Assembly: GCA_011109175.1 (NCBI GenBank)
Contig: RDEW01000001.1
Coordinates: 322,395 to 386,394, forward strand
Reading direction: 5' to 3'
Length of the DNA: 64,000 nucleotides
Origin: Dicyema japonicum
Lineage: Eukaryota; Animalia; Dicyemida
In this document: positions 1 to 64,000 of the stretch, one piece after another
Position numbering within the stretch: position 1 is the stretch's first letter
Layout: every line of letters starts with the position of its first letter
The notes under the pieces: model-generated
Database searches by the model: none
Told to the model about the DNA's origin: nothing
The model's input: the letters and a program-made list of their open reading frames with translations, nothing else
Translations under genes and position numbers: made by a program

Positions 1-559
1 CGTCTTCTGACTAAGCAGAAATCTCACAACCACGACACGTCAATTTGACGTCATTGACAGAAATCCAATGGTTTTCTCTGGTGGTTTCATTTTAATGACG
101 CGGTCTCCCACAATGTCATCTACTGTATAAAAATCCTTTGTGCGGGCAACACGTTAGATATGCCTGGTTTATAACATAATCGTCGTGATGAGGTGGTGCA
201 CATAAAATTAATGGACGAATTTGCATCTTGGCTTTTCTCCAGCTTATTCGCATGTTATTTCAGCACGCTAAATTGAGAAACCTAAACTTATCACTGATAC
301 GTGGGCCACGACGCTTTTCTTTCTAGCAGAATTTTAGAGACGTGGATTTCTTTCTTAATTTACCATATTCACTATTCCGGATTGCAGATTTGTCAAGCAG
401 GGAGGAAAAAATGAGTGAGAGGTTTGTTAGATGGACAATTTTCATTCTTAGAGAATTTATGCTATCGTAACTAATTCCTGTGGGTACTTTTGTTTCTACG
501 GCAGCTGGTTAAATATGAACTCTCCAGCAACACATTCGTGAATTCATATTATTCTGCAC

Positions 560-925
560 ATTAAACTTTTGTTATAAGTACAAACAGAATTCATATATAA
601 TGTTCCCACGGGTTATGTACGGCATATTTGTTTTTTTTATTCGAGTTATTGTGTTAATGCTCGCTTCATATTTTTCAGGAGTAGTCGAGCAATTTCAACT
701 TTTTTTTCGTAACTAAAGCTCATAATGATTTAGTGTGACAGTTTTTTTATTTAAAAATAATTAATTTTTTAACGACTAGAAATAAAAAATAGTAATAAAT
801 TCAGTTCCAAATCGAAGTTTTCGACATTTTTGGCTGAGATCCGATAAAGTGTTCCAAAAACTAAGGTTGTTCCAAAAACTGAAGTGTTCCAGCCCCGAGG
901 TCCGTTTCAAATCGACGTCGGACTG
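560..925 (-). mobile_element. 5' end of a pogo/Tigger-like element (TIR, subterminal repeats, decayed transposase start)
   Basis: TA|CAGTCCGACGTCGATTTGAAACGG terminus on the minus strand and repeated gttccaaaaact motifs. The mirror copy translates MSLSCEKKLKLLDYS*. Confidence 0.55.
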
Positions 926-1003
926 TATTTAATAATAATTAAATAAAAAAATTAATTAATAATTTAAATAAAATAAAAATTGACCTAATAAAATTTAGAT
1001 TAA

Positions 1004-2270
1004 ATGAACAGAACTATTCATTTTGTCATATTTATTCTGTTAAGCAAAATCGTCAAAATAAACTGCAGAAAGAGATATATCTTAATTGATTCATATATAA
1101 ATTATAAGAATCCTTCTAATGTATATATTTCGATAACTTTAGCAATATCCTTTATTTCAGTTAACTAAGTATCTAACTATAGATGGTATTAATGGTGAGT
1201 ATATTTATCTGATAAAAATATAAGTTTAAATTTATTCTACACTTTCACAATGAGTTTTATACTATTGACTTTATAACAGAAATTGTTTATGGTATGTTTT
1301 TCGTTGTACTTAAGGTGGTAAGCATTATACTAATATCACAACGATTCCTAAAACCAAATTTGGGGATTACTACCGATGTGGTTATACTCATATTAGTTTT
1401 TCGGATAATATATCTGTTACATTTTATTCAAACAAGTTGCAATATCAAGATAAAAGTAGTTTGTTTTATTTTACTGGAAAAGGTTTTTATTAAAATTTAT
1501 TTAGCTAATGACTGTAACCCAAATAATGACCCAAATACGCCGATTTGGTTTTTTTTTAACAAAAATAAAATCCGAGCAGTAATCAGTGGAATTATCAAAA
1601 TATCATATATTGACAATAACAAAATTGTACACGTTTGCATTGATTCTTAGATAACAGATGAGCATTTCGATGAACATCACTATAATATTTTAACACGTTC
1701 TGTTTATCGAAACAATAAATACATGTTGAATGGTGCACATTCTAAAATATTTATTACGGCGGATAAACTAGATGGAGGAAAATATATTATTTATAACTTT
1801 TATGTTTGTGTTGGGAATAAAAATCTAAATGCGTTTTTCTTGAAAAGCAATTTAAACAAATTAAAATTGGAGGATATTATCAATGTGGATTCATCTCACA
1901 AAACTATCAAAATGTGACTATCGAAATTTCATCTCTTAAATTACAATGTTTCCGCAATGATCTGAGTTTTGAATTTATTGGAGATGGTAAATAAATCCGG
2001 CTGAATTTTAGATAAAGGATGCTTTGAAGAACAAATATCGAATCATCGTAATGCTGTAAAACCGACTAAATTTTAGATGGAATAAGTTTTGAAAATCTAA
2101 TATCGTCTGAAAGTAAACCCGTAAAAAAATTGACGAAACATCAAATAATTGGAATCGTGTGTGGAGTTGTTGCAATAATATTTACGTGTGTCGTTGTCCT
2201 TTTTTATTTCAAACAGAAATCACATGTTGAAATACAGGAAACCATTCCATTAAACTTTGTAACTAACTGA
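1004..2270 (+). CDS. Type I membrane glycoprotein with signal peptide, two LAMP-like domains, TM helix and short tail; micro-intron gene, possibly frameshifted near 1200-1250
   Basis: Starts MNRTIHFVIFILLSKIVKINC. GT-AG introns at 1121-1142, 1292-1314, 1483-1504, 1627-1650, 1987-2011 and 2048-2076 join open frames (a ~44-bp intron near 1803-1848 is also possible). Internal repeat GDYYRCG..KLQ..FTGKANDC / GGYYQCG..KLQCF..FIGDDKGC. TM IIGIVCGVVAIIFTCVVVLFYF then KQK. The 1200-1250 segment cannot be spliced cleanly. Confidence 0.8.
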
Positions 2271-2469
2271 TATTAATTTGTCAAACGGTCTTCAATTTAT
2301 TTGAATTTATATAATTATTAATTATTTGAATTACAGTCGACATTCTAAAATCTAACAAAATTTTTAATTTTTCAATTTTAACGAAAGTATACCAAAAATC
2401 CCTGATGTTTTCGAAATTATGACTAAAATGCTCCTAAAAAGCCCCCCTCAAGTGGATACGGACTAGCCT

Positions 2470-3745
2470 TGGATACTATGCCGCTGTTCATTCAATTAGA
2501 ATATTCCAAAACAAAAATCTACAATCGTAAACTTTCAAAGAAAGTATTCACAAGTTGTGTCATCGATCGAGGAATTTACTGCCAGGACATCATGTGCTTT
2601 TATAAGAGAACAACAATCAAAGTCAACGTTCACATGACAGAGAATGTTGGACTCATGAACGTCCTCCTTTTTCTGAAAGTGCACTGACAACGTCTAAATT
2701 GAACTAAGTACTTTGTGGTGAACCATTTTCCTGAGAATACTAAAGTTCTAGTCAATAAATTCACTTTTCCATTATCCTACCTAACGTCTTGTCAACGTCA
2801 AGTTTGACGATTAAGAATAGATCCAGGTCACCCTAACTGTTCCTTCAGACGTTTTGGAATTCATTCCTCGAAAATATAGCCCCGTAAGGCATCTCTTTGT
2901 CCAGTTTTAACGTTTCGTGAAGTGGCCTAATGTTGGCAGTTAAAGCATTTCGCTTGTAGATTTCTGGCTCATTCTCATGTTATTTCAGACGGAAAATTGA
3001 GAAAACTTAACTAATCACTAATAAGTGTGCCACGACGCTCCTCTTTCCGCAGAAATTGAAGAGACTTGAGGTTTTATCTTAATTTACGCGTTCCAACAGA
3101 TTCTTGAGATAATGGATTCTGCACCAAAAAAGGAGGAAACCATATTCATTATTTCAAATTGCACATTGTTCATTGAGGGACAATTTTCCTTTTTAGTTAA
3201 TTTATGGTATCGTAACTAAGACTGAGATTCAGGTATACTCCACTATATTCTAAATTTTTGTCTAACTTTCCTTCAATGGCGATCTACTACTCCAGATGGT
3301 TTCGATGCGTCTCCTGTTCAATTGTAAAATTCAAAAAACTCAAAGTGTGGACTTGTATTGATTACTGGTTTTGACTTACGTGTTGTTGTAGACCGCCTAC
3401 AATGAGAGTCTTGTATTCTGGTGCTTGAGAACGCTTATGCATGTGAGACCAACGATGAGTTAACGAATCCTGTGCAACCCACAATAACCTAATCGAAACT
3501 AGAAATCAGACAGCAATCGACAAGGGTCAATTCCTATTCTATCTCCACCATGACGAAGATGATCCATGATTTTGTATCAACTAGAGTCATTCGTTACGGA
3601 AGTCATCCACAACCAATAGATGATTTGAAAAATCCCTCGATAGAGATTCCAAAAAAATCTTATCGCAAATCCACTCCGGACATTTCAGCCCCTAGGATTG
3701 ATCTGAGTATTGGTTTTCTTCAAATGACCTGTTTGGTGTGATTAT
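2470..3745 (-). mobile_element. Degenerate retroelement-like relic with a CCHC zinc-knuckle-like motif
   Basis: About 38% GC and intronless with many stops. The minus strand at ~2905-2950 reads C-F-N-C-Q-x-L-G-H-F-T-K-R across a 1-nt frameshift. Part of it is paralogous to ~235-500. Confidence 0.3.
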
Positions 3746-3817
3746 CAATCAAATTCATTCCTGATAACTAGGGCGAAATTAATAGGACATTTTTTAGGAC
3801 ATTTTAAAAGCAAAATA

Positions 3818-4559
3818 CCGTATTTGCCGGTGTATAAGTCGACCCCCCCTACTATTTACTATGTAACCCTGTGATATTAAGCGCCGAGAGAGACCAACAA
3901 CAATGAACACTCTTAGAAATTGATTTATTTTTAGTTAGGAAACTTTTGAAAAAGAGTTATCTTTTCCTCTAAATCTTCAGACAGTTTCTGAGCAAGTTTA
4001 GTTTTTTTGTAGCACAAAGTCATTTCTCTTTAAAAATCGTGAACACCAACTTAAGATCCTTTGAACACCAACTTAAGACAAATCATATTTTTTGTGACAA
4101 CAAACCCACACTTTCGTAGCTCCTCGACCCAGCATGCAAGTTCTTGTTCAAGTGCTGGCACTGCAGCTTTTCCCTCTATTAGCACATTTGTTTCTTGGCA
4201 TCACTGCTAGCTGTGTTGCATTGCGTTTCCAGTCTCTTACTAGTTTCTCATTTACTCCAAACTTTCTCGAAGCAGCACAGTCGTTAGTTTATTCGGCAAA
4301 TTTATAACTTGCAGTTTAAACTTGGCAGAGTATTTCATTTGTTTAGACATGGGTAATGAATGAATGTTTATGTAGTTATCATTTTATACCATTCACTTCT
4401 ATAATTAGATTGATCTTTGCAAGAATTTTTTTTGAAGTGTGTAGTAATTACCATCACATTTGAAGCGATGAATACGAAGTTGAATTTCATGACTCGGTGC
4501 ATAAGTCGAGGTCGATTTTTAGGTAGATTTTTGATCTAACAAGGTAGACTTATACACGG
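3818..4559 (-). mobile_element. Internally deleted pogo element (POGK/pogo-like BrkDBD + CENP-B HTH)
   Basis: TA|CCGTATTTGCCGGTGTATAAGTCGAC terminus and a matching truncated other end. Mirror of 8355-9100. Confidence 0.85.
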
Positions 4560-4884
4560 TAGTACAATTAGGACATTTAAGGACAAAAGAGTTCATATTG
4601 AACATTTACATTTAATATTACTTTCCCGTTAATGTTACATTCATCTATAATTTAATAGAATGTAGAGAATTTATGCTATCGTAACTAATTCCTGTGGGTC
4701 CTTTTTTTGACCCTACTGACTCAAAGCCAAACAGAATAAAATCTTACTGATAATTCCTAATTTTTGTCCTTTTAGCAGTTAGTTTAGGCATTCTTATAAT
4801 CTAAAAAGATAGATTTTCAAAAAATTGTGTACTAAATATACCGCGGGAAAATAAGTAAGTAGGAAATATTTGAATAGGTTTACT

Positions 4885-5700
4885 TTATTTAACATACAAT
4901 AATAATCAACAACCTTCCTCGCCTGCCTGTTCGCCAGCCTCTTTAGACAAGTTCGATTCTGGTTGCTGAAACAACTCCGAGAGCGCCTTGTCCAATTGAA
5001 CCCTCTGCCTCCTATACTCCAGTGTCAGGCTCTCTAGGGTCCGCTTTAACACAGTGGACTGTAGATAGGCCTAAAGCTTCCTATCTACCCCCAACTGCTT
5101 CAGATAACCCTTGTGGTACTTTGTTGCAATTTCTTCCCACATCATTACTATAGGAATAACGAGGACCTTTCAACCATGCATCTGCACCATCTGAGACATG
5201 ATGCCAACCTCTATGATAAGGACTTGGGCAGACTCCTTATCGTGTACCACAATGTCCGGTTTATTGAGCTTGACTACCACCGAGGTACGGATAACACTGT
5301 CTACCTTAATTTGGACCCTGGTGTTCTCTACTACAGAATGCACCTTATGAGTCCGCAACTTTCTGGGGTGGCGAATACCATACTATTGCATAGTAGAAGA
5401 TGAAGACTCCTTAGTACCTCGTTATGCCTCCACACATAGTCGTGGCAGAGCATGGATCCAGATCGAGTGGCTAAATGACCGTATTTTAGCCATATTGTCG
5501 ACTACTTAAGGTTGACATGTGGGTTGTCCAATGCTCTAAAGAGGACCTTATAAGGCTTTTTAAGGTGATCTTTTCCATCAAATTATTATATTGTAATTCG
5601 ATCAACGCCTTCACATTTACTACCCCACCATCATCAAAACCATACTTAGCAGAAAAAAAGGTCTGATAGTGCCTAGGTGGGTTGCCCGTGTTTTCTCGGT
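4885..5700 (-). mobile_element. Deleted RLE-type non-LTR retrotransposon 3' fragment (NeSL/R4-like)
   Basis: HLATRSGSMLCHDYVWRHNEVV...NKPDIVVHDK...IIEVGI motifs. Mirror of 7210-8015. Confidence 0.9.
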
Positions 5701-5711
5701 CGTTATTATTT

Positions 5712-5945
5712 TAATAATAATAAAGCCTTTTCACGAGAGCCATAATATTTATAGCTCCGCATAGGCAGGACACACACTTTATTTAAGTAAAGAACAGTTA
5801 ATTTTAACTAATCGTAGAACCAAGGAATGATCTTCACTTCTTTTTTTCTTTTTTATTGTGTGTGAGTCCTTTCTAGACAATCCAGTTCCGCAGTGAGTAT
5901 CCACTGATGATGGCGTCACTCGTCAAACCCCTTCTGCATCGTGCG
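5712..5945 (-). repeat. Dispersed 3' end of an RTE-like LINE with a (TTA)n tail, copy 1
   Basis: ttcacgagagccataatatttatagctccgcataggcaggacacaca...gtagaaccaaggaatg, also found at ~7100, 31900, 39060, 49560 and 55290. Confidence 0.8.
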
Positions 5946-6267
5946 GCCCTTAAAGGGAAATGAGTTCGACACCCCTGACTTAATGGATACTTTTTCTCTT
6001 AGTTACATTGATGATTTTTGCTACTTCAATTCAAATTGTGTGTTTAAGCTGTGTCTCGTCAAATTGTTAGTTTTCTTACGTTCTGTTCGTTGTATAACTT
6101 CAATATATATCTCTAAGTTTTCCTAACTCTAATGATATTATAAATGATCTCAACGTGATATTATAAATGATCAAAATAATAATAACTGATTTTATTAGAA
6201 AAAAAATTAAAAAATTTATATTGTAAAATTATTCTAGCTTTGCTAAATCTCTGCTATTTTCTTTTAC

Positions 6268-6405
6268 AAAATTATTAAACATTTTGACTAAGTTATTAAA
6301 TTTTATGACAAAATTATTAAACATTTTGACAAGTTATTAAATTTTATGACAAATTTATTAAATATTTTGACAAAGTTATTAAATTTTATGACAAAGTTAT
6401 TAAAT
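6268..6405 (+). repeat. 21-bp minisatellite (~7 units) encoding KLLNILT/KLLNFMT heptads; mirrored at ~6505-6645
   Basis: Alternating aaattattaaacattttgaca and aagttattaaattttatgaca units. The same unit begins the ORF at 32838. Confidence 0.85.
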
Positions 6406-6933
6406 AAATAGGAAAACCCTGTAAAATATTTAAAATAATTTAATTAAATTAATAAAATATATGCGAACATTTAAAAAAAATTAATTTAATTTACAGGGTT
6501 TTCCTATTTATTTAATAACTTTGTCATAAAATTAATAACTTTGTCAAAATATCTAATAACTTTGTCATAAAATTTAATAACTTTGTCAAAATTTAATAAA
6601 TTTGTCAAAATGTTTAATAACTTAGTCAAAATGTTTAATAATTTTTGTAAAGAAATAGCAGAGATTTAGCAAAGCTAGAATAATTTTACAATATAAATTT
6701 TTAATTTTTTTTCTAATAAAATCAGTTATTATTATTTTGATCATTTATAATATCACGTTGAGATCATTTATAATATCATTAGAGTTAGGAAAACTTAGAG
6801 ATATATATTGAAGTTATACAACGAACAGAACGTAAGAAAACTAACAATTTGACTAGACACAGCTGAAACACACAATTTGAATTGAAGTAGCAAAAATCAT
6901 CAATGTAACTAAGAGAAAAAGTATCCATTAAGT

Positions 6934-6969
6934 CAGGGGTGTCGAACTCATTTCCCTTTGAGGGCCGCA
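6934..6969 (+). mobile_element. hAT-type terminus fragment (mirror at ~5942-5977)
   Basis: CAGGGGTGTCGAACTCATTTCCCTTTGAGGGCCGCA resembles hAT/Charlie-type ends. No partner TIR was found. Confidence 0.4.
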
Positions 6970-7200
6970 CGATGCAGAAGGGGTTTGACGAGTGACGCCG
7001 TCATCAGTGGATACTCACTGCGGAACTGGATTGTCTAGAAAGGACTCACACACAATACAAAAAGGAAAAAAGAAGTGAAGATCATTCCTTGGTTCTACGA
7101 TTAGTTAAAATTAACTGTTCTTTACTTAAATAAAGTGTGTGTCCTGCCTATGCGGAGCTATAAATATTATGGCTCTCGTGAAAAGGCTTTATTATTATTA
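6970..7200 (+). repeat. RTE-like LINE 3' end repeat, copy 2
   Basis: Mirror of 5712-5945; ends gtgaaaaggctttattattattatt. Confidence 0.8.
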
Positions 7201-7209
7201 TTCAAATAA

Positions 7210-8015
7210 TAACGACCGAGAAAACACCGGCAACCCACCTAGGAACTATCAGACCTTTTTTTCTGCTAAGTATGGTGTTGATGATGGTGGGGTAGTAAAT
7301 GTGAAGGCGTTGATCGAATTACAATATAATAATTTGATGGAAAATCACCTTAAAAAGCCTTATAAGGTCCTCTTTAGAGCATTGGACAACCCACATGTCA
7401 ACCTTAAGTAGTCGACAATATGGCTAAAATACGGTCATTTAGCCACTCGATGTGGATCCATGCTCTGCCACGACTATGTGTGGAGGCATAACAAGGTAGT
7501 AAGGAGTCTTCATCTTCTACTATGCAATAGTATGGTATTCGCCACCCCAGAAAGTTGCGGACTCATAAGGTGCATTCTGTAGTAGAGAACACCAGGGTCC
7601 AAATTAAGGTAGACAGTGTTATCCGTACCTCGGTGGTAGTCAAGCTCAATAAACCGGACATTGTGGTACACGATAAGGAGTCTGCCCAAGTCCTTATCAT
7701 AGAGGTTGGCATCACGTCTCAGATGGGGCAGATGCATGGTTGAAAGGTCCTCGTTATTCCTATAGTAATGATGTGGGAAGAAATTGCAACAAAGTACCAC
7801 AAGGGTTATCTGAAGCAGTTGGGGGTAGATAGGAAGCTCCAGGCCTATCTACAGTCCACTGTGTTAAAGCGGACCCTAGAGAGCCTGACACTGGAGTATA
7901 GGAGGCAGAGGGTTCAATTGGACAAGGCGCTCTCGGAGTTGTTTCAGCAACCAGAATCGAACTTGTCTAAAGAGGCTGGCGAATAGGTAGGCGAGGAAGG
8001 TTGTTGATTATTATT
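7210..8015 (+). mobile_element. Deleted RLE-type non-LTR retrotransposon 3' fragment (NeSL/R4-like)
   Basis: GHLATRCGSMLCHDYVWRHNKVV; VDSVIRTSVVVKLNKPDIVVHDK; IIEVGITS; LQSTVLKRTLESL. Ends near a ttattatt tail. Confidence 0.9.
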
Positions 8016-8354
8016 GTTTGTTAAATAAAGTAAACCAATTCAAATATTTCCTACTTACTTATTTTCCCGCGGTATATTTAGTACACAATTTTTTGAAAAT
8101 CTATCTTTTTAGATTATAAGAATGCCTAAACTAACTGCTAAAATGACAAAAATTAGGAATTATCAGTAAGATTTTATTCTGTTTGGCTTTGAGTCAGTAG
8201 GCTCAAAAAAAAGGACCCACAGGAATTAGTTACGATAGCATAAATTCTCTACATTCTATTAAATTATAGATGAATGTAACATTAACGGGAAAGTAATATT
8301 AAATGTAAATGTTCAATATGAACTCTTTTGTCCTTAAATGTCCTAATTGTACTA

Positions 8355-9100
8355 CCGTGTACAAGTCGACCTTGATCGATCAAAATCTACCTAAAAATCG
8401 ATTTCGACTTATACACCGAGTCATGAAATTCAACTTCGTATTCATCGATTCTAATGTGATAATAATTACTACACTTTTCACAAAAAATTCTTGCAAAGAT
8501 CAATCTAAATATAGAAGTGAATGGTTTAAAATGATAGCTACGTAAACATTCAATCATTACCCATGTCTAAACGAATGAAATACTCTGCCAAGTTTAAACT
8601 GCAAGTTGTAAACTTTGCCGAATAAACTAACGACTGTGCTGCTTCGAGAAAGTTTGGAGTAAATGAGAAACTAGTAAGAGACTGGAAACGCAATGCAACA
8701 CAGCTAGCAGTGATGCCAAGAAACAAATGTGCTAATAGAGGGAAAAGCTGCCAGTCGCCAGCACTTGAACAAGAACTTGCATGCTGGGTCGAGGAGCTAC
8801 GAAAGTGTGGGTTCGTTGTCACAAAAAATATGATTTGTCTTAAGTTGGTATTCAAAGGATCTTAAGTTGGTGTTCACGATTTTTAAAGAGAAATGACTTT
8901 GTGCTACAACAAAAAACTAAACTTGCTCAGAAACTGTCTGAAGATTTAGAGGAAAAGATAACTCTTTTTCAAAAGTTTCCTAACTAAAAATAAATCAATT
9001 TCTAAGATTGTTAATTGTTGTTGGTCTCTCTCGGCGCTTAATATCACAGGGTTACATAGTAAATAGTAGGGGGGGTCGACTTATACACCGGCAAATACGG
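8355..9100 (+). mobile_element. Internally deleted pogo element
   Basis: From 8564: MSKRMKYSAKFKLQVVNFAE*TNDCAASRKFGVNEKLVRDWKRN...LEQELACWVEELRKCGFVVTKNMICLK, then LAQKLSEDLEEKI. TIR gtcgacttatacaccggcaaatacgg|TA. Confidence 0.88.
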
Positions 9101-9174
9101 TATTTTGCTTTTAAAATGTCCTAAAAAATGTCCTATTAATTTCGCCCTAGTTATCAGGAATGAATTTGATTGAT

Positions 9175-10445
9175 AATCACACCAAACTGGTCATTTGAAG
9201 AAAACCAATACTCAGATCAATCCTAGGGGTTGAAATGTCCGGAGTGGATTTGCGATAGATTCTTTTGGAATCTCTATCGAGGGATTCTTCAAATCATCTA
9301 TTGGTTGTGGATGACTTCCGTAACGAATGACTCTAGTTGATACAAGATCATAGATCATCTTCGTCATGGTTTAGAAAGAAGAGTAATTGAACCTTGTCGA
9401 TTGCTCTTTGATTTCTAGTTTCGATTAGGTTATTGTGGGTTGCACCGGATTTGTTAACTCATTGTAAGTCTCACATGCATAAGCGTTCTCCAGTACCAGA
9501 ATCAAGATTCTCATTGTAGGCGGTCTACAGCTGCACGTGGGTTACAACCAGTAATCAATACAAGCCCACACTTTGAGTTTTTTGAATTTTACATTTGAAC
9601 AGAAGACGCATCGAAACCAGCTGGAGTAGTAGATCGCCATTGGAGGAAAGTTTGACAAAAATTTAGTATATGGTGGATTATACCTGAATCTCAGTCTTAG
9701 TTACGATACAATAAAGTCTCTAAGAAGGAAAATTGTCCCTCATTGAACAATCTGCAATTTGGAATAGTGAATGTAATTTCCTCATCTCCCTTTTTCGTGT
9801 AGAATCCATTATAGAATCTGTTGGAACGCGTAAATTAAGATAGAACCCCACGTCTCTTCAAATTCTGCTGAAAGAGGAGCGTCATGGCCCACTTATCAGT
9901 GATAAGTTTAGGTTTCTCAATTTGCTGTACTGAAATAACATGAGAATGAGCCAGAAAGCTACTAACAAAATGCTTTAACTGCCAACATTCGGCCACTTCA
10001 CGAAACGTTAGAACTAGACAAAGAGATGCCTTACGGGGCTATATCTTTGAGGAACAAATTCCAAAACGTCTGAAGGACATTTAGGGTGCCCTGGATTTAT
10101 TCTTGATCGTCGAACTTGACGTTGACAAAACGTTAGGTAGAATAACGGAAAAGTGAATTTATTGACTAGAACTATAGTATTCTCAGGAAAATGGATCGCC
10201 ACCAAGTACGTAGTTCAGTTTACATGCTGTCAGTGCACTTTCAGAAAGAAGAGGACGTTTGTGAATCTAACATTTACTGTCATGTGAACATTGACTTTGA
10301 TTGTTGATCTCTTATAAAATCACATGATGTCACGGCAGTGAATTCCTCGATGGATGACACAACTTTTGAATACTTTCTTCTGAAAGTCCACGATTGTAGA
10401 TTTCTGTTTTGGAATATTTTAATTGAATGAACAACGGCATAATAT
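9175..10445 (+). mobile_element. Mirror of the retroelement-like relic
   Basis: At 9971, tgc ttt aac tgc caa ca ttc ggc cac ttc acg aaa cgt gives CFNCQxFGHFTKR. About 85-90% similar to the left-arm copy by eye. Confidence 0.3.
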
Positions 10446-10648
10446 CCAAGGCTACTCCGAATCCACTTGAAGAGGGTTTTTTAGGAGCATCTTAGTCATA
10501 ATTTCGAAAACATCAGGGATTTTTGGTATACTTTCGTTGAAATTGAAAAAATTAAAAATTTTGTTAGATTTTAGAATATCGACAGTAATTCAAATAATTA
10601 ATAATTATATAAATTCAAATAAATTGAAGACGGTTTGACAAATTAATA

Positions 10649-11913
10649 TTAGTTAGTTACAAAGCTTAATGGAATGCTTTCCTGTATTTCAACATGTGAT
10701 TTCGGTTTGATAAAAATAGGGACAATGACACACGTGAATATTATTGCAACAACTCCACACACGATTCCAATTATTTGATGTTTCGTCAATTTTTTTACGG
10801 CTTTACTTCCAGACGAAATTAGTTCTTCAAAACTTATTTTATCTAAAATTTAGTCGGTTTTACAGCATTACGATGATTCGATATTTGTTCTTCAAAGCAT
10901 CCTTTATCTAAAATTCAGCCGGATTTATTTACCATCTCCAATAAATTCAAAATTCAGATCATTGCGGAAACATTGTAATTTAAGAGATGAAATTTCGATA
11001 GTCACATTTTGATAGTTTTGTGAGATGAATCCACATTGATAATATTCTCCAATTTTAATTTGTTTAAATTGCTTTACAAGAAAAACGCATTTAGATTTTT
11101 CATTCCCAACACAAACATAAAAGTTATAAATAAGATATTTTCCTTCATCTAGTTTATCCGCCGTAATAAATATTTTAGAATTTGCACCATTCAACATGTA
11201 TTTATTGTTTCGATAAACAGAACGTGTTAAAATATTATAGTGATGTTCATCGAAATGCTCATTTGTTATCTAAGAATCAATGAAAACGTTTACAATTTTG
11301 TTATTGTCAATATATGATATTTTGATAATTCCACTGATTACTGCTCGGATTTTATTTTTGCTAAATAAAAACCAAATCGGCGTATTTGGGTCATTGTTTG
11401 GGTTACAGTCATTAGCTAAATAAATTTTAATAAAAACCTTTTCCAGTAAAATAAAACAAACTACTTTTATCTTGATATTGCAACTTGTTTGAATAAATTG
11501 TGACAGATAAATGATTCGAAAAATTAATATGAGTATAACCACATCGGTAGTAATCCCCAAATTTGGTTTTAGGAATCGTTGTGATATTAGTATAACGCTT
11601 ACCACCTTAAGTACAACGAAAAACATACCATAAACAATTTCTGTTATAAGTCAATAGTATAAAACTCATTGTAAAGGTGTAGAATAAATTTAAAGTTATA
11701 TTTCTATCAGATAAATATGCTCACCATAAATGCCATTTATACTTTGATCCTTAGTAAAGCGAAAAAAAGGTTCTTCTAAAGTTATCAAAATATATACATT
11801 AGAAGGATTCTTATAAATCATAGATAATCAATTAAGATATATTTCTCACTGCATTTTATTTTGACGATTTTGCTTAACAGAATAAATATGACAAAATGAA
11901 TAGTTCTGTTCAT
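10649..11913 (-). CDS. Second, diverged copy of the two-domain LAMP-like type I membrane gene
   Basis: Reverse complement of 1004-2270 with substitutions (e.g. FLFSKNK vs FFFNKNK; stop TAA vs TGA) and the same micro-introns. Apparent indels in the 5' part make it a possible pseudogene. Confidence 0.75.
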
Positions 11914-11991
11914 TTAATCTAAATTTTATTAGGTCAATTTTTATTTTATTTAAATTATTAATTAATTTTTTTATTTAATTATTATTAAATA

Positions 11992-12350
11992 CAGTCCGAC
12001 GTCTATTTGAAACGGACCTCGGGGCTGGAACACTTCCGTTTTTGGAACAACCTCAGTTTTTGGAACGCTTTTTCTGATCTCAGCCAAAAATGTTGAAAAC
12101 TTCCATCTGAAACTGAATTTGTTACTATTTTTTATTTCTAGTCGTTATAAAAATTAATTATTTTTAAATAAAAAAACACACTAAATCATTATGAGTCTTA
12201 GTTGCGAAAAAAAGTTGAAATTGCTCGACTACTCCTGAAACATGAAGCGAGCATTGGCACAATAACTTGAATAAAAAAACAAATATGCCGTACATATCCC
12301 GTGGGAACATTATATATGAATTCTGTTTGAACTTATAACAAAAGTTTAAT
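11992..12350 (+). mobile_element. 5' end of a pogo/Tigger-like element (mirror of 560-925)
   Basis: TA|CAGTCCGACGTCTATTTGAAACGG; decayed ORF from 12191. Confidence 0.55.
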
Positions 12351-12989
12351 GTGCAGAATACTATGAATTCACGAATGTGTTGCTGGAGAGTTCATATTGA
12401 ACCAGCTGCCGTAGAAACAAAAGGACCCACAGGAATTAGTTACGATAGCATAAATCCTCTAAAAATAAAAATTGTCCATCTAACAAACCTCTCACTCATT
12501 TTTTCCTCCCTGCTTGACAAATCTGCAATCCGGAATAGTGAATATGGTAAATTAAGAAAGAAATCCACGTCTCTAAAATTCTGCTGAAAGAAAAGCGTCG
12601 TGGCCCACGTATCAGTGATAAGTTTAGGTTTCTCAATTTAGCGTGCTGAAATAACATGCTAATAAGCTGGAGAAAAGCCAAGATGCAAATTCGTCCATTA
12701 ATTTTATGTGCACCACCTCATCACGACGATTATGTTATAAACCAGGCATATCTAACGTGTTGCCCGCACAAAGGATTTTTATACAGTAAATGACATTGTG
12801 GGAGACCGCGTCATTAAAATGAAACCACCAGAGAAAACCATTGGATTTCTGTCAATGACGTCAAATTGACGTGTCGTGGTTGTGAGATTTCTGCTTAGTC
12901 AGAAGACGTTAATAAGCTTAAACTTTTTTTTAACTTTAGCAAATTTTATTATTAAAGGAATGTAAAGAATGTATTATTTTGAGGTTTCT

Positions 12990-13790
12990 TACCACAAGAC
13001 CTGCAATAGCTTGGACTCTCCTACTGCGACCTTAACCCCTCTATGGTTCATTCCGTTTGGTACATACGAGTCAATGATGCCATCCCGTTTCGGTAGTTTG
13101 CCATCCTTTTCTCTGTTACTTCTCAATAGCAAATCTTCGTCATCATATAAAGTCTCATAAGCCGTTTGTGACAATCTTGATACCTGTAATCCTCGTTTTT
13201 CAAGAAGGAGATAAAACACTCCTTGCATGCAGTGTAATAGCACTCTTCAAGTCCATAGAGAAGTGATAGAATGACCGTAGGTGAAAAAATAAACGAAAAC
13301 ATCCGCTTCGAGCCTGATGTGCTTTTTTCCTGATGAGTTTAAAGTTTTATAAAGCAGTTCCAGTTTTTCAAAAGCTGTTCCGAGATACTTCAAGCATTGC
13401 ATACCATCGGTTCCACATAGAAAGCCTTGCTGATTCCCTTTCCATTTCCGCTGAAGAATCTTGCATTAGATTTTTTCTGACAACTTTTCCTTGGAGACCA
13501 AACGAGACTCATATCTCTTCCACATTTACATTGCCTCATTTCCCCGAAGTCACACCAATCTCGACACATCAGACAGTAGTAATTTGTCTACTTATATTAG
13601 AGATTTCGTACTTAATGACATCGGAGACTGGAAACTAGCCATTAGAACGTTAAAAATAGATGTTTCAAAATTGATTCCTGATGCGTCCATGTAGAACCAC
13701 CATAATAGTTAAAAGACGTCAATTCCTTGCAGTTGTGGAAATCTATCCAGTGGAGTGATGAAGAACAAATGATCCTTTTTAGTGCCAGCT
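12990..13790 (-). mobile_element. Degenerate non-LTR reverse transcriptase relic (tentative)
   Basis: GTKKDHLFFITPL..QLQGIDVF*LLWWFYMD resembles RT domains 2a-3 and CLKYLGTAF resembles domain 7. Multiple stops. Homologous to 40850-41010. Confidence 0.45.
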
Positions 13791-13849
13791 TGGCACGGGC
13801 GTTACCCGACAGGTAGATGACATGATGTCACTCTAGTAAGAAGTCAAGA

Positions 13850-16150
13850 GTCGTTCTTGAGAACTAATTTCAATAAGTAAAATTTCATTCTTTACCTTAT
13901 CGTGGAGGTCTATTAAACCTGACATGAGTATCTGTCTTTATGGATGTGTCTAGCCGGATATCGACTATGAATATTGATTATAGAATTGACAGAATACGTC
14001 TTCAGTCTCTGACTTCATGATGTCGTACATTCTGCTTTGTTCAAATGTATGCACCTCCTTGGAGGAGACAATATCTTGTTTCTACTCACTGACTAAACCA
14101 CTCAGAGGATCCAACAACATCAATATTTTCATCTTCGCAACAATTATAAAGTATTGACTTTCTGATACTATCCGTCGGGGATTTCTGTCGATATTCTTTA
14201 ATTGCGCTAAGGCTTACATTGGTAGAGTCCATCTTATCCTTGAAAGCAAGAAATCAACGATTTGGTCATGTATGTTTTCTTAGCTTTTAGGACCCGAAAG
14301 ACCCGCATGCTTCCATTTTTTCTAAGACAAATTATAGACTTTTTTTGCAAATCACCAGGCATTGAAACAACATACACTCAATTTTACGAAAAATTGAAAT
14401 AAACATCTCTCCCAAGTTTAACAAGATAAATACAATCTTCCGTTAAAATACCATTTCAAAATCAATAGACTCGATCGGTTCAATTTCAATTAACCTTCAT
14501 GATGCTGCTGGGACGATCCTCTAAACTCCGAGGTAGCGATAGCTTTCATTTCCATCCGGAGATTTTACATCCTTCATTCCAGATAAGAGGCAGACTTCTC
14601 AGAACTCCTTGTAAGCCCAACAACACTGAGCTACTCATAGATCTCATTTATCATTTTCATCGTTGTATCTTCCAGTAAATATTTTTAAACCATCAATAAA
14701 AATTAAGAGATTGGTTGTATACGTCATCAATGATGAATTACTTTGGGATATAGATAATTTTGGAAATTTATTGTTTAGACTTATGCAAAAAACCAATGAC
14801 TAACACAAAAAGCTGCAGAAGCAACGAATCTCATCGCAATGTACCACGATTTAATTTAACCATCCTAATACTTTCTCTTTTGAAATTTAGAGTAACTTTA
14901 AATAGGCTTATCAGGCTCTTCACAAACCTTCCAATCGACATTGGGAGGCCTGAACAATTAAAGCATAGCAGAGAAAACCATGGTCCACAGAGACTTACTC
15001 CTTCTCTACATCAATCCACGAAACGAATAGTTTGTTTCAATAATGACTGTTTATGCACTGATTTATCAAGGCTTGCTCTTTCGCCTCTTGAAACATCATC
15101 TTTACCCCCAATTTAATATCAGAAATAATTTCGAACACTACCAAATAATCTGTAAATTTTGAGTTATCACATTGTGTAACCGATTTATGCAACCAGTCCT
15201 CAGTCACAATCCGCTCAAGGACGGACCTGATCTCATCCAGAGAACGGTTCACCTCAACATCTTCCTCACATAGGGGTCTTTTCCAAAGTCGGTGTTTAGT
15301 GGAGCTCATATGCTGAACCAACCGCCTAGCCTGAAACTAACCAAGAGGCATACACTATCGGTGTATTTTGAGTACCTCTCCTACAGAGACCGCAATCTGG
15401 CCACCTCGTTCTGCATCTTCCTGGCACGTTCAACGTCTATACCTTTACTACTGCTCTCGTGGTCCGTTAGACTGAAGGCAGACTTTACAATGTCTTCGTT
15501 CATTTCGAGGAATGCTTTGATGTCCCTCTCCATTTGGATTTTCGTACTAATCTCACAATCGAACCAGACCTTCATTAAATTATGAATATTATCCCGCATT
15601 CTCTGCTTGGAGATGTGCTCGAGTGGGGAGCACAGTTGCTCAGCCAACGATTACAGAACAAGCGACATTTTTGTTAATGTCTACTGTGGAAAACCACTGT
15701 CCGACCTCGTCTTGAGCTATTCTGGAAAGAGCTTGACGTTCGATCTGCCATTAGAAAAAATCGAACCCTTTTCAGTTGATCTGACGGAATCTCGGGATCA
15801 CTGGTTTTGTGAAAGGTAATTAGCTAAGTAACTTAACGTTTTGCCTTACTTTTGTTGGAGATAAGGTCAGTGACATACATTATGCTTTGTAAAAATAACA
15901 ATGATCTCAAAACCGATTAATTCCATGTTATCAGAGATTTCCATCCTGTTCTTTCCATTGATGAGTGATCTGGGATTATTCGTAAAGTTAATTAAAATCA
16001 GTGTAATTTCCAAGTTTAAGTTGTTTAAGCATGTATGAATGCTCAGATGGATTAAAATCAGTCTAGAATACATTTTTTTCGTTACATCATCAGGAATAAC
16101 ATCCCGAAGTATTTCATAGTCTTCCTGAATATTAGAAATCAGTCTACTTA
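13850..16150 (-). mobile_element. Long degenerate NeSL/R4-like RLE non-LTR retrotransposon
   Basis: In order on the minus strand: EAKEQALINQCIN..LFVSWIDVEK..SVDH (RT 2a-3), NLLIFIDGLKIF (decayed YMDD motif), ESYRYLGV, ENIDVVGSSEWFS, RCIHL, IRLDTSIKTDTHVRFNRP..HDKVKNEILLIEI (RLE). Confidence 0.85.
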
Positions 16151-16289
16151 CCGGTTAAAAATAAACTGTTAAAAATTACTCATCTTAGATATCAACAAAA
16201 AATAACGTTAAATTTAAATACTTTTGTATTTTTTATTATTATGAAATAAAACAAATAATTAAAATAAATTAAATAATTACAATTTTAAT

Positions 16290-16705
16290 GTGGTTGGAAC
16301 ATTGTCAGATCACCTCCACTGGAAAACCAACATTCTCCCAGCAGTGGATCACATTTGTATGAGGAACCTCCAATTCTTAAATTTAACCATTGAACCAGAC
16401 CACCCTTGTCATTTCCAGACTCACGCGAAGAACTAAAGTAAACTAATCCCTACTATAACGCACCTGTTGTTTTGTAAATTGGCAAAAATTCCTCAGCCAC
16501 CTCCTGACAAAACCATTTCAAAGAAATTACAATTACTCTACTAAAGGCATCGGAGGAGTGGTTTGGACGATGTACTGGATACTCTTCCCTCAATGATGAT
16601 GATTCGGAGAGGACCTTTTGACAGAAAAACAAGGTGGACGCTAGGATGATTAATATCTGGGCAATTAATTCTAATAGACGTATTGTGCTCTTGGCTTGCT
16701 CCACC
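16290..16705 (-). mobile_element. Gypsy-like pol relic
   Basis: EEYPVHRPNHSSDAFSR resembles HRPG..N..ADALSR. VGFPVEVI*QC resembles the integrase GxP..I.sD motif. Confidence 0.4.
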
Positions 16706-16879
16706 GATTAATTATACTGATTCTACAAGATGCTCTCTCCTGCCCTGGAACTACTGTGAACATCAGAGACCTCAGACTAACAGCATCTGGGAAAGCTAGC
16801 CTCTTACAAGGTAGGGAGATCGGGTTAATAACTAATTAATAAACGATATTCAACATCAGAAGAATTTCCTCTTCAATAC

Positions 16880-17160
16880 GAAGAACACAGTTGACAGAGG
16901 ACCTCAATCGTTATGGAGTTTCAGTTGCTTGCTTGATTTTTTTCAGTGTAACACGGCACTCAAACTTCGGGCGAGACATGTGACTACTTGGGAGGGACAA
17001 AGGAAAAATCAGAATGAGGAGACAGTTCCCATCTACAATCAAATAGATTACATAATCACTGCGCCGTAATCTTAATGTACATTAAGGGACAGTGGAACAC
17101 TTCCATTTAGTGACAATAAAGTTGTTGTCTCTAGATTTAAACTACACTTAACCTAAAAAT
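16880..17160 (+). mobile_element. RTE-type APE endonuclease fragment
   Basis: CNTALKLRARHVTTWEG...IYNQIDYII...FSDNKVVVSRFKL. Confidence 0.75.
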
Positions 17161-17333
17161 TAAGAGGCAGATCGAGAACATGCGATAATTCTCTTTGAAC
17201 ATATAATCGGGAGTTATTTTCAACGTTGTAAACACACAGTAACCCTACAGATCCAATAAGTTAGAGATTTAACCCAGAGTTTTTCAGAATTTCAAATTAA
17301 ACGAATCATTTGGTGATTTCCTTCAATTTTTAA

Positions 17334-18080
17334 TTGATGCAAGTCTTCATGGCATTATTATATCGCACAAATGCAGTTTCCAAAGGAGTTCCACAAGGTT
17401 CAATTCCATCGCTTTTACTATTTAACTTATTCTTGATTGATATCCCTCAACCAAATTTGAATAACTTTCTTCCAATATCTTATGCAGATGATTTAATATT
17501 TGCAGCAAAAAAAGTGAAAAAAACTTGTGTTAAATCAATGTACGTTAACAAACTATAAGATTGGCCGTCCTACAATATATTGAAGATAACTCCATCAACA
17601 GTCACACTCCTCATCCAATAAAAAACAATCCAAAATTTACCAAAAACTTCTCATTTTAGAAACCCTCTCCCACCATCAAATCTTTAAAAATTCAAGGTAC
17701 AGTATTGGACACCACATGTATTTCTCTAAACATATAAAGAATATATAAATAAACTAAAACCTCTTTGGTAGAATGGGCTCTACTATGCCCCGAACATAAA
17801 AAAAAGTGCAGAAAATTCAATACACCGCCTTACGGATTTGATCTGTCACGAAAAGAAATCTATTGACCACATTCATGCAAAATGTTATCTATCTCCGATT
17901 CCCTTGAAATGTTGTCAATAAAATAGACAACGCAAGATTTAGTCACCTGCCAAGGGTCTCCTTTTATCTAGACCCTCGCGTCTGGAAAACCTATGGGAGA
18001 ATCAGTTAATAGTTGCTAATTTTCATGGGTTCATCTAGTTCTTAGGAAAGCCGTGACAATTCGAGGATGAATAATAACAA
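17334..18080 (+). mobile_element. Jockey/I-like LINE RT and C-terminal relic
   Basis: KGVPQGSIPSLLLFNLFLIDIP...SYADDLIF, with a downstream IDHI...LW C-terminal region. Confidence 0.85.
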
Positions 18081-18434
18081 TAGTATCCAACGAATTCAAT
18101 AAACTGGCTGCATCCGTAGTTTAATGCCTGGGGGAGATTTATGAGGCACCAACCTTTATCAAAAATTGTTTTTCGACAAACCCCAATTTGGAAAGAATTT
18201 TTTGAGAATCTATACCGACTATTTTGTAATCAAAAACATTAGCTTAACGATGTTGTTGTTAAAGTATCCAAAACAGCTTAGATAACTTTAAACTTGGTCA
18301 TTCAACTTTATTATACATATGAAAGGTCCTTAAGAGAATTGGTGGGCGAATGGAAATAAGAACCAATAACTCTTCCTAAACATCGATCTCGAGGTTTTGT
18401 GCGGTAATTCTGAAATGGATCACGGCAACACTAT

Positions 18435-18760
18435 AATAATCACTCACGTGATCCAGGCACTATTCTGTAGATGATCTTCCCTTAATCCCACGCATACACA
18501 TATGGGTGGAAAACTGGGTGTCCATAGTTGAACTATCCCAAACCTCGGTTCACAAAAAGTAAAGATTCCATAGGCGTTAGAGAGGAGTTTTCTTCACAAG
18601 TCCACCATTTTGTAACTTTGAATGGCCTTTTCTGAGTAAATTCGATTTATGACATTTGTCTTTGAAAAAAGTGGACCCTCTAGGACAATGTTTAAGAGAT
18701 GCATGGTTCAATGCACTGCTTGTAGACAGCTTCTATGATAGGGTTTTTTTCCGATCCTCC
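18435..18760 (-). mobile_element. 3' fragment of the ...EDH...IT-stop LINE family
   Basis: Ends LREDHLQNSAWIT*, like MEDHRRRMAQVIARTGIT* at 61550. Confidence 0.5.
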
Positions 18761-19534
18761 ATAATCCATTATTCCATGTTTATAAAAAACAAAATCTAAA
18801 TTAAAAATAGTTAAAATTTCTGAACCATTTTAAACAAGTTTCACGGCTCAACCATCGAACAGTATAAATAAATCTCCAGAGCCAGCAACATATCTCCAAG
18901 AAATTGCTTGAAATTACGATTATCGAGAGCATGCGCCTGAATTTCGAAAAAGAAGATTTTTTTCCTCCCATTCGGGGTTAAATGCACGATTTCTTGAATA
19001 AACTTTATACTTCTTTTGAAGCGTTTTTTCTGATATCACTAGGAATATTAATGATATTAATTAATTTAAATTAAATTCAAAAAATATTTAACATAAAAAC
19101 AATAGTTAAAATATATAATATTTTTATAATTTATTATATTCGTATTCCTTACAACTGGTATGCGATCTAACCAACTATGACGTCTTTTGCTGTTGTCGAC
19201 TAAAAACAAAAAACGACCGTACAGTACTGTTTGGAAAATTCCATTTTTTTATACTCCCGTCGGCCTGCCTACATTATGGTTTCGGATTTGCAGTCCATCA
19301 GGATTTGACTCACTACGTTACAAGAGTGTGGACATTGTCTGATATTCTAATGGAAATGGCAGACGACCTGGACTACCTAAGAGATCTAGTTGGCAACAAA
19401 GATCATGGTCAAAGCTAACGAAGAGGATGGTTAGGAATACGGCACAAGGGAAACTTAAGTCATTTTATGTTTTCTTGGGAGTTTTTTTTAATAACAATTT
19501 TATAATTTTATGCGGGGACAGCACATGGACCGCC

Positions 19535-19548
19535 GTTGAAAACCACTG
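19535..19548 (-). mobile_element. Orphan hAT TIR
   Basis: Reverse complement CAGTGGTTTTCAAC. A similar orphan (CAGTGGTTCTCAACC) lies at 24437-24451 in the same orientation. Confidence 0.45.
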
Positions 19549-21149
19549 GTTTATACCATCGTGCATTGACGAATATATGAAAAGAGGAAGTACCACTGCA
19601 TCATAGACCGTTATTTTAAAAAAATTTGTTTGAATTTAAAAAAAATAAAAAAAGTTTATATTTCCTGTCTCCCATTTTGAAATCTCACTTCCCATGAGTA
19701 AATTTAACTATTTTTCTTTTAAGTATTTATGTCGTTTACAAGTAGTTTTGTTGGAGAATGCAATAATAAAAAAATGTAATCCTTGAAACTGATGAATTTT
19801 TGTAAAAATTTGAATACCAGACTTGATTCGACACAAAGTCTAATACAGTAAACTCTCTCAAATATGCCATTCTTAAATTTGCCAATTCAGAAATTTGCCA
19901 TTTTTATCGATTTTTTCTATTTTTCAATGATATTTACCAATTCTGAAATTTGCCAACATTTTTAAAAATTATTTTTATTTTTTTTAAATATTTTTTAAAT
20001 TTTTAAAATAATTTAAAGCAAGCATGGTTTGGAATATTCTTGTTGGAGGCTACACCAGAATTTCAATTGCTGAAAAAGTGGAAATATTGCGGTATAAAGA
20101 AACCAATAAATCAGCTCCATGTCAGACTATATGCAACAGATTTTCTTCTATTTTTATAAAGAGAATCTCAAGAAGGATAGTCATTTCTATGTTAATGAAT
20201 GTAGAATGTTTTTATTTCAGTCCAAGAACAGATATCCTAAACTAAAAACTTGTAAAAAATTAAAATATCCAGAGCTTGATGAAAATCTACTAGATTAGAT
20301 TGACTCAATGGAATCAAAAGGTACACTATTTACTCTAACATTTAAGGAGTTTCATTGAACGGTTTTCTAATATTACATAAGGAATAATTTTTCGCTAAAG
20401 AACTTTAGCTAACAAATTTTAAAAATTCTTATGGGTTTTTGAATAAATTAAAGAAAAGACATTGATTTCGAATACGTAAATTACACGGCGACTGAAAATC
20501 ATGTGGATATTGATGGCTTTTTAAAAGAATTTGAAGTTTCAAAAAAGATACTCGTCTGAAAATATTTATAATTTGGATGAGACGGGAATATTTTATAAAT
20601 CGATTCCTTCTCGAAGTATTTGCAAATCACCTTTCGGCGGATATAAAAATTTCAAGGATTGAGTATGTCATGCTTTGCGACAATATGTCAGGGACACATA
20701 AGTTAAAACCACTATTGATCGGAAAACCAAAGATGCCCCGATGTTAAAGAGATTAAAATTCCTTAGTTTCTTGTTACAATTCTTAAAGGGCATGGATGAC
20801 TTTATCATTTTTTACGACTTGGATTACGAATTTTGACAATCTATTGAAAATTGAAAAAAGATCTATTTTCTTATTAATCCATTGCCCACCTCATATAGAA
20901 AATATCAAATTTATGTTTATTCCAAAGTACAGGACTTATTCTACCTGTGGATCTGGGAATCATCAAAATTTCAAAATTCATTTTACAAGGCACAATTTAC
21001 TATATTAAACGGATATATTGGAATGCGAGAAGAGCTAAGTATATGAATCAAATAAGAAGTTAAATCTTAGGGATACTGTACTGTTTGTAAAAATGTCATA
21101 GGGAGATGTGAACTCTCAAACAATTTCAAACTGTTTGAAACTTCTAGAA

Positions 21150-22412
21150 CAGAGGTTGTCAAACGGTGTGCCGCGAGACAATTTCTAGTGTGCCGTCTGC
21201 CAAATACAAATTTGAATAAATTTATATACATTTTTTGACCTAATTAATTTAAAAGAATAAACAAATTAAAATAATTACTAAAATTAAAATAATCATTTTT
21301 ATTATATATTAAATGACATTTACATTGGTTACCATTATTTTATTAATTTTTTAATAACGTGCGCATCAACGTGCTTATGGGTAAATCAGTTCGTCGTTTT
21401 TATAAAGATTCTTATTTGCCATTTGGATTTATATGCAAAGATAAAAATAAACTACCTCAATGTCTAATTTGCATGGAAGTCTTGGCAAATGATGCTATGG
21501 TATCTAGCAAACTAAAGAGACATAAGCATTAACGAAGGTTTTTGAATTAAAGGACGAAATGTGTGAGTTTTTTTTTAAATTGGAAGGGCATTCTGAATTT
21601 GTTGAAAAAATTCAGTGCAAGTATGCAAGGAGTTCTGACACTATTTTATCGTCGACGGACAAATTAAATTTTTTGAAAATGAAAATCAGTTTTTTGGAGA
21701 AAAAGGGTTTTAGATGTCGATTATACTATGTTTCCTAATACGAATGGTTTATTTTATATTTTAATTATAATAAAGACATAATGGTGAATCGATACAGGGA
21801 CTGATTAATGAACATTTAATAATTTTGGGAAACAAAATGGATGCTTATTTTCCAGACTTAGAAATTGAAAAATTCGATTGGGTTATTATTTTTTAAATAT
21901 TTTTTAGATACGAAATCCTTTTCTTGTGTCAGAAAAACACTTATCTGTTAAAGAAAATGAAGAACTTATTGCACTGTTTAATGATCGATCCTTAAAATTA
22001 ATGATGACGGAGTTAGACATTGGAGAATTCTGGATATATCTTCGAAACATATATCCCAGTTTATCAAAACAAGCACTGACCATAATTTTACAGTTTTCAA
22101 CGACCTATTTATGCGAAACAGGTTTTTCTACGCTGCATAATATGAAATATAACAAATTTGAAATTTTGAGAAACATTGATGCTGAAATGCGGGTGGCTTT
22201 GTTAACCATTCGACCTGATGTTGATGATTTATGCAAAAACAATAATAATTAAGATTTTATTTTTTTATTAATAAAAATGTGGGCATTAAATTAACAATTT
22301 TTGTACTTAGTTTTACACATCTTAAAAATTTAATTTTTTATATTTTAATGTGTGCAGTGGATTAATTTTTTACGATTAGTGTGCCGCGATAATTATTTTT
22401 TGAAATGCTCTG
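21150..22412 (+). mobile_element. Internally deleted hAT (Buster/Charlie-type) element nested in the Tigger
   Basis: TIRs cagaggttgtcaaa / tttgaaatgctctg. 8-bp TSD ttctagaa / gtctagaa. LSKQALTIILQFSTTYLCETGFS dimerization motif. Confidence 0.92.
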
Positions 22413-22844
22413 GTCTAGAAGGTGCGGAATGCGAATCAGAACTTACTAACATAAATGTGACCGATGAAATCGTATCCACAACAGATATTTATAATCCTAT
22501 TGAATTAGAAGAATTTATTTCAATTGACTACAATGAGGCAATTGATGAAGAGGTGAAATTAATTGATATTGAGGAACAAGAAGAATCCTGTAGTGTAGAA
22601 GTACATGAGTCATTAAATAAGGCTGAAATGCTTAAAATTAAGAAAGATTGAAAATTATCTTCTAGAAAACATTGAAAATGACAATGATGCAGAGTTCATT
22701 AATTCAATAAGAAGATATAAGAAAATATTAAAATTTCTTATAAGGGGAATTGGGAATTGAGTATTACTCTAATAAAATAAAATTAATTTTTGTTTCCTTG
22801 TTTAAAAATATTGTTTTCCTTAAAAATAAAATTTATTAATAAAT

Positions 22845-23880
22845 AAAATAATAATAACGAGTAAATTAACTAATTAAGCGTATTTTGATCCAGATTGTTG
22901 GTAATCCCTCTTCTTTTCTTAGAAGAGTGTGCCATAACCTCCCTGTTACTCGCATCTCCACATCAGATTCAGTCAAAATATCTCCGTTAGAGTCAAGTGG
23001 GCTGTCCTCACGGCATGCCAGTTCCACAAGTTGGGGGGTAGCAGAGGCGTACTCTTCATCGTATACCTTCATCCCATGCTTATGTTCAATGAGCATACTT
23101 TCGAGCGTTCTCTTCGATTGTAAGTCCTCGTTGATTCTTCAATAGATGATTTATCCATATGATTCTTGAAGCATCTTGAGACAACTCCATCCCATGTCAA
23201 AACCACTGGAATAATCTTCACTTGGCATTCATAGAGCAGCGAAAGTTCATTTGCTAGCAAGTCATATTTGTGAAGTTTCTCAACTTCAACTTGCTTTAGT
23301 CGGTCTTGTGAGGTAGTCCCCACTTCAATTAAAATTACTTCCTTCTTTTATTTTGTCATACACGAAAATATCGGGTTTATTGTATTGGACTTTTGTTTCT
23401 GTCAAAATCGTCGTGTCAACTCTAATTTCGACATTTTGATTCGTCAATATTGACTGAACCGAATGTCCTTTCAATTTCCTGCTTCTTTTGATTCCATAAA
23501 TTCGACAAAGATGAAGATGGATGCACTTTACCACTTCATTATGTCTTCGGAGATAATCACTATTTAGCATTTTACCACACTGAGTGGCCAAATGATCAAC
23601 AGTTTTCTTGCTTTTTTTACAATGGTTGCATAATGACCCTGTGTGTGCAAAAAACAAATTCCTATCTTGCAAAAGACAGTACAATGCTTCGCTCCGTGGG
23701 CCGTTATTTCCTTTGGATAACCATTCTGAGGAAGTATATAGGTCGACATTTGTTTCATCAATACATTTGAACATAATTGAGTGTAGTGTTCTGCAATAAA
23801 TTTTATTTAATAAATATTTTTTCTGAGTGTCCTTGAGGGACTTAATATCCATGCTTTCCTTGTCGGCAATTGCATATTTA
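22845..23880 (-). mobile_element. 5'-truncated NeSL/R4-like RLE LINE nested in the Tigger
   Basis: QDRNLFF..CNHCKKSKKTVDHLATQCG..RRHNEVVKCIH..NKPDIFVYDK; EVGTTSQDRLKQVEVEKLHKYD. (TTA)n tail. Confidence 0.93.
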
Positions 23881-24789
23881 AATTTATTAATAATTATCTT
23901 TAAATAAATGAATTAAAACTTCAAATAAAATTTTATTCTGAAATCTGCCAATTCTCAAATTTCCACAATTTCGCTGGAACCAAAAATGGCAAATTTGAGA
24001 GAGTTTACTGTATCAATTAATTTGCTCACTTCTCAATAATTAAGTGATATGAAGTGATATTACTGTATCACTTCTCAACAAGATATGAAGTTGGAAACTA
24101 CAAGATTTTCTGAAAGATCGAATTACACAAATTTGGAAACTTTTCATTAATTTTTGAATTGTTCCAAAACTGATAAATTAGAATTTCTTATAGTTTATTT
24201 AATAAGATGTATTTTTTGTACTTCTTGAATGGATCAATCTTCCATAAAGAATATCAAAATTTAGCAAATCTGAAAACGCAAAAGAGTGATGATGTATAAA
24301 TTTCAAAATTCATCCTCTTGCGACTTTTTCGAATTCAGTAACAAATTTCATTTTCTTGGAAATAATAATACAAGTCGATTTCTATAAAAATTAAAAAAAT
24401 CAATAATTAAAAATCCCAAAGCCCAATTTGGCAATAGGTTGAGAACCACTGGTTCATACTTTATAATTGTATAAAGTAAACTGAATAGTTCTTGCAGTTG
24501 TAGTTACCCCTCCAGTGGAATGGGGAGACCACATGATCATTTTAATAATAATTTTCGCGTCACCCTGGCAATAGGCGCCAGATGAGGGAAGTGGATTAAA
24601 TGGGACTATTCCCATAAAGCTGAATAAGTGAAAGAACAGAGGAAAAGAAAAGAAATCTGAACAAATTGCCAATGGAAAAAATCTAATCAACAGATTATTT
24701 TTAATGATGACATCGAAAGTACTAACTGACAAACAAACTCAGCTTTATTTACTAGAAAAATAATTTATTTAAAAACCTAGTATTACCGA

Positions 24790-26000
24790 AAAAATTTATT
24801 TATTTAACAACCCAAGACCACGGTAAACCAAACTAATTATCACGTGATCCAATGCATTCCAACAGCGACCTCATCTTTAGCCTGTTCGTTTCCTCGTGCC
24901 GCGCAAGACCGTTCAGGATGGCTGATGATTCAGTCGCATAAGGGTCTCCAGAGGCGTCGGTCTGGTAGATGATTTCCACAAATCAACGCTCAGCAAATCT
25001 GAAAGTTTTCTTTTGCATTTCCTCGATATCCTCATATAAGACATGGACGATCCTTACGATGCGAATGAGAAGCGTGTATCTCTGTACTGTTTGTACACGT
25101 TTATCATGACCGGGTGAATACCAATCTTCCACGTAGCCGATAATATTTTTACTACGTTCAGTTTCTTTTCGAATTTCGAAGAATTTTTATACGTGTGGTG
25201 TCAGACACAGATTCACATCAAGTGTCACAACCAAGATCATTTGACATCAGTTGAAATGGATGTCGACCTTATTTAACTTCAAGGTGAATGTCTTCTTTCC
25301 TAATCTTTTGTCAGAGGTAAAAAGGGACTTTTTGCGATTTACCAATAGCCGGTTTTCCATTATCCATGCGTTTTGCCGGGCCAGGTTAATCTGTATTCTT
25401 TATGGAGCCTTATCAATGTCCCAATCTCGCAAAGCCAAAACAATATTATCCGCATAAGAGAGTAGAACGTTACTATTAGGTTCCAGAATCGGGAGATCGG
25501 CCAGAATGAAGTTAAACATAGCAGGGGATTTTTAAATGTCTCGGTATTTTTTGCAAATCCGAGTGGAATGATGTCGGTCAATATTTTAACTATGAGATCT
25601 CTCATTTTTGAATCACCGGCAAAATAATTATTATTGACCCCAGGCTTACAATCTTTAGTAAGCTCAGCAGAAACAATCATAAATGATTAGTCCAAAGAGG
25701 GAATCCAAATGAGAACGTCTGCTTTTCCGACCAAATCCATTTTCCAATACTCCATCACAGGATTCTGCTTCCTAAGAGAGGTGAGAAGTAGGTCCACCCT
25801 CTTCCTACCGTCGCGACATCACTTCACTCTTCGGCGGAATAGTTTTCGTAATGTAATCTTCATTAGAGGATTTGTTCAGAAAGAATGCAGGAAGATCCCT
25901 TTCAACTACTGTATCATGGCAGAAAGACTCATCGCCAAGCGCATTTCCTCGCAAATCGTCAAGGGAAATGCTCTCAATTATGATGGGAACCAGTAGTTGT
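24790..26000 (-). mobile_element. Deleted Jockey/I-like LINE
   Basis: KSPAMFNFILADLP..LLSYADNIV..WIMENRLLVNRKKS. Ends GMHWIT*, followed by a 3' UTR and (TAAA)n. Confidence 0.85.
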
Positions 26001-26269
26001 TAACTTAGTTTCTTGCATTAAATAAATGCGTTATATGGTAAAACAATAATACATCAATATATAATGATGATAATGAGAGCAAAAATAAAGGTGATGATAT
26101 TCTTACTTCTGAAAAATATTTTGAAAGGATGGAAAAATCAAATTTTATCGCTGAGAAAATTGAATTGGGATTTTGTCATCCTCTGAAAGACTTTAGTGCG
26201 TATCAGAAATATAAAAAAATAGATTTTACTTTTTGAATATAATTTTAGTTTTAAATAATTAATTAACTC

Positions 26270-26400
26270 AGCCATCCATCCAAAGTGGACTCAGCCGACA
26301 ATATCGATATCACGACAGAGATCAACTGGAGAAGCCACCGGGTCTCACGTGTGCCGTGGCTTCTCAGTGTAGCTAGGCGTTTTTATCTTTTGCAAGAAAT
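26270..26400 (-). mobile_element. CRE-like RLE C-terminal fragment
   Basis: Nucleotide match to 42720-42860 (acagagatcaactggagaagccaccgg). Confidence 0.65.
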
Positions 26401-26959
26401 GCTAAAGGTTGTAGTACAGTAAAACAATTTCGAGATTACAACAAATAATCTTTTACCGAAGATAGACACTATTTTGAAAGATTCTAAAAAAGTATCAATC
26501 GTCTTTTAAAGCTGCACATAAACGATAATTTCCAAAGCTTGAAAAGAAGTTGGTAGAATTGATGGAGGTAGTAGAGTCTTAGGGTAGATATCAAAAAATC
26601 AAATTTCTATGAAGTTTTCTGAAAAATTTGTATCTTCCTAAAAATAGTACAGGTTTATTTAAATCCATGGATATTGGAATTATAAAATTTTCGAGAATAC
26701 TCCGGCTACTCTATCTGAAAGAATTGTTGGAAAATGTCTTTTTTTACAATATTTCGGTATAAAACTCTCACAAGAAATTGAATTTAAAAGATACGGCCTT
26801 AATTACAAAAAATGGCTTGTGAAGACATATTCGAAGAGACGATCAGGAAATGTTTCAACTTTTAATTAACTCAAATAACGAAAATCTTCAAATTGATATT
26901 AATAATACAGCATTCAGAAGAACATACATTTACGATCCTCTAAAGAGCCTATATCAAGG

Positions 26960-27035
26960 CTACTCCAAATTGGAAGGATCGGGAGAGGAAGAAAATTGGC
27001 TTATGAGATCTCCAAGGGTCGGACACGACTTAATT
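26960..27035 (+). mobile_element. RTE/BovB-like C-terminal fragment
   Basis: AYEISKGRTRLN resembles the RTE end ..HGVxKSRTRL. Confidence 0.5.
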
Positions 27036-27569
27036 TGGATAACATTTTTAAACATGAATACACGGACGTTGAAACATTTAATATAAATGAAAATTCTTTA
27101 GATTAAGAAAATAGTGAACAAGAATTGGAAAAAAAGTAAGACCTGTACACAAAATGGATATTCCAGTTAGATTAACTGCGAGAGGGAACTTTTTGCCAAT
27201 GTTTCGAATGAACATAAAATATATCTAATTTCTTTAATAAGAAAATACAAAGTTAGTATTGTTGAAGCAAAAAAAACATATATAAATTTCATTTTAATAT
27301 AGGGTTTCCCGACCATTAACGTAACTTTACAAATCGATGACGTCACGTTACTGATCAATGGCGTCACTTTCTAATCAACAGCATGGGATAAGGGTAAATT
27401 TATTTTTTGATAAAAAAACATCTTAGAACACATTATAAGGTTGGATTTTTAGTATCCTAGAGACCAAGTGCTATTTTAGGATCTTCTAACTATATTCTTG
27501 TAGGGACCATCAGAACCTGAAATTGCATCAATGACTAATTTTCCTGTTATGAAGACGGAATTGAAGACC

Positions 27570-27700
27570 CAATATCTTTGATAATGCCTGTATTTATTAT
27601 TTTACGGACAATCTCCATTTTCCATTACCCTTACTCGCCATTTCTCAGTCCAATTGAGAATTTATTCAGCATGTGGGAAAAATATATGTTTCCAGAGCAG
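27570..27700 (+). mobile_element. Tc1/IS630 DD..E transposase fragment
   Basis: FDNACIY...PYSPFLSPIENLFSMWEK. Confidence 0.75.
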
Positions 27701-28107
27701 GTGTTGAAAATTAAAAAATTAAAATTTGTTTTTACCCTTAAAAAGTTTAGTTACGTTATTGGTGGGAAAAGTGACGCAAATGGTCGGGAAACTTAATAAT
27801 TTAAATCGCATCTATAAAATTTTCAAACTTTGAAAAATTTTTATGTAAGAAAACTACATTCTGATGTCCAATCCTCTGTTTAAAATCACCCCAATTAGAC
27901 AGGTCACTCAGTGTACATTTTCAACATAATCTTTACTGTTAATGATTATTTTAGATATTTTAATTTTCATTTAAATTTATAAAAAATTTAAATATCATAA
28001 TTATATGAAATAAATAATTTTTATTAAATTTAAACAAAATTATAAAAATCAAATTTTACTTATTTAAACATAAAATATAATAAATATAAAAGATTAAGTT
28101 ATTATCA

Positions 28108-28929
28108 ATGAAACTAATGACAAGTTATAGCCAAATTATAGTGATTCTGATATATATAATATTCTCTACAAAAATGAGTACTGAAGTCACCGGATATAAA
28201 AAAAGCGATTGCCCTGTCCCTACATGGCTAGTTCCAATAAAGTCTAATGATCAGACCTTCTCCGTCTTATTTCAGGGAATTGTAAATTTGACTTATTCTG
28301 ATCCAAATAAAGGAGTATTAAATGTTATAAACCAAGTTGCGTGAAATTAATTTGAATGATTCTACGATTATATCTGGGAAGAATATCGACTTTCCGCATT
28401 ATTATATATCTTTATTATCAGGCAAAAACGGAATTGAATTAGAATTCAATTTTATTAATGGGGTGTCATTATAAAATATTTTGCGATCATTATCGATAGT
28501 AATATGATATTTTGAGCTAAGATAATTTGGATTCCTGATATTAATCATTATTATAATATAGCATTGAAGAATACTCATTTTAACTGTCCTAACTTGTTGA
28601 TAAAATTTGGCCCGGATTATAAAGCGAAAATTTATCATATGAAGTTTCAAATTTTTGATGGAAAAAATGGCACAAGTTTTTATGGAAGAAGTTAAATTTA
28701 TTAATAATCATTAGAATCAACGTGTGATCCCTCGATACCTATAAATAAAGTAGTTTATCCACTGAATGGTAAAATTATAATTTATTTTATAGAAACTGAT
28801 TGTACAAATAAAACTATAGTTAAAAGTAAATATAATTTTATTTCTATAGGTCCTAATGTTGATAGTTCTATAAAACGTACAATATTGGGTAAATTAATGA
28901 TTTTCCTTGTGGGAATATTAGCTATATAA
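28108..28929 (+). CDS. LAMP-like surface protein copy A: one domain, GPI-signal-like C-terminus, apparent frameshifts near 28470-28530
   Basis: Signal MTSYSQIIVILIYIIFSTKMS. With 22-24 bp introns removed it reads SDCPVPTWLVPIKSNDQTFSVLFQGIVNLTYSD...THFNCPNLLI..KFQIFDGKNGTSFYGRKSTCDP...NVDSSIKRTILGKLMIFLVGILAI*. Confidence 0.75.
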
Positions 28930-29159
28930 TTATAATTTGGGCTTCTATTATATTTGGACTTTTGTTATTATTTGATTTTTTACTTATTATTTACACAACC
29001 TCATACAATAAGTGATCGGTAAGGACAAGTTGGTTTCGAAAATATGAACAGAAAATTATCAGACTATGTTGAAATCAACTGAGAACACTAAGAATGTGTC
29101 AAGGAGCTACAGAAAGGTAATACTTAACCAGTGGATCAACCAGCAGAACAGGAATAGTT

Positions 29160-29900
29160 TGGCCACTCTGTGGGTAGACGTTTAAAAGCCTTTGGTTCAA
29201 TGGATCACATGACTTTTTGTATCGGATACTCGATAACTCTAGATTCCCTTACTGGATTGTAGATTTCGTAACAAACTTTAAAGAAATATTTAAAATCTGC
29301 CACTAATTTGCTCCCCCTGTGATCTGAACTAACTTGCTCGACGTAATAGATATAGATATCAAGATGTGTTAGACTTTGGGAACCACTATGTTAGAGGATA
29401 AAAAAAGCTATGTCTTAAATATCGAAGCGTTGAAGTTAATATTTGGTGGGGTTAAATAGAGGATCGAGAGCCTGGAAAAAACAAGATTAATTTCGAATGC
29501 TTCTACAATTCTTCAGAGAACTGGAGAAGTCGAATTTTGTTTGAGGAAAGTGGGGATTCTGCGGGTGATAAAATGGAAGAAAACATTTACCGCAATCGTA
29601 GGTATAAAGATCCCCCTGTTATGCATCTGGACTTAAAGAGCTCCATGAGAAATCTTTAATAGGACAAAAACGAAGGAAGCAATTACATGGAACTCCTTTC
29701 GAATGTTTAGGAGATATCAACGTCGACGTCAGCGAATCATCTCAGTGGTTATCACATGGGAACAATTTTCCAAGATCCAAAGGAAGACCGTAATTTGTTC
29801 TTCAACTGTGCTGGAGAAAAGTGCAACAAATTTAACTCTTCCAGGAAAAGCGTCGAGCATTTGGCAACAAGGTATGGAAAAATTAAGATTGAGTTGAAAT
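29160..29900 (+). mobile_element. LINE debris: RT domain-3 fragment and NeSL-type CCHC fragment
   Basis: VDV*KAFGSMDH..FPYWIVDFVTNF; RNLFFNCAGEKCNK..KSVEHLATRYGK. Confidence 0.65.
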
Positions 29901-30029
29901 AGAATGAAACAATAGTGACTAATGTAAATTGATGTGCTCAACGATAATTCGTCTCCTCTTGTTAAAGTGCTGTGAGAGAGGAGACTGACGACATGATTTT
30001 TGCCACTGCATTTCATCAGTTCTATTTAA

Positions 30030-30200
30030 TGATGGCATCGGTTTTGACAGATAAGACAATAAAGACGATATCCAAGGCGAAGAGTAATGGGCCGAGGGGT
30101 TCTCCTTGTACTCCAGTAATCAACTTGAAGCTGTGTTGACAGAAAATCAATGTTCAGTGATCACCATAATGAAGGTTTACATAAGATCTCGATATACTAC
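30030..30200 (-). mobile_element. CRE-like RT domain-4 fragment
   Basis: TGVQGEPLGPLLFALDI resembles the CRE motif GVQQGDPLGPLLFAL. Confidence 0.7.
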
Positions 30201-30899
30201 AAAAGAGTGCGAAGAGAAAAGCTTCATAAAGAAAACTGGTACAACGAGTAGAAAGAGCACAGCAAAAGCGAAACTCTAAGTATTCATGTGCTCATGGGTA
30301 ACGTTGGATTGCTTTAAAAACCATCAAACATTCTAATTGATGCTATAAGTAATATAAACTCAGTTTAGATTAGTTGGTAATTCAATTCCTTTTGCTAATT
30401 ACTTAATCAGATCCAGCTTACTAGGAGACGCTCAACCCTGGTCGGAATTTAAAAAATTCATATGAGAGACTATTTGTTCACTAAAATCTGGGATTGTTCA
30501 CAGCCTTCTGGAATATTTTCTCAAATCACTGTGCTTGGATGAGGCTACTAGAATGAGTCAGGATCAACAAATTAGTCAGTTTGGTTTTACCATGTCATTT
30601 AAAATTTATTAGTATTATTAATAGAGAGATTTTTTTGTTAATTCGCTGTTGAGACGTCTAATTCTTTTGCGCCTGCAACGATGGAATTCTTGAGTCGTCC
30701 AGAGAATCTGATTTCTACACGATCAGAAGACCCTAGAGAGCGCTGTTCGTTATTTGAGTGAATCTCGCTCGCCATCCTGAATGGGAATAGCAGGACAGAT
30801 GCTATTAGACCATTTGCTAACTTTTTTTCCTATATGTTTTATTACATTGGCACATTTTATATGGAGAGATTGTTAAATACGAATTAACTTTCCCTCCTA

Positions 30900-31290
30900 T
30901 AGCCGGTATCAGCAAATTATATCTCCAAGTTATTGCGCCGACGATTAAATATGCCTGTTCTCCCTGGAGATTCGTTGTTCCTTGTAAGAGGGTGGAGCGT
31001 ATGAACTCGCTCAGACAAAATATCATGAGGAATATTCAATCAGACTTTACATCCATCCCCAGTCTCTTTTCAGAAATGGCCAGGGCTTCCTACGCATGTG
31101 CAAACTAGAAAACCATGTCAGAAAGAGGGTGTTTCATACGGAGCAATTCAAATAGGCATTTAAAAAAGTGGACTCCGATAGAATTTCTCTACAGAAATAA
31201 AAGAAGACACTTCAGAAACGCTGTTGGTTCACTGGCTGAGCATTCGAAGAGAATTCGAAAGATGTCGGAGGCTGGGAGAAATTATTAAAT
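30900..31290 (+). mobile_element. C-terminal fragment of the Jockey/I-like LINE family
   Basis: KLYLQVIAPTIKYACSPWRF aligns with TLYQQTIAPAIEYASVAWRF in the 61550 ORF. Confidence 0.75.
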
Positions 31291-31384
31291 ACGAATTAAC
31301 TTTACTGATGATTAATATAATCCTAAATTAAAAAAATAGCAAATAAAAAAATTAATTAATTTTAATTTAAAAAAACAACTAAAT

Positions 31385-31995
31385 CTCAATGAACACTTGG
31401 AACCGTCCGAAGGAATTCCCAGAGACTCGAATCAAAGCATCACGCATTACTAAGTTATTTCATCCTTGGGTAAACTCAAGAATGGCAGAGCTTCTGGACG
31501 GGACAAAGTGTGTGCAGAATTATTGAAATACACGCCAGAAAGGGTGGCTTAGTTAATCTGCACAATCCTGAACAGGACGTTCAAATGTCACAGTCCATTT
31601 GATGCGGGGAATGGCACCTTGATCCCAATTCAGAAACCTGGAAGAAAAGAGGAAATCTAAAATGGTAGCGACCTTACCCGTTAGCTTGGGTGGACTGGGA
31701 ATCCTTTCACCAAAAAATTTGGTTTGCTCCGCGATTCCGTCCTCCTTGTGCCCCATCCGATTGATGATCAGGATGATTTTCCAACTTTAAACAGAATCCT
31801 CTGAAATCACAGATGTGGAGCAATTGAAAAGGATAATGCCTGAGCAGAAAGACCGTCACAGGACAATCTGAGAGATTTCTTAACCAATCAAACTAACTGT
31901 TCTTTACTTAAATAAAGTGTGTGTCCTGCCTATGCGGAGCTATAAAATACTATGGCTCTCGTGAAAAGGCTTTATTATTATTATTATTATTATGA
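31385..31995 (+). mobile_element. Internally deleted RTE-like LINE with the dispersed 3' end (repeat copy 3)
   Basis: LGKLKNGRASGRDKVCAELLKY..TLIPIQKPG (RT domains 0-1) runs into the shared 3' UTR and a (TTA)7 tail. Confidence 0.8.
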
Positions 31996-32019
31996 CCTAG
32001 TGTTACATTTGAGACATTT

Positions 32020-32600
32020 TTATTTATTTAACACCAAAGACCACGGTAAAACCAAAACTAAAAGTTTCCTCACTTCCGAAGTAATGTCTCTGCATTTCAG
32101 GTTCTTTTTGAATAGAGTAAGTAGTCCACCCCCTCTTCTTTTTTTTACGGTCTATCCTGATTGCTTCGTATCCAGGGAATGAAGGAGTGGAATCATGCAT
32201 GCGGAGTTTAGTTCTTGAATCATGGCCACGTCAATCTTCTGATTTGCCAGGATTGAACGGAGTTCCCTGACCTTGCCTTTAATTCCGTTGATGTTCAAAT
32301 GGAGAGCAGTAAATTTCCTTTCTTGGGCTGAGGGTTTTCGCCGGGAATGGGACTTTTTTGAAGCACATCGCTGGGGGTCGATAATGACCCCCGGGGGGAA
32401 GGAGTCTAATGGTCTTTTTTGGGAGGGCATTAGAAGCCCTCTGGACGTGGCCAAATCCTTTTGAATTTTTTGAATTGGTGGACCACATAACGCCACGCTA
32501 CAAGAGACATGGTATTGATATGCTACAATACTTCGATTTAAAAAAGAGAGCAATTAAAAGATGTATTCGGAACTGGCATCCAATCAATTTTTAACGTCTA
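32020..32600 (-). mobile_element. Jockey/I-like LINE with a large internal deletion (APE start fused to the 3' UTR)
   Basis: ALHLNINGIKGKVRELRSIL..IDVAMIQE. The 3' UTR aagaccacggtaaa matches 24815. Confidence 0.75.
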
Positions 32601-32604
32601 CAGG

Positions 32605-32790
32605 GTGTAAATTGTATTTTTGCCTCTTTATTTCCCCCAATACCATCAAAAAGAAAAATTGAAAGAACTTTGAGGAGTACATATGCAATCCTGAGCATCG
32701 GGAAAATCCCATCAGACGTGTGCAATAATTTGTATAGCCACATGCGGAGTTATTTAGTCAAAGCATTGGCTAAAGAAGTTTTTTAATTTT
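32605..32790 (+). mobile_element. Tc1/IS630 C-terminal fragment
   Basis: FLPLYFPQY..E..CNNLYSHMRSYL. Confidence 0.45.
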
Positions 32791-32837
32791 GTTTTTTTCT
32801 GTTAATTATAAAAATTGTTTTTTTTTAATTTGAAATT

Positions 32838-33700
32838 ATGCAAAAATTATTAAACATTTTGACAAAGTTAGTAGACAAATCGAAAAACCCCCTAAAGTTA
32901 AATTTATTTCTTGTGGTGATGAATACATTTGTTTCTGCTAATCCGAGTGGGATTATCACGGACCTACCTGCGAATAAGCGGAATGTTAAAAACAATGATA
33001 ACCAGGTTAATTGGTCCAAGTGTTGTTCGGAATACAAAAAACTGATGAATGAGTTCATAATCCACTTTCTTAACCAGAGCCAGGAAAATATCATATCTCT
33101 CCAGGCGATTATCGACCAAGTGAATAAGGAAGACAAAGATGAGTGGGTATCGGAAGTTTCCCGAGTATTTGAAACAAGATTTGAAAGACTATTTCGAGGT
33201 GGAAAGTACCGTAACAACTTCTTAGAAAGGAGATTGTAATTGGTATCTGCTTCCTATCAATTATTATATAAATTCATTTACAACAACGAATATAAACGAT
33301 ATTGTGGATATTGTTTATGATGGACAGCGGGCGTATGACGTTCTCTCCCAGAACGTAACCGAAAGAATAAGAATTAGATCCACCATATGTAACCAAACTT
33401 ACAAAACTGAAGAAACAGCTTGAATGAATAACAGAGCTTACCGGACAGAGAGGAAATCAAAGATATGACGATGAAACGAGGAATGTGCTTTCCCAATTTG
33501 GATATCCAAGATGGGTGAATTCGGCACAACTGGTGCTTGTATTCAGGATGACATAAAGATTTTGGTGAAGTAGTACGAATCCATGAATCTTTTAAGGAAT
33601 TCAGAAAACATAATTGGTGTTTTGAACTTAATTGAAGATACAAAAACCAGATGATTGAGGGGCCTCCACTTTCACCAGGTTTTTGTACAGGCAGTGTAAC
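32838..33700 (+). pseudogene. Unknown intronless ORF (133 aa open, then a stop-interrupted continuation)
   Basis: MQKLLNILTKLVDKSKNPLK...; further near-open frame NDIVDIVYDGQRAYDVLSQ... No family recognised. Confidence 0.4.
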
Positions 33701-33989
33701 CCCGTTGAAAAGCTAATCAAACAATCTTGGATACTTCCTTGAACATAAATGAACGAGGCTCTTTTTCGGACTGTAAAAGAGGTAAGATGTCATTCCCTAT
33801 TAAACCCGTAGAATTTTATTCCTCAATTTTTTAGATCAGCATTCCGTTCAGGGTTACAGGTATCGGTTCTAAGCCCAATATTCCGTTGATGATTGACTTT
33901 AGAGTATTAAGCACCTGTTTATTTTTTTATATTGCAAAGGACTCACCGTTTCCTCGGCGACCGATACTATACCTCGAGCGATTCTCTCC

Positions 33990-34230
33990 CATTACCCCTG
34001 GACATTGCCCACGTGGATGAATCATATAATAGGACTTGTTTAACAAAGGCGTTGTATAGCCTCGATTGTCTTCCGTCAATTCAGTTTTTTTTAACTATGT
34101 TCAGCGCAGCTGTATTCGTCGAACGATGTCCTTAGTGTCTCCAAATAAGATCTTGGTTTTTTTTTTTCCATGGTTCATTTTTCATCCTTCTGATATCCAC
34201 TACTTCCGTTTTGTAAATATTCATCTTAAC
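33990..34230 (-). mobile_element. RTE-like C-terminal fragment
   Basis: Homologous to 51250-51430 (ccctggacattg.ccacgt.gatgaat; cagcgcagc). Confidence 0.5.
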
Positions 34231-34699
34231 ACTTTTTAAGTTCATTAGGAGCTGCTTCCAAGTAAATGAGAACTGGTCTTATTTATTAGCCACAATTTTT
34301 AATTTAATTTTTCTGGACAGAAATAAGACAAAGCAGACGATCTATCCATAAGATTGGGTCAATGATCCAGTGGTCACCAAGGATCCATGTGAGACAAGAT
34401 GGCTTAGAGAGCTTTTGTAAGAGGAAACAGTCTGGCGATTCACGGTCCCTAAATTTAGTGCTCTTTTAACTGCTTAATTATAATAATCTAATAAATTACC
34501 AAAAATGAGAATTTTATTAACACGTGATTTACTTTTCATGAAAAAACTAAATTGTAAATTATAAAAAAAATAATGCTATTTTTGTCAACTCAGCTGATAG
34601 ATTCTCGCACTTGTTTCATAAGACGATATCGAGAAAAACATGAAATAATCTTTTACTGAAGAAAGTTTTTTTGCTGACTTTAGAGATCATTGACGCAAA

Positions 34700-34917
34700 A
34701 GATCTTAGAAAAGAGACCGTCTTGGCCCCGAAAACTCTACTCGTCTCGACAACGATGGGCTGAACTTGGTGACTTTAGAGATAATTGACCCAAACGATCT
34801 TAGAAAAGAGACCGTCTTGGCCACGAAGACTCCACTTGTCTCGACAACAATGTGCTGAACTTGGATTCTTGTTGAGAGGCTGTCGTATTTTTTATCTTGA
34901 AAATTTCGAAAGTCCAA
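34700..34917 (-). mobile_element. CRE-like RLE fragment with a ~65-bp local duplication
   Basis: QDKKYDSL..IVVETSGVF..FLRSFG. gatcttagaaaagagaccgtcttggcc occurs twice. Confidence 0.75.
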
Positions 34918-35771
34918 GCAGTTAAAAACTAAATATTAAATTTTTTCCATTAATTACTTTAATAGAGAAGGAACTCTTATCTAATGTTGAGAATGAAGTT
35001 TTGTCCATTTCTTCAATAAGAAAGTTCAAAACGTAGCTATCGAAATACGCTCTATAAATCATCCAGTCACACGTGGGTTATTGGTGGCCCTTTAGATCAT
35101 TGAGCTAATCTAACGGAGTTGATCGTCAGCTTGTAGTCCAAGGATTCCTGACGTCTCAATGAGACAAACAAGTGATCTTCCTAAATGTTTCGATACTTCC
35201 TTCTCTTAAGACCCTCGGTTTGAACAGAAGCATGACCTGGCCAAATAATTCTATGGAAGTTGGAAGAGAGAACTGATAAGTACTGCAGCAAAACCAAAAA
35301 GTTGGGCACCTTCTTAGGGGACCACAAAGATAGTCAATAGAAAACACTTGCAAATGCAACTTTACAAAAGTTTACAATGTAAAACATATATGTTAATGAT
35401 TGAATAACTAATATTTTGGAAAAAATATCCGATTTGTAAAATCGGATTAGAATTTTAAAACGTATCAAAAAATTTCAAACTATGAGACATTTTTGTTGGA
35501 AGAAACTAAAGTCTTATGTTTAATACTCTGTTTAAAATCACCCCAATTCGACAGGTAACACAGAGTATATTATCAATGTAATATTTAGTATTACGATTAT
35601 ATTAAATATTTAAATTTTCATATAAATTCATTAAAAAAGTTTAAATATCATAATTATATGAGAAAAAAATTAATTTTTATTAAATTTAAACAAAATTGTA
35701 AAAACCAAATTTTATTAATTTAAACATAAATATAATAAATATAAAAGATTAAGTTATTATCAATAAAATTA

Positions 35772-38025
35772 ATGACAAGTTATAGCCAAATTATAGTGAT
35801 TTTGATATATACAAAAATGAGTAATGAAGTCACCGGATATAAAAAGAGCGATTACTCCGTCCCAACATGGCTAGTTCCAATAAAATCTAATGATCAGACC
35901 TTTTCTATCTTATTTCAGGGAATCATAAATTTGACATATTTTGATCGAAATCAAAACGTATTAAATATTATAAACAAAGTTTCGTGAAGTTAATCTGAAT
36001 GATTCTACGATTCAATTTGGGAAGAATACTGACTCTCCACAATATTATATATATTTGTTATCAAGAGGAAACGGAATTGAATTAGATTTCGATGTTATTA
36101 ATGGAGAAGTTAATATAATAAAATTCGTGATCATTAACTATAGTAAAATGATAATTTAATCTAAGATGTGGGGTTTAATGATATTAATAAGTATTCGAAT
36201 AAAGCATTGAAGAATACTTACTTGGACTGTCCTAACTTGTTGATACAATCTGGCACAAAATATAAGGCGAAAATTTATCATATGAAATTTCAAATTTTTA
36301 ATGGAAAAAATGGCACAAGTTTTTATGGAAAAAGTTAAATTTATTATAAAAATTAGAATCAACGTGTGATCCCACGATACCTGAAAATGAAAAAGTTAAT
36401 CGACTGAATGGTAAAATTATAATTCATTTTTTAGAAAATGATCGTACAACTAAAACTACAAGTAAAATATAATTTTATTCCTTTATATCCTAATGCTGAC
36501 AGTTCTAAGGAAATAAGTATAGAAGTCACCGGATATAAAAAAAGCGATTACCCCGTACCAACATGGCTAGTTCCAATAAAATCTAATGATCAGACCTTTT
36601 CTGTTTTATTTCAAGGAATCGTAAATTTGACATATTTTGATTCAAATCAAAACGTATTAAATATTATAAACAAAGTTTCGTGAAGTTAATCTGAATGATT
36701 CTACGATTCAATTTGGGAAGAATACTGACTCTCCACAATATTATATATATTTGTTATCAAGAGGAAACGGAATTGAATTAGATTTCGATGTTATAAATGG
36801 AGAAGTTAATATAATAAAATTCGTGATCATTAACTATTGTAAAATGATAATTTAATCTAAGATATTGGGTTTAATGATACTAATAAGTATTCGAATAAAG
36901 CATTAAAGAATAGTTACTTGGACTGTCCTAACTTGTTGATACAATCTGGCACGCATAAGGCGAAAATTTATTATATGAAATTTCAAATTTTTAATGGAAA
37001 AAATGGCACAAGTTTTTATGGAAAAAGTTAAATTTATCATAAAAATTAGAATCAACGTGTGATCCCTCGATACCTAAAATGAAAAAGTTAATCGACCGAA
37101 TGGTAAAATTATAATTCATTTTTAGAAAATGATGGTATAACTAAAACTACAAGTAAAATATAATTTTATTCCTTTAGGTCCTAATGCTGACAGTTCTAAG
37201 GAAATAAGTATAAAAGTCACCGGATATAAAAAAAGCGATAACCCCGTACCAACATGGCTAGTTCCAATAAAATCTAATGATCAGACCTTTTCTATCTTAT
37301 TTCAGGGAATCATAAATTTGACATATTTTGATTCGAATCAAAACGTATTAAATATTATAAACAAAGTTTCGTGAAGTTAATCTGAATGATTCTACGATTC
37401 AATTTGGGAAGAATACTGACTCTCCACAATATTATATATATTTGTTATCAAGAGGAAACGGAATTGAATTAGATTTCGATGTTATTAATGGAGAAGTTAA
37501 TATAATAAAATTCGTGATCATTAACTATAGTAAAATGATAATTTAATCTAAGATATTGGGTTTAATGATACTAATAAGTATTCGAATAAAGCATTAAAGA
37601 ATAGTTACTTGGACTGTCCTAACTTGTTGATACAATCTGGCACGCATAAGGCGAAAATTTATCATATGAAATTTCAAATTTTTAATGGAAAAAATGGCAC
37701 AAGTTTTTCTGGAAAAAGTTAAATTTATTATAAAAATTAGAATCAACGTGTGATCCCACGATACCTAAAAATGAAAAAGTTAATCCACTGAATGGTAAAA
37801 TATAATTCATTTTATAGAAAATGATCGTACAACAAAACTACAAGTCAAAGTAAAAAATAATTTTATTTTTTTGGTCCTAATGTTCATAGTTCTAATGGAC
37901 AAAATATTGGTATTTCTGAAGAACCAAATGTTGATAGTTTAAAGAGGCTAAAGGTTGATAGTTCTTTAAAACGTACAATTTCGAGTAAATTAATGATTTT
38001 CCTGCTGGGAATATTAGTTATTTAA
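35772..38025 (+). CDS. LAMP-like surface protein copy B: three tandem domains
   Basis: Units start at ~35826, 36522 and 37213. Unit-1 introns are at 35958-35979, 36143-36165, 36334-36356 and 36411-36434. Each unit carries TYLDCPNLLIQSG..KFQIFNGKNGTSF[YS]GKKSTCDP. Some acceptors or frames are damaged (near 36487, 37075, 37870). Confidence 0.8.
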
Positions 38026-38209
38026 TTATAATTTGGGATTCTGTTATTTTTTGGAGTTGTTATTTTATTTGTTATTTACTATTTACACAACAGACTAGAT
38101 ATCTCAATCCATCTAAACATCTAGATCGATTCTCTTCAAGAATTACCAAAAATGAGTGCATTCCTTCATGAATCAATTCACTAATCATTGATGACGAATA
38201 TTAAAGCAG

Positions 38210-38470
38210 GGAATAGTTACCAGAGCTCTGGAATGCTCTTGACTTCTTTTTTCTAATGTTAGGTGTTATATACCATCCGGATCCAATGACAAGTAATCAC
38301 TGATGAGGCGTAACTCATAGATGGAACCTTCAGCCGGGATCTACAGCAGCGACATTCGATCAGGGGCCATCAGTCATTTGCCCCGCTCTTATGACAATGC
38401 ACGATATTATTATGTCGCGTCTCACCCGGGCTACCCATCACATGTTACTCGTCAATAAATCTGATTCCTG
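38210..38470 (-). mobile_element. R2-like RLE fragment (copies at ~48720-48960 and ~54360-54590)
   Basis: ETRHNNIVH motif; otherwise degraded. Confidence 0.35.
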
Positions 38471-39047
38471 TCATTCATCAATATTAAAAAGTTTCTAATC
38501 AATTATCGTTTCGCTAAAAAATAAATTTATTTTTTTATGTTTATATTTTTACTTAATTTATGTTGATTATTCTGAATTATCTTAATCTGTTACAATCTGT
38601 TCAGCTTTAGCAATGGATTAAACCAATAATTTTTTAAAACTCGTACCTCAAATTATTCACAAAAAATAGCTCATTCCCAATTAAAAAATCATATTTGATT
38701 GATGAACATTTTTTTTGATCATCCGCTTAAAATATGTTGAATAAATTCAGTTCAAAATGATCTGCATATTAGTTTTCTAGAATACTTAATTAAAAATTAC
38801 CTAAAGCATTTGAAATTTGTTCCAATATTCTGTAATGTTAGTGGAAAACATCATCCGAAGTCTCTTTTATGAAATATATAAACTTTTATACTCATGAATG
38901 ACTGTGTTTATCCCAGAAACTCTTCTTAGTTTATAAAAGGTGTTTCATTCGTAGAGGAATGAATAGAGCTTCGTTTAAAATTTGTTTCAGTTTTTAATGT
39001 ATTCCTCAGCCATTAAATTTGAAAGATAAATTTTAATTAAACCTTTA

Positions 39048-39185
39048 TATAATAATAACAGTCTTTTCACGAGAGCCATAATATTTATAGCTCTGCATAG
39101 GCAGGACACACAATTTATTTAAGTAACGAACAGTTAATTTTAACTAATCGTAGAACCAAGGAATGACCTTCATTTCTTTTTTTCT
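39048..39185 (-). repeat. RTE-like LINE 3' end repeat, copy 4
   Basis: aataataa..cttttcacgagagccata...aaccaaggaatg. Confidence 0.8.
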
Positions 39186-39539
39186 TACGGACAATGGATA
39201 ACTCGTCATGCAGAAAGTTAGCATTTATAATCTTCTGCATATTTACTTACAACCTGAGACTTGAAAAGTAAGGGGGAGATAACGATTTACAGAGTGTCGA
39301 AAATAGAGGAGTCTCCCTGATCGTCCCATATTCTAGGTATCATATACAGTTCAACTGCCCAATAGAAAAGCGCCCAAAATATAGAGATTAAAATAATTTA
39401 TCCATTTTTTCAATACTATTTTTTAGTAATTTATTAAACAACATGTTAATAAATAAAAAAGCCATTTGATTTATTAATTAAAATAAAACAGGTTCAAGAT
39501 ATCTTACGTTTTCTAACCGGATTTTCTTGGGAAAAAGTC

Positions 39540-39990
39540 TTCGACCAAGCTCGTCGCGAATGGTGTGCCGAAGGGCTGCATCCGGTTTCGTGCAAAAAGA
39601 GTGAGAACAGAGCACCCCGCTACGTTGTTATGAACAACATTGTCATGCGTGCTCTTGAAGCTGCAGACTTCCCGGTAGTGCTGGAGCCCGTAGGTTTGGA
39701 CGGCGGAGACGGGGAAAGACCAAATGGGCTAACAATCTTTCCGTTCACTGAAAGAAAATCGCTATTATGTGACTGCACTGTTGTGGGTTCTTTTTCCAAC
39801 TTGATGATGCTCAGCTCGTTGCAGTCTGCTGGATCGGCAGCCGATTTGGCCAAGAAAACCAAGATTAAAAATATGGCGTAATTGGAGATCGCTTTCGATT
39901 TATACCGGTGGTAACCGAAACGTCTAATGCTGCGGGAAGTATTACAGCCTTTTTCGTGAAGTAAATTGGTGTGAAATTGGCCCATTGTAA
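39540..39990 (+). mobile_element. CRE-like RLE domain fragment
   Basis: NNIVMRALEAADFPVVLEPVGLDGGDGERPNGLTIFPF..LCDCTVV..AGSAADLAKKTK. Confidence 0.9.
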
Positions 39991-40029
39991 GAACCGTTAA
40001 ACAGCTATATAATATCTAAGAAATTTTCT

Positions 40030-40650
40030 ATCCAGAAGACAATCCCACTTCCGCAGTGATGAACACAGATGACAGGGTTACCCGTTAACCTCAAAGCATC
40101 TTGGAATTTTCAACCGAACTCGAGACCTCCGGAACTTATTACACCGTGCAACTCTTAAACACTATATCTGGAAAATACGGAATTCACGTGCTAGACTTCT
40201 CTCTCTTAATGTTCTATGTCAGGATGTTCTCTAGTCGGGATACTTGACATCATAGAACCACTTCAGGTTGCAAGATGTTCCCCACAAATGTGACCACTGA
40301 AGACTACTTTGTTCGGACGCTCGACGTTTCCCTGGTAAATAAGAACAACAAACCGACTGACCTTGAAAAACAATTTTAAGAAATTGGAGTCGCCTCAGGG
40401 ACAGGTCACTAAAATCTTTGTTGAATCCGAAATTGCCTTGCATGAGGAAGACCTTACAAGACTTTTTGAGGGAATCTGATATTTTCTTACTTCCCCTACA
40501 CTCACCGGTAAAGTGAAGAAAGTTTATGCCGAAGACAACTTGAAAGAACTACTGCCCAAGGTTTTACTTAAATTGACTATAAAACTGAAAAATTGTGTTT
40601 TGAATGACGAAATCGATATTCAAGGACCAAGACAAAGAGAAAAATTTTAA
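40030..40650 (+). pseudogene. Unidentified degenerate intronless ORF
   Basis: About 200 codons of near-open frame with 4-5 stops and one shift; about 40% GC. Confidence 0.3.
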
Positions 40651-41050
40651 TTAAACCGTGAATCCACTCGAATTGATTCTATCAGAAACGGAAGTTGGCT
40701 TGATGCTGTCGATTATTATTTTAAAAATTTTATTGAAGTAAAGAGATAATTTTGATAAATATGGAATTTTAATCAAGTCCGTCAGAATACGGACAAGTTT
40801 ATCAGCGATATTGTACAATATTAGCAGGAGAAATCCAGTCACCATGAAAGACGCTAAAATAGATTCCAAAATGATATTTCAGTAACGATTTATTGGAATC
40901 AAGCAAATCCATCCAGAACCAGCATAAAAGGTAAAAGACGTCCATTCCTTGCAGTTGTAGGAACCTTACTAGTTGAGTGAGGGAAAATAAATGATGCTAT
41001 GTGTGCCATCCTGCCACTGGGGGACACTTGAGATAGGTGGATCACATGAC
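40651..41050 (-). mobile_element. Non-LTR RT fragment, same family as 13660-13790
   Basis: HLFSLTQLVRFLQLQGMDVFYLL..DLLDSNKSLL..HGDWISP/LILYNIADKLVRIL. Confidence 0.5.
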
Positions 41051-41879
41051 TCCTCTCTATTAAAAAGGGAAGAGAAGAGTAGAACGAAAAAACAGAAATC
41101 TTCAATCAACTAGGCACATGACACTACACTAACGTCAGCACCACGGAGATTTATCCTTCAACAATTGATTTTGTAAGGGAAAAGGTATTCGAAAAAGTGG
41201 CTGTTCCTTTTGAGAAATTTTAAATTTGAAAACGTTTTTATTTTTTTATTTTAATAATATTTTTATTTCTTCTTAATATTATTTAAAAGTCTTCCTACTT
41301 ATGAGGTACGATTCATTTTGCTTAATAACCGTAACCTGATCAACAGATATTGGTTAGCATACATGCGACGAGCAGTACATGCGAGATTCACAAAATACAA
41401 AAAAATTTTCTTAATAAAACTTTAATTGGAAAAAATTATTAATAATATTAAAATTACATATAGTACATATTTTTATTTAAAATATTAATTATAAAACATG
41501 TATCTAGTGAATCCCACACGTGATACCTTGGAAAAATTAGGATCTACTGTGCTACTGGTAAGATCGATAATTGCCCTGACTAGAGAGAAGGAGTTAAAGT
41601 TAAAATAAAAGAATTCATTTTAAAAGATTTGAAACCTTACATATAAAAATGGTATAGAACTGAGATACTTTGTGTTCATATTCAGGCATCAAATACAGTA
41701 ATTTTAGTCAACACGATTGCTTGCAACTAAACCTGAAATTACACCAATGATTGCTTATGCTCCAAGAGATCGGTAAATAGTAAATCTTGTTGATTTACGT
41801 AGATATTCTTCTCAAAATGAAAACTATTCTTGGGTAATTTGTTTGCAATATTTTTATCAGCAAGAGTTATGCGATAAAT

Positions 41880-42470
41880 TTGCCATTTCGCATGTTACAT
41901 GACGTCCACGAGATCATTGGATACAAAGACAAGTACACCGGTTTTCGCTTTTTTTATCAATAGATTTAACCAATCAATTAAAAGATGGGATTCTTCCACG
42001 AGTTCATCCAAGGGAAATTTCAAAGACATTGTACGGATTATAAAGACCTTCATACAACAAGACAGCGGCCTTTTGAGATTTTTTACAACGTCAATCTGGA
42101 GAAAAAATGGATCAGGAAAAAATAGAATCGTTGATAAATTTTGCCGGTAGGGTGAAAGAGCCAATAGAATTTTCATCCTTGAATAATTTAGAAGAAAAAC
42201 GAAAAATTGCTCTTGAAAATATAAAGTCAGGTGAAAAGGTAAAAAAACGCCGAAGATTGAAATACGATGAACTCAATTCAGGAGACGAAATTTTATTACG
42301 TCATGATGGGGGTGCCAATGAGGGTAATAGGCGCTATATGACGATGATTCTGCAAACAAGTACCAAGATGTAAGAAAGGAGAACTGATAACTATTGTTGA
42401 CCAGGACGAAGAAAATAATGAACATAACACTGTTCATATTAGTGGAGTATAAAAATTGTGACCCTTGAAA
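41880..42470 (+). mobile_element. Gypsy-like integrase C-terminal relic
   Basis: HTTRQRPFEIFY; RKIALENIK..LNSGDEILLR..TVHISGV. Confidence 0.5.
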
Positions 42471-42653
42471 TTTTTTACGATGTGTGCTTTTTAAATTGGA
42501 TCACTTTTTTTGATTACTAACATTACCTGGGATAGGGCTAGAGTTAGGGTTGATTTAAAATAGATTAGCTTGACAGATTGTAATTTTAAATCTTTATGTT
42601 AGAAATTAAAAAAATGATTAAATTTTTGAGATAAAATTAGTATGGCTAACTAA

Positions 42654-42880
42654 TACGAAGCACTACGCGACCGATTCGCGTTTTATCCGATTGTGGTCGA
42701 GACAACTGGAGGAATAAGTGGAAAATCGCTTCGCTACCTAAAAAACTTGGACGCTTAGCTACATTAAAAAGCCACGACGCACGTGAGATCCGGTGGCTTC
42801 TCCAGTTGATCTCTGTTGCAATCGTGAGGGTCAACGCAACGTCGATAATGTTGGCGAGGTTAACTTTGGATAGCAGTGTT
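42654..42880 (+). mobile_element. CRE-like RLE C-terminus
   Basis: YEALRDRFAFYPIVVETTGG..LRYL / KLGR..REIRWLLQLISVAIVRVNATSI. Confidence 0.88.
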
Positions 42881-44499
42881 AAATGAAAAAATAAATTTAT
42901 GTTGGTTAAATAAAGTTTGGTTATTGTAATAAAATTTGCAAAAATTAGTTATTTATTTTAATTTGTAGGTAATTCCCATTCGATTGTAGAGAGTGAGAGC
43001 TATTCGCCCGTGTTTAGATTCAGGCGTTCACGAAATTTTACAAAAAGCTAATTCAAATATACTGGATTTTTATTTGAAATGGACTTTTTTTAAAATTGAA
43101 TGAAGTTTCATAGGCATTACAAAAAGGATTATATTAATTAATTTAATTGATTGTCAAAGAATTATTAATACGCTCATTAAAAAAGTTGAATTTTTTTTTC
43201 AATTTAGCTCGGAACCAACAAGTCTCTCGCAGATCGTTGCTCACAGCTTGAATCATGGAGCCGATTATTTTTCATAAAAGATTTAGCTTGATAAAAAAAT
43301 TTGGACTCTAGATTTTTATGATGATACTTTTGATGACAACAATTCAAAAATTTACCAATTTCACTTAAAATCTTTGGCCCGAGATTTTAAAAAAATGAAT
43401 AATTACCCCCAATTCATTGTATATTTCGGTTACAAATTTTGGGGTAACTCCATTATTCTACACAAATAATAAAAATAAACATCAATCTGATTACTTCATA
43501 AGTCCCCTTATGTGATTACTTCAGAAATTCATTAGGTTACACCTACCTCAATTAGAAGTTGTCAATCTGGAGTAAATATCCCCTATGACCATAAGTAAAT
43601 TTAATTAACCCCCACCAATACAACTTTAATAGCGTTGCATATGATCCTTTACATCACAAACCATCGGGTTAATTTTATCATCCTTTACAGCTACTAGCGT
43701 ATGGTGGAAACCTTGGGTGAACATCGGATTCCTACTACACCTCCGAAGGAACCAAAAAGCAACAAGATCACGTGGATCTCGATATCAATCACTAAAATTC
43801 AATATTTTGAATCGCCTCACATTCATGAATCCCACCAGAATCGTTCAATAACTCGATATAGCCTTGGGTTAGATTTCCCCCACTGGCTTCTTTGTCAGGG
43901 TTTCTCTACCTTTCTTTGTGTCTTCTCTTTCCTTGTTCATATAGAGTAGAGTGATGAGATCTATAATTCTCTGGTGGCGCCCAGTGCCAGGGTAGCACGA
44001 CAATTGATCATTTGCTTGGGTTCACACGACTGCAAAAACTGAACACCACCTTCCCTTCCTCTCTTCTGGATAGAGTTGTGTGTGATCCTTATATACCAGT
44101 TTGTGAAGTCTACGATGTAGCATGCATGTACCTTTTGTGCTTACGGAATTTCAATTTAAGATTCAACAGGATAAATTCCTAAGAACAAAAATCGTCCTCA
44201 TAACCAATTCTCTGTTCAGTTTTCCCTCCCATTACTCGACAACGCGGCAATCCGGAGTAATCGTTCCGGCTTCATCACTTTTTGTGGCTTTATGTCTGTC
44301 GCTTCTACCAATCAGCGATAGAAGCGTACAATTAAATTTGGTAAAAAAACTCACACCTTTCCAAATTCTCATGAAAGAGGAACGTCGTAGATTCAGGAAA
44401 GCTATGGGTACTGGAGGAGCACAGCGCAAAAAGTCACTTACTTCCATCTCCAGTCGCTCCTTTGCTGTCAATAAAAGTCTGTACCACAGCTCTTTCACC

Positions 44500-44880
44500 T
44501 TGTCAGGAATTTTTTTTCAATGATGATCAAAAATAAACCTGATGGGCTCTGATTTGACATCAAAGACCTCAAACATGTTTTTTACTGTTTTAACTTTGAA
44601 AAAAACGTTCACAACTAACAATTGAGTAGCCAACTGTGAGTTATGAACGAATGCAAAGTTGGAAAAACATTTTAGCCAGTTCAACTTTTGAAGCCATAAA
44701 ATCCTTCGCAATTCTGTTTCTACTTCGGAAAAGAGAGTCAACGATTTCTTCGTAGAAAATAGATGAGTTCATGTCAGTCTCAAAATAACTACCAAAATTC
44801 TGACATTTTCGGTTCAAGGTTTCCAAATGTTCCTTGTTTTCAACATCAATTGAATCCAGCCTTAACAAAACGAAAGCTTG
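44500..44880 (-). mobile_element. hAT transposase C-terminal relic (ZMYM1-like)
   Basis: FETDMNSSIFYEEI... followed by a decayed IVSCERFF dimerization motif. Confidence 0.55.
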
Positions 44881-45179
44881 TCAGGGAACCTACGAACCCG
44901 GAATGTGCGTTCTAAAAGTTAGACCTTCAGTCTGTGTCCGAATTTAATTTATTAAGAAAAAAAGAGAGTGAATGGTCAATAGCGGCCGACTGGAGATGGA
45001 AGTAAGTGACTGCGTGGCTATTTCCCCTCAAGAGATTCGCTCAAATAACCAGGAGCGCTCATGGGTGTCTCCTGATCGTGTAGAAATTCGATTCCTGAGA
45101 CGACTCAAGAATTCCAGCGTCGCAGGCTTAAGGGAACCAGATGTCTTAAGGGAGTGTAACGAACAAAAAATAATTGGGT

Positions 45180-45480
45180 AGGGCCGCGTACTTTACCCTT
45201 TCAATCCCTCGGCCTTCTCAGCGGCAGAACAGGCTCCAGAGGCATTCTGTAGTAAGTTGTCGATGGAGGTGACGTCAAGAGGATTTCCGGCTTCAAAAGG
45301 AAAGGTTATCATTCCAATCTGGTCGTTTTCCGTCACGCCTACAAAGACAGACTGGTTCGAGCATGGAGCGGTATCCGACGGCGTCCAAAGATAACCTAAC
45401 GACTTTGTTCATGGTCATGTGACTGAAAAATCTGCTTGCACTCTTCAGTCTTAATGAGGTCCTCAGATTTAAGGTCAATA
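45180..45480 (-). mobile_element. CRE-like RLE fragment (duplicate at 52160-52490)
   Basis: MNKVVRLSLDAVGYRSMLEPV.LCRRDGKRPD..FPFEAGKPLDVT..SAAEKAE. Confidence 0.88.
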
Positions 45481-46269
45481 ATTCTATCGAGCCTATCTAA
45501 AACTAAATATTAACTTTTTTTCATTAATTACTTCAATAGAGAGGGAACTCTTATCTAATGTTGAGAATGAAGTTTTGTATATTTCTTCAATAAGAAAGTT
45601 CAAAACGTAGCTATCGAAATACGCTCTATAAATCATCCAGTCACACGTGGATTATTGGTGGCCCTTTAGATCATTGAGCTAATCTAACGGAGTTGATCGT
45701 CAGCTTGTAGTCCAAGGATTTCTGACGTCTCAATGAGACAAACAAGTGATCTTCCTAAATGTTTCGATACTTCCTTCTCTTAAGACCCTCGGTTTGAACA
45801 GAAGCATGACCTGGCCAAATAATTCTATGGAAGTTGGAAGAGAGAACTGATAAGTACTGCAGCAAAACCAAATTGTTGGGCACCTTCTTAGGGGACCACA
45901 AAGATAGTAAATAGAAAACAATTGCAAATGCAACTTTACAAAAGTTTACAATGTAAAACATATATGTTAATGATTGAATAACTAATATTTTGGGAAAATT
46001 ATCGGATTTGTTAAATCGGATTAGAATTTTTAAAATCACCCCAATTCGATAGGTAACACAATGTATATTATCAATGTAATATTTAGTATTACGATTATTT
46101 TGAATATTTTAATTTTCATATAAATTCATTAAAAAGTTTAAATATCATAATTATATGAGAAAAAAATTAATTTTTATTAAATTTAAACAAAATTGTAAAA
46201 ACCAAATTTTACTAATTGAAACATAAAATATAATAAATATAAAAGATTAAGTTATTATCAATAAAATTA

Positions 46270-48521
46270 ATGACAAGTTATAGCCAAATTATAGTGATTT
46301 TGATATATACAAAAATGAGTAAAGAAGTCACCGGATATAAAAAGAGCGATTACTCCGTCCCAACATGGCTAGTTCCAATAAAATCTAATGATCAGACCTT
46401 TTCTATCTTATTTCAGGGAATCGTAAATTTGACATATTTTGATTCAAATCAAAACGTATTAAATATTATAAACAAAGTTTCGTGAAGTTAATCTGAATGA
46501 TTCTACGATTCATTATGGGAAGAAAACTGACTCTCCACAATATTATATATATTTGTTATCAAGAGGAAACGGAATTGAATTAGATTTCGATGTTATAAAT
46601 GGAGAAGTTAATATAATAAAATTCGTGATAATTAACTATTGTAAAATGATAATTTAATCTAAGATATGGGGTTTAATGATATTAATAAGTATTCGAATAA
46701 AGCATTGAAGAATACTTACTTGGACTGTCCTAACTTGTTGATACAATCTGGCACAAAATATAAAGCGAAAATTTATCATATGCAATTTCAAATTTTTAAT
46801 GGAAAAAATGGCACAAGTTTTTATGGAAAAAGTTAAATTTATCATAAAAATAGAATCAACGTGTGATCCCACGATACCTAAAATGAAATAGTTAATCGAC
46901 CGAATGGTAAAATTATAATTCATTTTTAGAAAATGATGGTATAACTAAAACTACAAGTAAAATATAATTTTATTCCTTTAGTCCTAATGCTGACAGTTCT
47001 AAGGAAATAAGTATAGAAGTCACCGGATATAAAAAAAGCGATTGCCCAGTACCAACATGGCTAGTTCCAATAAAATCTAATGATCAGACCTTTTCTGTTT
47101 TATTTCAAGGAATCGTAAATTTGACATATTTTGATTCAAATCAAAACGTATTAAATATTATAAACAAAGTTTCATGAAGTTAATCTAAATGATTCTACGA
47201 TTCAATTTGGGAAGAATACTGACTCTCCACAATATTATATATATTTGTTATCAAGAGGAAACGGAATTGAATTAGATTTCGATGTTATAAATGGAGAAGT
47301 TAATATAATAAAATTCGTGATCATTAACTATAGTAAAATGATAATTTAATCTAAGATATTGGGTTTAATGATACTAATAAGTATTCGAATAAAGCATTAA
47401 AGAATAGTTACTTGGACTGTCCTAACTTGTTGATACAATCTGGCACGCATAAGGCGAAAATTTATCATATGAAATTTCAAATTTTTAATGGAAAAAATGG
47501 CACAAGTTTTTCTGGAAAAAGTTAAATTTATCATAAAAATTAGAATCAACGTGTGATCCCACGATACCTAAAAATGAAAAAGTTAATCGACTGAATGGTA
47601 AAATATAATTCATTTTTTAGAAAATGATCGTACAACTAAAACTACAAGTAAAATATAATTTTATTCCTTTAGATCCTAATGCTGACAGTTCTAAGGAAAT
47701 AAGTATAGAAGTCACCGGATATAAAAAAAGCGATTACCCCGTACCAACATGGCTAGTTCCAATAAAATCTAATGATCAGACCTTTTCTGTTTTATTTCAA
47801 GGAATAGTAAATTTGACATATTTTGATTCAAATCAAAACGTATTAAATATTATAAACAAAGTTTCGTGAAGTTAATCTGAATGATTCTACGATTCAATTT
47901 GGGAAGAATACTGACTCTCCACAATATTATATATATTTGTTATCAAGAGGAAACGGAATTGAATTAGATTTCGATGTTATTAATGGAGAAGTTAATATAA
48001 TAAAATTCGTGATCATTAACTATAGTAAAATTATAATTTAATCTAAGATATTGGGTTTAATGATACTAATAAGTATTCGAATAAAGCATTAAAGAATAGT
48101 TACTTGGACTGTCCTAACTTGTTGATACAATCTGGCACGCATAAGGCGAAAATTTATCATATGAAATTTCAAATTTTTAATGGAAAAAATGGCACAAGTT
48201 TTTATGGAAAAAGTTAAATTTATTATAAAAATTAGAATCAACGTGTGATCCCTCGATACCTAAAAATGAAAAAGTTAATCCACTGAATGGTAAAATATAA
48301 TTCATTTTATAGAAAATGATCGTACAACTAAAACTACAAGTCAAAGTAAAAAATAATTTTATTTTTTTGGTCCTAATGTTCATAGTTCTAATGGACAAAA
48401 TATTGGTATTTCTGAAGAACCAAATGTTGATAGTTTAAAGAGGCTAAAGGTTGATAGTTCTTTAAAACGTACAATTTTGGGTAAATTAATGATTTTCCTG
48501 CTGGGAATATTAGTTATTTAA
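46270..48521 (+). CDS. LAMP-like surface protein copy C: three tandem domains
   Basis: Units start at ~46324, 47016 and 47708 (692-bp period) with the same micro-introns. Terminal DSSLKRTILGKLMIFLLGILVI*. There is a -1 homopolymer shift near 46880 and the last acceptor near 48370 lacks AG. Confidence 0.8.
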
Positions 48522-49539
48522 TTATAATTTGGGATTCTGTTATTTTTTGGAGTTGTTTTCTGATTTGTTATTTATTATTTACACTACAGACTGGAAATCT
48601 CAATCCATCTAAACATTTAGATCGATTCTCTGTAAGAATTACCAAAAATGAGTGCATTCATTCATGAATCAATTCATTAATCATTGATGACCAATATTAA
48701 GGCAGGGAATATTTACCAGAGTTCTGGAATGCTCTTGACTTCTTTTTTCTAATGTTAGGTGTTATATACCATCCGGATCCAATGACAAGTAATTACTGAT
48801 GAGGCGTCACTCATAGATGGAACCTTCAGCCGAGATCTACAGCAGCGACATTCCATCAGAGACCATCAGTCATTTGACCCGCTCTTATGTCAATGTACGA
48901 TATAATTATGTCGCGTCTCACCTGCGCTACCAATCATATTTTACTCGTCAATAAATCTGATACCTTCATTCATCAATATTAATAAGTTTCTAATCAAAAA
49001 TCGTTTCGATAAAAAATAAATTTATTTTTTTATGTTTTTATTTTTACTTAATTTATGTTGATTATTTTGAATTATCTTAATCTGTTACAATCTGTTCAGC
49101 TTTAGCAATGGATTAAACCCATAATTTTTTAAAACTCGTACCTTAAATTATTCACAAAAAATAGCTCATTCCCAATTGAAAAATCATATTTGATTGATGA
49201 ACATTTTTTTTGTTCATCTGCTTAAAATATGTTGAATAAATTCAGTTCAAAATGATCTGCATATTAGTTTTCTAGAATACTTAATCAAAAATTACCTGAA
49301 GCATTTGAAATTTGTTCCAATATCCTGTAATGTTAGTGGAAAACATCATCCGAAGTCTCTTTTATGAAATATATAAACTTTTATACTCATGAATGACTGT
49401 GATTATCCCAGAAACTCCTCTTAGTTTATAAAGGGTGTTTCATTCGTAGAGGAATGAATAGAGCTTCGTTTAAAATTTGTTTCAGTTTTTAGTGGATTCA
49501 TCAGCCATTAAATTTGAAAGATAAAGTTTGATTAAACCT

Positions 49540-49822
49540 TTATAAAATAATAACGGCCTTTTCACGAGAGCCATAATATTTATAGCTCCGCATAGGCAGG
49601 ACACACAATTTATTTAAGACAACTCGCAGGACACACAACTCGCATAGGCAGGACACACATTTTATTTAAGTAAAGAACAGTTAATTTTAACTAATCGTAG
49701 AACCAAGGAATGACCTTCACTTCTTTTTTTCTTTTTTTTGAGTGTGGTCTTTTCTAGAAAAATGAGTTCCGCAGTGAGTATCCACTGATGACGGCGTCAC
49801 TCGTCAAATTCCTTCTGCATCG
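49540..49822 (-). repeat. RTE-like LINE 3' end repeat, copy 5, with internal micro-duplications
   Basis: gcaggacacaca is repeated three times at 49595-49660. Confidence 0.8.
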
Positions 49823-50309
49823 TAGATGCGTGGAACTTTCTACCAAGTGAAGTGCAGCGAGAATCGAAATTGTAACTATGATACTAGGTTTATCTAAATA
49901 AACTTTTACATGATCCTCTGAAAAAATAAAATATAATTTCATTACTTCTGATTGCGGATGATCTGATCTTTACAAATATGTCTGATTGATTTTTCACAGA
50001 ATGGGATAAGGTATTTAGTTTTAAACTCTTTTCCTTTTTCTGTTTTGATCTCACAAAAGCCGATTACAAAACAAGTTGTTTCGAATACTTTGCAAATATT
50101 TATTTCACTTAAGGTCTGCATGGATTGTTTATTAGGTTTTTTGGCAATCACGTGGTATTTAGAATCGGAAACACGTCAATCCAAGAATTCTAAAATCACT
50201 ACGAGAATAGAATAGTCAATTCTAAAAATCTAGGCTAAAATTGATCACATTACTCGTTACGTGACCACGTCGCTCAATATATTTTATGTCTTCACAGTTA
50301 TCGCTAATT

Positions 50310-50830
50310 TTGTATTTTTGTAATGTTGGAGAATCTTACAAATGAAATAGAAGGTATCACTAACATGGTTTTCAACAACAATGGTTATCAAACATATCGC
50401 TAAAAATCTTGATGTTCCACTAAAAACAGTCTATCGGATGATAGCGGAATTCAATAATATGGAAAAATTTATAAAAACCTGAAGAAAACGCAAAAAACAT
50501 ATACGACGAAAATTCTCTTTATAAGAGAAAGGTTGAATGAAGAATACGATATTTCATGTTCGAGACTTTCTAATGAAATATTTCAAAATGGAAAAAAATA
50601 AGGGATTTAATGATGCGAGTCTCCAAACAATTGAAGTGTTGACTATGAATCGTTTAATATTAAAAAGATTAATGGAATCGGTAAATTAATTTATTTTTTT
50701 CTCAAATATGGTGTTAGGTTGTTTTTTGAAAATTTCTGGATAATCTGATAGATTCTCTCTTTAGTGTTGAAATTTCGGATTGATGTGATGAAGTGATGTA
50801 AAAGTGTTCTTAATTAGACTTGAACACCCG
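50310..50830 (+). mobile_element. Deleted Tc1/mariner element (duplicate at ~56070-56589)
   Basis: HIAKNLDVPLKTVYRMIAEF HTH. Right end ttgaacacccg|TA. Confidence 0.55.
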
Positions 50831-50979
50831 TATATGCCCGATACGAGTACAGACTATAAAAACCACATTAAACAGGTCATCAGGCACCTAATCACCTCAT
50901 AAAAATGATTGATTGACAGGTGACATGTAGCCTATTAAAGTAGTCAAAATGTTTTCCAAATTTCATTTTTTTTTGATGT

Positions 50980-51430
50980 ACTTGAGATCAGCATCAAGTA
51001 TCCATGTAAATGTGATCCTTGGTTGATCCAGTCCAACAAAGTACTCCTCCATCGCTATATACGCTGGGGTATCCAATTCCGATCTCAATATATGTCCAGA
51101 AAGCCTTCATCTAAAATCAGTGATCGAAGAGTCAAAGGATCAGTGGAAGCAAACATTACATAAATTTTTTTTGTCTATTTTCTTAGGCTAATTCAGTCCA
51201 CCATTGTCCTGAGCAGCCTTCAATGAATCTATCCCATGTTACTCAGCCCTGGACATTGTCCACGTTGATGAATTATTTTTAACATTTTTTTCAGCGCAGC
51301 AGTAGCAGGGGTATTTCCGAGCGATATCCTCACTTTCTCTAGGACCCAAGTTTATTGGTCTTCTTCCATGGTTCATCCGATCTTTTTTCTGTTTATATGA
51401 TATCAACTGCTTCCGTTTTGTAAACATTCA
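50980..51430 (-). mobile_element. RTE-like C-terminal fragments (duplicate at ~56730-57150)
   Basis: RLSGHILRSELDTPAYIAMEEYF..PRIT; STWT..AAQD. Confidence 0.6.
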
Positions 51431-53296
51431 TTGTTAGGTGAATGAAAACTGATCTATCCCTCGATATGAAGTCGACGTCGTCATCATAAATGGATCCTCC
51501 TAATTCCCCTTCATAACATTTTCGAAGGTGACGTAGCGCCGTCTCCATGTATATGACAAACATCAAAAGGAAAGAGGGAGTCTCCTTGAGGAGAAACTTT
51601 TTTTCACTTTTGGAGTTACAAGAAGTGGTCTATAGAGAGAAAGAACATGACGCCAACACCCTTGGAGATCCTAATAGGAAAGAAAACAGAGGAGACCGAC
51701 AACAACAAACTTGTGTAGAATCAGCGGAGGAATACACTAAGCCAAGCTGAGGGCATGGAGTAAATTTGTCAGCATCACTTAGTTTATTTATTTCGGTTTA
51801 ATGGTGGTCTTTGAACTGTTTCTCCCTTATTTTCAGTTTTCATTAATGCCTTTAAATTTATGTTTTTACTCATTAAAACTTTCAACCCTCTCACCAAAGC
51901 ATGTCGTTACAAGGCAGTATAACATAGGTAGACCAACGGTGATGAATCTAGCGATTTGCATTCCATGGATACTTCTCCAGAAATCGTACCCTACAACAGA
52001 TACAACTACTAACTGCATCTGATGATTGGTTTTATCGATTATTAGAAATTATCGTTCATTCTATGATCAGTGTATTTTAATACTTTAAACAACTGACTAA
52101 ATTTTCTATTTTGGAGGGACGAGGAACCAGTTGACCTATCAGTACTTGCGTGGAATTGGTAGGGCCGCGTACTTTACCCTTTCAATCCCTCGGCCTTCTC
52201 AGCGGCAGAACAGGCTCCAGAGGCATTCTGTAGTAAGTTGTCGATGGAGGTGACGTCAAGAGGTTTTCCGGCTTCAAAAGGAAAGGTTATCATCCAATCT
52301 GGTCGTTTTCTGTCACGCCTACAAAGACCGACTGGTTCGAGCATGGAGCGGTATCCGACGGCGTCCAAAGATAACCTAACGACTTTGTTCATGGTCATGT
52401 GATTGAAAAATCTGCTTGCACTCTTCAGGTAGAAGTGAATTCTGCTTGCACTCTTCAGTCTTAATGAGGTCCTCAGATTTAAGGTCAATAATTCTATCGA
52501 GCCTATCTAAAACTAAATATTAACTTTTTTTCATTAATTACTTCAATAGAGAGGGAACTCTTATCTAATGTTGAGAATGAATTTTTGTATATTTCTTCAA
52601 TAAATAGATCAAAACATAGTTATCGAAATACGCTATCTAAATCATCCAGTCAAACGTGGATTATTTGTGGCCCTTTAGATCTTTGAGCAAATCTAACGGA
52701 GTTGATCGTCAGCTTGTAGTCCAAGGATTCCTGACGTCTAATGAGACAAACAAATGATCTTCCTAAATGTTTCGATACTTCCTTCTCTTAAGACCCTCGG
52801 TTTGAACAGAAGCATGACCTGGCCAAATAATTCTATGGAAGTTGAAAAAGAGAACTGATAAGTACTGCAGCAAAACCAAATTGTTGGGCACCTTCTTAGG
52901 GGACCACAAAGATAGTCAATAGAAAACACTTGCAAATGCAACTTTACAAAAGTGTAATGTAAAACATATATGTTAATGATTGAATAACTAATATTTTGGG
53001 AAAAAAATACCGGATTTGTTAAATCGGATTAGAATTTTAAATCGTCCAATGCTCTGTTTAAAATCACCCCAATTCGATAGGTAACACAATGTATATTATC
53101 AATGTAATATTTAGTATTACGATTATTTTGAATATTTTAATTTTCATATAAATTCATTAAAAAGTTTAAATATCATAATTATATGAGAAAAAATTAATTT
53201 TTATTAAATTTAAACAAAATTGTAAAAACCAAATTTTACTAATTGAAACATAAAATATAATAAATATAAAAGATTAAGTTATTATCAATAAAATTA

Positions 53297-54164
53297 ATGA
53301 CAATTTATAGCCAAATTATAGTGATTTTGATATATACAAAAATGAGTAAAGAAGTCACCGGATATAAAAAGAGCGATTACTCCGTCCCAACATGGCTAGT
53401 TCCAATAAAATCTACTGATCAGACCTTTTCTGTCTTATTTCAGGGAATCGTAAATTTGACATATTTTGATCCAAATCAAAATGTATTAAATATTATAAAC
53501 AAAGTTTCGTGAAGTTAATCTGAATGATTCTACGATTCATTATGGGAAGAAAATTGACTCTCCACAATATTATATATATTTGTTTTCAAGAGGAATCGGA
53601 ATTGAATTAGATTTCGATGTTATTAATGGAGAAGTAAATATAATAAAATTCGTGATCATTAACTATAGTAAAATGATAATTTAATCTAAGATGATGTGTT
53701 TCCTGATACTAATAAGTATTCGAATAAAGCATCGAAGAATACTTACTTGGACTGTCCTAACTTGTTGAATACAATCTGGCACAAAATATAAGGCGAAAAT
53801 TTATCATATGAAATTTCAAATTTTTAATGGAAAAAATGGCACTAGTTTTTATGGAAAAAGTTAAATTTATTATAAAAAGTAGAATCAACGTGTGATCCCA
53901 CGATACCTAAAAATGAAAAAGTTAATCCACTGAATGGTAAAATTATAATTCATTTTATAGAAAATGATCGTACAACTAAAACTACAAGTAAAATATAATT
54001 TTATTTCTTTAGGTCCTAATGTTCATAGTTCTAATGGACAAAATATTGGTATTTCTGAAAGACAAAATGTTGATTGTTTTAAGAGGCTAAAGGTTGATAG
54101 TTCTTTAAAACGTACAATTTCGGGTAAATTAATGATTTTCCTGCTGGGAATATTAGTTATTTAA
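53297..54164 (+). CDS. LAMP-like surface protein copy D: one domain, intact final acceptor, GPI-signal-like end; +1 shift near 53768
   Basis: Same exon structure as the other copies. The last exon reads SPNVHSSNGQNIGISERQNVDCFKRLKVDSSLKRTISGKLMIFLLGILVI*. Confidence 0.78.
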
Positions 54165-55274
54165 TTATAATTTGGGATTCTGTTATTTTTTGGAGTTGTT
54201 ATTTGATTTGTTATTTATTATTTACACAACAGACTGGATATCTCAATCCATCTAAACATCTAGATCGATTCTCTTTAAGAATTACCGAAAAATGAGTGCG
54301 ATTCCTTCATGAATCAATTCACTAATCATTGATGACGAATATTAAGGCAGGAAAAGTTACCAGAGTTCTGGAATGCTCTTGACTTCTTTTTTCTAATGTT
54401 AGGTGTTATATACCATCCGGATCCAATGACAAGTAATCACTGATGAGGCGTCACTCATAGATGGAACCTTCAGCCGGGATCTACAGCAGCGACATTCGAT
54501 CAGGGGCCATCAGTCATTTGCCCCGCTCTTATGACAATGCACGATATTATTATGTCGCGTCTCGCCCGCGCTACCCATCACATGTTACTCGTCAATGAAT
54601 CTGATTCCTTTCATTCATCAATATTAATAATTTCTAATCAATAATCGTTTCGATAAAAAATAAATTTATTTTTTTAAGTTTTTATTTTTTACATAATTTA
54701 TGTTGATTATTTTAAATTATCTTAATCTGTTACAACAATACAATATTAAATCCTAGTCGATTGTTCGACAAAATTTGAGTAATTTCACTTGGTTCTTCAT
54801 ACTCTAACGAGATGGTTGCAAGAGATTCAAATCTGTTCAGCTTAAGCAATGGATTAGACCCATATTTTTTTAAAACTCGTACCTTAAATTATTCACAAAA
54901 AAATAAATAAAAATCATATTTGATTGATGAACATTCTTTTTTTGTTCATCCGTTTAAAATATGTTGAATAAATTCAGTTCAAAATGATCTGCATATTAAT
55001 TTTTTAGAATACTTAATTAAAAATTACCTAAAGCATTTGAAATATGTTCCAATATCCTGTGATGTTAGTGGAAAACATCATCCGAAGTCTCTTTTATGAA
55101 ATATATAAACTTTTATACTCATGAATGACTGTGTTTATCCCAGAAACTCCTCTTATTTTATAAAGCGTGTTTCATTCGTAGAGGAATGAATAGAGCTTCG
55201 TTTAAAATTTTTTTTCAGTTTTAGTGGATTCATCAGCCATTAAATTTGAAAGATAAAGTTTGATTAAACCTTTA

Positions 55275-55452
55275 TATAATAATAACGGCCTTTTCACGAG
55301 AGCCATAATATTTATAGCTCCGCATAGGAAGGACACACAATTATATAAGTAAAGAACAGTTAATTTTAACTAATCGTAGAACCAAGGAATGACCTTCACT
55401 TCTTTTTTTCTTGTGTGTGGTCTTTTCTAGACAATCCAGTTCCGCAGTGAGG
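55275..55452 (-). repeat. RTE-like LINE 3' end repeat, copy 6
   Basis: Same ~120-bp core and aataataa tail. Confidence 0.8.
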
Positions 55453-57859
55453 CGTAAAACCTTCCACCAAATGAACTGCAACGAGAATCAAAATTGTAAC
55501 TATGATACTAGGTTTATATAAATAAACTTTTGCATGATCCTCTGAAAAAATAAAATATTATTTCATTACTTCTGATTGAGGATGATCTGATCTTTACAAA
55601 TATGTCTGATTGATTTTTCACAGAATGGGTTAAGGTATTTAGTTTTAGTTTTAAACTCTGTTCCTTTTTCTGTTTTGATCTCACAAAAGCGATTTCAAAA
55701 CAAATTGTTTCGCATGCTTTACAAATATCTAATTCACTTGAAGTCTGCTTGGATTGTTTATTAGGTTTTTGGCAATCACGTGGATTTAGAATCGGAAACC
55801 TATAAGTTATCGATGTTTTTTACAAAGCCTATTATTAAATAGAGAGATAAACATTTTAGATAGCACGTGTCGAATATTTAAAAACAACGCTAAAAATATT
55901 CAAGACTCTGAGAAATGCGTCAGGTCAATCCAAGAATTCTTACATCACTGCGAGGATAGTCACATCATTCCGAGAAATTCTAAAATCGAGGCTAAATTGA
56001 TCACATTACTTGTCACGTGACGTCGCTCAATATATTATATATCTTACAGTTATCGCTAATTTGTTTATTTTTGTAATGTTGGAGAATCTTACAAATGAAA
56101 TAGAAGGTATCACTAACATGGTTTTCAACAACAATGGTTATCAAACATATCGCTAAAAATCTTGATGTTCCACTAAAAACAGTCTATCGGATCATAGCGG
56201 AATTCATTAATATGGAAAAATTTCTAAAAACCTGAAGAAAATGCAAAAAACATATACGACGAAATTTCTGACTTTATAAGAGAAAGGTTGAATGAAGAAT
56301 ACGATATTTCACGTTCGAGACCTTCTAATGAAATATTTCAAAATGGAAAAAAATAAGGGATTTAATGATGCGAGTCTCCAAACAATTGGAAGTGTTGACT
56401 ATGAATCGTTTAATATTAAAAAGATTAATGGAATCGGTAAATTAATTTATTTTTTTCTCAAAAGTATAGCGTTGTTTTTTTGAAAATTTCTGGATTAATG
56501 TGATAGATTCTCTCTTGTTGAGTGTTGAAATTTTCGGATTGATGTGATGAAGTGATGTGAAAGTGTTCTCAATTAGACTTGAACACCCGTATATACCCGA
56601 TACGAGTACAGACTATAAAAACTTCATTAAACAGGTCATCAGGCACCTAATCACCTCATAACAATGATTGATTGACAGGTGACATGTAGCCTATTCAAGT
56701 CGTCCAAATGTTTCAAATTTCATTTTTCTTTTGATGTACTTGAGATCAGCATCAAATATCCATGTAAACGTGATCCTTGGTTGATCCAGTCCAACAAAGT
56801 ACTCCTCCATCGCTATATACTATGGGGTATCCAATTCCGATCTCAATATATGTCCAGAAAGCCTTCATCTAAAATCAGTGATCGGGAGAGTCAAGGGATC
56901 AGTAAAGCAAACATTACATAAATTTTTTTTGTCTATTTTCTTAGGCTAATTCAGTCCACCATTGTCCTGAGCTTCCTTCAATGAATCTATCCCCTGTTAC
57001 TCAGCCCTGGACATTGTCCACGTTGGTGAATTATTTTTAACATTTTTTTCAGCGCAGCAGTAGCAGGGGTAATTCTCCGAGCGATATCATGGTTCATCCG
57101 ATTTTTTTTCCGTTTATATGATATCAACTGCTTTCGTTTTGTAAACATTCATTGTTAGGTGAATAAAACTGACCTATCCCTCGATATGAAGTAGACGTCG
57201 TCATCATAAATGGATCCTCATAATTTCCCTTCATAACATTTTCGAAGGTGACGTAGAGCCATTTCCATGTATATGACAAACATCACAGGAAAGAGGGAGT
57301 CACCTTGAGGAGAAACTTTTGGAGTTACAAGAAGTGGTCTATAGAGAGAAAGAGCATGACGTCAACACCCTTGGAGATCCTAATAGGAAAGAAAACCGAC
57401 AACAACAAACTTGTATAGAATCACCGGAGGAACACTAAGCCAAGCTGAGGGCATGGAGTAAATTTGTCAGCATCACTTAGTTTATTTATTTCGGTTTAAT
57501 GGTGGTCTTTGAACTGTTTCCCCCTTTTTTCAGTTTTCACATTAATGCCTTTGAAAATTATGTTTTTACTCATTAAAACTTTTAACCCTCTCACCAAAGC
57601 ATGTCGTTACAAGGTAGTATAACATAGGTAGACTCAACAGGTGATGAATCTAGCGATTTGCATTCCATGGATACTTCTCCAGAAATCCTCCCCTTCAACA
57701 GATACAACTACTAACTGCATCTGATGATTGGTTTTATCGATTATTAGAAATTATCGTTTATTCTATGATCAGTGTATTTTAATACTTTAAACAACTGACT
57801 AAATGTTCTATTTTGGAGGGACGAGGAACCAGTTGACCTATCCGTACTTGCGTGGACTC

Positions 57860-57950
57860 GAAGGAGGATCATCGTGCCAAGTTGAAGTCGCTACCGGGAT
57901 CACGTGATTAGTTTATTTTGTCTTCCAAGGTCTTGGAAATTTTATTTATT
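57860..57950 (+). mobile_element. Very short 3' end of the Jockey/I-like LINE family
   Basis: EDHRAKLKSL / GIT* then tttatttatt. Confidence 0.55.
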
Positions 57951-58092
57951 TTTTGGAGGCTAAAGTAACGCTCATCCGGCATGCATACTCCGCAGGTATA
58001 TCAATAGGGCGGAAATAATATAACATTTTTTAGGACATTTTATAGACAAAATAAAACAAGAAATCGTTAAAACAAAACAAACAATAGTCATA

Positions 58093-58700
58093 TCATCTAA
58101 CTAATGTATCAACTTCTGGTCTCTCCGACCAGGCCAGCACCCACCGGGACTCTCTTGGTAGTATCTCCGCTTCCTTCCTATTTTCTGGATCATCCAACTC
58201 TTTATCAGTGTCGCGTCGCCTCTTTCCCAAATTGCATCCAGTAAGAGGATTCTTCATCATTTCCCAATTATTGTTAATCGCCATCGTTATTTGTTCAAAC
58301 CCGTGTTTATATTCTACAAGCATGCTCTCTAAAGTCTTCTTCAGCGCAATCGTTTGGATGTACGCTCGGGTGATGGTCGTAATTCCAATGATGTCCATGT
58401 ATGATTTGAAATACCTGGAGACAATTCCATCCCAGGTAAGAACAATTGGGAGTATCTTTACTTTGGCTTTGTAAATGATCTCTAGTTCACTCGCAAGAAT
58501 GTCGTATTTATGTAGTTTTTCGACTTCAACAGCCTTAAGATTGTCCATTGATGTTACTCCAACTTCAATTAGCCATATTTGGTTCATTTCTTATCATACA
58601 AGAAAATGTCAGGCTTGTTATATTGGACTTTGGACTCCGTTGGAATGGTCGTATCAACTCGGATCTCGGCATGCTGACAAAATAATACAAATACATCTTA
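58093..58700 (-). mobile_element. NeSL/R4-like RLE 3' fragment
   Basis: EIRVDTTIPTESKVQYNKPDIF; IEVGVTSMDNLKAVEVEKLHKYDILA..PIVLTWDG. Confidence 0.92.
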
Positions 58701-58719
58701 AGAAAAAATAGGACAATTT

Positions 58720-59520
58720 TATTATTTTTCTAATTATTTTGTATTTTCGCTTTTCTTTTCAAACGGGAGAAGGATTGTTCCACCTCAATTGAAGTTTTTA
58801 AAAAGGTTTTAATATGTCATTGGATATTGATTTGGTTGTCATTTCAACAACATCCATTAAAATCATTATTATACCTTTCAATAAAATTATTTTCAATATT
58901 CCACTTTACAGAAATAGAACTAATCTTTTCAAAATCTGCATAACTTTCTTCGATTAAATACCGTGAGTTTTGCAATTTTTCCAAATTAGATTTTAGCATT
59001 TATATCTCGTAATTTAAAGTTCATGAAACAAATTTCGATTCATTATTGATAGCTCACATTCGCCACAATAATCCCGTCGTCTTCAAACTTGTTTACTATG
59101 TCTATTATTGCAACAAGATTTTAGAAATAATAGAATACCGCTTTCAGGAAACTCCGCCATCTTGTGAAAATTACATCTGGGGGTAATTTAATCTCATCAA
59201 AGCTCTGCGCTTTATTGATTTCGATCTAGAAATTCCAATTAAGTCGTTAACTTTTGCCATAATTTTTTTAATAAAGATCCGAATTTTAATAAAGAATTTT
59301 AATAAGGATTTATCAAAACATCTCTAATTTTTTGAATTACAGCATTACAATGTACTGAATTAATAGAATTGTTTTTTATACAACTATTCCCTTATGTGTG
59401 AAGTGTAATGCTCTAACCAAAAAGATATCCAATTTTTCTTCGTTATACTTAGTAAGAAAAAGTTGAGTGGTCTCTATACTTTAGCATTAAGTTTAATGTA
59501 TTTTTCCATCGAATCATGAA
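58720..59520 (-). mobile_element. hAT-like (CGGBP1-related) transposase relic
   Basis: LPPDVIFTRWRSFLKAVFYYF resembles PPEPVITRWGTWL; TSIEVEQSFSRLK. Confidence 0.65.
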
Positions 59521-59559
59521 ATTCAACTTCGTATTTATAGCTTCAAATTCGATGGTACT

Positions 59560-59990
59560 TACTACACTCTTCACAAAACGTTATTAGCCAGTAAGAGCAG
59601 AATAATGTGGTTGCCCTTACAAGGGCAGATATTGTGCTCACTGCCCTTAAAAAGACACATTATGCGTTCTCGTGCGTGGAAGTTGCTCAGTATTCGTGTG
59701 ATCTCCGTTTGCATCGATGATGGCTCAAACTCTTCTTGAGTTCCAAAAATGTTGCGAATCGATCTGCAAGCAGAATCACTCGTCGATCGGCCCTGGAACT
59801 GGTAGCTCTTGGATGACCAGTCACGCTGAGTCGATCCAGACATCCATACTTCAGGAACTTTCTCGCACAGAAGCCGACAGTCGCCCTTGGCACTCCAAGA
59901 AAGTCAGCAATGGCGTTTCAGCTCAGGCCAACAACTTATCACATCCCGATGGCTCGGTAATCAAGGCCGTTTCTCATGCATTTTATTGTG
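59560..59990 (-). mobile_element. Tc1 transposase N-terminal HTH relic
   Basis: AIADFLGVPRATVG..KF..GHPRATSSRADRRVILLADRFATFLELKKSL. Confidence 0.75.
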
Positions 59991-60559
59991 CATGGGTGTG
60001 AGTCCCTCAAGCTCCTTAAACAGCGAGAAACTGAAACACTATAAAGCGTTGACACGGACCCTCACCAACAATTTCAAATATTTTATCAAGAAACGGAATT
60101 GAATAACCCTAACCTAACCCATTTCAAATATTTTCGCATTTTTATTTTTGATTCTTACTTCTATCTGTTTATCACCAACATTGCACTACATTCTGTAGGG
60201 GGTTTCAGTTCTTCAAATTCTGCAATTCAATAATCGTTTCAACCAGATTGATCGGGCACTTTCCTCATCTGAGGTGTTTTCTGGAGTAGTCTTAATTCCT
60301 TTTGCTCTTTTCTAAGTTTTGGTACATTGGGCCAAGTTTTGTCTTTGTGCGTAGTGCTGGAGTCAGTGTCATTATCGTCTCATCAGGCGTAAAGAAAATT
60401 CCGTCTTGAACGACAGTCCAAAGCCCTTCAAAGAAGAGTTCTTTCTCAATGTTGCCGATAATCTCAATTGAAATTGATACTTTTCCCTCTTCTGTGTGAT
60501 GAATATAGCTGTTCAGTCTTGTATCTTCTGGCCTCTGTCACGATCTCTCCCGGAAAGTT

Positions 60560-61300
60560 TTCATAAGAAAAAGAGTGAGACTATTTTATGATCATTGTCA
60601 GTTTCCGTTCCTCCATACGATCTCGAAGACTGTAGGAGCCATTTTTCTTCTCAGTGGCATAGATGTACTCTATTTGATTAATAACGTTGATTATTCTCCC
60701 CATGGAACAAATTCCACGTAGTTTTTTGACGAGCCGGGTGTTGAAACAGGTCTTGTATAAATAGACTAAATACTTGGCAGAGTTGACCAGTGTTGATCCA
60801 GGTAAATTTCTGATTCCTCTTCCATGGTGACCGATAAAGACTCATCTTCTTTCTGGACTCCGACCTTCGAATTCTAGTCTCCTGCAACGGGCAACCGATG
60901 GGAAAATCAAAATTTCGTCATTGTTCTCCCCAATTCCTCTTAGAACTGGTCAAGTTCTTCAGGATGTGTGGAGCATAGACATTTATGATCGTAGTAAGCA
61001 TCTTTGATTCTTTGTTAGGTTCTATTTTTAGTTGTATTAGAGAGATCCTGTCAAAAACTTTCCTGTATCCGTACAAAACCTGGGGCAATGCCCTTAAGTA
61101 TAGCAATCCTTGACAGAATCATCAATACCATATAGTTTCCATGCTCCTTGTACGATCCTGCCATCTTTGTTTCCTGCATGCAGAATACCGATCTACCATA
61201 TTGTTGAATATCCGAACACATAGTGTCTCTTTGTCGAATCTTTAAATCCTCTGGTATTGTAGGTAAGAAATGTTAATTCTTTTTGATGTCACAGATTCCT
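60560..61300 (-). mobile_element. RTE-like APE endonuclease region
   Basis: TYNTRG; RISLIQL..IINVYAPH; FQHPARQKTTW; NQIEYI. Confidence 0.8.
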
Positions 61301-61477
61301 TTGAGTGTGCAATAGAGACAAATCACCACCTCAACCAAAAACTGCGTCACATTTTAGAAAAATAAACCAAAAAATTATATAATTAAAAAATAATTAAATA
61401 TAAATTAATAAATTATTTAAAGTTATTTGTGATTATCACGTGACTTATCAAATAATGACTATATTAGGCATTACTTC

Positions 61478-64000
61478 CTTTATTTATTTTATTTATTTAT
61501 TTTAATAACCCCGGGAACACCGAGAAAGAAAGACAAAAGAGTCAGACAGTTAGGTGATCCCAGTCCTCGCAATCACTTGTGCCATTCGACGTCTGTGATC
61601 CTCCATCGTCCCCACTACTTTCCGGAAGAGCCTTCTCTCGGTCTTGCAGAGGAATCCGATCGGGGAGGGGAATTTCTTATCCAATCGGTTTTCTCTTGCC
61701 ATGGGAAGGATTAGGCGAAGCGGATTTCCATCTTCCTCACAGAGGCGAAGAAATCCGGAGCCACGACTACGGATCTCAGCTTCCATGAGTAGTGGGTCGA
61801 CTGTTGATCCATTACGTGGGGAAAGCATACTGATTGTTTTCCGGTATATCGAGTTGATTCTTTGGACCAAAGACTCCGATAGCCCGAATCTCCATGCAAC
61901 GGAGGCATACTCAATGGCAGGCGCGATTGTTTGTTGGTAGAGTGTAGAAACGGAAAAGTCCATGTTCCTCGTGGTCCTCCGAACAAGGGCGCGTATAACG
62001 TTAACTTTCTGGAGGCCCCTGGTGATCATGTCTGTTGCGTGGGAGTTGAATTTGAGAAGGCTGTCGTACTTGACTCCAAGGACAATGGGGGACTTTGTCA
62101 CTGGAATCCTAGTGGGACCAATGAAAAGACTCGGTTCATCCTTGGAACGACGGTCCGACGTGAATGTGGAACAGATAGACTTGGTTGCAGAAATCGTTAG
62201 TCGATTGCCAGCAATCCAATCGTGGAGAATGTTCAATTTTGTCTGAGTTTTAAGGGATGCGACTTGAGTCGAGCGGTTCCGTATTGCAATGACTACGTCG
62301 TCTGCGTAGGATAATAACAGGGAATCTTCGTCTCCATCATTAGGTAGGTCGTGTAGGAAAAGGTTGAATAGAATTGGTGAAAGTGGAGACCCCTGGGGTA
62401 CCCCGTTCGGTAGTAATCGTGATCTAGATCTGAGATCACCACTGACTACTCTTCCACGTCTTCCAGACAAAAAGTTGGCCAGCCATAATTTCACATTCGG
62501 ACGAATATTAGTAGAAAAATTTTTCCAACCAAGATTTTCCTCGAAACAGTGTCAAAGGCTTTGTTGATGTCAATAGAAACCAAGATTGTGCGTTTGTGAG
62601 GCGGAGGATGGGTGTTAAAACCGTCGGCAATGAACTGCGATAAAGTTGCCAAGTATGTAGCGGTGGACCTACCGCGGAGGAAACCATGTTGAAATATAGG
62701 ACGCGGAAGATACGGAATAATGACTGATAATACAAGTTTCTCCATAATTTTTGACAGTGTGCTGGTAACGGAAATAGGCCTGTAGGATGCAGGTTCTGTC
62801 TCTGGTTTCCCAGCCTTCAATATCGGTCTGATGATAGAATTCTTCCAAATCTTAGGAATAATATTATAGTTAATGGACAGATTGTATATATGCGTGAGGT
62901 AGCCAATTGCGTAGTGGCTTAGGTGTTTTAGGTGAATAGAAGATACTTTGTCAGGCCCGCACGCCCGTGAGCTCTTTAATCTGGTGATCACATCCAAGAC
63001 TTGGTCATCTGTGAATAGTTCGTGATAAGGTTCCTTCTTCGGTTTATGGGCACGCACCTTAATGTCCAGGTGTTTCGAGAATGGTTTGAAGCTAATTCCA
63101 GCGTAATGTTTCATAAGGATGTTAGGATGTAGGTGGCATAAGTGTTCAGGAGAAGACTTTCCGGTTCCGTCTGCATCATCCAGCTCCGACTTGACTTGTT
63201 TAAGAGTTTTCCAGAAGTGTCGGGATGTACTTTTCCTGTCGAGGTGGTTAACTAGATGCTGCCATCTCTTGTCCTTGTGTTCTTTTATGCTCTGACAGAT
63301 TCTTTTATTCAGTTGTCTGAGGGCTGTCAAAGACTTCATGTCCAACAGATGGCATCTCTTCAGCCGGTCTCTTTGTTTTATAAGACTTATTGTATAAGAG
63401 CTGAGGGTAGGAATAAACTTCTTGTATGACGATATAGGAATAAAAATATGGTCAGCTTTCTGAATGGCAGCGCTGATAATTTCTGCGGCCTCGTCAATAG
63501 AGCGTATTGGGAAGGATAATCTCCCGGCCAAGAATTTATCCACAAGGTTACTGAAACCAGACCAGTCAACCTTCGTATAATCCTTGAATCTTTTTGATTC
63601 CGCCGACCGTCTCCTGTATCGTCGAAGACCTCTCAATTTTAGAAGGATTGGATTGTGGTCACTGGGAAGCCGTAAAAGACGTTCCAGGAAATGAGTCCAG
63701 CCAGAGAAGGTGAGCATAATGTTAAGTCGGGGGATGTGCAGCTATCAGTCATCCTTAATGGGGTCCTCGTATGTGAGTTAGGGTTGTTCAGTATAATCAG
63801 GTCAGGAAGATAATTTGCAATGAGTTCTCCTCGGTTATCAGAGGATTGGGAAGTGAGCCAAACTGGATGTCGTGCATTAAGATCCCCACATAACAGTAGA
63901 TTTTTCAATGTTGAAATGCGTGATAAATCAGGGGTGTAAGATGACGGACACGATCCTTGTGGAGGAATATATATATTAGCCAAATGGATCCAAAAGGATG
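61478..64000 (-). mobile_element. Near-intact APE-RT LINE (Jockey/I-like ORF2) with 3' UTR and (TAAA)n tail; continues beyond the window
   Basis: NIYIPP..LCGDLNARH..SPDLTL..SDHNPI; GPDKV; SYRPISVTS; QHGF; DINKAFDTV; GVPQGSPLSPILFN; SYADDVVI. There are only two -1 shifts, both in T runs. Confidence 0.95.

Follow-up and report, generated by a model that had tools for sequence, protein, structure and literature searches.

What do the repeated short open reading frames ending in LNIINKVS encode in this 64,000-nucleotide stretch of Dicyema japonicum DNA (contig RDEW01000001.1; hereafter the window), and are they parts of working genes? We consider it probable (about 0.62) that they encode parts of LAMP-domain glycoproteins, which in this dicyemid with its tiny introns form a divergent family specific to the lineage. 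The family comes in two forms, for which we infer fold, glycosylation, anchoring and location. Here we describe its cassette and micro-intron anatomy, its duplications and the match of its gene structure to LAMP.

Tiny introns join the short reading frames into domain cassettes

Exactly six genes were detected by tblastn within the window, which bears out the count of the sequence-only reading with the palindrome pair included. Four of them (A-D, the main form) contain eight homologous domain cassettes of ~692 bp each, distributed as 1/3/3/1 domains, while P1 and P2 are a diverged pair relative to these four (Table 1). Introns were defined by homology between cassettes. Each of the eight cassettes has five homologous introns of 22-25 nt, and in introns 1-4 the GT and AG are invariant (8/8 cassettes); by our arithmetic, the probability that all 16 splice-dinucleotide columns stay unchanged at 0.225 per site is ~0.02. 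When introns 1-4 are excised, B1, B3, C2 and C3 each show an open frame of ~180 codons, for which the chance expectation, estimated from base composition, is ~1e-6 per cassette. The domain of genes A-D has ~175 residues and four N-glycosylation sequons. The exon bounded by two phase-1 introns is 165 nt long in C2-type cassettes and 168 nt in domain 1 of P1/P2 (1315-1482). The gene model is further supported by a dN/dS of 0.3-0.7.

Table 1. Features of the gene cluster, numbered from the first letter of the window
Feature	Position	Strand	Description
Palindrome	1..12908	.	at least 12.9 kb; carries P1 and P2; arm segments 89-99% complementary
Gene P1	1004..2270	+	leader, two diverged LAMP-like domains, N/P-rich hinge, stalk, transmembrane helix, 22-residue tail
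P1 introns	1292-1314, 1483-1504, 1627-1650, 1987-2011, 2048-2076	+	1160-1224 without assigned structure
P1 lesion	near 1819		-1 in long domain-2 exon
Gene P2	10649..11913	-	layout as P1; domain 2, transmembrane helix and tail intact
P2 112-codon exon	10934-11269	-	only long contiguous exon of the family
P2 lesions			degenerate 5' part: three -1 indels in domain 1, splice sites lost
Gene A	28108..28929	+	leader, one LAMP-like domain, short stalk, hydrophobic C-terminal tail
Gene A lesions	near 28457, 28470, 28519		-1 (exon 2), in-frame TAA, +1 (exon 3), respectively
Duplication block with gene B	34925..39186	+	segmental duplication
Gene B	35772..38025	+	leader, three cassettes, tail exon 37874-38025
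Gene B cassettes	B1 35829-36410, B2 36525-37102, B3 37216-37794	+
Gene B indels	near 37069, 37827		-1 in B2 exon 4; -1 in B3 exon 5
Gene B splice lesions	36462-36486, 37850-37873		B1 intron 5, acceptor AT; B3 intron 5 (last intron), ends TG
Phase 1-1 exon	36166..36333	+	168 nt; holds Y-x-x-C ... Q-x-F ... F-x-G motif
Block copy with gene C	45499-49618		~96.6% identical to gene B block
Gene C	46270..48521	+	leader, three cassettes, tail exon 48370-48521
Gene C cassettes	C1 46327-46906, C2 47019-47597, C3 47711-48289	+
Gene C lesion	near 46873		-1 in C1 exon 4 (A5 to A4, common to B2)
C2 intron 1	47148..47169	+	22 nt, phase 0; C2 is the reference cassette
C2 intron 2	47333-47355	+	23 nt, phase 1
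C2 intron 3	47521-47543	+	23 nt, phase 1
C2 intron 4	47598-47620	+	23 nt
C2 intron 5	47648-47672	+	25 nt
Block copy with gene D	52154-55412		~93-95% identical to gene B block
Gene D	53297..54164	+	leader, cassette 53354-53936, stalk, hydrophobic tail 54013-54164
Gene D lesion	near 53761		+1 in exon 3
Cassette starts	28186, 35829, 36525, 37216, 46327, 47019, 47711, 53354	+	eight cassettes of genes A-D

The short frames had been taken as first exons. This holds for A, B1, C1 and D1, where a Met and a hydrophobic leader precede the domain, but those of B2, B3, C2 and C3 are internal cassette exons. Likewise, the prediction that intron removal would yield leader, domain(s), linker and hydrophobic end in four copies was right about the 22-25-nt GT-AG introns, but as assembled none of the four genes is unbroken.

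Two other splicing models were discarded. Longest-ORF dynamic programming over all GT-AG pairs produced contrived extra introns and was superseded by the homology-defined set. Alternatively, one intron of 51-52 nt could run from intron 4 through exon 5 to the first base of intron 5, leaving the rest of "intron 5" as coding sequence. This model was rejected because in gene A the presumed coding part contains a stop and differs in length by 1 nt; intron 5 varies by 1 nt, whereas the indels in exon 5 are multiples of 3.

With the cassettes repeated in tandem and the window rich in repeats, the short frames might be fragments of repeats or transposons whose "introns" are never spliced. We regard this as very improbable. 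The frame is restored only when the GT-AG segments are removed, their splice dinucleotides are invariant, and most indels that are not multiples of three fall within them; their size is typical of such genomes (PMC13644364). Moreover, every gene has a 5' leader and a 3' hydrophobic tail, and a Pfam scan of the exon pieces found no transposon domain in the cassettes.

The gene structure matches that of LAMP

We compared the family with two vertebrate LAMP genes, fish LAMP1b and a fish LAMP2-like gene. In both, a phase-0 intron follows the N-x-T-F strand. Two phase-1 introns are placed relative to the cysteines, one 22-23 codons ahead of the third Cys and the other exactly 3 codons ahead of the last Cys. 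In the main family the corresponding introns are in phase 0, in phase 1 at 21 codons before the Cys, and in phase 1 at 3 codons before the last Cys; the introns of both P domains obey the same rule of phase and position. Three of the four domain introns of LAMP1b/LAMP2 are thus matched in phase (0, 1, 1), and their positions, when anchored on the cysteines, agree within one or two codons. An unsupervised global hhalign alignment placed intron 3 exactly on a LAMP intron and intron 1 one column off, with the remaining intron ~six columns away. We roughly estimate the odds of coincidence as ~0.002 for two matches within one codon and of equal phase, and ~1e-5 for three.

Between the two phase-1 introns, LAMP1b has an exon of 168 nt and LAMP2 one of 171 nt; in the main family its counterpart measures 168/165 nt, and in P domain 1 again 168 nt. 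The C-terminal Cys pair (third and fourth Cys) around Q-x-F ... F-G is invariant in all domain types. By our own count its two members are spaced by 37 in LAMP1b and in the main family; the spacing is also 37 in P domain 2 and is 38 in P domain 1. The N-terminal disulfide (first and second Cys) was not found in either form: global alignment places S/F and D/T in those columns of the main family, and the P domains also have no Cys there. Taken together, the gene structure supports the LAMP reading well.

Sequence comparison returned a different answer. A check with HMMER against Pfam Lamp had been proposed, and it was null, as were the profile methods. None of the 11 exon pieces, the longest of 112 aa, matched Pfam Lamp (PF01299) in hmmscan even at E<=10, and a sequence and profile search of the PDB gave no match. 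When the full spliced domains were scored with a local HMM of 42 LAMP1/2 sequences, they reached 0-2 bits, a range covered by the shuffles. Direct hhalign comparison of LAMP with the family gave a probability of 0.9%. Searches of large protein collections with the exon-1 ORF found no homologues or transcript-derived proteins, and exon 2 had only three matches among 1.8 billion representatives, all of them repeat-protein artefacts. For the 112-residue P2 exon alone, AlphaFold2 gave an all-beta model of low confidence (mean pLDDT 43), and a Foldseek search of the PDB with that pLDDT-43 model returned nothing below E 0.4. The claim that the domain end follows the second disulfide region of LAMP/CD68 agrees with the Cys pair, motif and intron layout, but no sequence method detects LAMP.

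These null results, the missing first disulfide, the different anchor and the unreliability of the sole structure model would all fit a dicyemid-specific family of secreted, beta-rich proteins that is unrelated to LAMP and resembles it in motif and introns by coincidence. We think such a coincidence rather unlikely: all three intra-domain introns match LAMP introns in phase and, with Cys anchoring, in position, the 168-nt exon is identical in length, the cysteines are equally spaced, and the architecture of the P form is that of LAMP1/2.

Duplication and domain number

Genes B, C and D lie in copies of one segmental duplication block, and the stretch 3' of C (49825-52154) recurs 3' of D (55449-57856). 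Gene A, with ~84% identity to the other copies, is the oldest. In our reading, unequal crossing-over between in-frame 692-bp cassettes within the tandem segmental duplications changes the number of domains per gene. Fragments of reverse transcriptase lie on both sides of the cluster.

Are the genes intact?

As assembled, all six genes contain at least one frame break, either a 1-nt exon indel or a lost acceptor. Therefore, the cluster either is largely pseudogenised, its breaks being genuine lesions, or has been hit by 1-nt errors in the consensus of a hybrid PacBio/Illumina assembly. The cluster in this state does not show that the expanded surface coat described earlier is functional: every copy is broken, substitutions in the cassettes are spread evenly over the codon positions (38/38/45), and exons have diverged as fast as introns.

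In line with these observations, the family may once have been coding and the six copies may now be defunct duplicates under neutral drift in a region rich in transposons; the reverse-transcriptase fragments at the flanks of the cluster fit this. We take this as a serious possibility, somewhat short of an even chance. The -1 of B2 and C1 sits on a common linker haplotype and is therefore inherited rather than a random error. An upstream alternative donor that might have rescued the frame of this linker ends in a stop. All combinations of at most two introns, TG acceptors included, were tried, and the frame was rescued only where the last Cys or the bulk of the linker was deleted. A search for the word CACGTG in the main-family genes (A-D) did not find it, which also sides with decay.

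Other observations speak against decay. The published D. japonicum assembly was made by merging Illumina and PacBio RS II assemblies (PMC6736024), and 1-nt deletions make up 8 of the 10 lesions. Introns have ~5 times the density of 1-nt indels seen in exons, the splice sites are invariant, and the 76 substitutions between A and C2 include no stop, against 3.5 expected (P=0.022). Once the last intron of gene C (C3 intron 5, 48346-48369, GT..TG) is removed, C2, C3 and the tail share one frame for ~400 codons.

Protein ends and possible location

As judged by eye, genes A-D encode a leader-like hydrophobic N-terminus and a hydrophobic end of 11-12 residues after S-G-K; no transmembrane helix and no cytoplasmic part were found in these genes. 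The main form would thus consist of a leader, one to three LAMP-like domains, a short Ser/Asn-rich stalk and a hydrophobic end resembling a GPI signal, in which a hydrophobic stretch of 10-20 residues comes after small residues and a spacer. Because of this end, it would be a glycoprotein of the outer leaflet of the cell surface or of a lumen. The P form, in which the LAMP1/2 layout is kept, would reside in membranes of endocytic or lysosomal compartments; its helix is followed by a 22-residue tail, but that tail has no Tyr motif.

The animal takes up food solely by endocytosis across its body surface, and the family, if expressed, would therefore be relevant to the construction of a membrane-protecting glycocalyx at that site. 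Going further, one could imagine that the dicyemid has redeployed LAMP, a domain of the lysosomal glycocalyx, outward: GPI-anchored arrays of one to three domains, varied in number and sequence by cassette recombination, might coat the endocytic epidermis in octopus urine, either as protection or facing the host. The frame breaks would then stem from errors in the assembly, and the three-domain genes would end with a true GT..TG intron as their last. This scenario is speculative, and we consider it quite unlikely to be correct in full. If expressed, the family would be the first known to us in which LAMP domains vary in number and are joined to a GPI-like anchor. It also provides a worked case in which intron phase, intron position and exon length recover a homology missed by Pfam, HMM and profile-profile methods, and a caution that standard gene callers and the 1-nt indels of this assembly can conceal whole families.

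Comparison with known systems

The closest counterparts of the P genes are LAMP1 and LAMP2 (PF01299; structures 5GV0 and 8FY5), which share with them a leader, two beta-rich domains of ~115-165 residues, a short hinge, a transmembrane helix and a short tail. Also common to both are the C-terminal Cys pair with its 37-residue spacing, the Q-x-F ... F-G motif, the introns in phases 0/1/1 and the 168-nt phase 1-1 exon. However, the P genes show no significant sequence or profile similarity to LAMP1/2 and have no first disulfide. The last Cys lies ~8 residues from the membrane in LAMP1/2, compared with ~33 by our count in the P genes, and the G-Y-x-x-hydrophobic sorting motif of the LAMP tails has no equivalent in the P tail.

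Genes A and D resemble the single-domain relatives fish LAMP1b (241 aa, P0087) and LAMP3/DC-LAMP (4AKM), which have one LAMP domain behind a leader. The intron layout of LAMP1b is the same as that of genes A and D. CD68 and LAMP5 are further single-domain relatives, and to our knowledge all such proteins span the membrane in type I orientation and carry a cytoplasmic sorting tail, whereas genes A-D end in the 11-12-residue GPI-like tail and have up to three domains.

Tandem surface-protein families of parasites vary in cassette number, undergo tandem segmental duplication and unequal crossing-over, diverge fast in protein sequence and include many broken copies. The cluster described here, known from its genes alone, is similar in its duplications, its changes in domain number, its dN/dS and its broken copies. 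It differs in that its domain is read as being of LAMP ancestry and not as a parasite-specific fold.

Family Organization and Micro-introns

Eight homologous cassettes with a period of ~692 bp were located in the window using a 17-nt anchor and a repeat finder. They make up four genes, A–D, two of which contain successive domain copies (B1–B3, C1–C3), and these main-family genes are carried by tandem segmental duplications that are 93-97% identical, gene A being an older copy (~84% identity). A diverged pair, P1 and P2, lies in a 12.9-kb palindrome. Searches by tblastn with both domain types added no further member within the window, which confirms the count of six in 64 kb, palindrome pair included, made in the sequence-only reading.

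Coordinates and lesions of the features in the window (-1 and +1 are single-nucleotide deletions and insertions that break the frame).
Feature	Position	Strand	Content and lesions
Palindrome	1-12908		holds P1 and P2
P1	1004-2270	+	-1 in domain 2
P2	10649-11913	-	three -1 plus lost splice sites in domain 1
Gene A	28108-28929	+	one cassette; -1 in exon 2, +1 in exon 3, TAA between
Gene B	35772-38025	+	three cassettes; B1, intron 5 ends in AT; B2, -1 (A5 to A4) in exon 4, in common with C1; B3, extra -1 in exon 5
Last intron of gene B (intron 5 of B3)	37850-37873		AG lost; ends ...TTTTTTTG, i.e. TG
Gene C	46270-48521	+	three cassettes; C1, -1 in common with B2
Last intron of gene C (intron 5 of C3)	48346-48369		AG lost; ends ...TTTTTTTG, i.e. 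TG
Gene D	53297-54164	+	one cassette; +1 in exon 3
Unannotated repeat ORFs beside main-family genes (examples)	35156-35359, 45730-45933, 52738-52941	-	
Non-LTR retrotransposon reverse transcriptase	61550-63983	-	two adjacent ORFs; Pfam RVT_1

The introns were defined by aligning the eight cassettes and then locating conserved GT...AG segments. Each cassette has five, of 22, 23, 22-24, 23-24, and 24-25 nt, and once introns 1-4 are removed B1, B3, C2, and C3 each read as a continuous ~180-codon frame. The GT and AG of introns 1-4 are unchanged in 8/8 cassettes, with other sites varying at 0.22 per column, and 1-nt indels reach about five times the density in intron columns that they have in exon columns. 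The family itself is real, and the invariant splice sites, the indel density, and the restored frames give good support to the micro-intron structure proposed earlier. A model in which intron 5, in the linker, is coding was ruled out: its length differs by one base between copies and gene A's version contains a stop, whereas length differences in exon 5 are multiples of three. Very short GT-AG introns are present in the window; in other animals, introns this short have been reported only for myxobolid myxozoans (PMC13644364).

The sequence of the window is rich in AT (26-44% GC in 2-kb blocks), with no long ORFs besides the reverse-transcriptase fragments. It is compatible with the published Dicyema japonicum assembly, which comprises 377 scaffolds at 36.7% GC and 49% repeats (PMC6736024). 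Each main-family gene is flanked by other unannotated repeat ORFs. The motif CACGTG occurs 19 times in the window, ~3x the mononucleotide expectation, and GACGTC is equally frequent. There is no CACGTG inside genes A–D; one lies in the P2 transmembrane exon (10731), where the P1 counterpart is TACGTG.

Frame Lesions and Functional Status

The earlier reading of a leader, domain(s), linker, and hydrophobic end in four copies holds in no gene without a break. After removal of the homologous introns, no gene has an end-to-end open frame. The deletion common to B2 and C1 lies on a common linker haplotype; the alternative splicing that was tried did not rescue it. Gene C is nearest to intact: past that one missing base in C1, C2, C3, and the tail form one ~400-codon frame if the terminal GT..TG segment is spliced, and the body reaches the conserved hydrophobic tail exon in frame only when this TG serves as the acceptor. 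In B, C, and D, the leader carries a 12-nt in-frame deletion relative to A (35790-35815 in B versus 28140-28180 in A), which cuts its hydrophobic core to about 7-8 residues and makes leader function less certain in B–D than in A.

A composite reading of P1 and P2 gives a leader, domain 1, an N/P-rich hinge, domain 2, a stalk, a transmembrane helix, and a 22-residue tail. The palindrome arms bear differing, complementary lesions, in domain 2 of P1 and in domain 1 and 5' splice sites of P2, and the arms are less alike, at ~89-92% identity, in the area of the genes' 5' half. Under the current model P1 domain 1 has only ~115 residues; the 65-nt gap between its exons 1 and 2 (1160-1224) may hold a 12-nt micro-exon between 23-nt and 30-nt introns, and P2 has mutations at the corresponding splice sites.

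Two explanations fit the six copies about equally well, namely that they are recent pseudogenes in a repeat-rich region or that they are live genes carrying assembly indels. Deletions of 1 nt account for 8/10 indels, and the assembly is a merge of Illumina and PacBio RS II assemblies (PMC6736024). Between A and C2, outside A's out-of-frame stretch, 76 substitutions produce 0 stops where simulation expects 3.5 (P = 0.022), and pairwise dN/dS is 0.3-0.7; both figures also favour the intron model. The substitutions are spread evenly over codon positions (38/38/45) and exon divergence equals intron divergence, which counts against strong constraint.

Proposed Relationship to LAMP Proteins

Gene structure was compared by mapping two fish genes of the lysosomal membrane protein (LAMP) family, LAMP1b and LAMP2-like, onto their genomic loci.

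Intron positions in fish LAMP genes and the dicyemid family.
Feature	LAMP1b	LAMP2-like	Dicyemid
Intron after N-x-T-F strand	phase 0	phase 0	phase 0 (intron 1)
Second phase-0 intron (comparison with LAMP1b only)	present		absent
Phase-1 intron before third Cys	22 codons	23 codons	21 codons (intron 2; P domain 1 too)
Phase-1 intron before last Cys	3 codons	3 codons	3 codons (intron 3; all three domain types)
Exon between the phase-1 introns	168 nt	171 nt	168 nt (B1 type), 165 nt (C2 type), 168 nt (P domain 1)

In a global alignment made by hhalign without supervision, intron 3 coincides exactly with the LAMP intron, intron 1 is off by one column, and intron 2 is off by about six, beside a gap of nine. 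With random positions and phases, the chance of such agreement is estimated at about 0.002 when two introns match and about 1e-5 when three do; these are rough values that ignore phase bias. By our own count, LAMP1b, the main family, and P domain 2 share a third-to-fourth Cys spacing of 37, while in P domain 1 it is 38. Main-family domains have four N-x-S/T sequons each, one of which, judged by eye, shares its strand with a LAMP sequon.

Detection of LAMP by sequence, the check suggested earlier, was null in every test. A Pfam scan of exon pieces gave no match; in large protein collections exon 1 matched nothing and exon 2 only repeat artefacts. The P2 exon, at 112 residues roughly two thirds of a domain, is the sole coding piece both long and contiguous; a PDB sequence search found nothing for it, nor for a C-terminal exon profile of nine rows. 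As to fold, the AlphaFold2 model of the P2 exon (eight rows) is all-beta, but with a mean pLDDT of 43 for a partial domain, and Foldseek of this low-confidence model against the PDB returned nothing below E 0.4. Real LAMP proteins were gathered with a 72-residue LAMP1 C-terminus, confirmed by its matches, and then with a fish exon as query. A local HMM built from 42 gathered sequences gave the full spliced dicyemid domains scores between -0.6 and 2.2 bits, within shuffle distributions; hhalign gave 0.9% probability, with a local match collinear with the proposed correspondence.

The LAMP interpretation is supported by gene structure, Cys geometry, and the overall architecture of P1 and P2; LAMP sequence profiles do not recognise the dicyemid family, and the first LAMP disulfide is absent from it. 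A very divergent LAMP-domain family is the best reading. Text searches turned up no publication that describes LAMP-like genes from dicyemids. The family matches the fish genes in three introns of phase 0/1/1. Its main form differs from the LAMP relatives known to us in having a GPI-like end and arrays of one to three domains.

Follow-up and report, generated by a model that had tools for sequence, protein, structure and literature searches.

Four tandem paralogues of a putative surface protein in Dicyema japonicum carry one, three, three, and one copies of a repeated domain, which raises the question of whether domain number in this family is set by recombination in a working length series or records a single past event in genes that are now decaying. 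The family to which these genes belong appears to be small, fast-evolving, and specific to the lineage of this octopus parasite. The stretch of DNA analyzed (the window) is 64 kb in length, contains no N positions, and includes all four genes, here designated A, B, C, and D. The reading that we prefer, with a probability of about 0.6, is that the array is real and was born by recombination, that the genes at this locus are duplicates undergoing decay as opposed to a working length series, and that the 1/3/3/1 pattern reflects one past gain and not ongoing tuning.

Anatomy of the cassette and its tandem blocks

Repeat mapping of the four paralogues bore out the unit counts of the initial annotation, 1/3/3/1 in A/B/C/D, together with its start-to-start periods of 696/691 bp in B and 692/692 bp in C. 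The feature as first noted runs from the start codon of B (35772) to the stop codon of C (48521), and in both genes a whole-exon unit is repeated head to tail. Each unit is composed of five exons (a, 186 or 167 nt; b, 163 nt; c, 165 to 168 nt; d, 54 nt; and e, 27 nt) and five GT..AG mini-introns of 22 to 25 nt; tiny introns are documented for D. japonicum (Lu et al. 2019, PMC6736024). Intron 1 is in phase 0 and introns 2 to 5 are in phase 1, and both small linker exons, d and e, are bounded by phase-1 introns (phase 1-1). The design of an intact unit is 167+163+165+54+27 = 576 coding nt, a multiple of three, with both borders in phase 1. The junction described earlier, in which units are joined via a phase-1 intron after ..TTKTT into (S/D)PNADSSKEISI(E/K)VTGY, was seen at B2>B3 and C2>C3.

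For the exon model, the five homologous introns were projected onto every unit, and the joined models were used for frame bookkeeping. In support of this model, cutting GT..AG at the same positions leaves open ORFs of 235 and 227 aa in the diverged paralogues L011 and L013. When splicing was left unconstrained and the best ORF sought, B and C opened only with 16 to 19 invented introns, several cutting conserved coding sequence, and these models were therefore rejected as over-fitting.

Genes B, C, and D are carried by tandem blocks with a basic period of ∼5.6 kb, plus 1384 bp where two extra cassettes are present (Table 1). The C and D blocks differ by these 1384 bp, corresponding to two cassettes, with offsets of 7009-7028 upstream and 5643 downstream. 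Thus, the earlier statement that adjacent blocks differ mainly by two cassettes describes C versus D but not B versus C; as B and C are both three-unit genes, cassettes do not distinguish their blocks. The B block has ∼6 kb (39.2-45.2 kb) downstream of the gene vs. ∼2.5 kb in C and D. Block identities are 96.7% for B-C, 93.5% for C-D, and 84% for A compared to the others.

Table 1. Genes, tandem blocks, and altered sites in the window (window positions)
Feature	Position	Strand	Description
Gene A	28117-28929	+	one unit and short tail exon; ∼84% identity to B-D
Gene A lesion	28457-28474	+	private -1 in exon b, leading to stop at 28472-28474
Tandem blocks carrying B, C, D	34925-57900	+	B 34925-45498; C 45499-52507; D 52508 to ∼57900
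Gene B	35772-38025	+	B1 35772-36486; B2 36487-37177; B3 37178-37873; tail exon 37874-38025
B1>B2 junction	36480-36495	+	intron-5 acceptor TAT, not TAG; next in-frame AG 36 nt downstream would make a 61-nt intron (36462-36522)
B2 linker exon d	37050-37102	+	53 nt, not 54; -1 at ..ATACCT-AAAATG.. (37070-37084); first stop of B at codon 387
B3 linker exon e and last intron	37818-37873	+	private -1 (37827-37841); 6-nt insertion common to C3; last intron 24 nt (37850-37873), TG at homologous acceptor
Gene C	46270-48521	+	C1 46270-46981; C2 46982-47672; C3 47673-48369; tail exon 48370-48521
C1 linker exon d	46854-46906	+	53 nt; same -1 as B2 (46874-46888); first stop of C at codon 185
C1>C2 junction	46975-46989	+	1-nt deletion at acceptor (TTTAG/TCC, not TTTAG/GTCC); C2 exon a' 166 nt, not 167
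C last intron	48346-48369	+	24 nt, GT..TG
Gene D	53297-54164	+	one unit and tail exon; 5/5 introns canonical
Gene D lesion	53761-53776	+	private +1 (extra A) in exon c, leading to first stop at codon 150

Origin of the additional cassettes

An origin of the array by unequal or illegitimate recombination, as initially proposed, is supported by a common hybrid exon, by the clustering of the internal units, and by mosaicism of the cassettes. The same hybrid exon, in which the start of the tail exon is fused to exon a, is present at all four internal junctions, indicating a single founding event. In segment trees the internal units form one clade (support 93/96), and in the D. japonicum assembly searched for relatives (67,542,437 bases in 377 pieces), A, D, and all further copies have one unit each. 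Among the cassettes, 309 of 666 site pairs are incompatible (PHI-like permutation test, p=0.0002), 1 of 230 nt distinguishes B2 from C3, compared to 3.1% in the B-C flanks, and the linker types occur in the order X, Y, Z in B and Y, X, Z in C.

We propose that the array began with a single illegitimate exchange, in which the opening ∼26 nt of the tail exon were fused to exon a immediately before the EVTGY codons. In this way a 692-bp segment (five exons, five mini-introns) would have been duplicated, and the new hybrid exon would have left the reading frame intact, each unit border being in phase 1. This exon can be read directly in the DNA, and from it we infer the illegitimate exchange. The third unit was probably gained by homologous unequal exchange. 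The three-unit gene was then copied along with a ∼7-kb block to give B and C, as the block identities show, and the mosaic test shows later segment swaps among cassettes, both within and between B and C. The 1/3/3/1 pattern is most readily explained by one gain that the youngest blocks, B and C, both inherited, with no need for recurrent adjustment.

Two other histories were considered. For the swapped linker order, a scenario of two reciprocal unequal exchanges between two-unit ancestors was not adopted; its predicted similarity of B2 to C3 was found (1/230), but that of B3 to C2 was not (11/230). D as a collapsed three-unit gene was also set aside; in D the hybrid exon has left no trace, and there are outgroups with a single unit. 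It is more parsimonious to place one gain in the B/C ancestor than a collapse in D, although a collapse is compatible with the segment trees.

We also weighed whether the arrays were expanded from a shorter array during assembly, or whether B and C represent a single locus whose two haplotypes were set in tandem. The assembly is a hybrid Platanus-plus-Falcon assembly of a pooled sample with a heterozygosity of 1.24%, for which PacBio reads were used (Lu et al. 2019, PMC6736024), and the unit-to-unit differences of 1.5-4% are near haplotype-level divergence. Moreover, a 97% copy of the region upstream of B and of exons a-b on another scaffold (C348:166096-167596) breaks off within the first cassette, at a gap of 1324 N; thus, the assembler did have trouble with this locus. 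The copy was rejected as a second full one, as it spans only 1.5 kb and adjoins the gap. However, the window is free of gaps, and a 2-kb array lies easily within the span of a PacBio read. The units are individually distinct, being of first or internal type (distinguished by a 3-nt indel) and carrying linkers X, Y, or Z, and three units are found in each of two separate arrays. B and C also lie within the regular A-B-C-D block series, where the 6-kb vs. 2.5-kb segment separates them, and homopolymer lengths are stable across units. These findings make an assembly artifact very improbable.

Reading frames, lesions, and constraint

The cassettes had initially been said to keep the frame. As assembled, this does not hold for most of them: only one of the four internal cassettes, C3, is in frame. 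C3 contains 582 coding nt, compared to 575 in B2 (-1 in exon d), 581 in B3 (582 expected), and 575 in C2 (-1 at the 5' acceptor). Under homologous splicing, all four genes are interrupted, with first stops at codons 112 (A, giving 111 aa), 387 (B), 185 (C), and 150 (D), while L011 and L013 are open. If TG serves as the last acceptor of C, the frame continues into the anchor exon. As assembled, neither three-unit gene could be translated to its anchor by homologous, canonical splicing.

The deletion in exon d is common to B2 and C1 together with linked substitutions, indicating that it is a genuine lesion. Of the 13 homopolymer runs of at least 4 nt in exons a-c, 12 are equal in length across all seven units, the sole exception being an in-frame 3-nt indel. 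Between B and C there are 51 substitutions vs. 6 one-nt indels, a ratio that looks neutral. Attributing the frameshifts to indel noise in the assembly is unsupported for the common exon-d deletion and for the window in general, and the lesions of B and C, judged from the sequence, are genuine. For the private frameshifts of A and D, assembly error may be the cause, given that two copies of another locus in the same assembly differ by 14 indels vs. 2 substitutions per kb.

Variable sites among the B/C/D units are distributed over the three codon positions as 14/18/20 and make up 9.7% of exon vs. 12.8% of intron positions. The dN/dS ratio is ∼1 for B1-C1 and B1-D1, 0.74 for the intact L011/L013 pair, 0.39-0.56 between first-type and internal-type cassettes, and 0.43-0.48 between subfamilies. 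The codon-position spread, the exon and intron variability, and the dN/dS of ∼1 may reflect relaxed constraint among the B/C/D units, although the value for the intact L011/L013 pair is also high. The value between first- and internal-type cassettes is like that between subfamilies; hence, the multi-domain gene was probably functional for a period.

The lesions are not spread evenly. No nonsense substitution was found in the homology frame of the 8 units and 4 tail exons, where 2.7 nonsense changes are expected in the B/C/D unit exons (P(0)=0.07). The frame-breaking lesions of B and C all fall within the linker, which makes up ∼12% of the unit; one of 8 one-nt indels lies in core exons a-c (binomial p=0.0009), and altered acceptors affect 4 of 7 copies of intron 5 and 0 of 28 copies of introns 1-4 (Fisher p=0.0007). 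The core exons of all six B/C units contain no frameshifts and no nonsense codons. Uniform neutral decay would not give such clustering, and lesions confined to linkers alongside open core exons leave room for non-standard splicing.

B and C might be working genes for three-domain anchored surface proteins, in which unusual splicing bypasses the linker lesions and domain number differs functionally among paralogues. Frames that stay open as far as the anchor, 594 aa in B and 605 aa in C, are obtained if three non-homologous splice choices are made per gene: a ∼99-nt intron that skips the frameshifted, symmetric exon d, a ∼61-nt intron ending at the in-frame AG downstream, and a GT..TG intron at the end. 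The small linker exons are all phase 1-1, so the frame survives their skipping, and the concentration of lesions in the linkers, with core exons a-c intact in the six units, fits the same reading; if it is true, the linkers would be dispensable and thus free to decay. However, three ad hoc events are demanded per gene, and the splice sites flanking exon d are intact, hence nothing favors its skipping. In addition, stop-free homology frames and symmetric linker exons make such a rescue nearly automatic, so the rescued ORFs are weak evidence. The apparently intact relatives in the genome, including L011 and L013, are all single-domain, which also speaks against working three-domain genes. An exon-a profile found no transcript-derived family protein among 1.84 billion representative proteins, but this blank also covers the intact paralogues and so says little about expression of B and C. 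We consider it doubtful that B and C are working three-domain genes. It is unlikely that they are expressed with micro-intron splicing that bypasses the lesions via the TG acceptor, skipping of the 53-/26-nt linker exons, and the downstream in-frame AG, so that Dicyema makes one- and three-domain forms of a lineage-specific, anchored host-interface protein.

Translation of B and C could instead end in or just after unit 1, yielding only a single-domain, anchorless (secreted) product, with the downstream cassettes as untranslated remnants. Unit 1 is complete and open through core exons a-c in both genes, the frame of C closes in the C1 linker, and loss of the intron-5 AG in B would retain the intron and bring in a stop three codons past ..TTKTT. 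Nevertheless, the downstream core exons are without decay, where a rough estimate at ∼1% private divergence gives ∼1 nonsense change and 2-3 indels, and the signal-like core of B, C, and D falls four residues short of that in A, L011, and L013. Such a product is therefore quite improbable.

We thus return to decaying duplicates as the preferred reading: with frames broken in the linkers as assembled, the locus is better explained by ordinary gene-family churn than by a proven length-tuning device. The initial proposal that unequal crossing-over tunes the length of the surface protein stands as regards unequal crossing-over. The tuning part is unsupported, because a single gain suffices, the frames are broken, and the intact relatives have a single domain.

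The protein family and comparison with known systems

In the ancestral gene layout, a signal-like N-terminus is followed by one domain of ∼165 aa, a short linker, and a hydrophobic tail resembling a GPI signal. By inspection, the hydrophobic core right after the start codon has 7 residues in B, C, and D and 11 in A, L011, and L013, and all tails, likewise by inspection only, end in 11 hydrophobic residues (..LMIFLLGILVI-stop) after S/G-rich polar residues. Six single-exon translations gave no matches in Pfam at E up to 1. The exon-a profile search of representative proteins returned no family member and only two spurious repeat proteins, and look-alikes of exon b in the ESM Atlas all scored below 0.9. 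A literature search found no published work on the dicyemid parasite-host interface. With no detectable relatives and a likeness to secreted or GPI-anchored proteins, the family is a candidate for this interface.

The array provides a clean stepwise case of duplication of a five-exon module in an animal genome with 22-25-nt introns, and its sequence points to illegitimate exchange inside two exons followed by homologous exchange, block duplication, and cassette shuffling; it demonstrates no new mechanism. B and C offer two concrete loci at which suspected use of TG acceptors in D. japonicum could be tested. They also carry a warning for annotation, as three-domain models of both genes would be untranslatable by canonical splicing.

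Similar to duplicated (unprocessed) pseudogenes, the D. japonicum genes are tandem, retain their introns, and show private and common frameshifts, splice-site changes, and near-neutral recent substitutions. Unlike such pseudogenes, A-D lack nonsense substitutions, and the lesions are confined to linkers and are not gene-wide; the decay is thus either very recent or not the whole story.

According to Patthy's exon-shuffling rule, extracellular modules of animal genes are of phase 1-1. The D. japonicum unit and both of its small linker exons are likewise phase-1 bounded, making their duplication or skipping frame-safe, but the module arose as a copy of a lineage-specific domain inside its own gene and was not shuffled in from another.

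The kringle-IV type 2 array of LPA consists of ∼5.5-kb two-exon units that vary widely in number between individuals and are all translated. It shares with the D. japonicum array a head-to-tail multi-exon cassette with frame-keeping borders, one domain per unit, and changes in number through unequal homologous recombination. By contrast, the D. japonicum unit measures 692 bp and comprises five exons with five introns of 22-25 nt. As assembled, most units are out of frame, and in the one assembly analyzed both multi-unit paralogues have three units.

Haptoglobin Hp2 arose by an intragenic duplication with breakpoints in introns and is expressed and polymorphic. The D. japonicum breakpoints lie inside two exons, creating a hybrid exon, and the duplication is known here from the sequence of one assembly. 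As in Hp2, one founding non-homologous unequal exchange would have duplicated an exon block in frame and provided the substrate for later homologous unequal exchange.

Cassette architecture and exon model

Repeat finding located eight copies of the unit, at 28.1 kb (gene A), 35.8, 36.5 and 37.2 kb (B), 46.3, 47.0 and 47.7 kb (C) and 53.3 kb (D), with unit periods of 696 and 691 bp in B and 692 and 692 bp in C. These results bear out the 1/3/3/1 unit count and the periods of the initial annotation, whose interval, 35772-48521, extends from the start codon of B to the stop codon of C. Exon borders were defined by unit alignment and by locating conserved GT..AG segments. Exon a comprises 186 nt, start codon included, or 167 nt in the internal units (B2, B3, C2 and C3), and exons b to e comprise 163, 165-168, 54 and 27 nt. 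Introns 1 to 5 are 22, 23, 23, 23-24 and 25 nt long, intron 1 being in phase 0 and introns 2-5 in phase 1. The mean D. japonicum intron is 38 bp (PMC6736024), and introns below 30 bp are on record for this species (PMC13644364). When GT..AG segments of 21-27 nt were cut at equivalent positions from the diverged paralogues L011 and L013, open ORFs of 235 and 227 codons resulted, providing independent support for the five-exon model. These two paralogues, which lie 7 kb apart in equal orientation and share 55% protein identity, have introns 1-4 of the window genes and lack intron 5.

Genes of the array and family copies elsewhere in the assembly. Coordinates without a G000 or L prefix are window positions; lesions and first stop codons were assessed with homologous introns projected onto each gene.
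Feature	Location	Description or lesions	First stop codon
Window	G000:C1:322395-386394		
A	28117-28929	private -1, exon b (28457-28474)	112
B	35772-38025	B1>B2 acceptor TAT (36485-36486); -1 in B2 exon d (37070-37084); private -1 in B3 exon e (37827-37841); last acceptor TG (37873|37874)	387
C	46270-48521	-1 in C1 exon d (46874-46888; same as B2); 1-nt deletion at C1>C2 acceptor (46981-46982); last acceptor TG as in B (48369|48370)	185
D	53297-54164	private extra A, exon c (53761-53776)	150
L009	G000:C356:232124-232795, minus	A-like copy, start codon changed to ATA	
L010	G000:C356:168385-169058	A-like copy, start codon changed to ATA; inverted pair with L009	
L011	L011:1426-2203, G000:C1 ~684 kb	apparently intact single-domain paralogue, 235 aa	
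L013	L013:1426-2203, G000:C1 ~677 kb	apparently intact single-domain paralogue, 227 aa	
L012/L014	G000:C348:166096-167596	1.5-kb copy, 97% identity to window 33719-34277 + 35080-35996	

The predicted protein and its family

The predicted protein begins with a hydrophobic, signal-like N-terminus, followed by a domain of ~165 aa encoded by exons a to d and a short linker. The tail exon encodes small polar residues and then 11 hydrophobic ones up to the stop, and by inspection resembles a GPI signal. Protein searches were made exon by exon, with single exons as queries. Six exon translations had no Pfam match, an exon-a profile built from six family members retrieved only two low-complexity repeat proteins from 1.84 billion representative proteins, and the ESM Atlas held no look-alikes above 0.9.

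The assembly, a hybrid Platanus-plus-Falcon (PacBio RS II) build processed with HaploMerger, comprises 67.5 Mb in 377 scaffolds, and heterozygosity is 1.24% (PMC6736024). Searching all 377 pieces (67,542,437 bases) recovered a small family: the window cluster, the inverted C356 pair, the pair at C1:677/684 kb and the C348 fragment. All genomic copies other than B and C are single-unit. The family evolves fast, with dN/dS values of 0.74 between L011 and L013 and 0.43-0.48 between subfamilies. The C348 copy spans the upstream region of B and exons a-b, lacks 34278-35079 and stops inside the first cassette at a 1324-N gap; it could represent either a haplotype remnant or an unresolved paralogue.

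Cysteine positions were compared between B/C/D units (e.g., 35850-35856 in exon a and 36440-36446 in exon e) and A (28200-28206 and 28796-28804). A, L011 and L013 carry an exon-a Cys (..DC(P)..), and A has a second Cys in exon e. B/C/D-type units have Y or N at the exon-a site and R at the exon-e site but keep the cysteines of exons c and d; C2 is the sole B/C/D unit with the exon-a Cys. This joint replacement would fit the concerted loss of a disulfide pair. Short ORFs akin to exon a (..DCNP..PIW..) at 1004-2270, which end in a transmembrane-like helix instead of the hydrophobic tail, seem to represent a subfamily of greater divergence; they were missed both by the DNA search and by the exon-level protein searches of the genome. 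On the minus strand at 61550-63717, two neighboring ORFs (314 and 408 aa) each match reverse transcriptase RVT_1 and appear to be one LINE-type element cut by a frame break, and a 21-nt repeat forms two arrays in opposite orientation (6266-6406 and 6509-6645) within 6266-6645.

Reading frames, decay and function

The initial annotation described the cassettes as in frame. This holds for the intact design, which has 576 nt and phase-1 borders, and for junctions B2>B3 and C2>C3, the only canonical in-frame ones. As assembled, however, only one of the four internal cassettes, C3, is in frame; its 582 nt include a 6-nt insertion that B3 has as well. Indel noise does occur elsewhere in the assembly: in ~1 kb of the gene region, 14 one-nt indels but only 2 substitutions separate the C356 copies, which looks like uncorrected long-read error in one copy and calls for caution with frameshift calls in this assembly. 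B and C, by comparison, differ by 51 substitutions and 6 one-nt indels. Among homopolymer runs of at least 4 nt in exons a-c, 12 of 13 are equal in length over all seven B/C/D units, the sole exception being an in-frame 3-nt indel. The AT-rich window has no N characters in its 64 kb and looks clean of indel noise. Because B2 and C1 have the exon-d deletion and its linked substitutions in common, the TAT acceptor at B1>B2 is a substitution and the window looks clean, we take the lesions of B and C as real. That the array itself is an assembly artefact is highly improbable. Assembly error could account for the private frameshifts of A and D.

Several observations count toward decay. Variable sites among B/C/D units fall 14/18/20 by codon position and amount to 9.7% in exons vs. 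12.8% in introns, and dN/dS is ~1 for B1-C1 and B1-D1. Other observations count against simple decay. The homology frame is free of nonsense substitutions in every unit and tail exon (2.7 expected for unit exons; P(0)=0.07), only one of eight one-nt indels falls in core exons a-c, though these form 71% of the unit (p=0.0009), and acceptor lesions affect intron 5 in 4 of 7 units vs. introns 1-4 in 0 of 28 (p=0.0007).

This avoidance of the core exons would also fit B and C being working three-domain genes. Exons d and e are symmetric, with phase-1 introns on either side, and each affected internal exon offers an in-frame AG 36 nt downstream of its start (36522 and 47016). Splice models with three non-homologous choices per gene, namely that AG, a longer intron spanning exon d (37027-37125 in B, 46832-46929 in C) and a final GT..TG intron, can therefore keep the frame open up to the anchor, for 594 aa in B and 605 aa in C. 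Such models keep a functional reading alive but are weak evidence, since rescue is near-automatic given exon symmetry and the lack of stop codons. With homologous introns, the frames of B and C close at codons 387 and 185, and we consider working genes unlikely; production of truncated secreted proteins is more doubtful still. We favor a real array whose genes are now decaying (probability about 0.6). Only ~1% divergence separates the type-Y linkers of B2 and C1, and thus the frameshift they have in common may have spread recently, in which case decay would be compatible with intact core exons.

Origin of the array

Every internal unit opens with a hybrid exon, in which ~26 nt matching the beginning of the tail exon (SPNxxSS..) are followed, from just 5' of the EVTGY codons, by exon-a sequence. 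As all four internal junctions have this structure, the duplication was probably founded by a single illegitimate exchange with breakpoints inside two exons. The exchange would have preserved the frame by chance, giving 576 coding nt between two phase 1 borders. A tree built on the 5' 420 nt separates B1, C1 and D1, the opening units of their genes, from the four internal units, which group as a clade with support 93/96. This grouping suggests that the third unit was copied from the second by homologous exchange.

Self-comparison delimited three blocks in tandem: block B occupies 34925-45498, block C 45499-52507, and block D begins at 52508. Identities are 96.7% for B-C, 93.5% for C-D and 84% for A against the others. 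A 95-bp tandem repeat in two copies (34671-34864), lacking from the C348 copy, lies immediately upstream of block B. Within block B, 39200-45170 spans ~6 kb vs. ~2.5 kb in blocks C (49.6-52.15 kb) and D (55.4-57.9 kb); the extra segment contains short ORFs on both strands with no Pfam match. With A, C356, L011 and L013 as single-unit outgroups, the simplest history would be a single gain in the ancestor shared by B and C, once that lineage had separated from D.

Segments were swapped between cassettes after the array formed. The four-gamete test found 309 of 666 informative-site pairs incompatible, and the conflicting pairs are clustered along the unit (permutation p=0.0002). A single difference in 230 nt separates B2 from C3, against a divergence of 3.1% between the B and C flanks. 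The three linker types follow the order X,Y,Z in B but Y,X,Z in C.

Both the architecture of the repeat and its origin by recombination are well supported, and the hybrid exons, the internal-unit clade and the mosaic test uphold the initial proposal of unequal crossing-over as the source of the array. Its further suggestion, that crossing-over tunes the length of the surface protein, is not supported: on the simplest history, a single gain, 1/3/3/1 would be an inherited state rather than repeated adjustment, and the frames of B and C are broken as assembled. Intragenic duplication of multi-exon cassettes is a well-known type of event, as in LPA KIV-2 and haptoglobin Hp2, and in this respect the D. 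japonicum array resembles both; what is new here is the family, the tiny-intron context and a founding junction inside exons.
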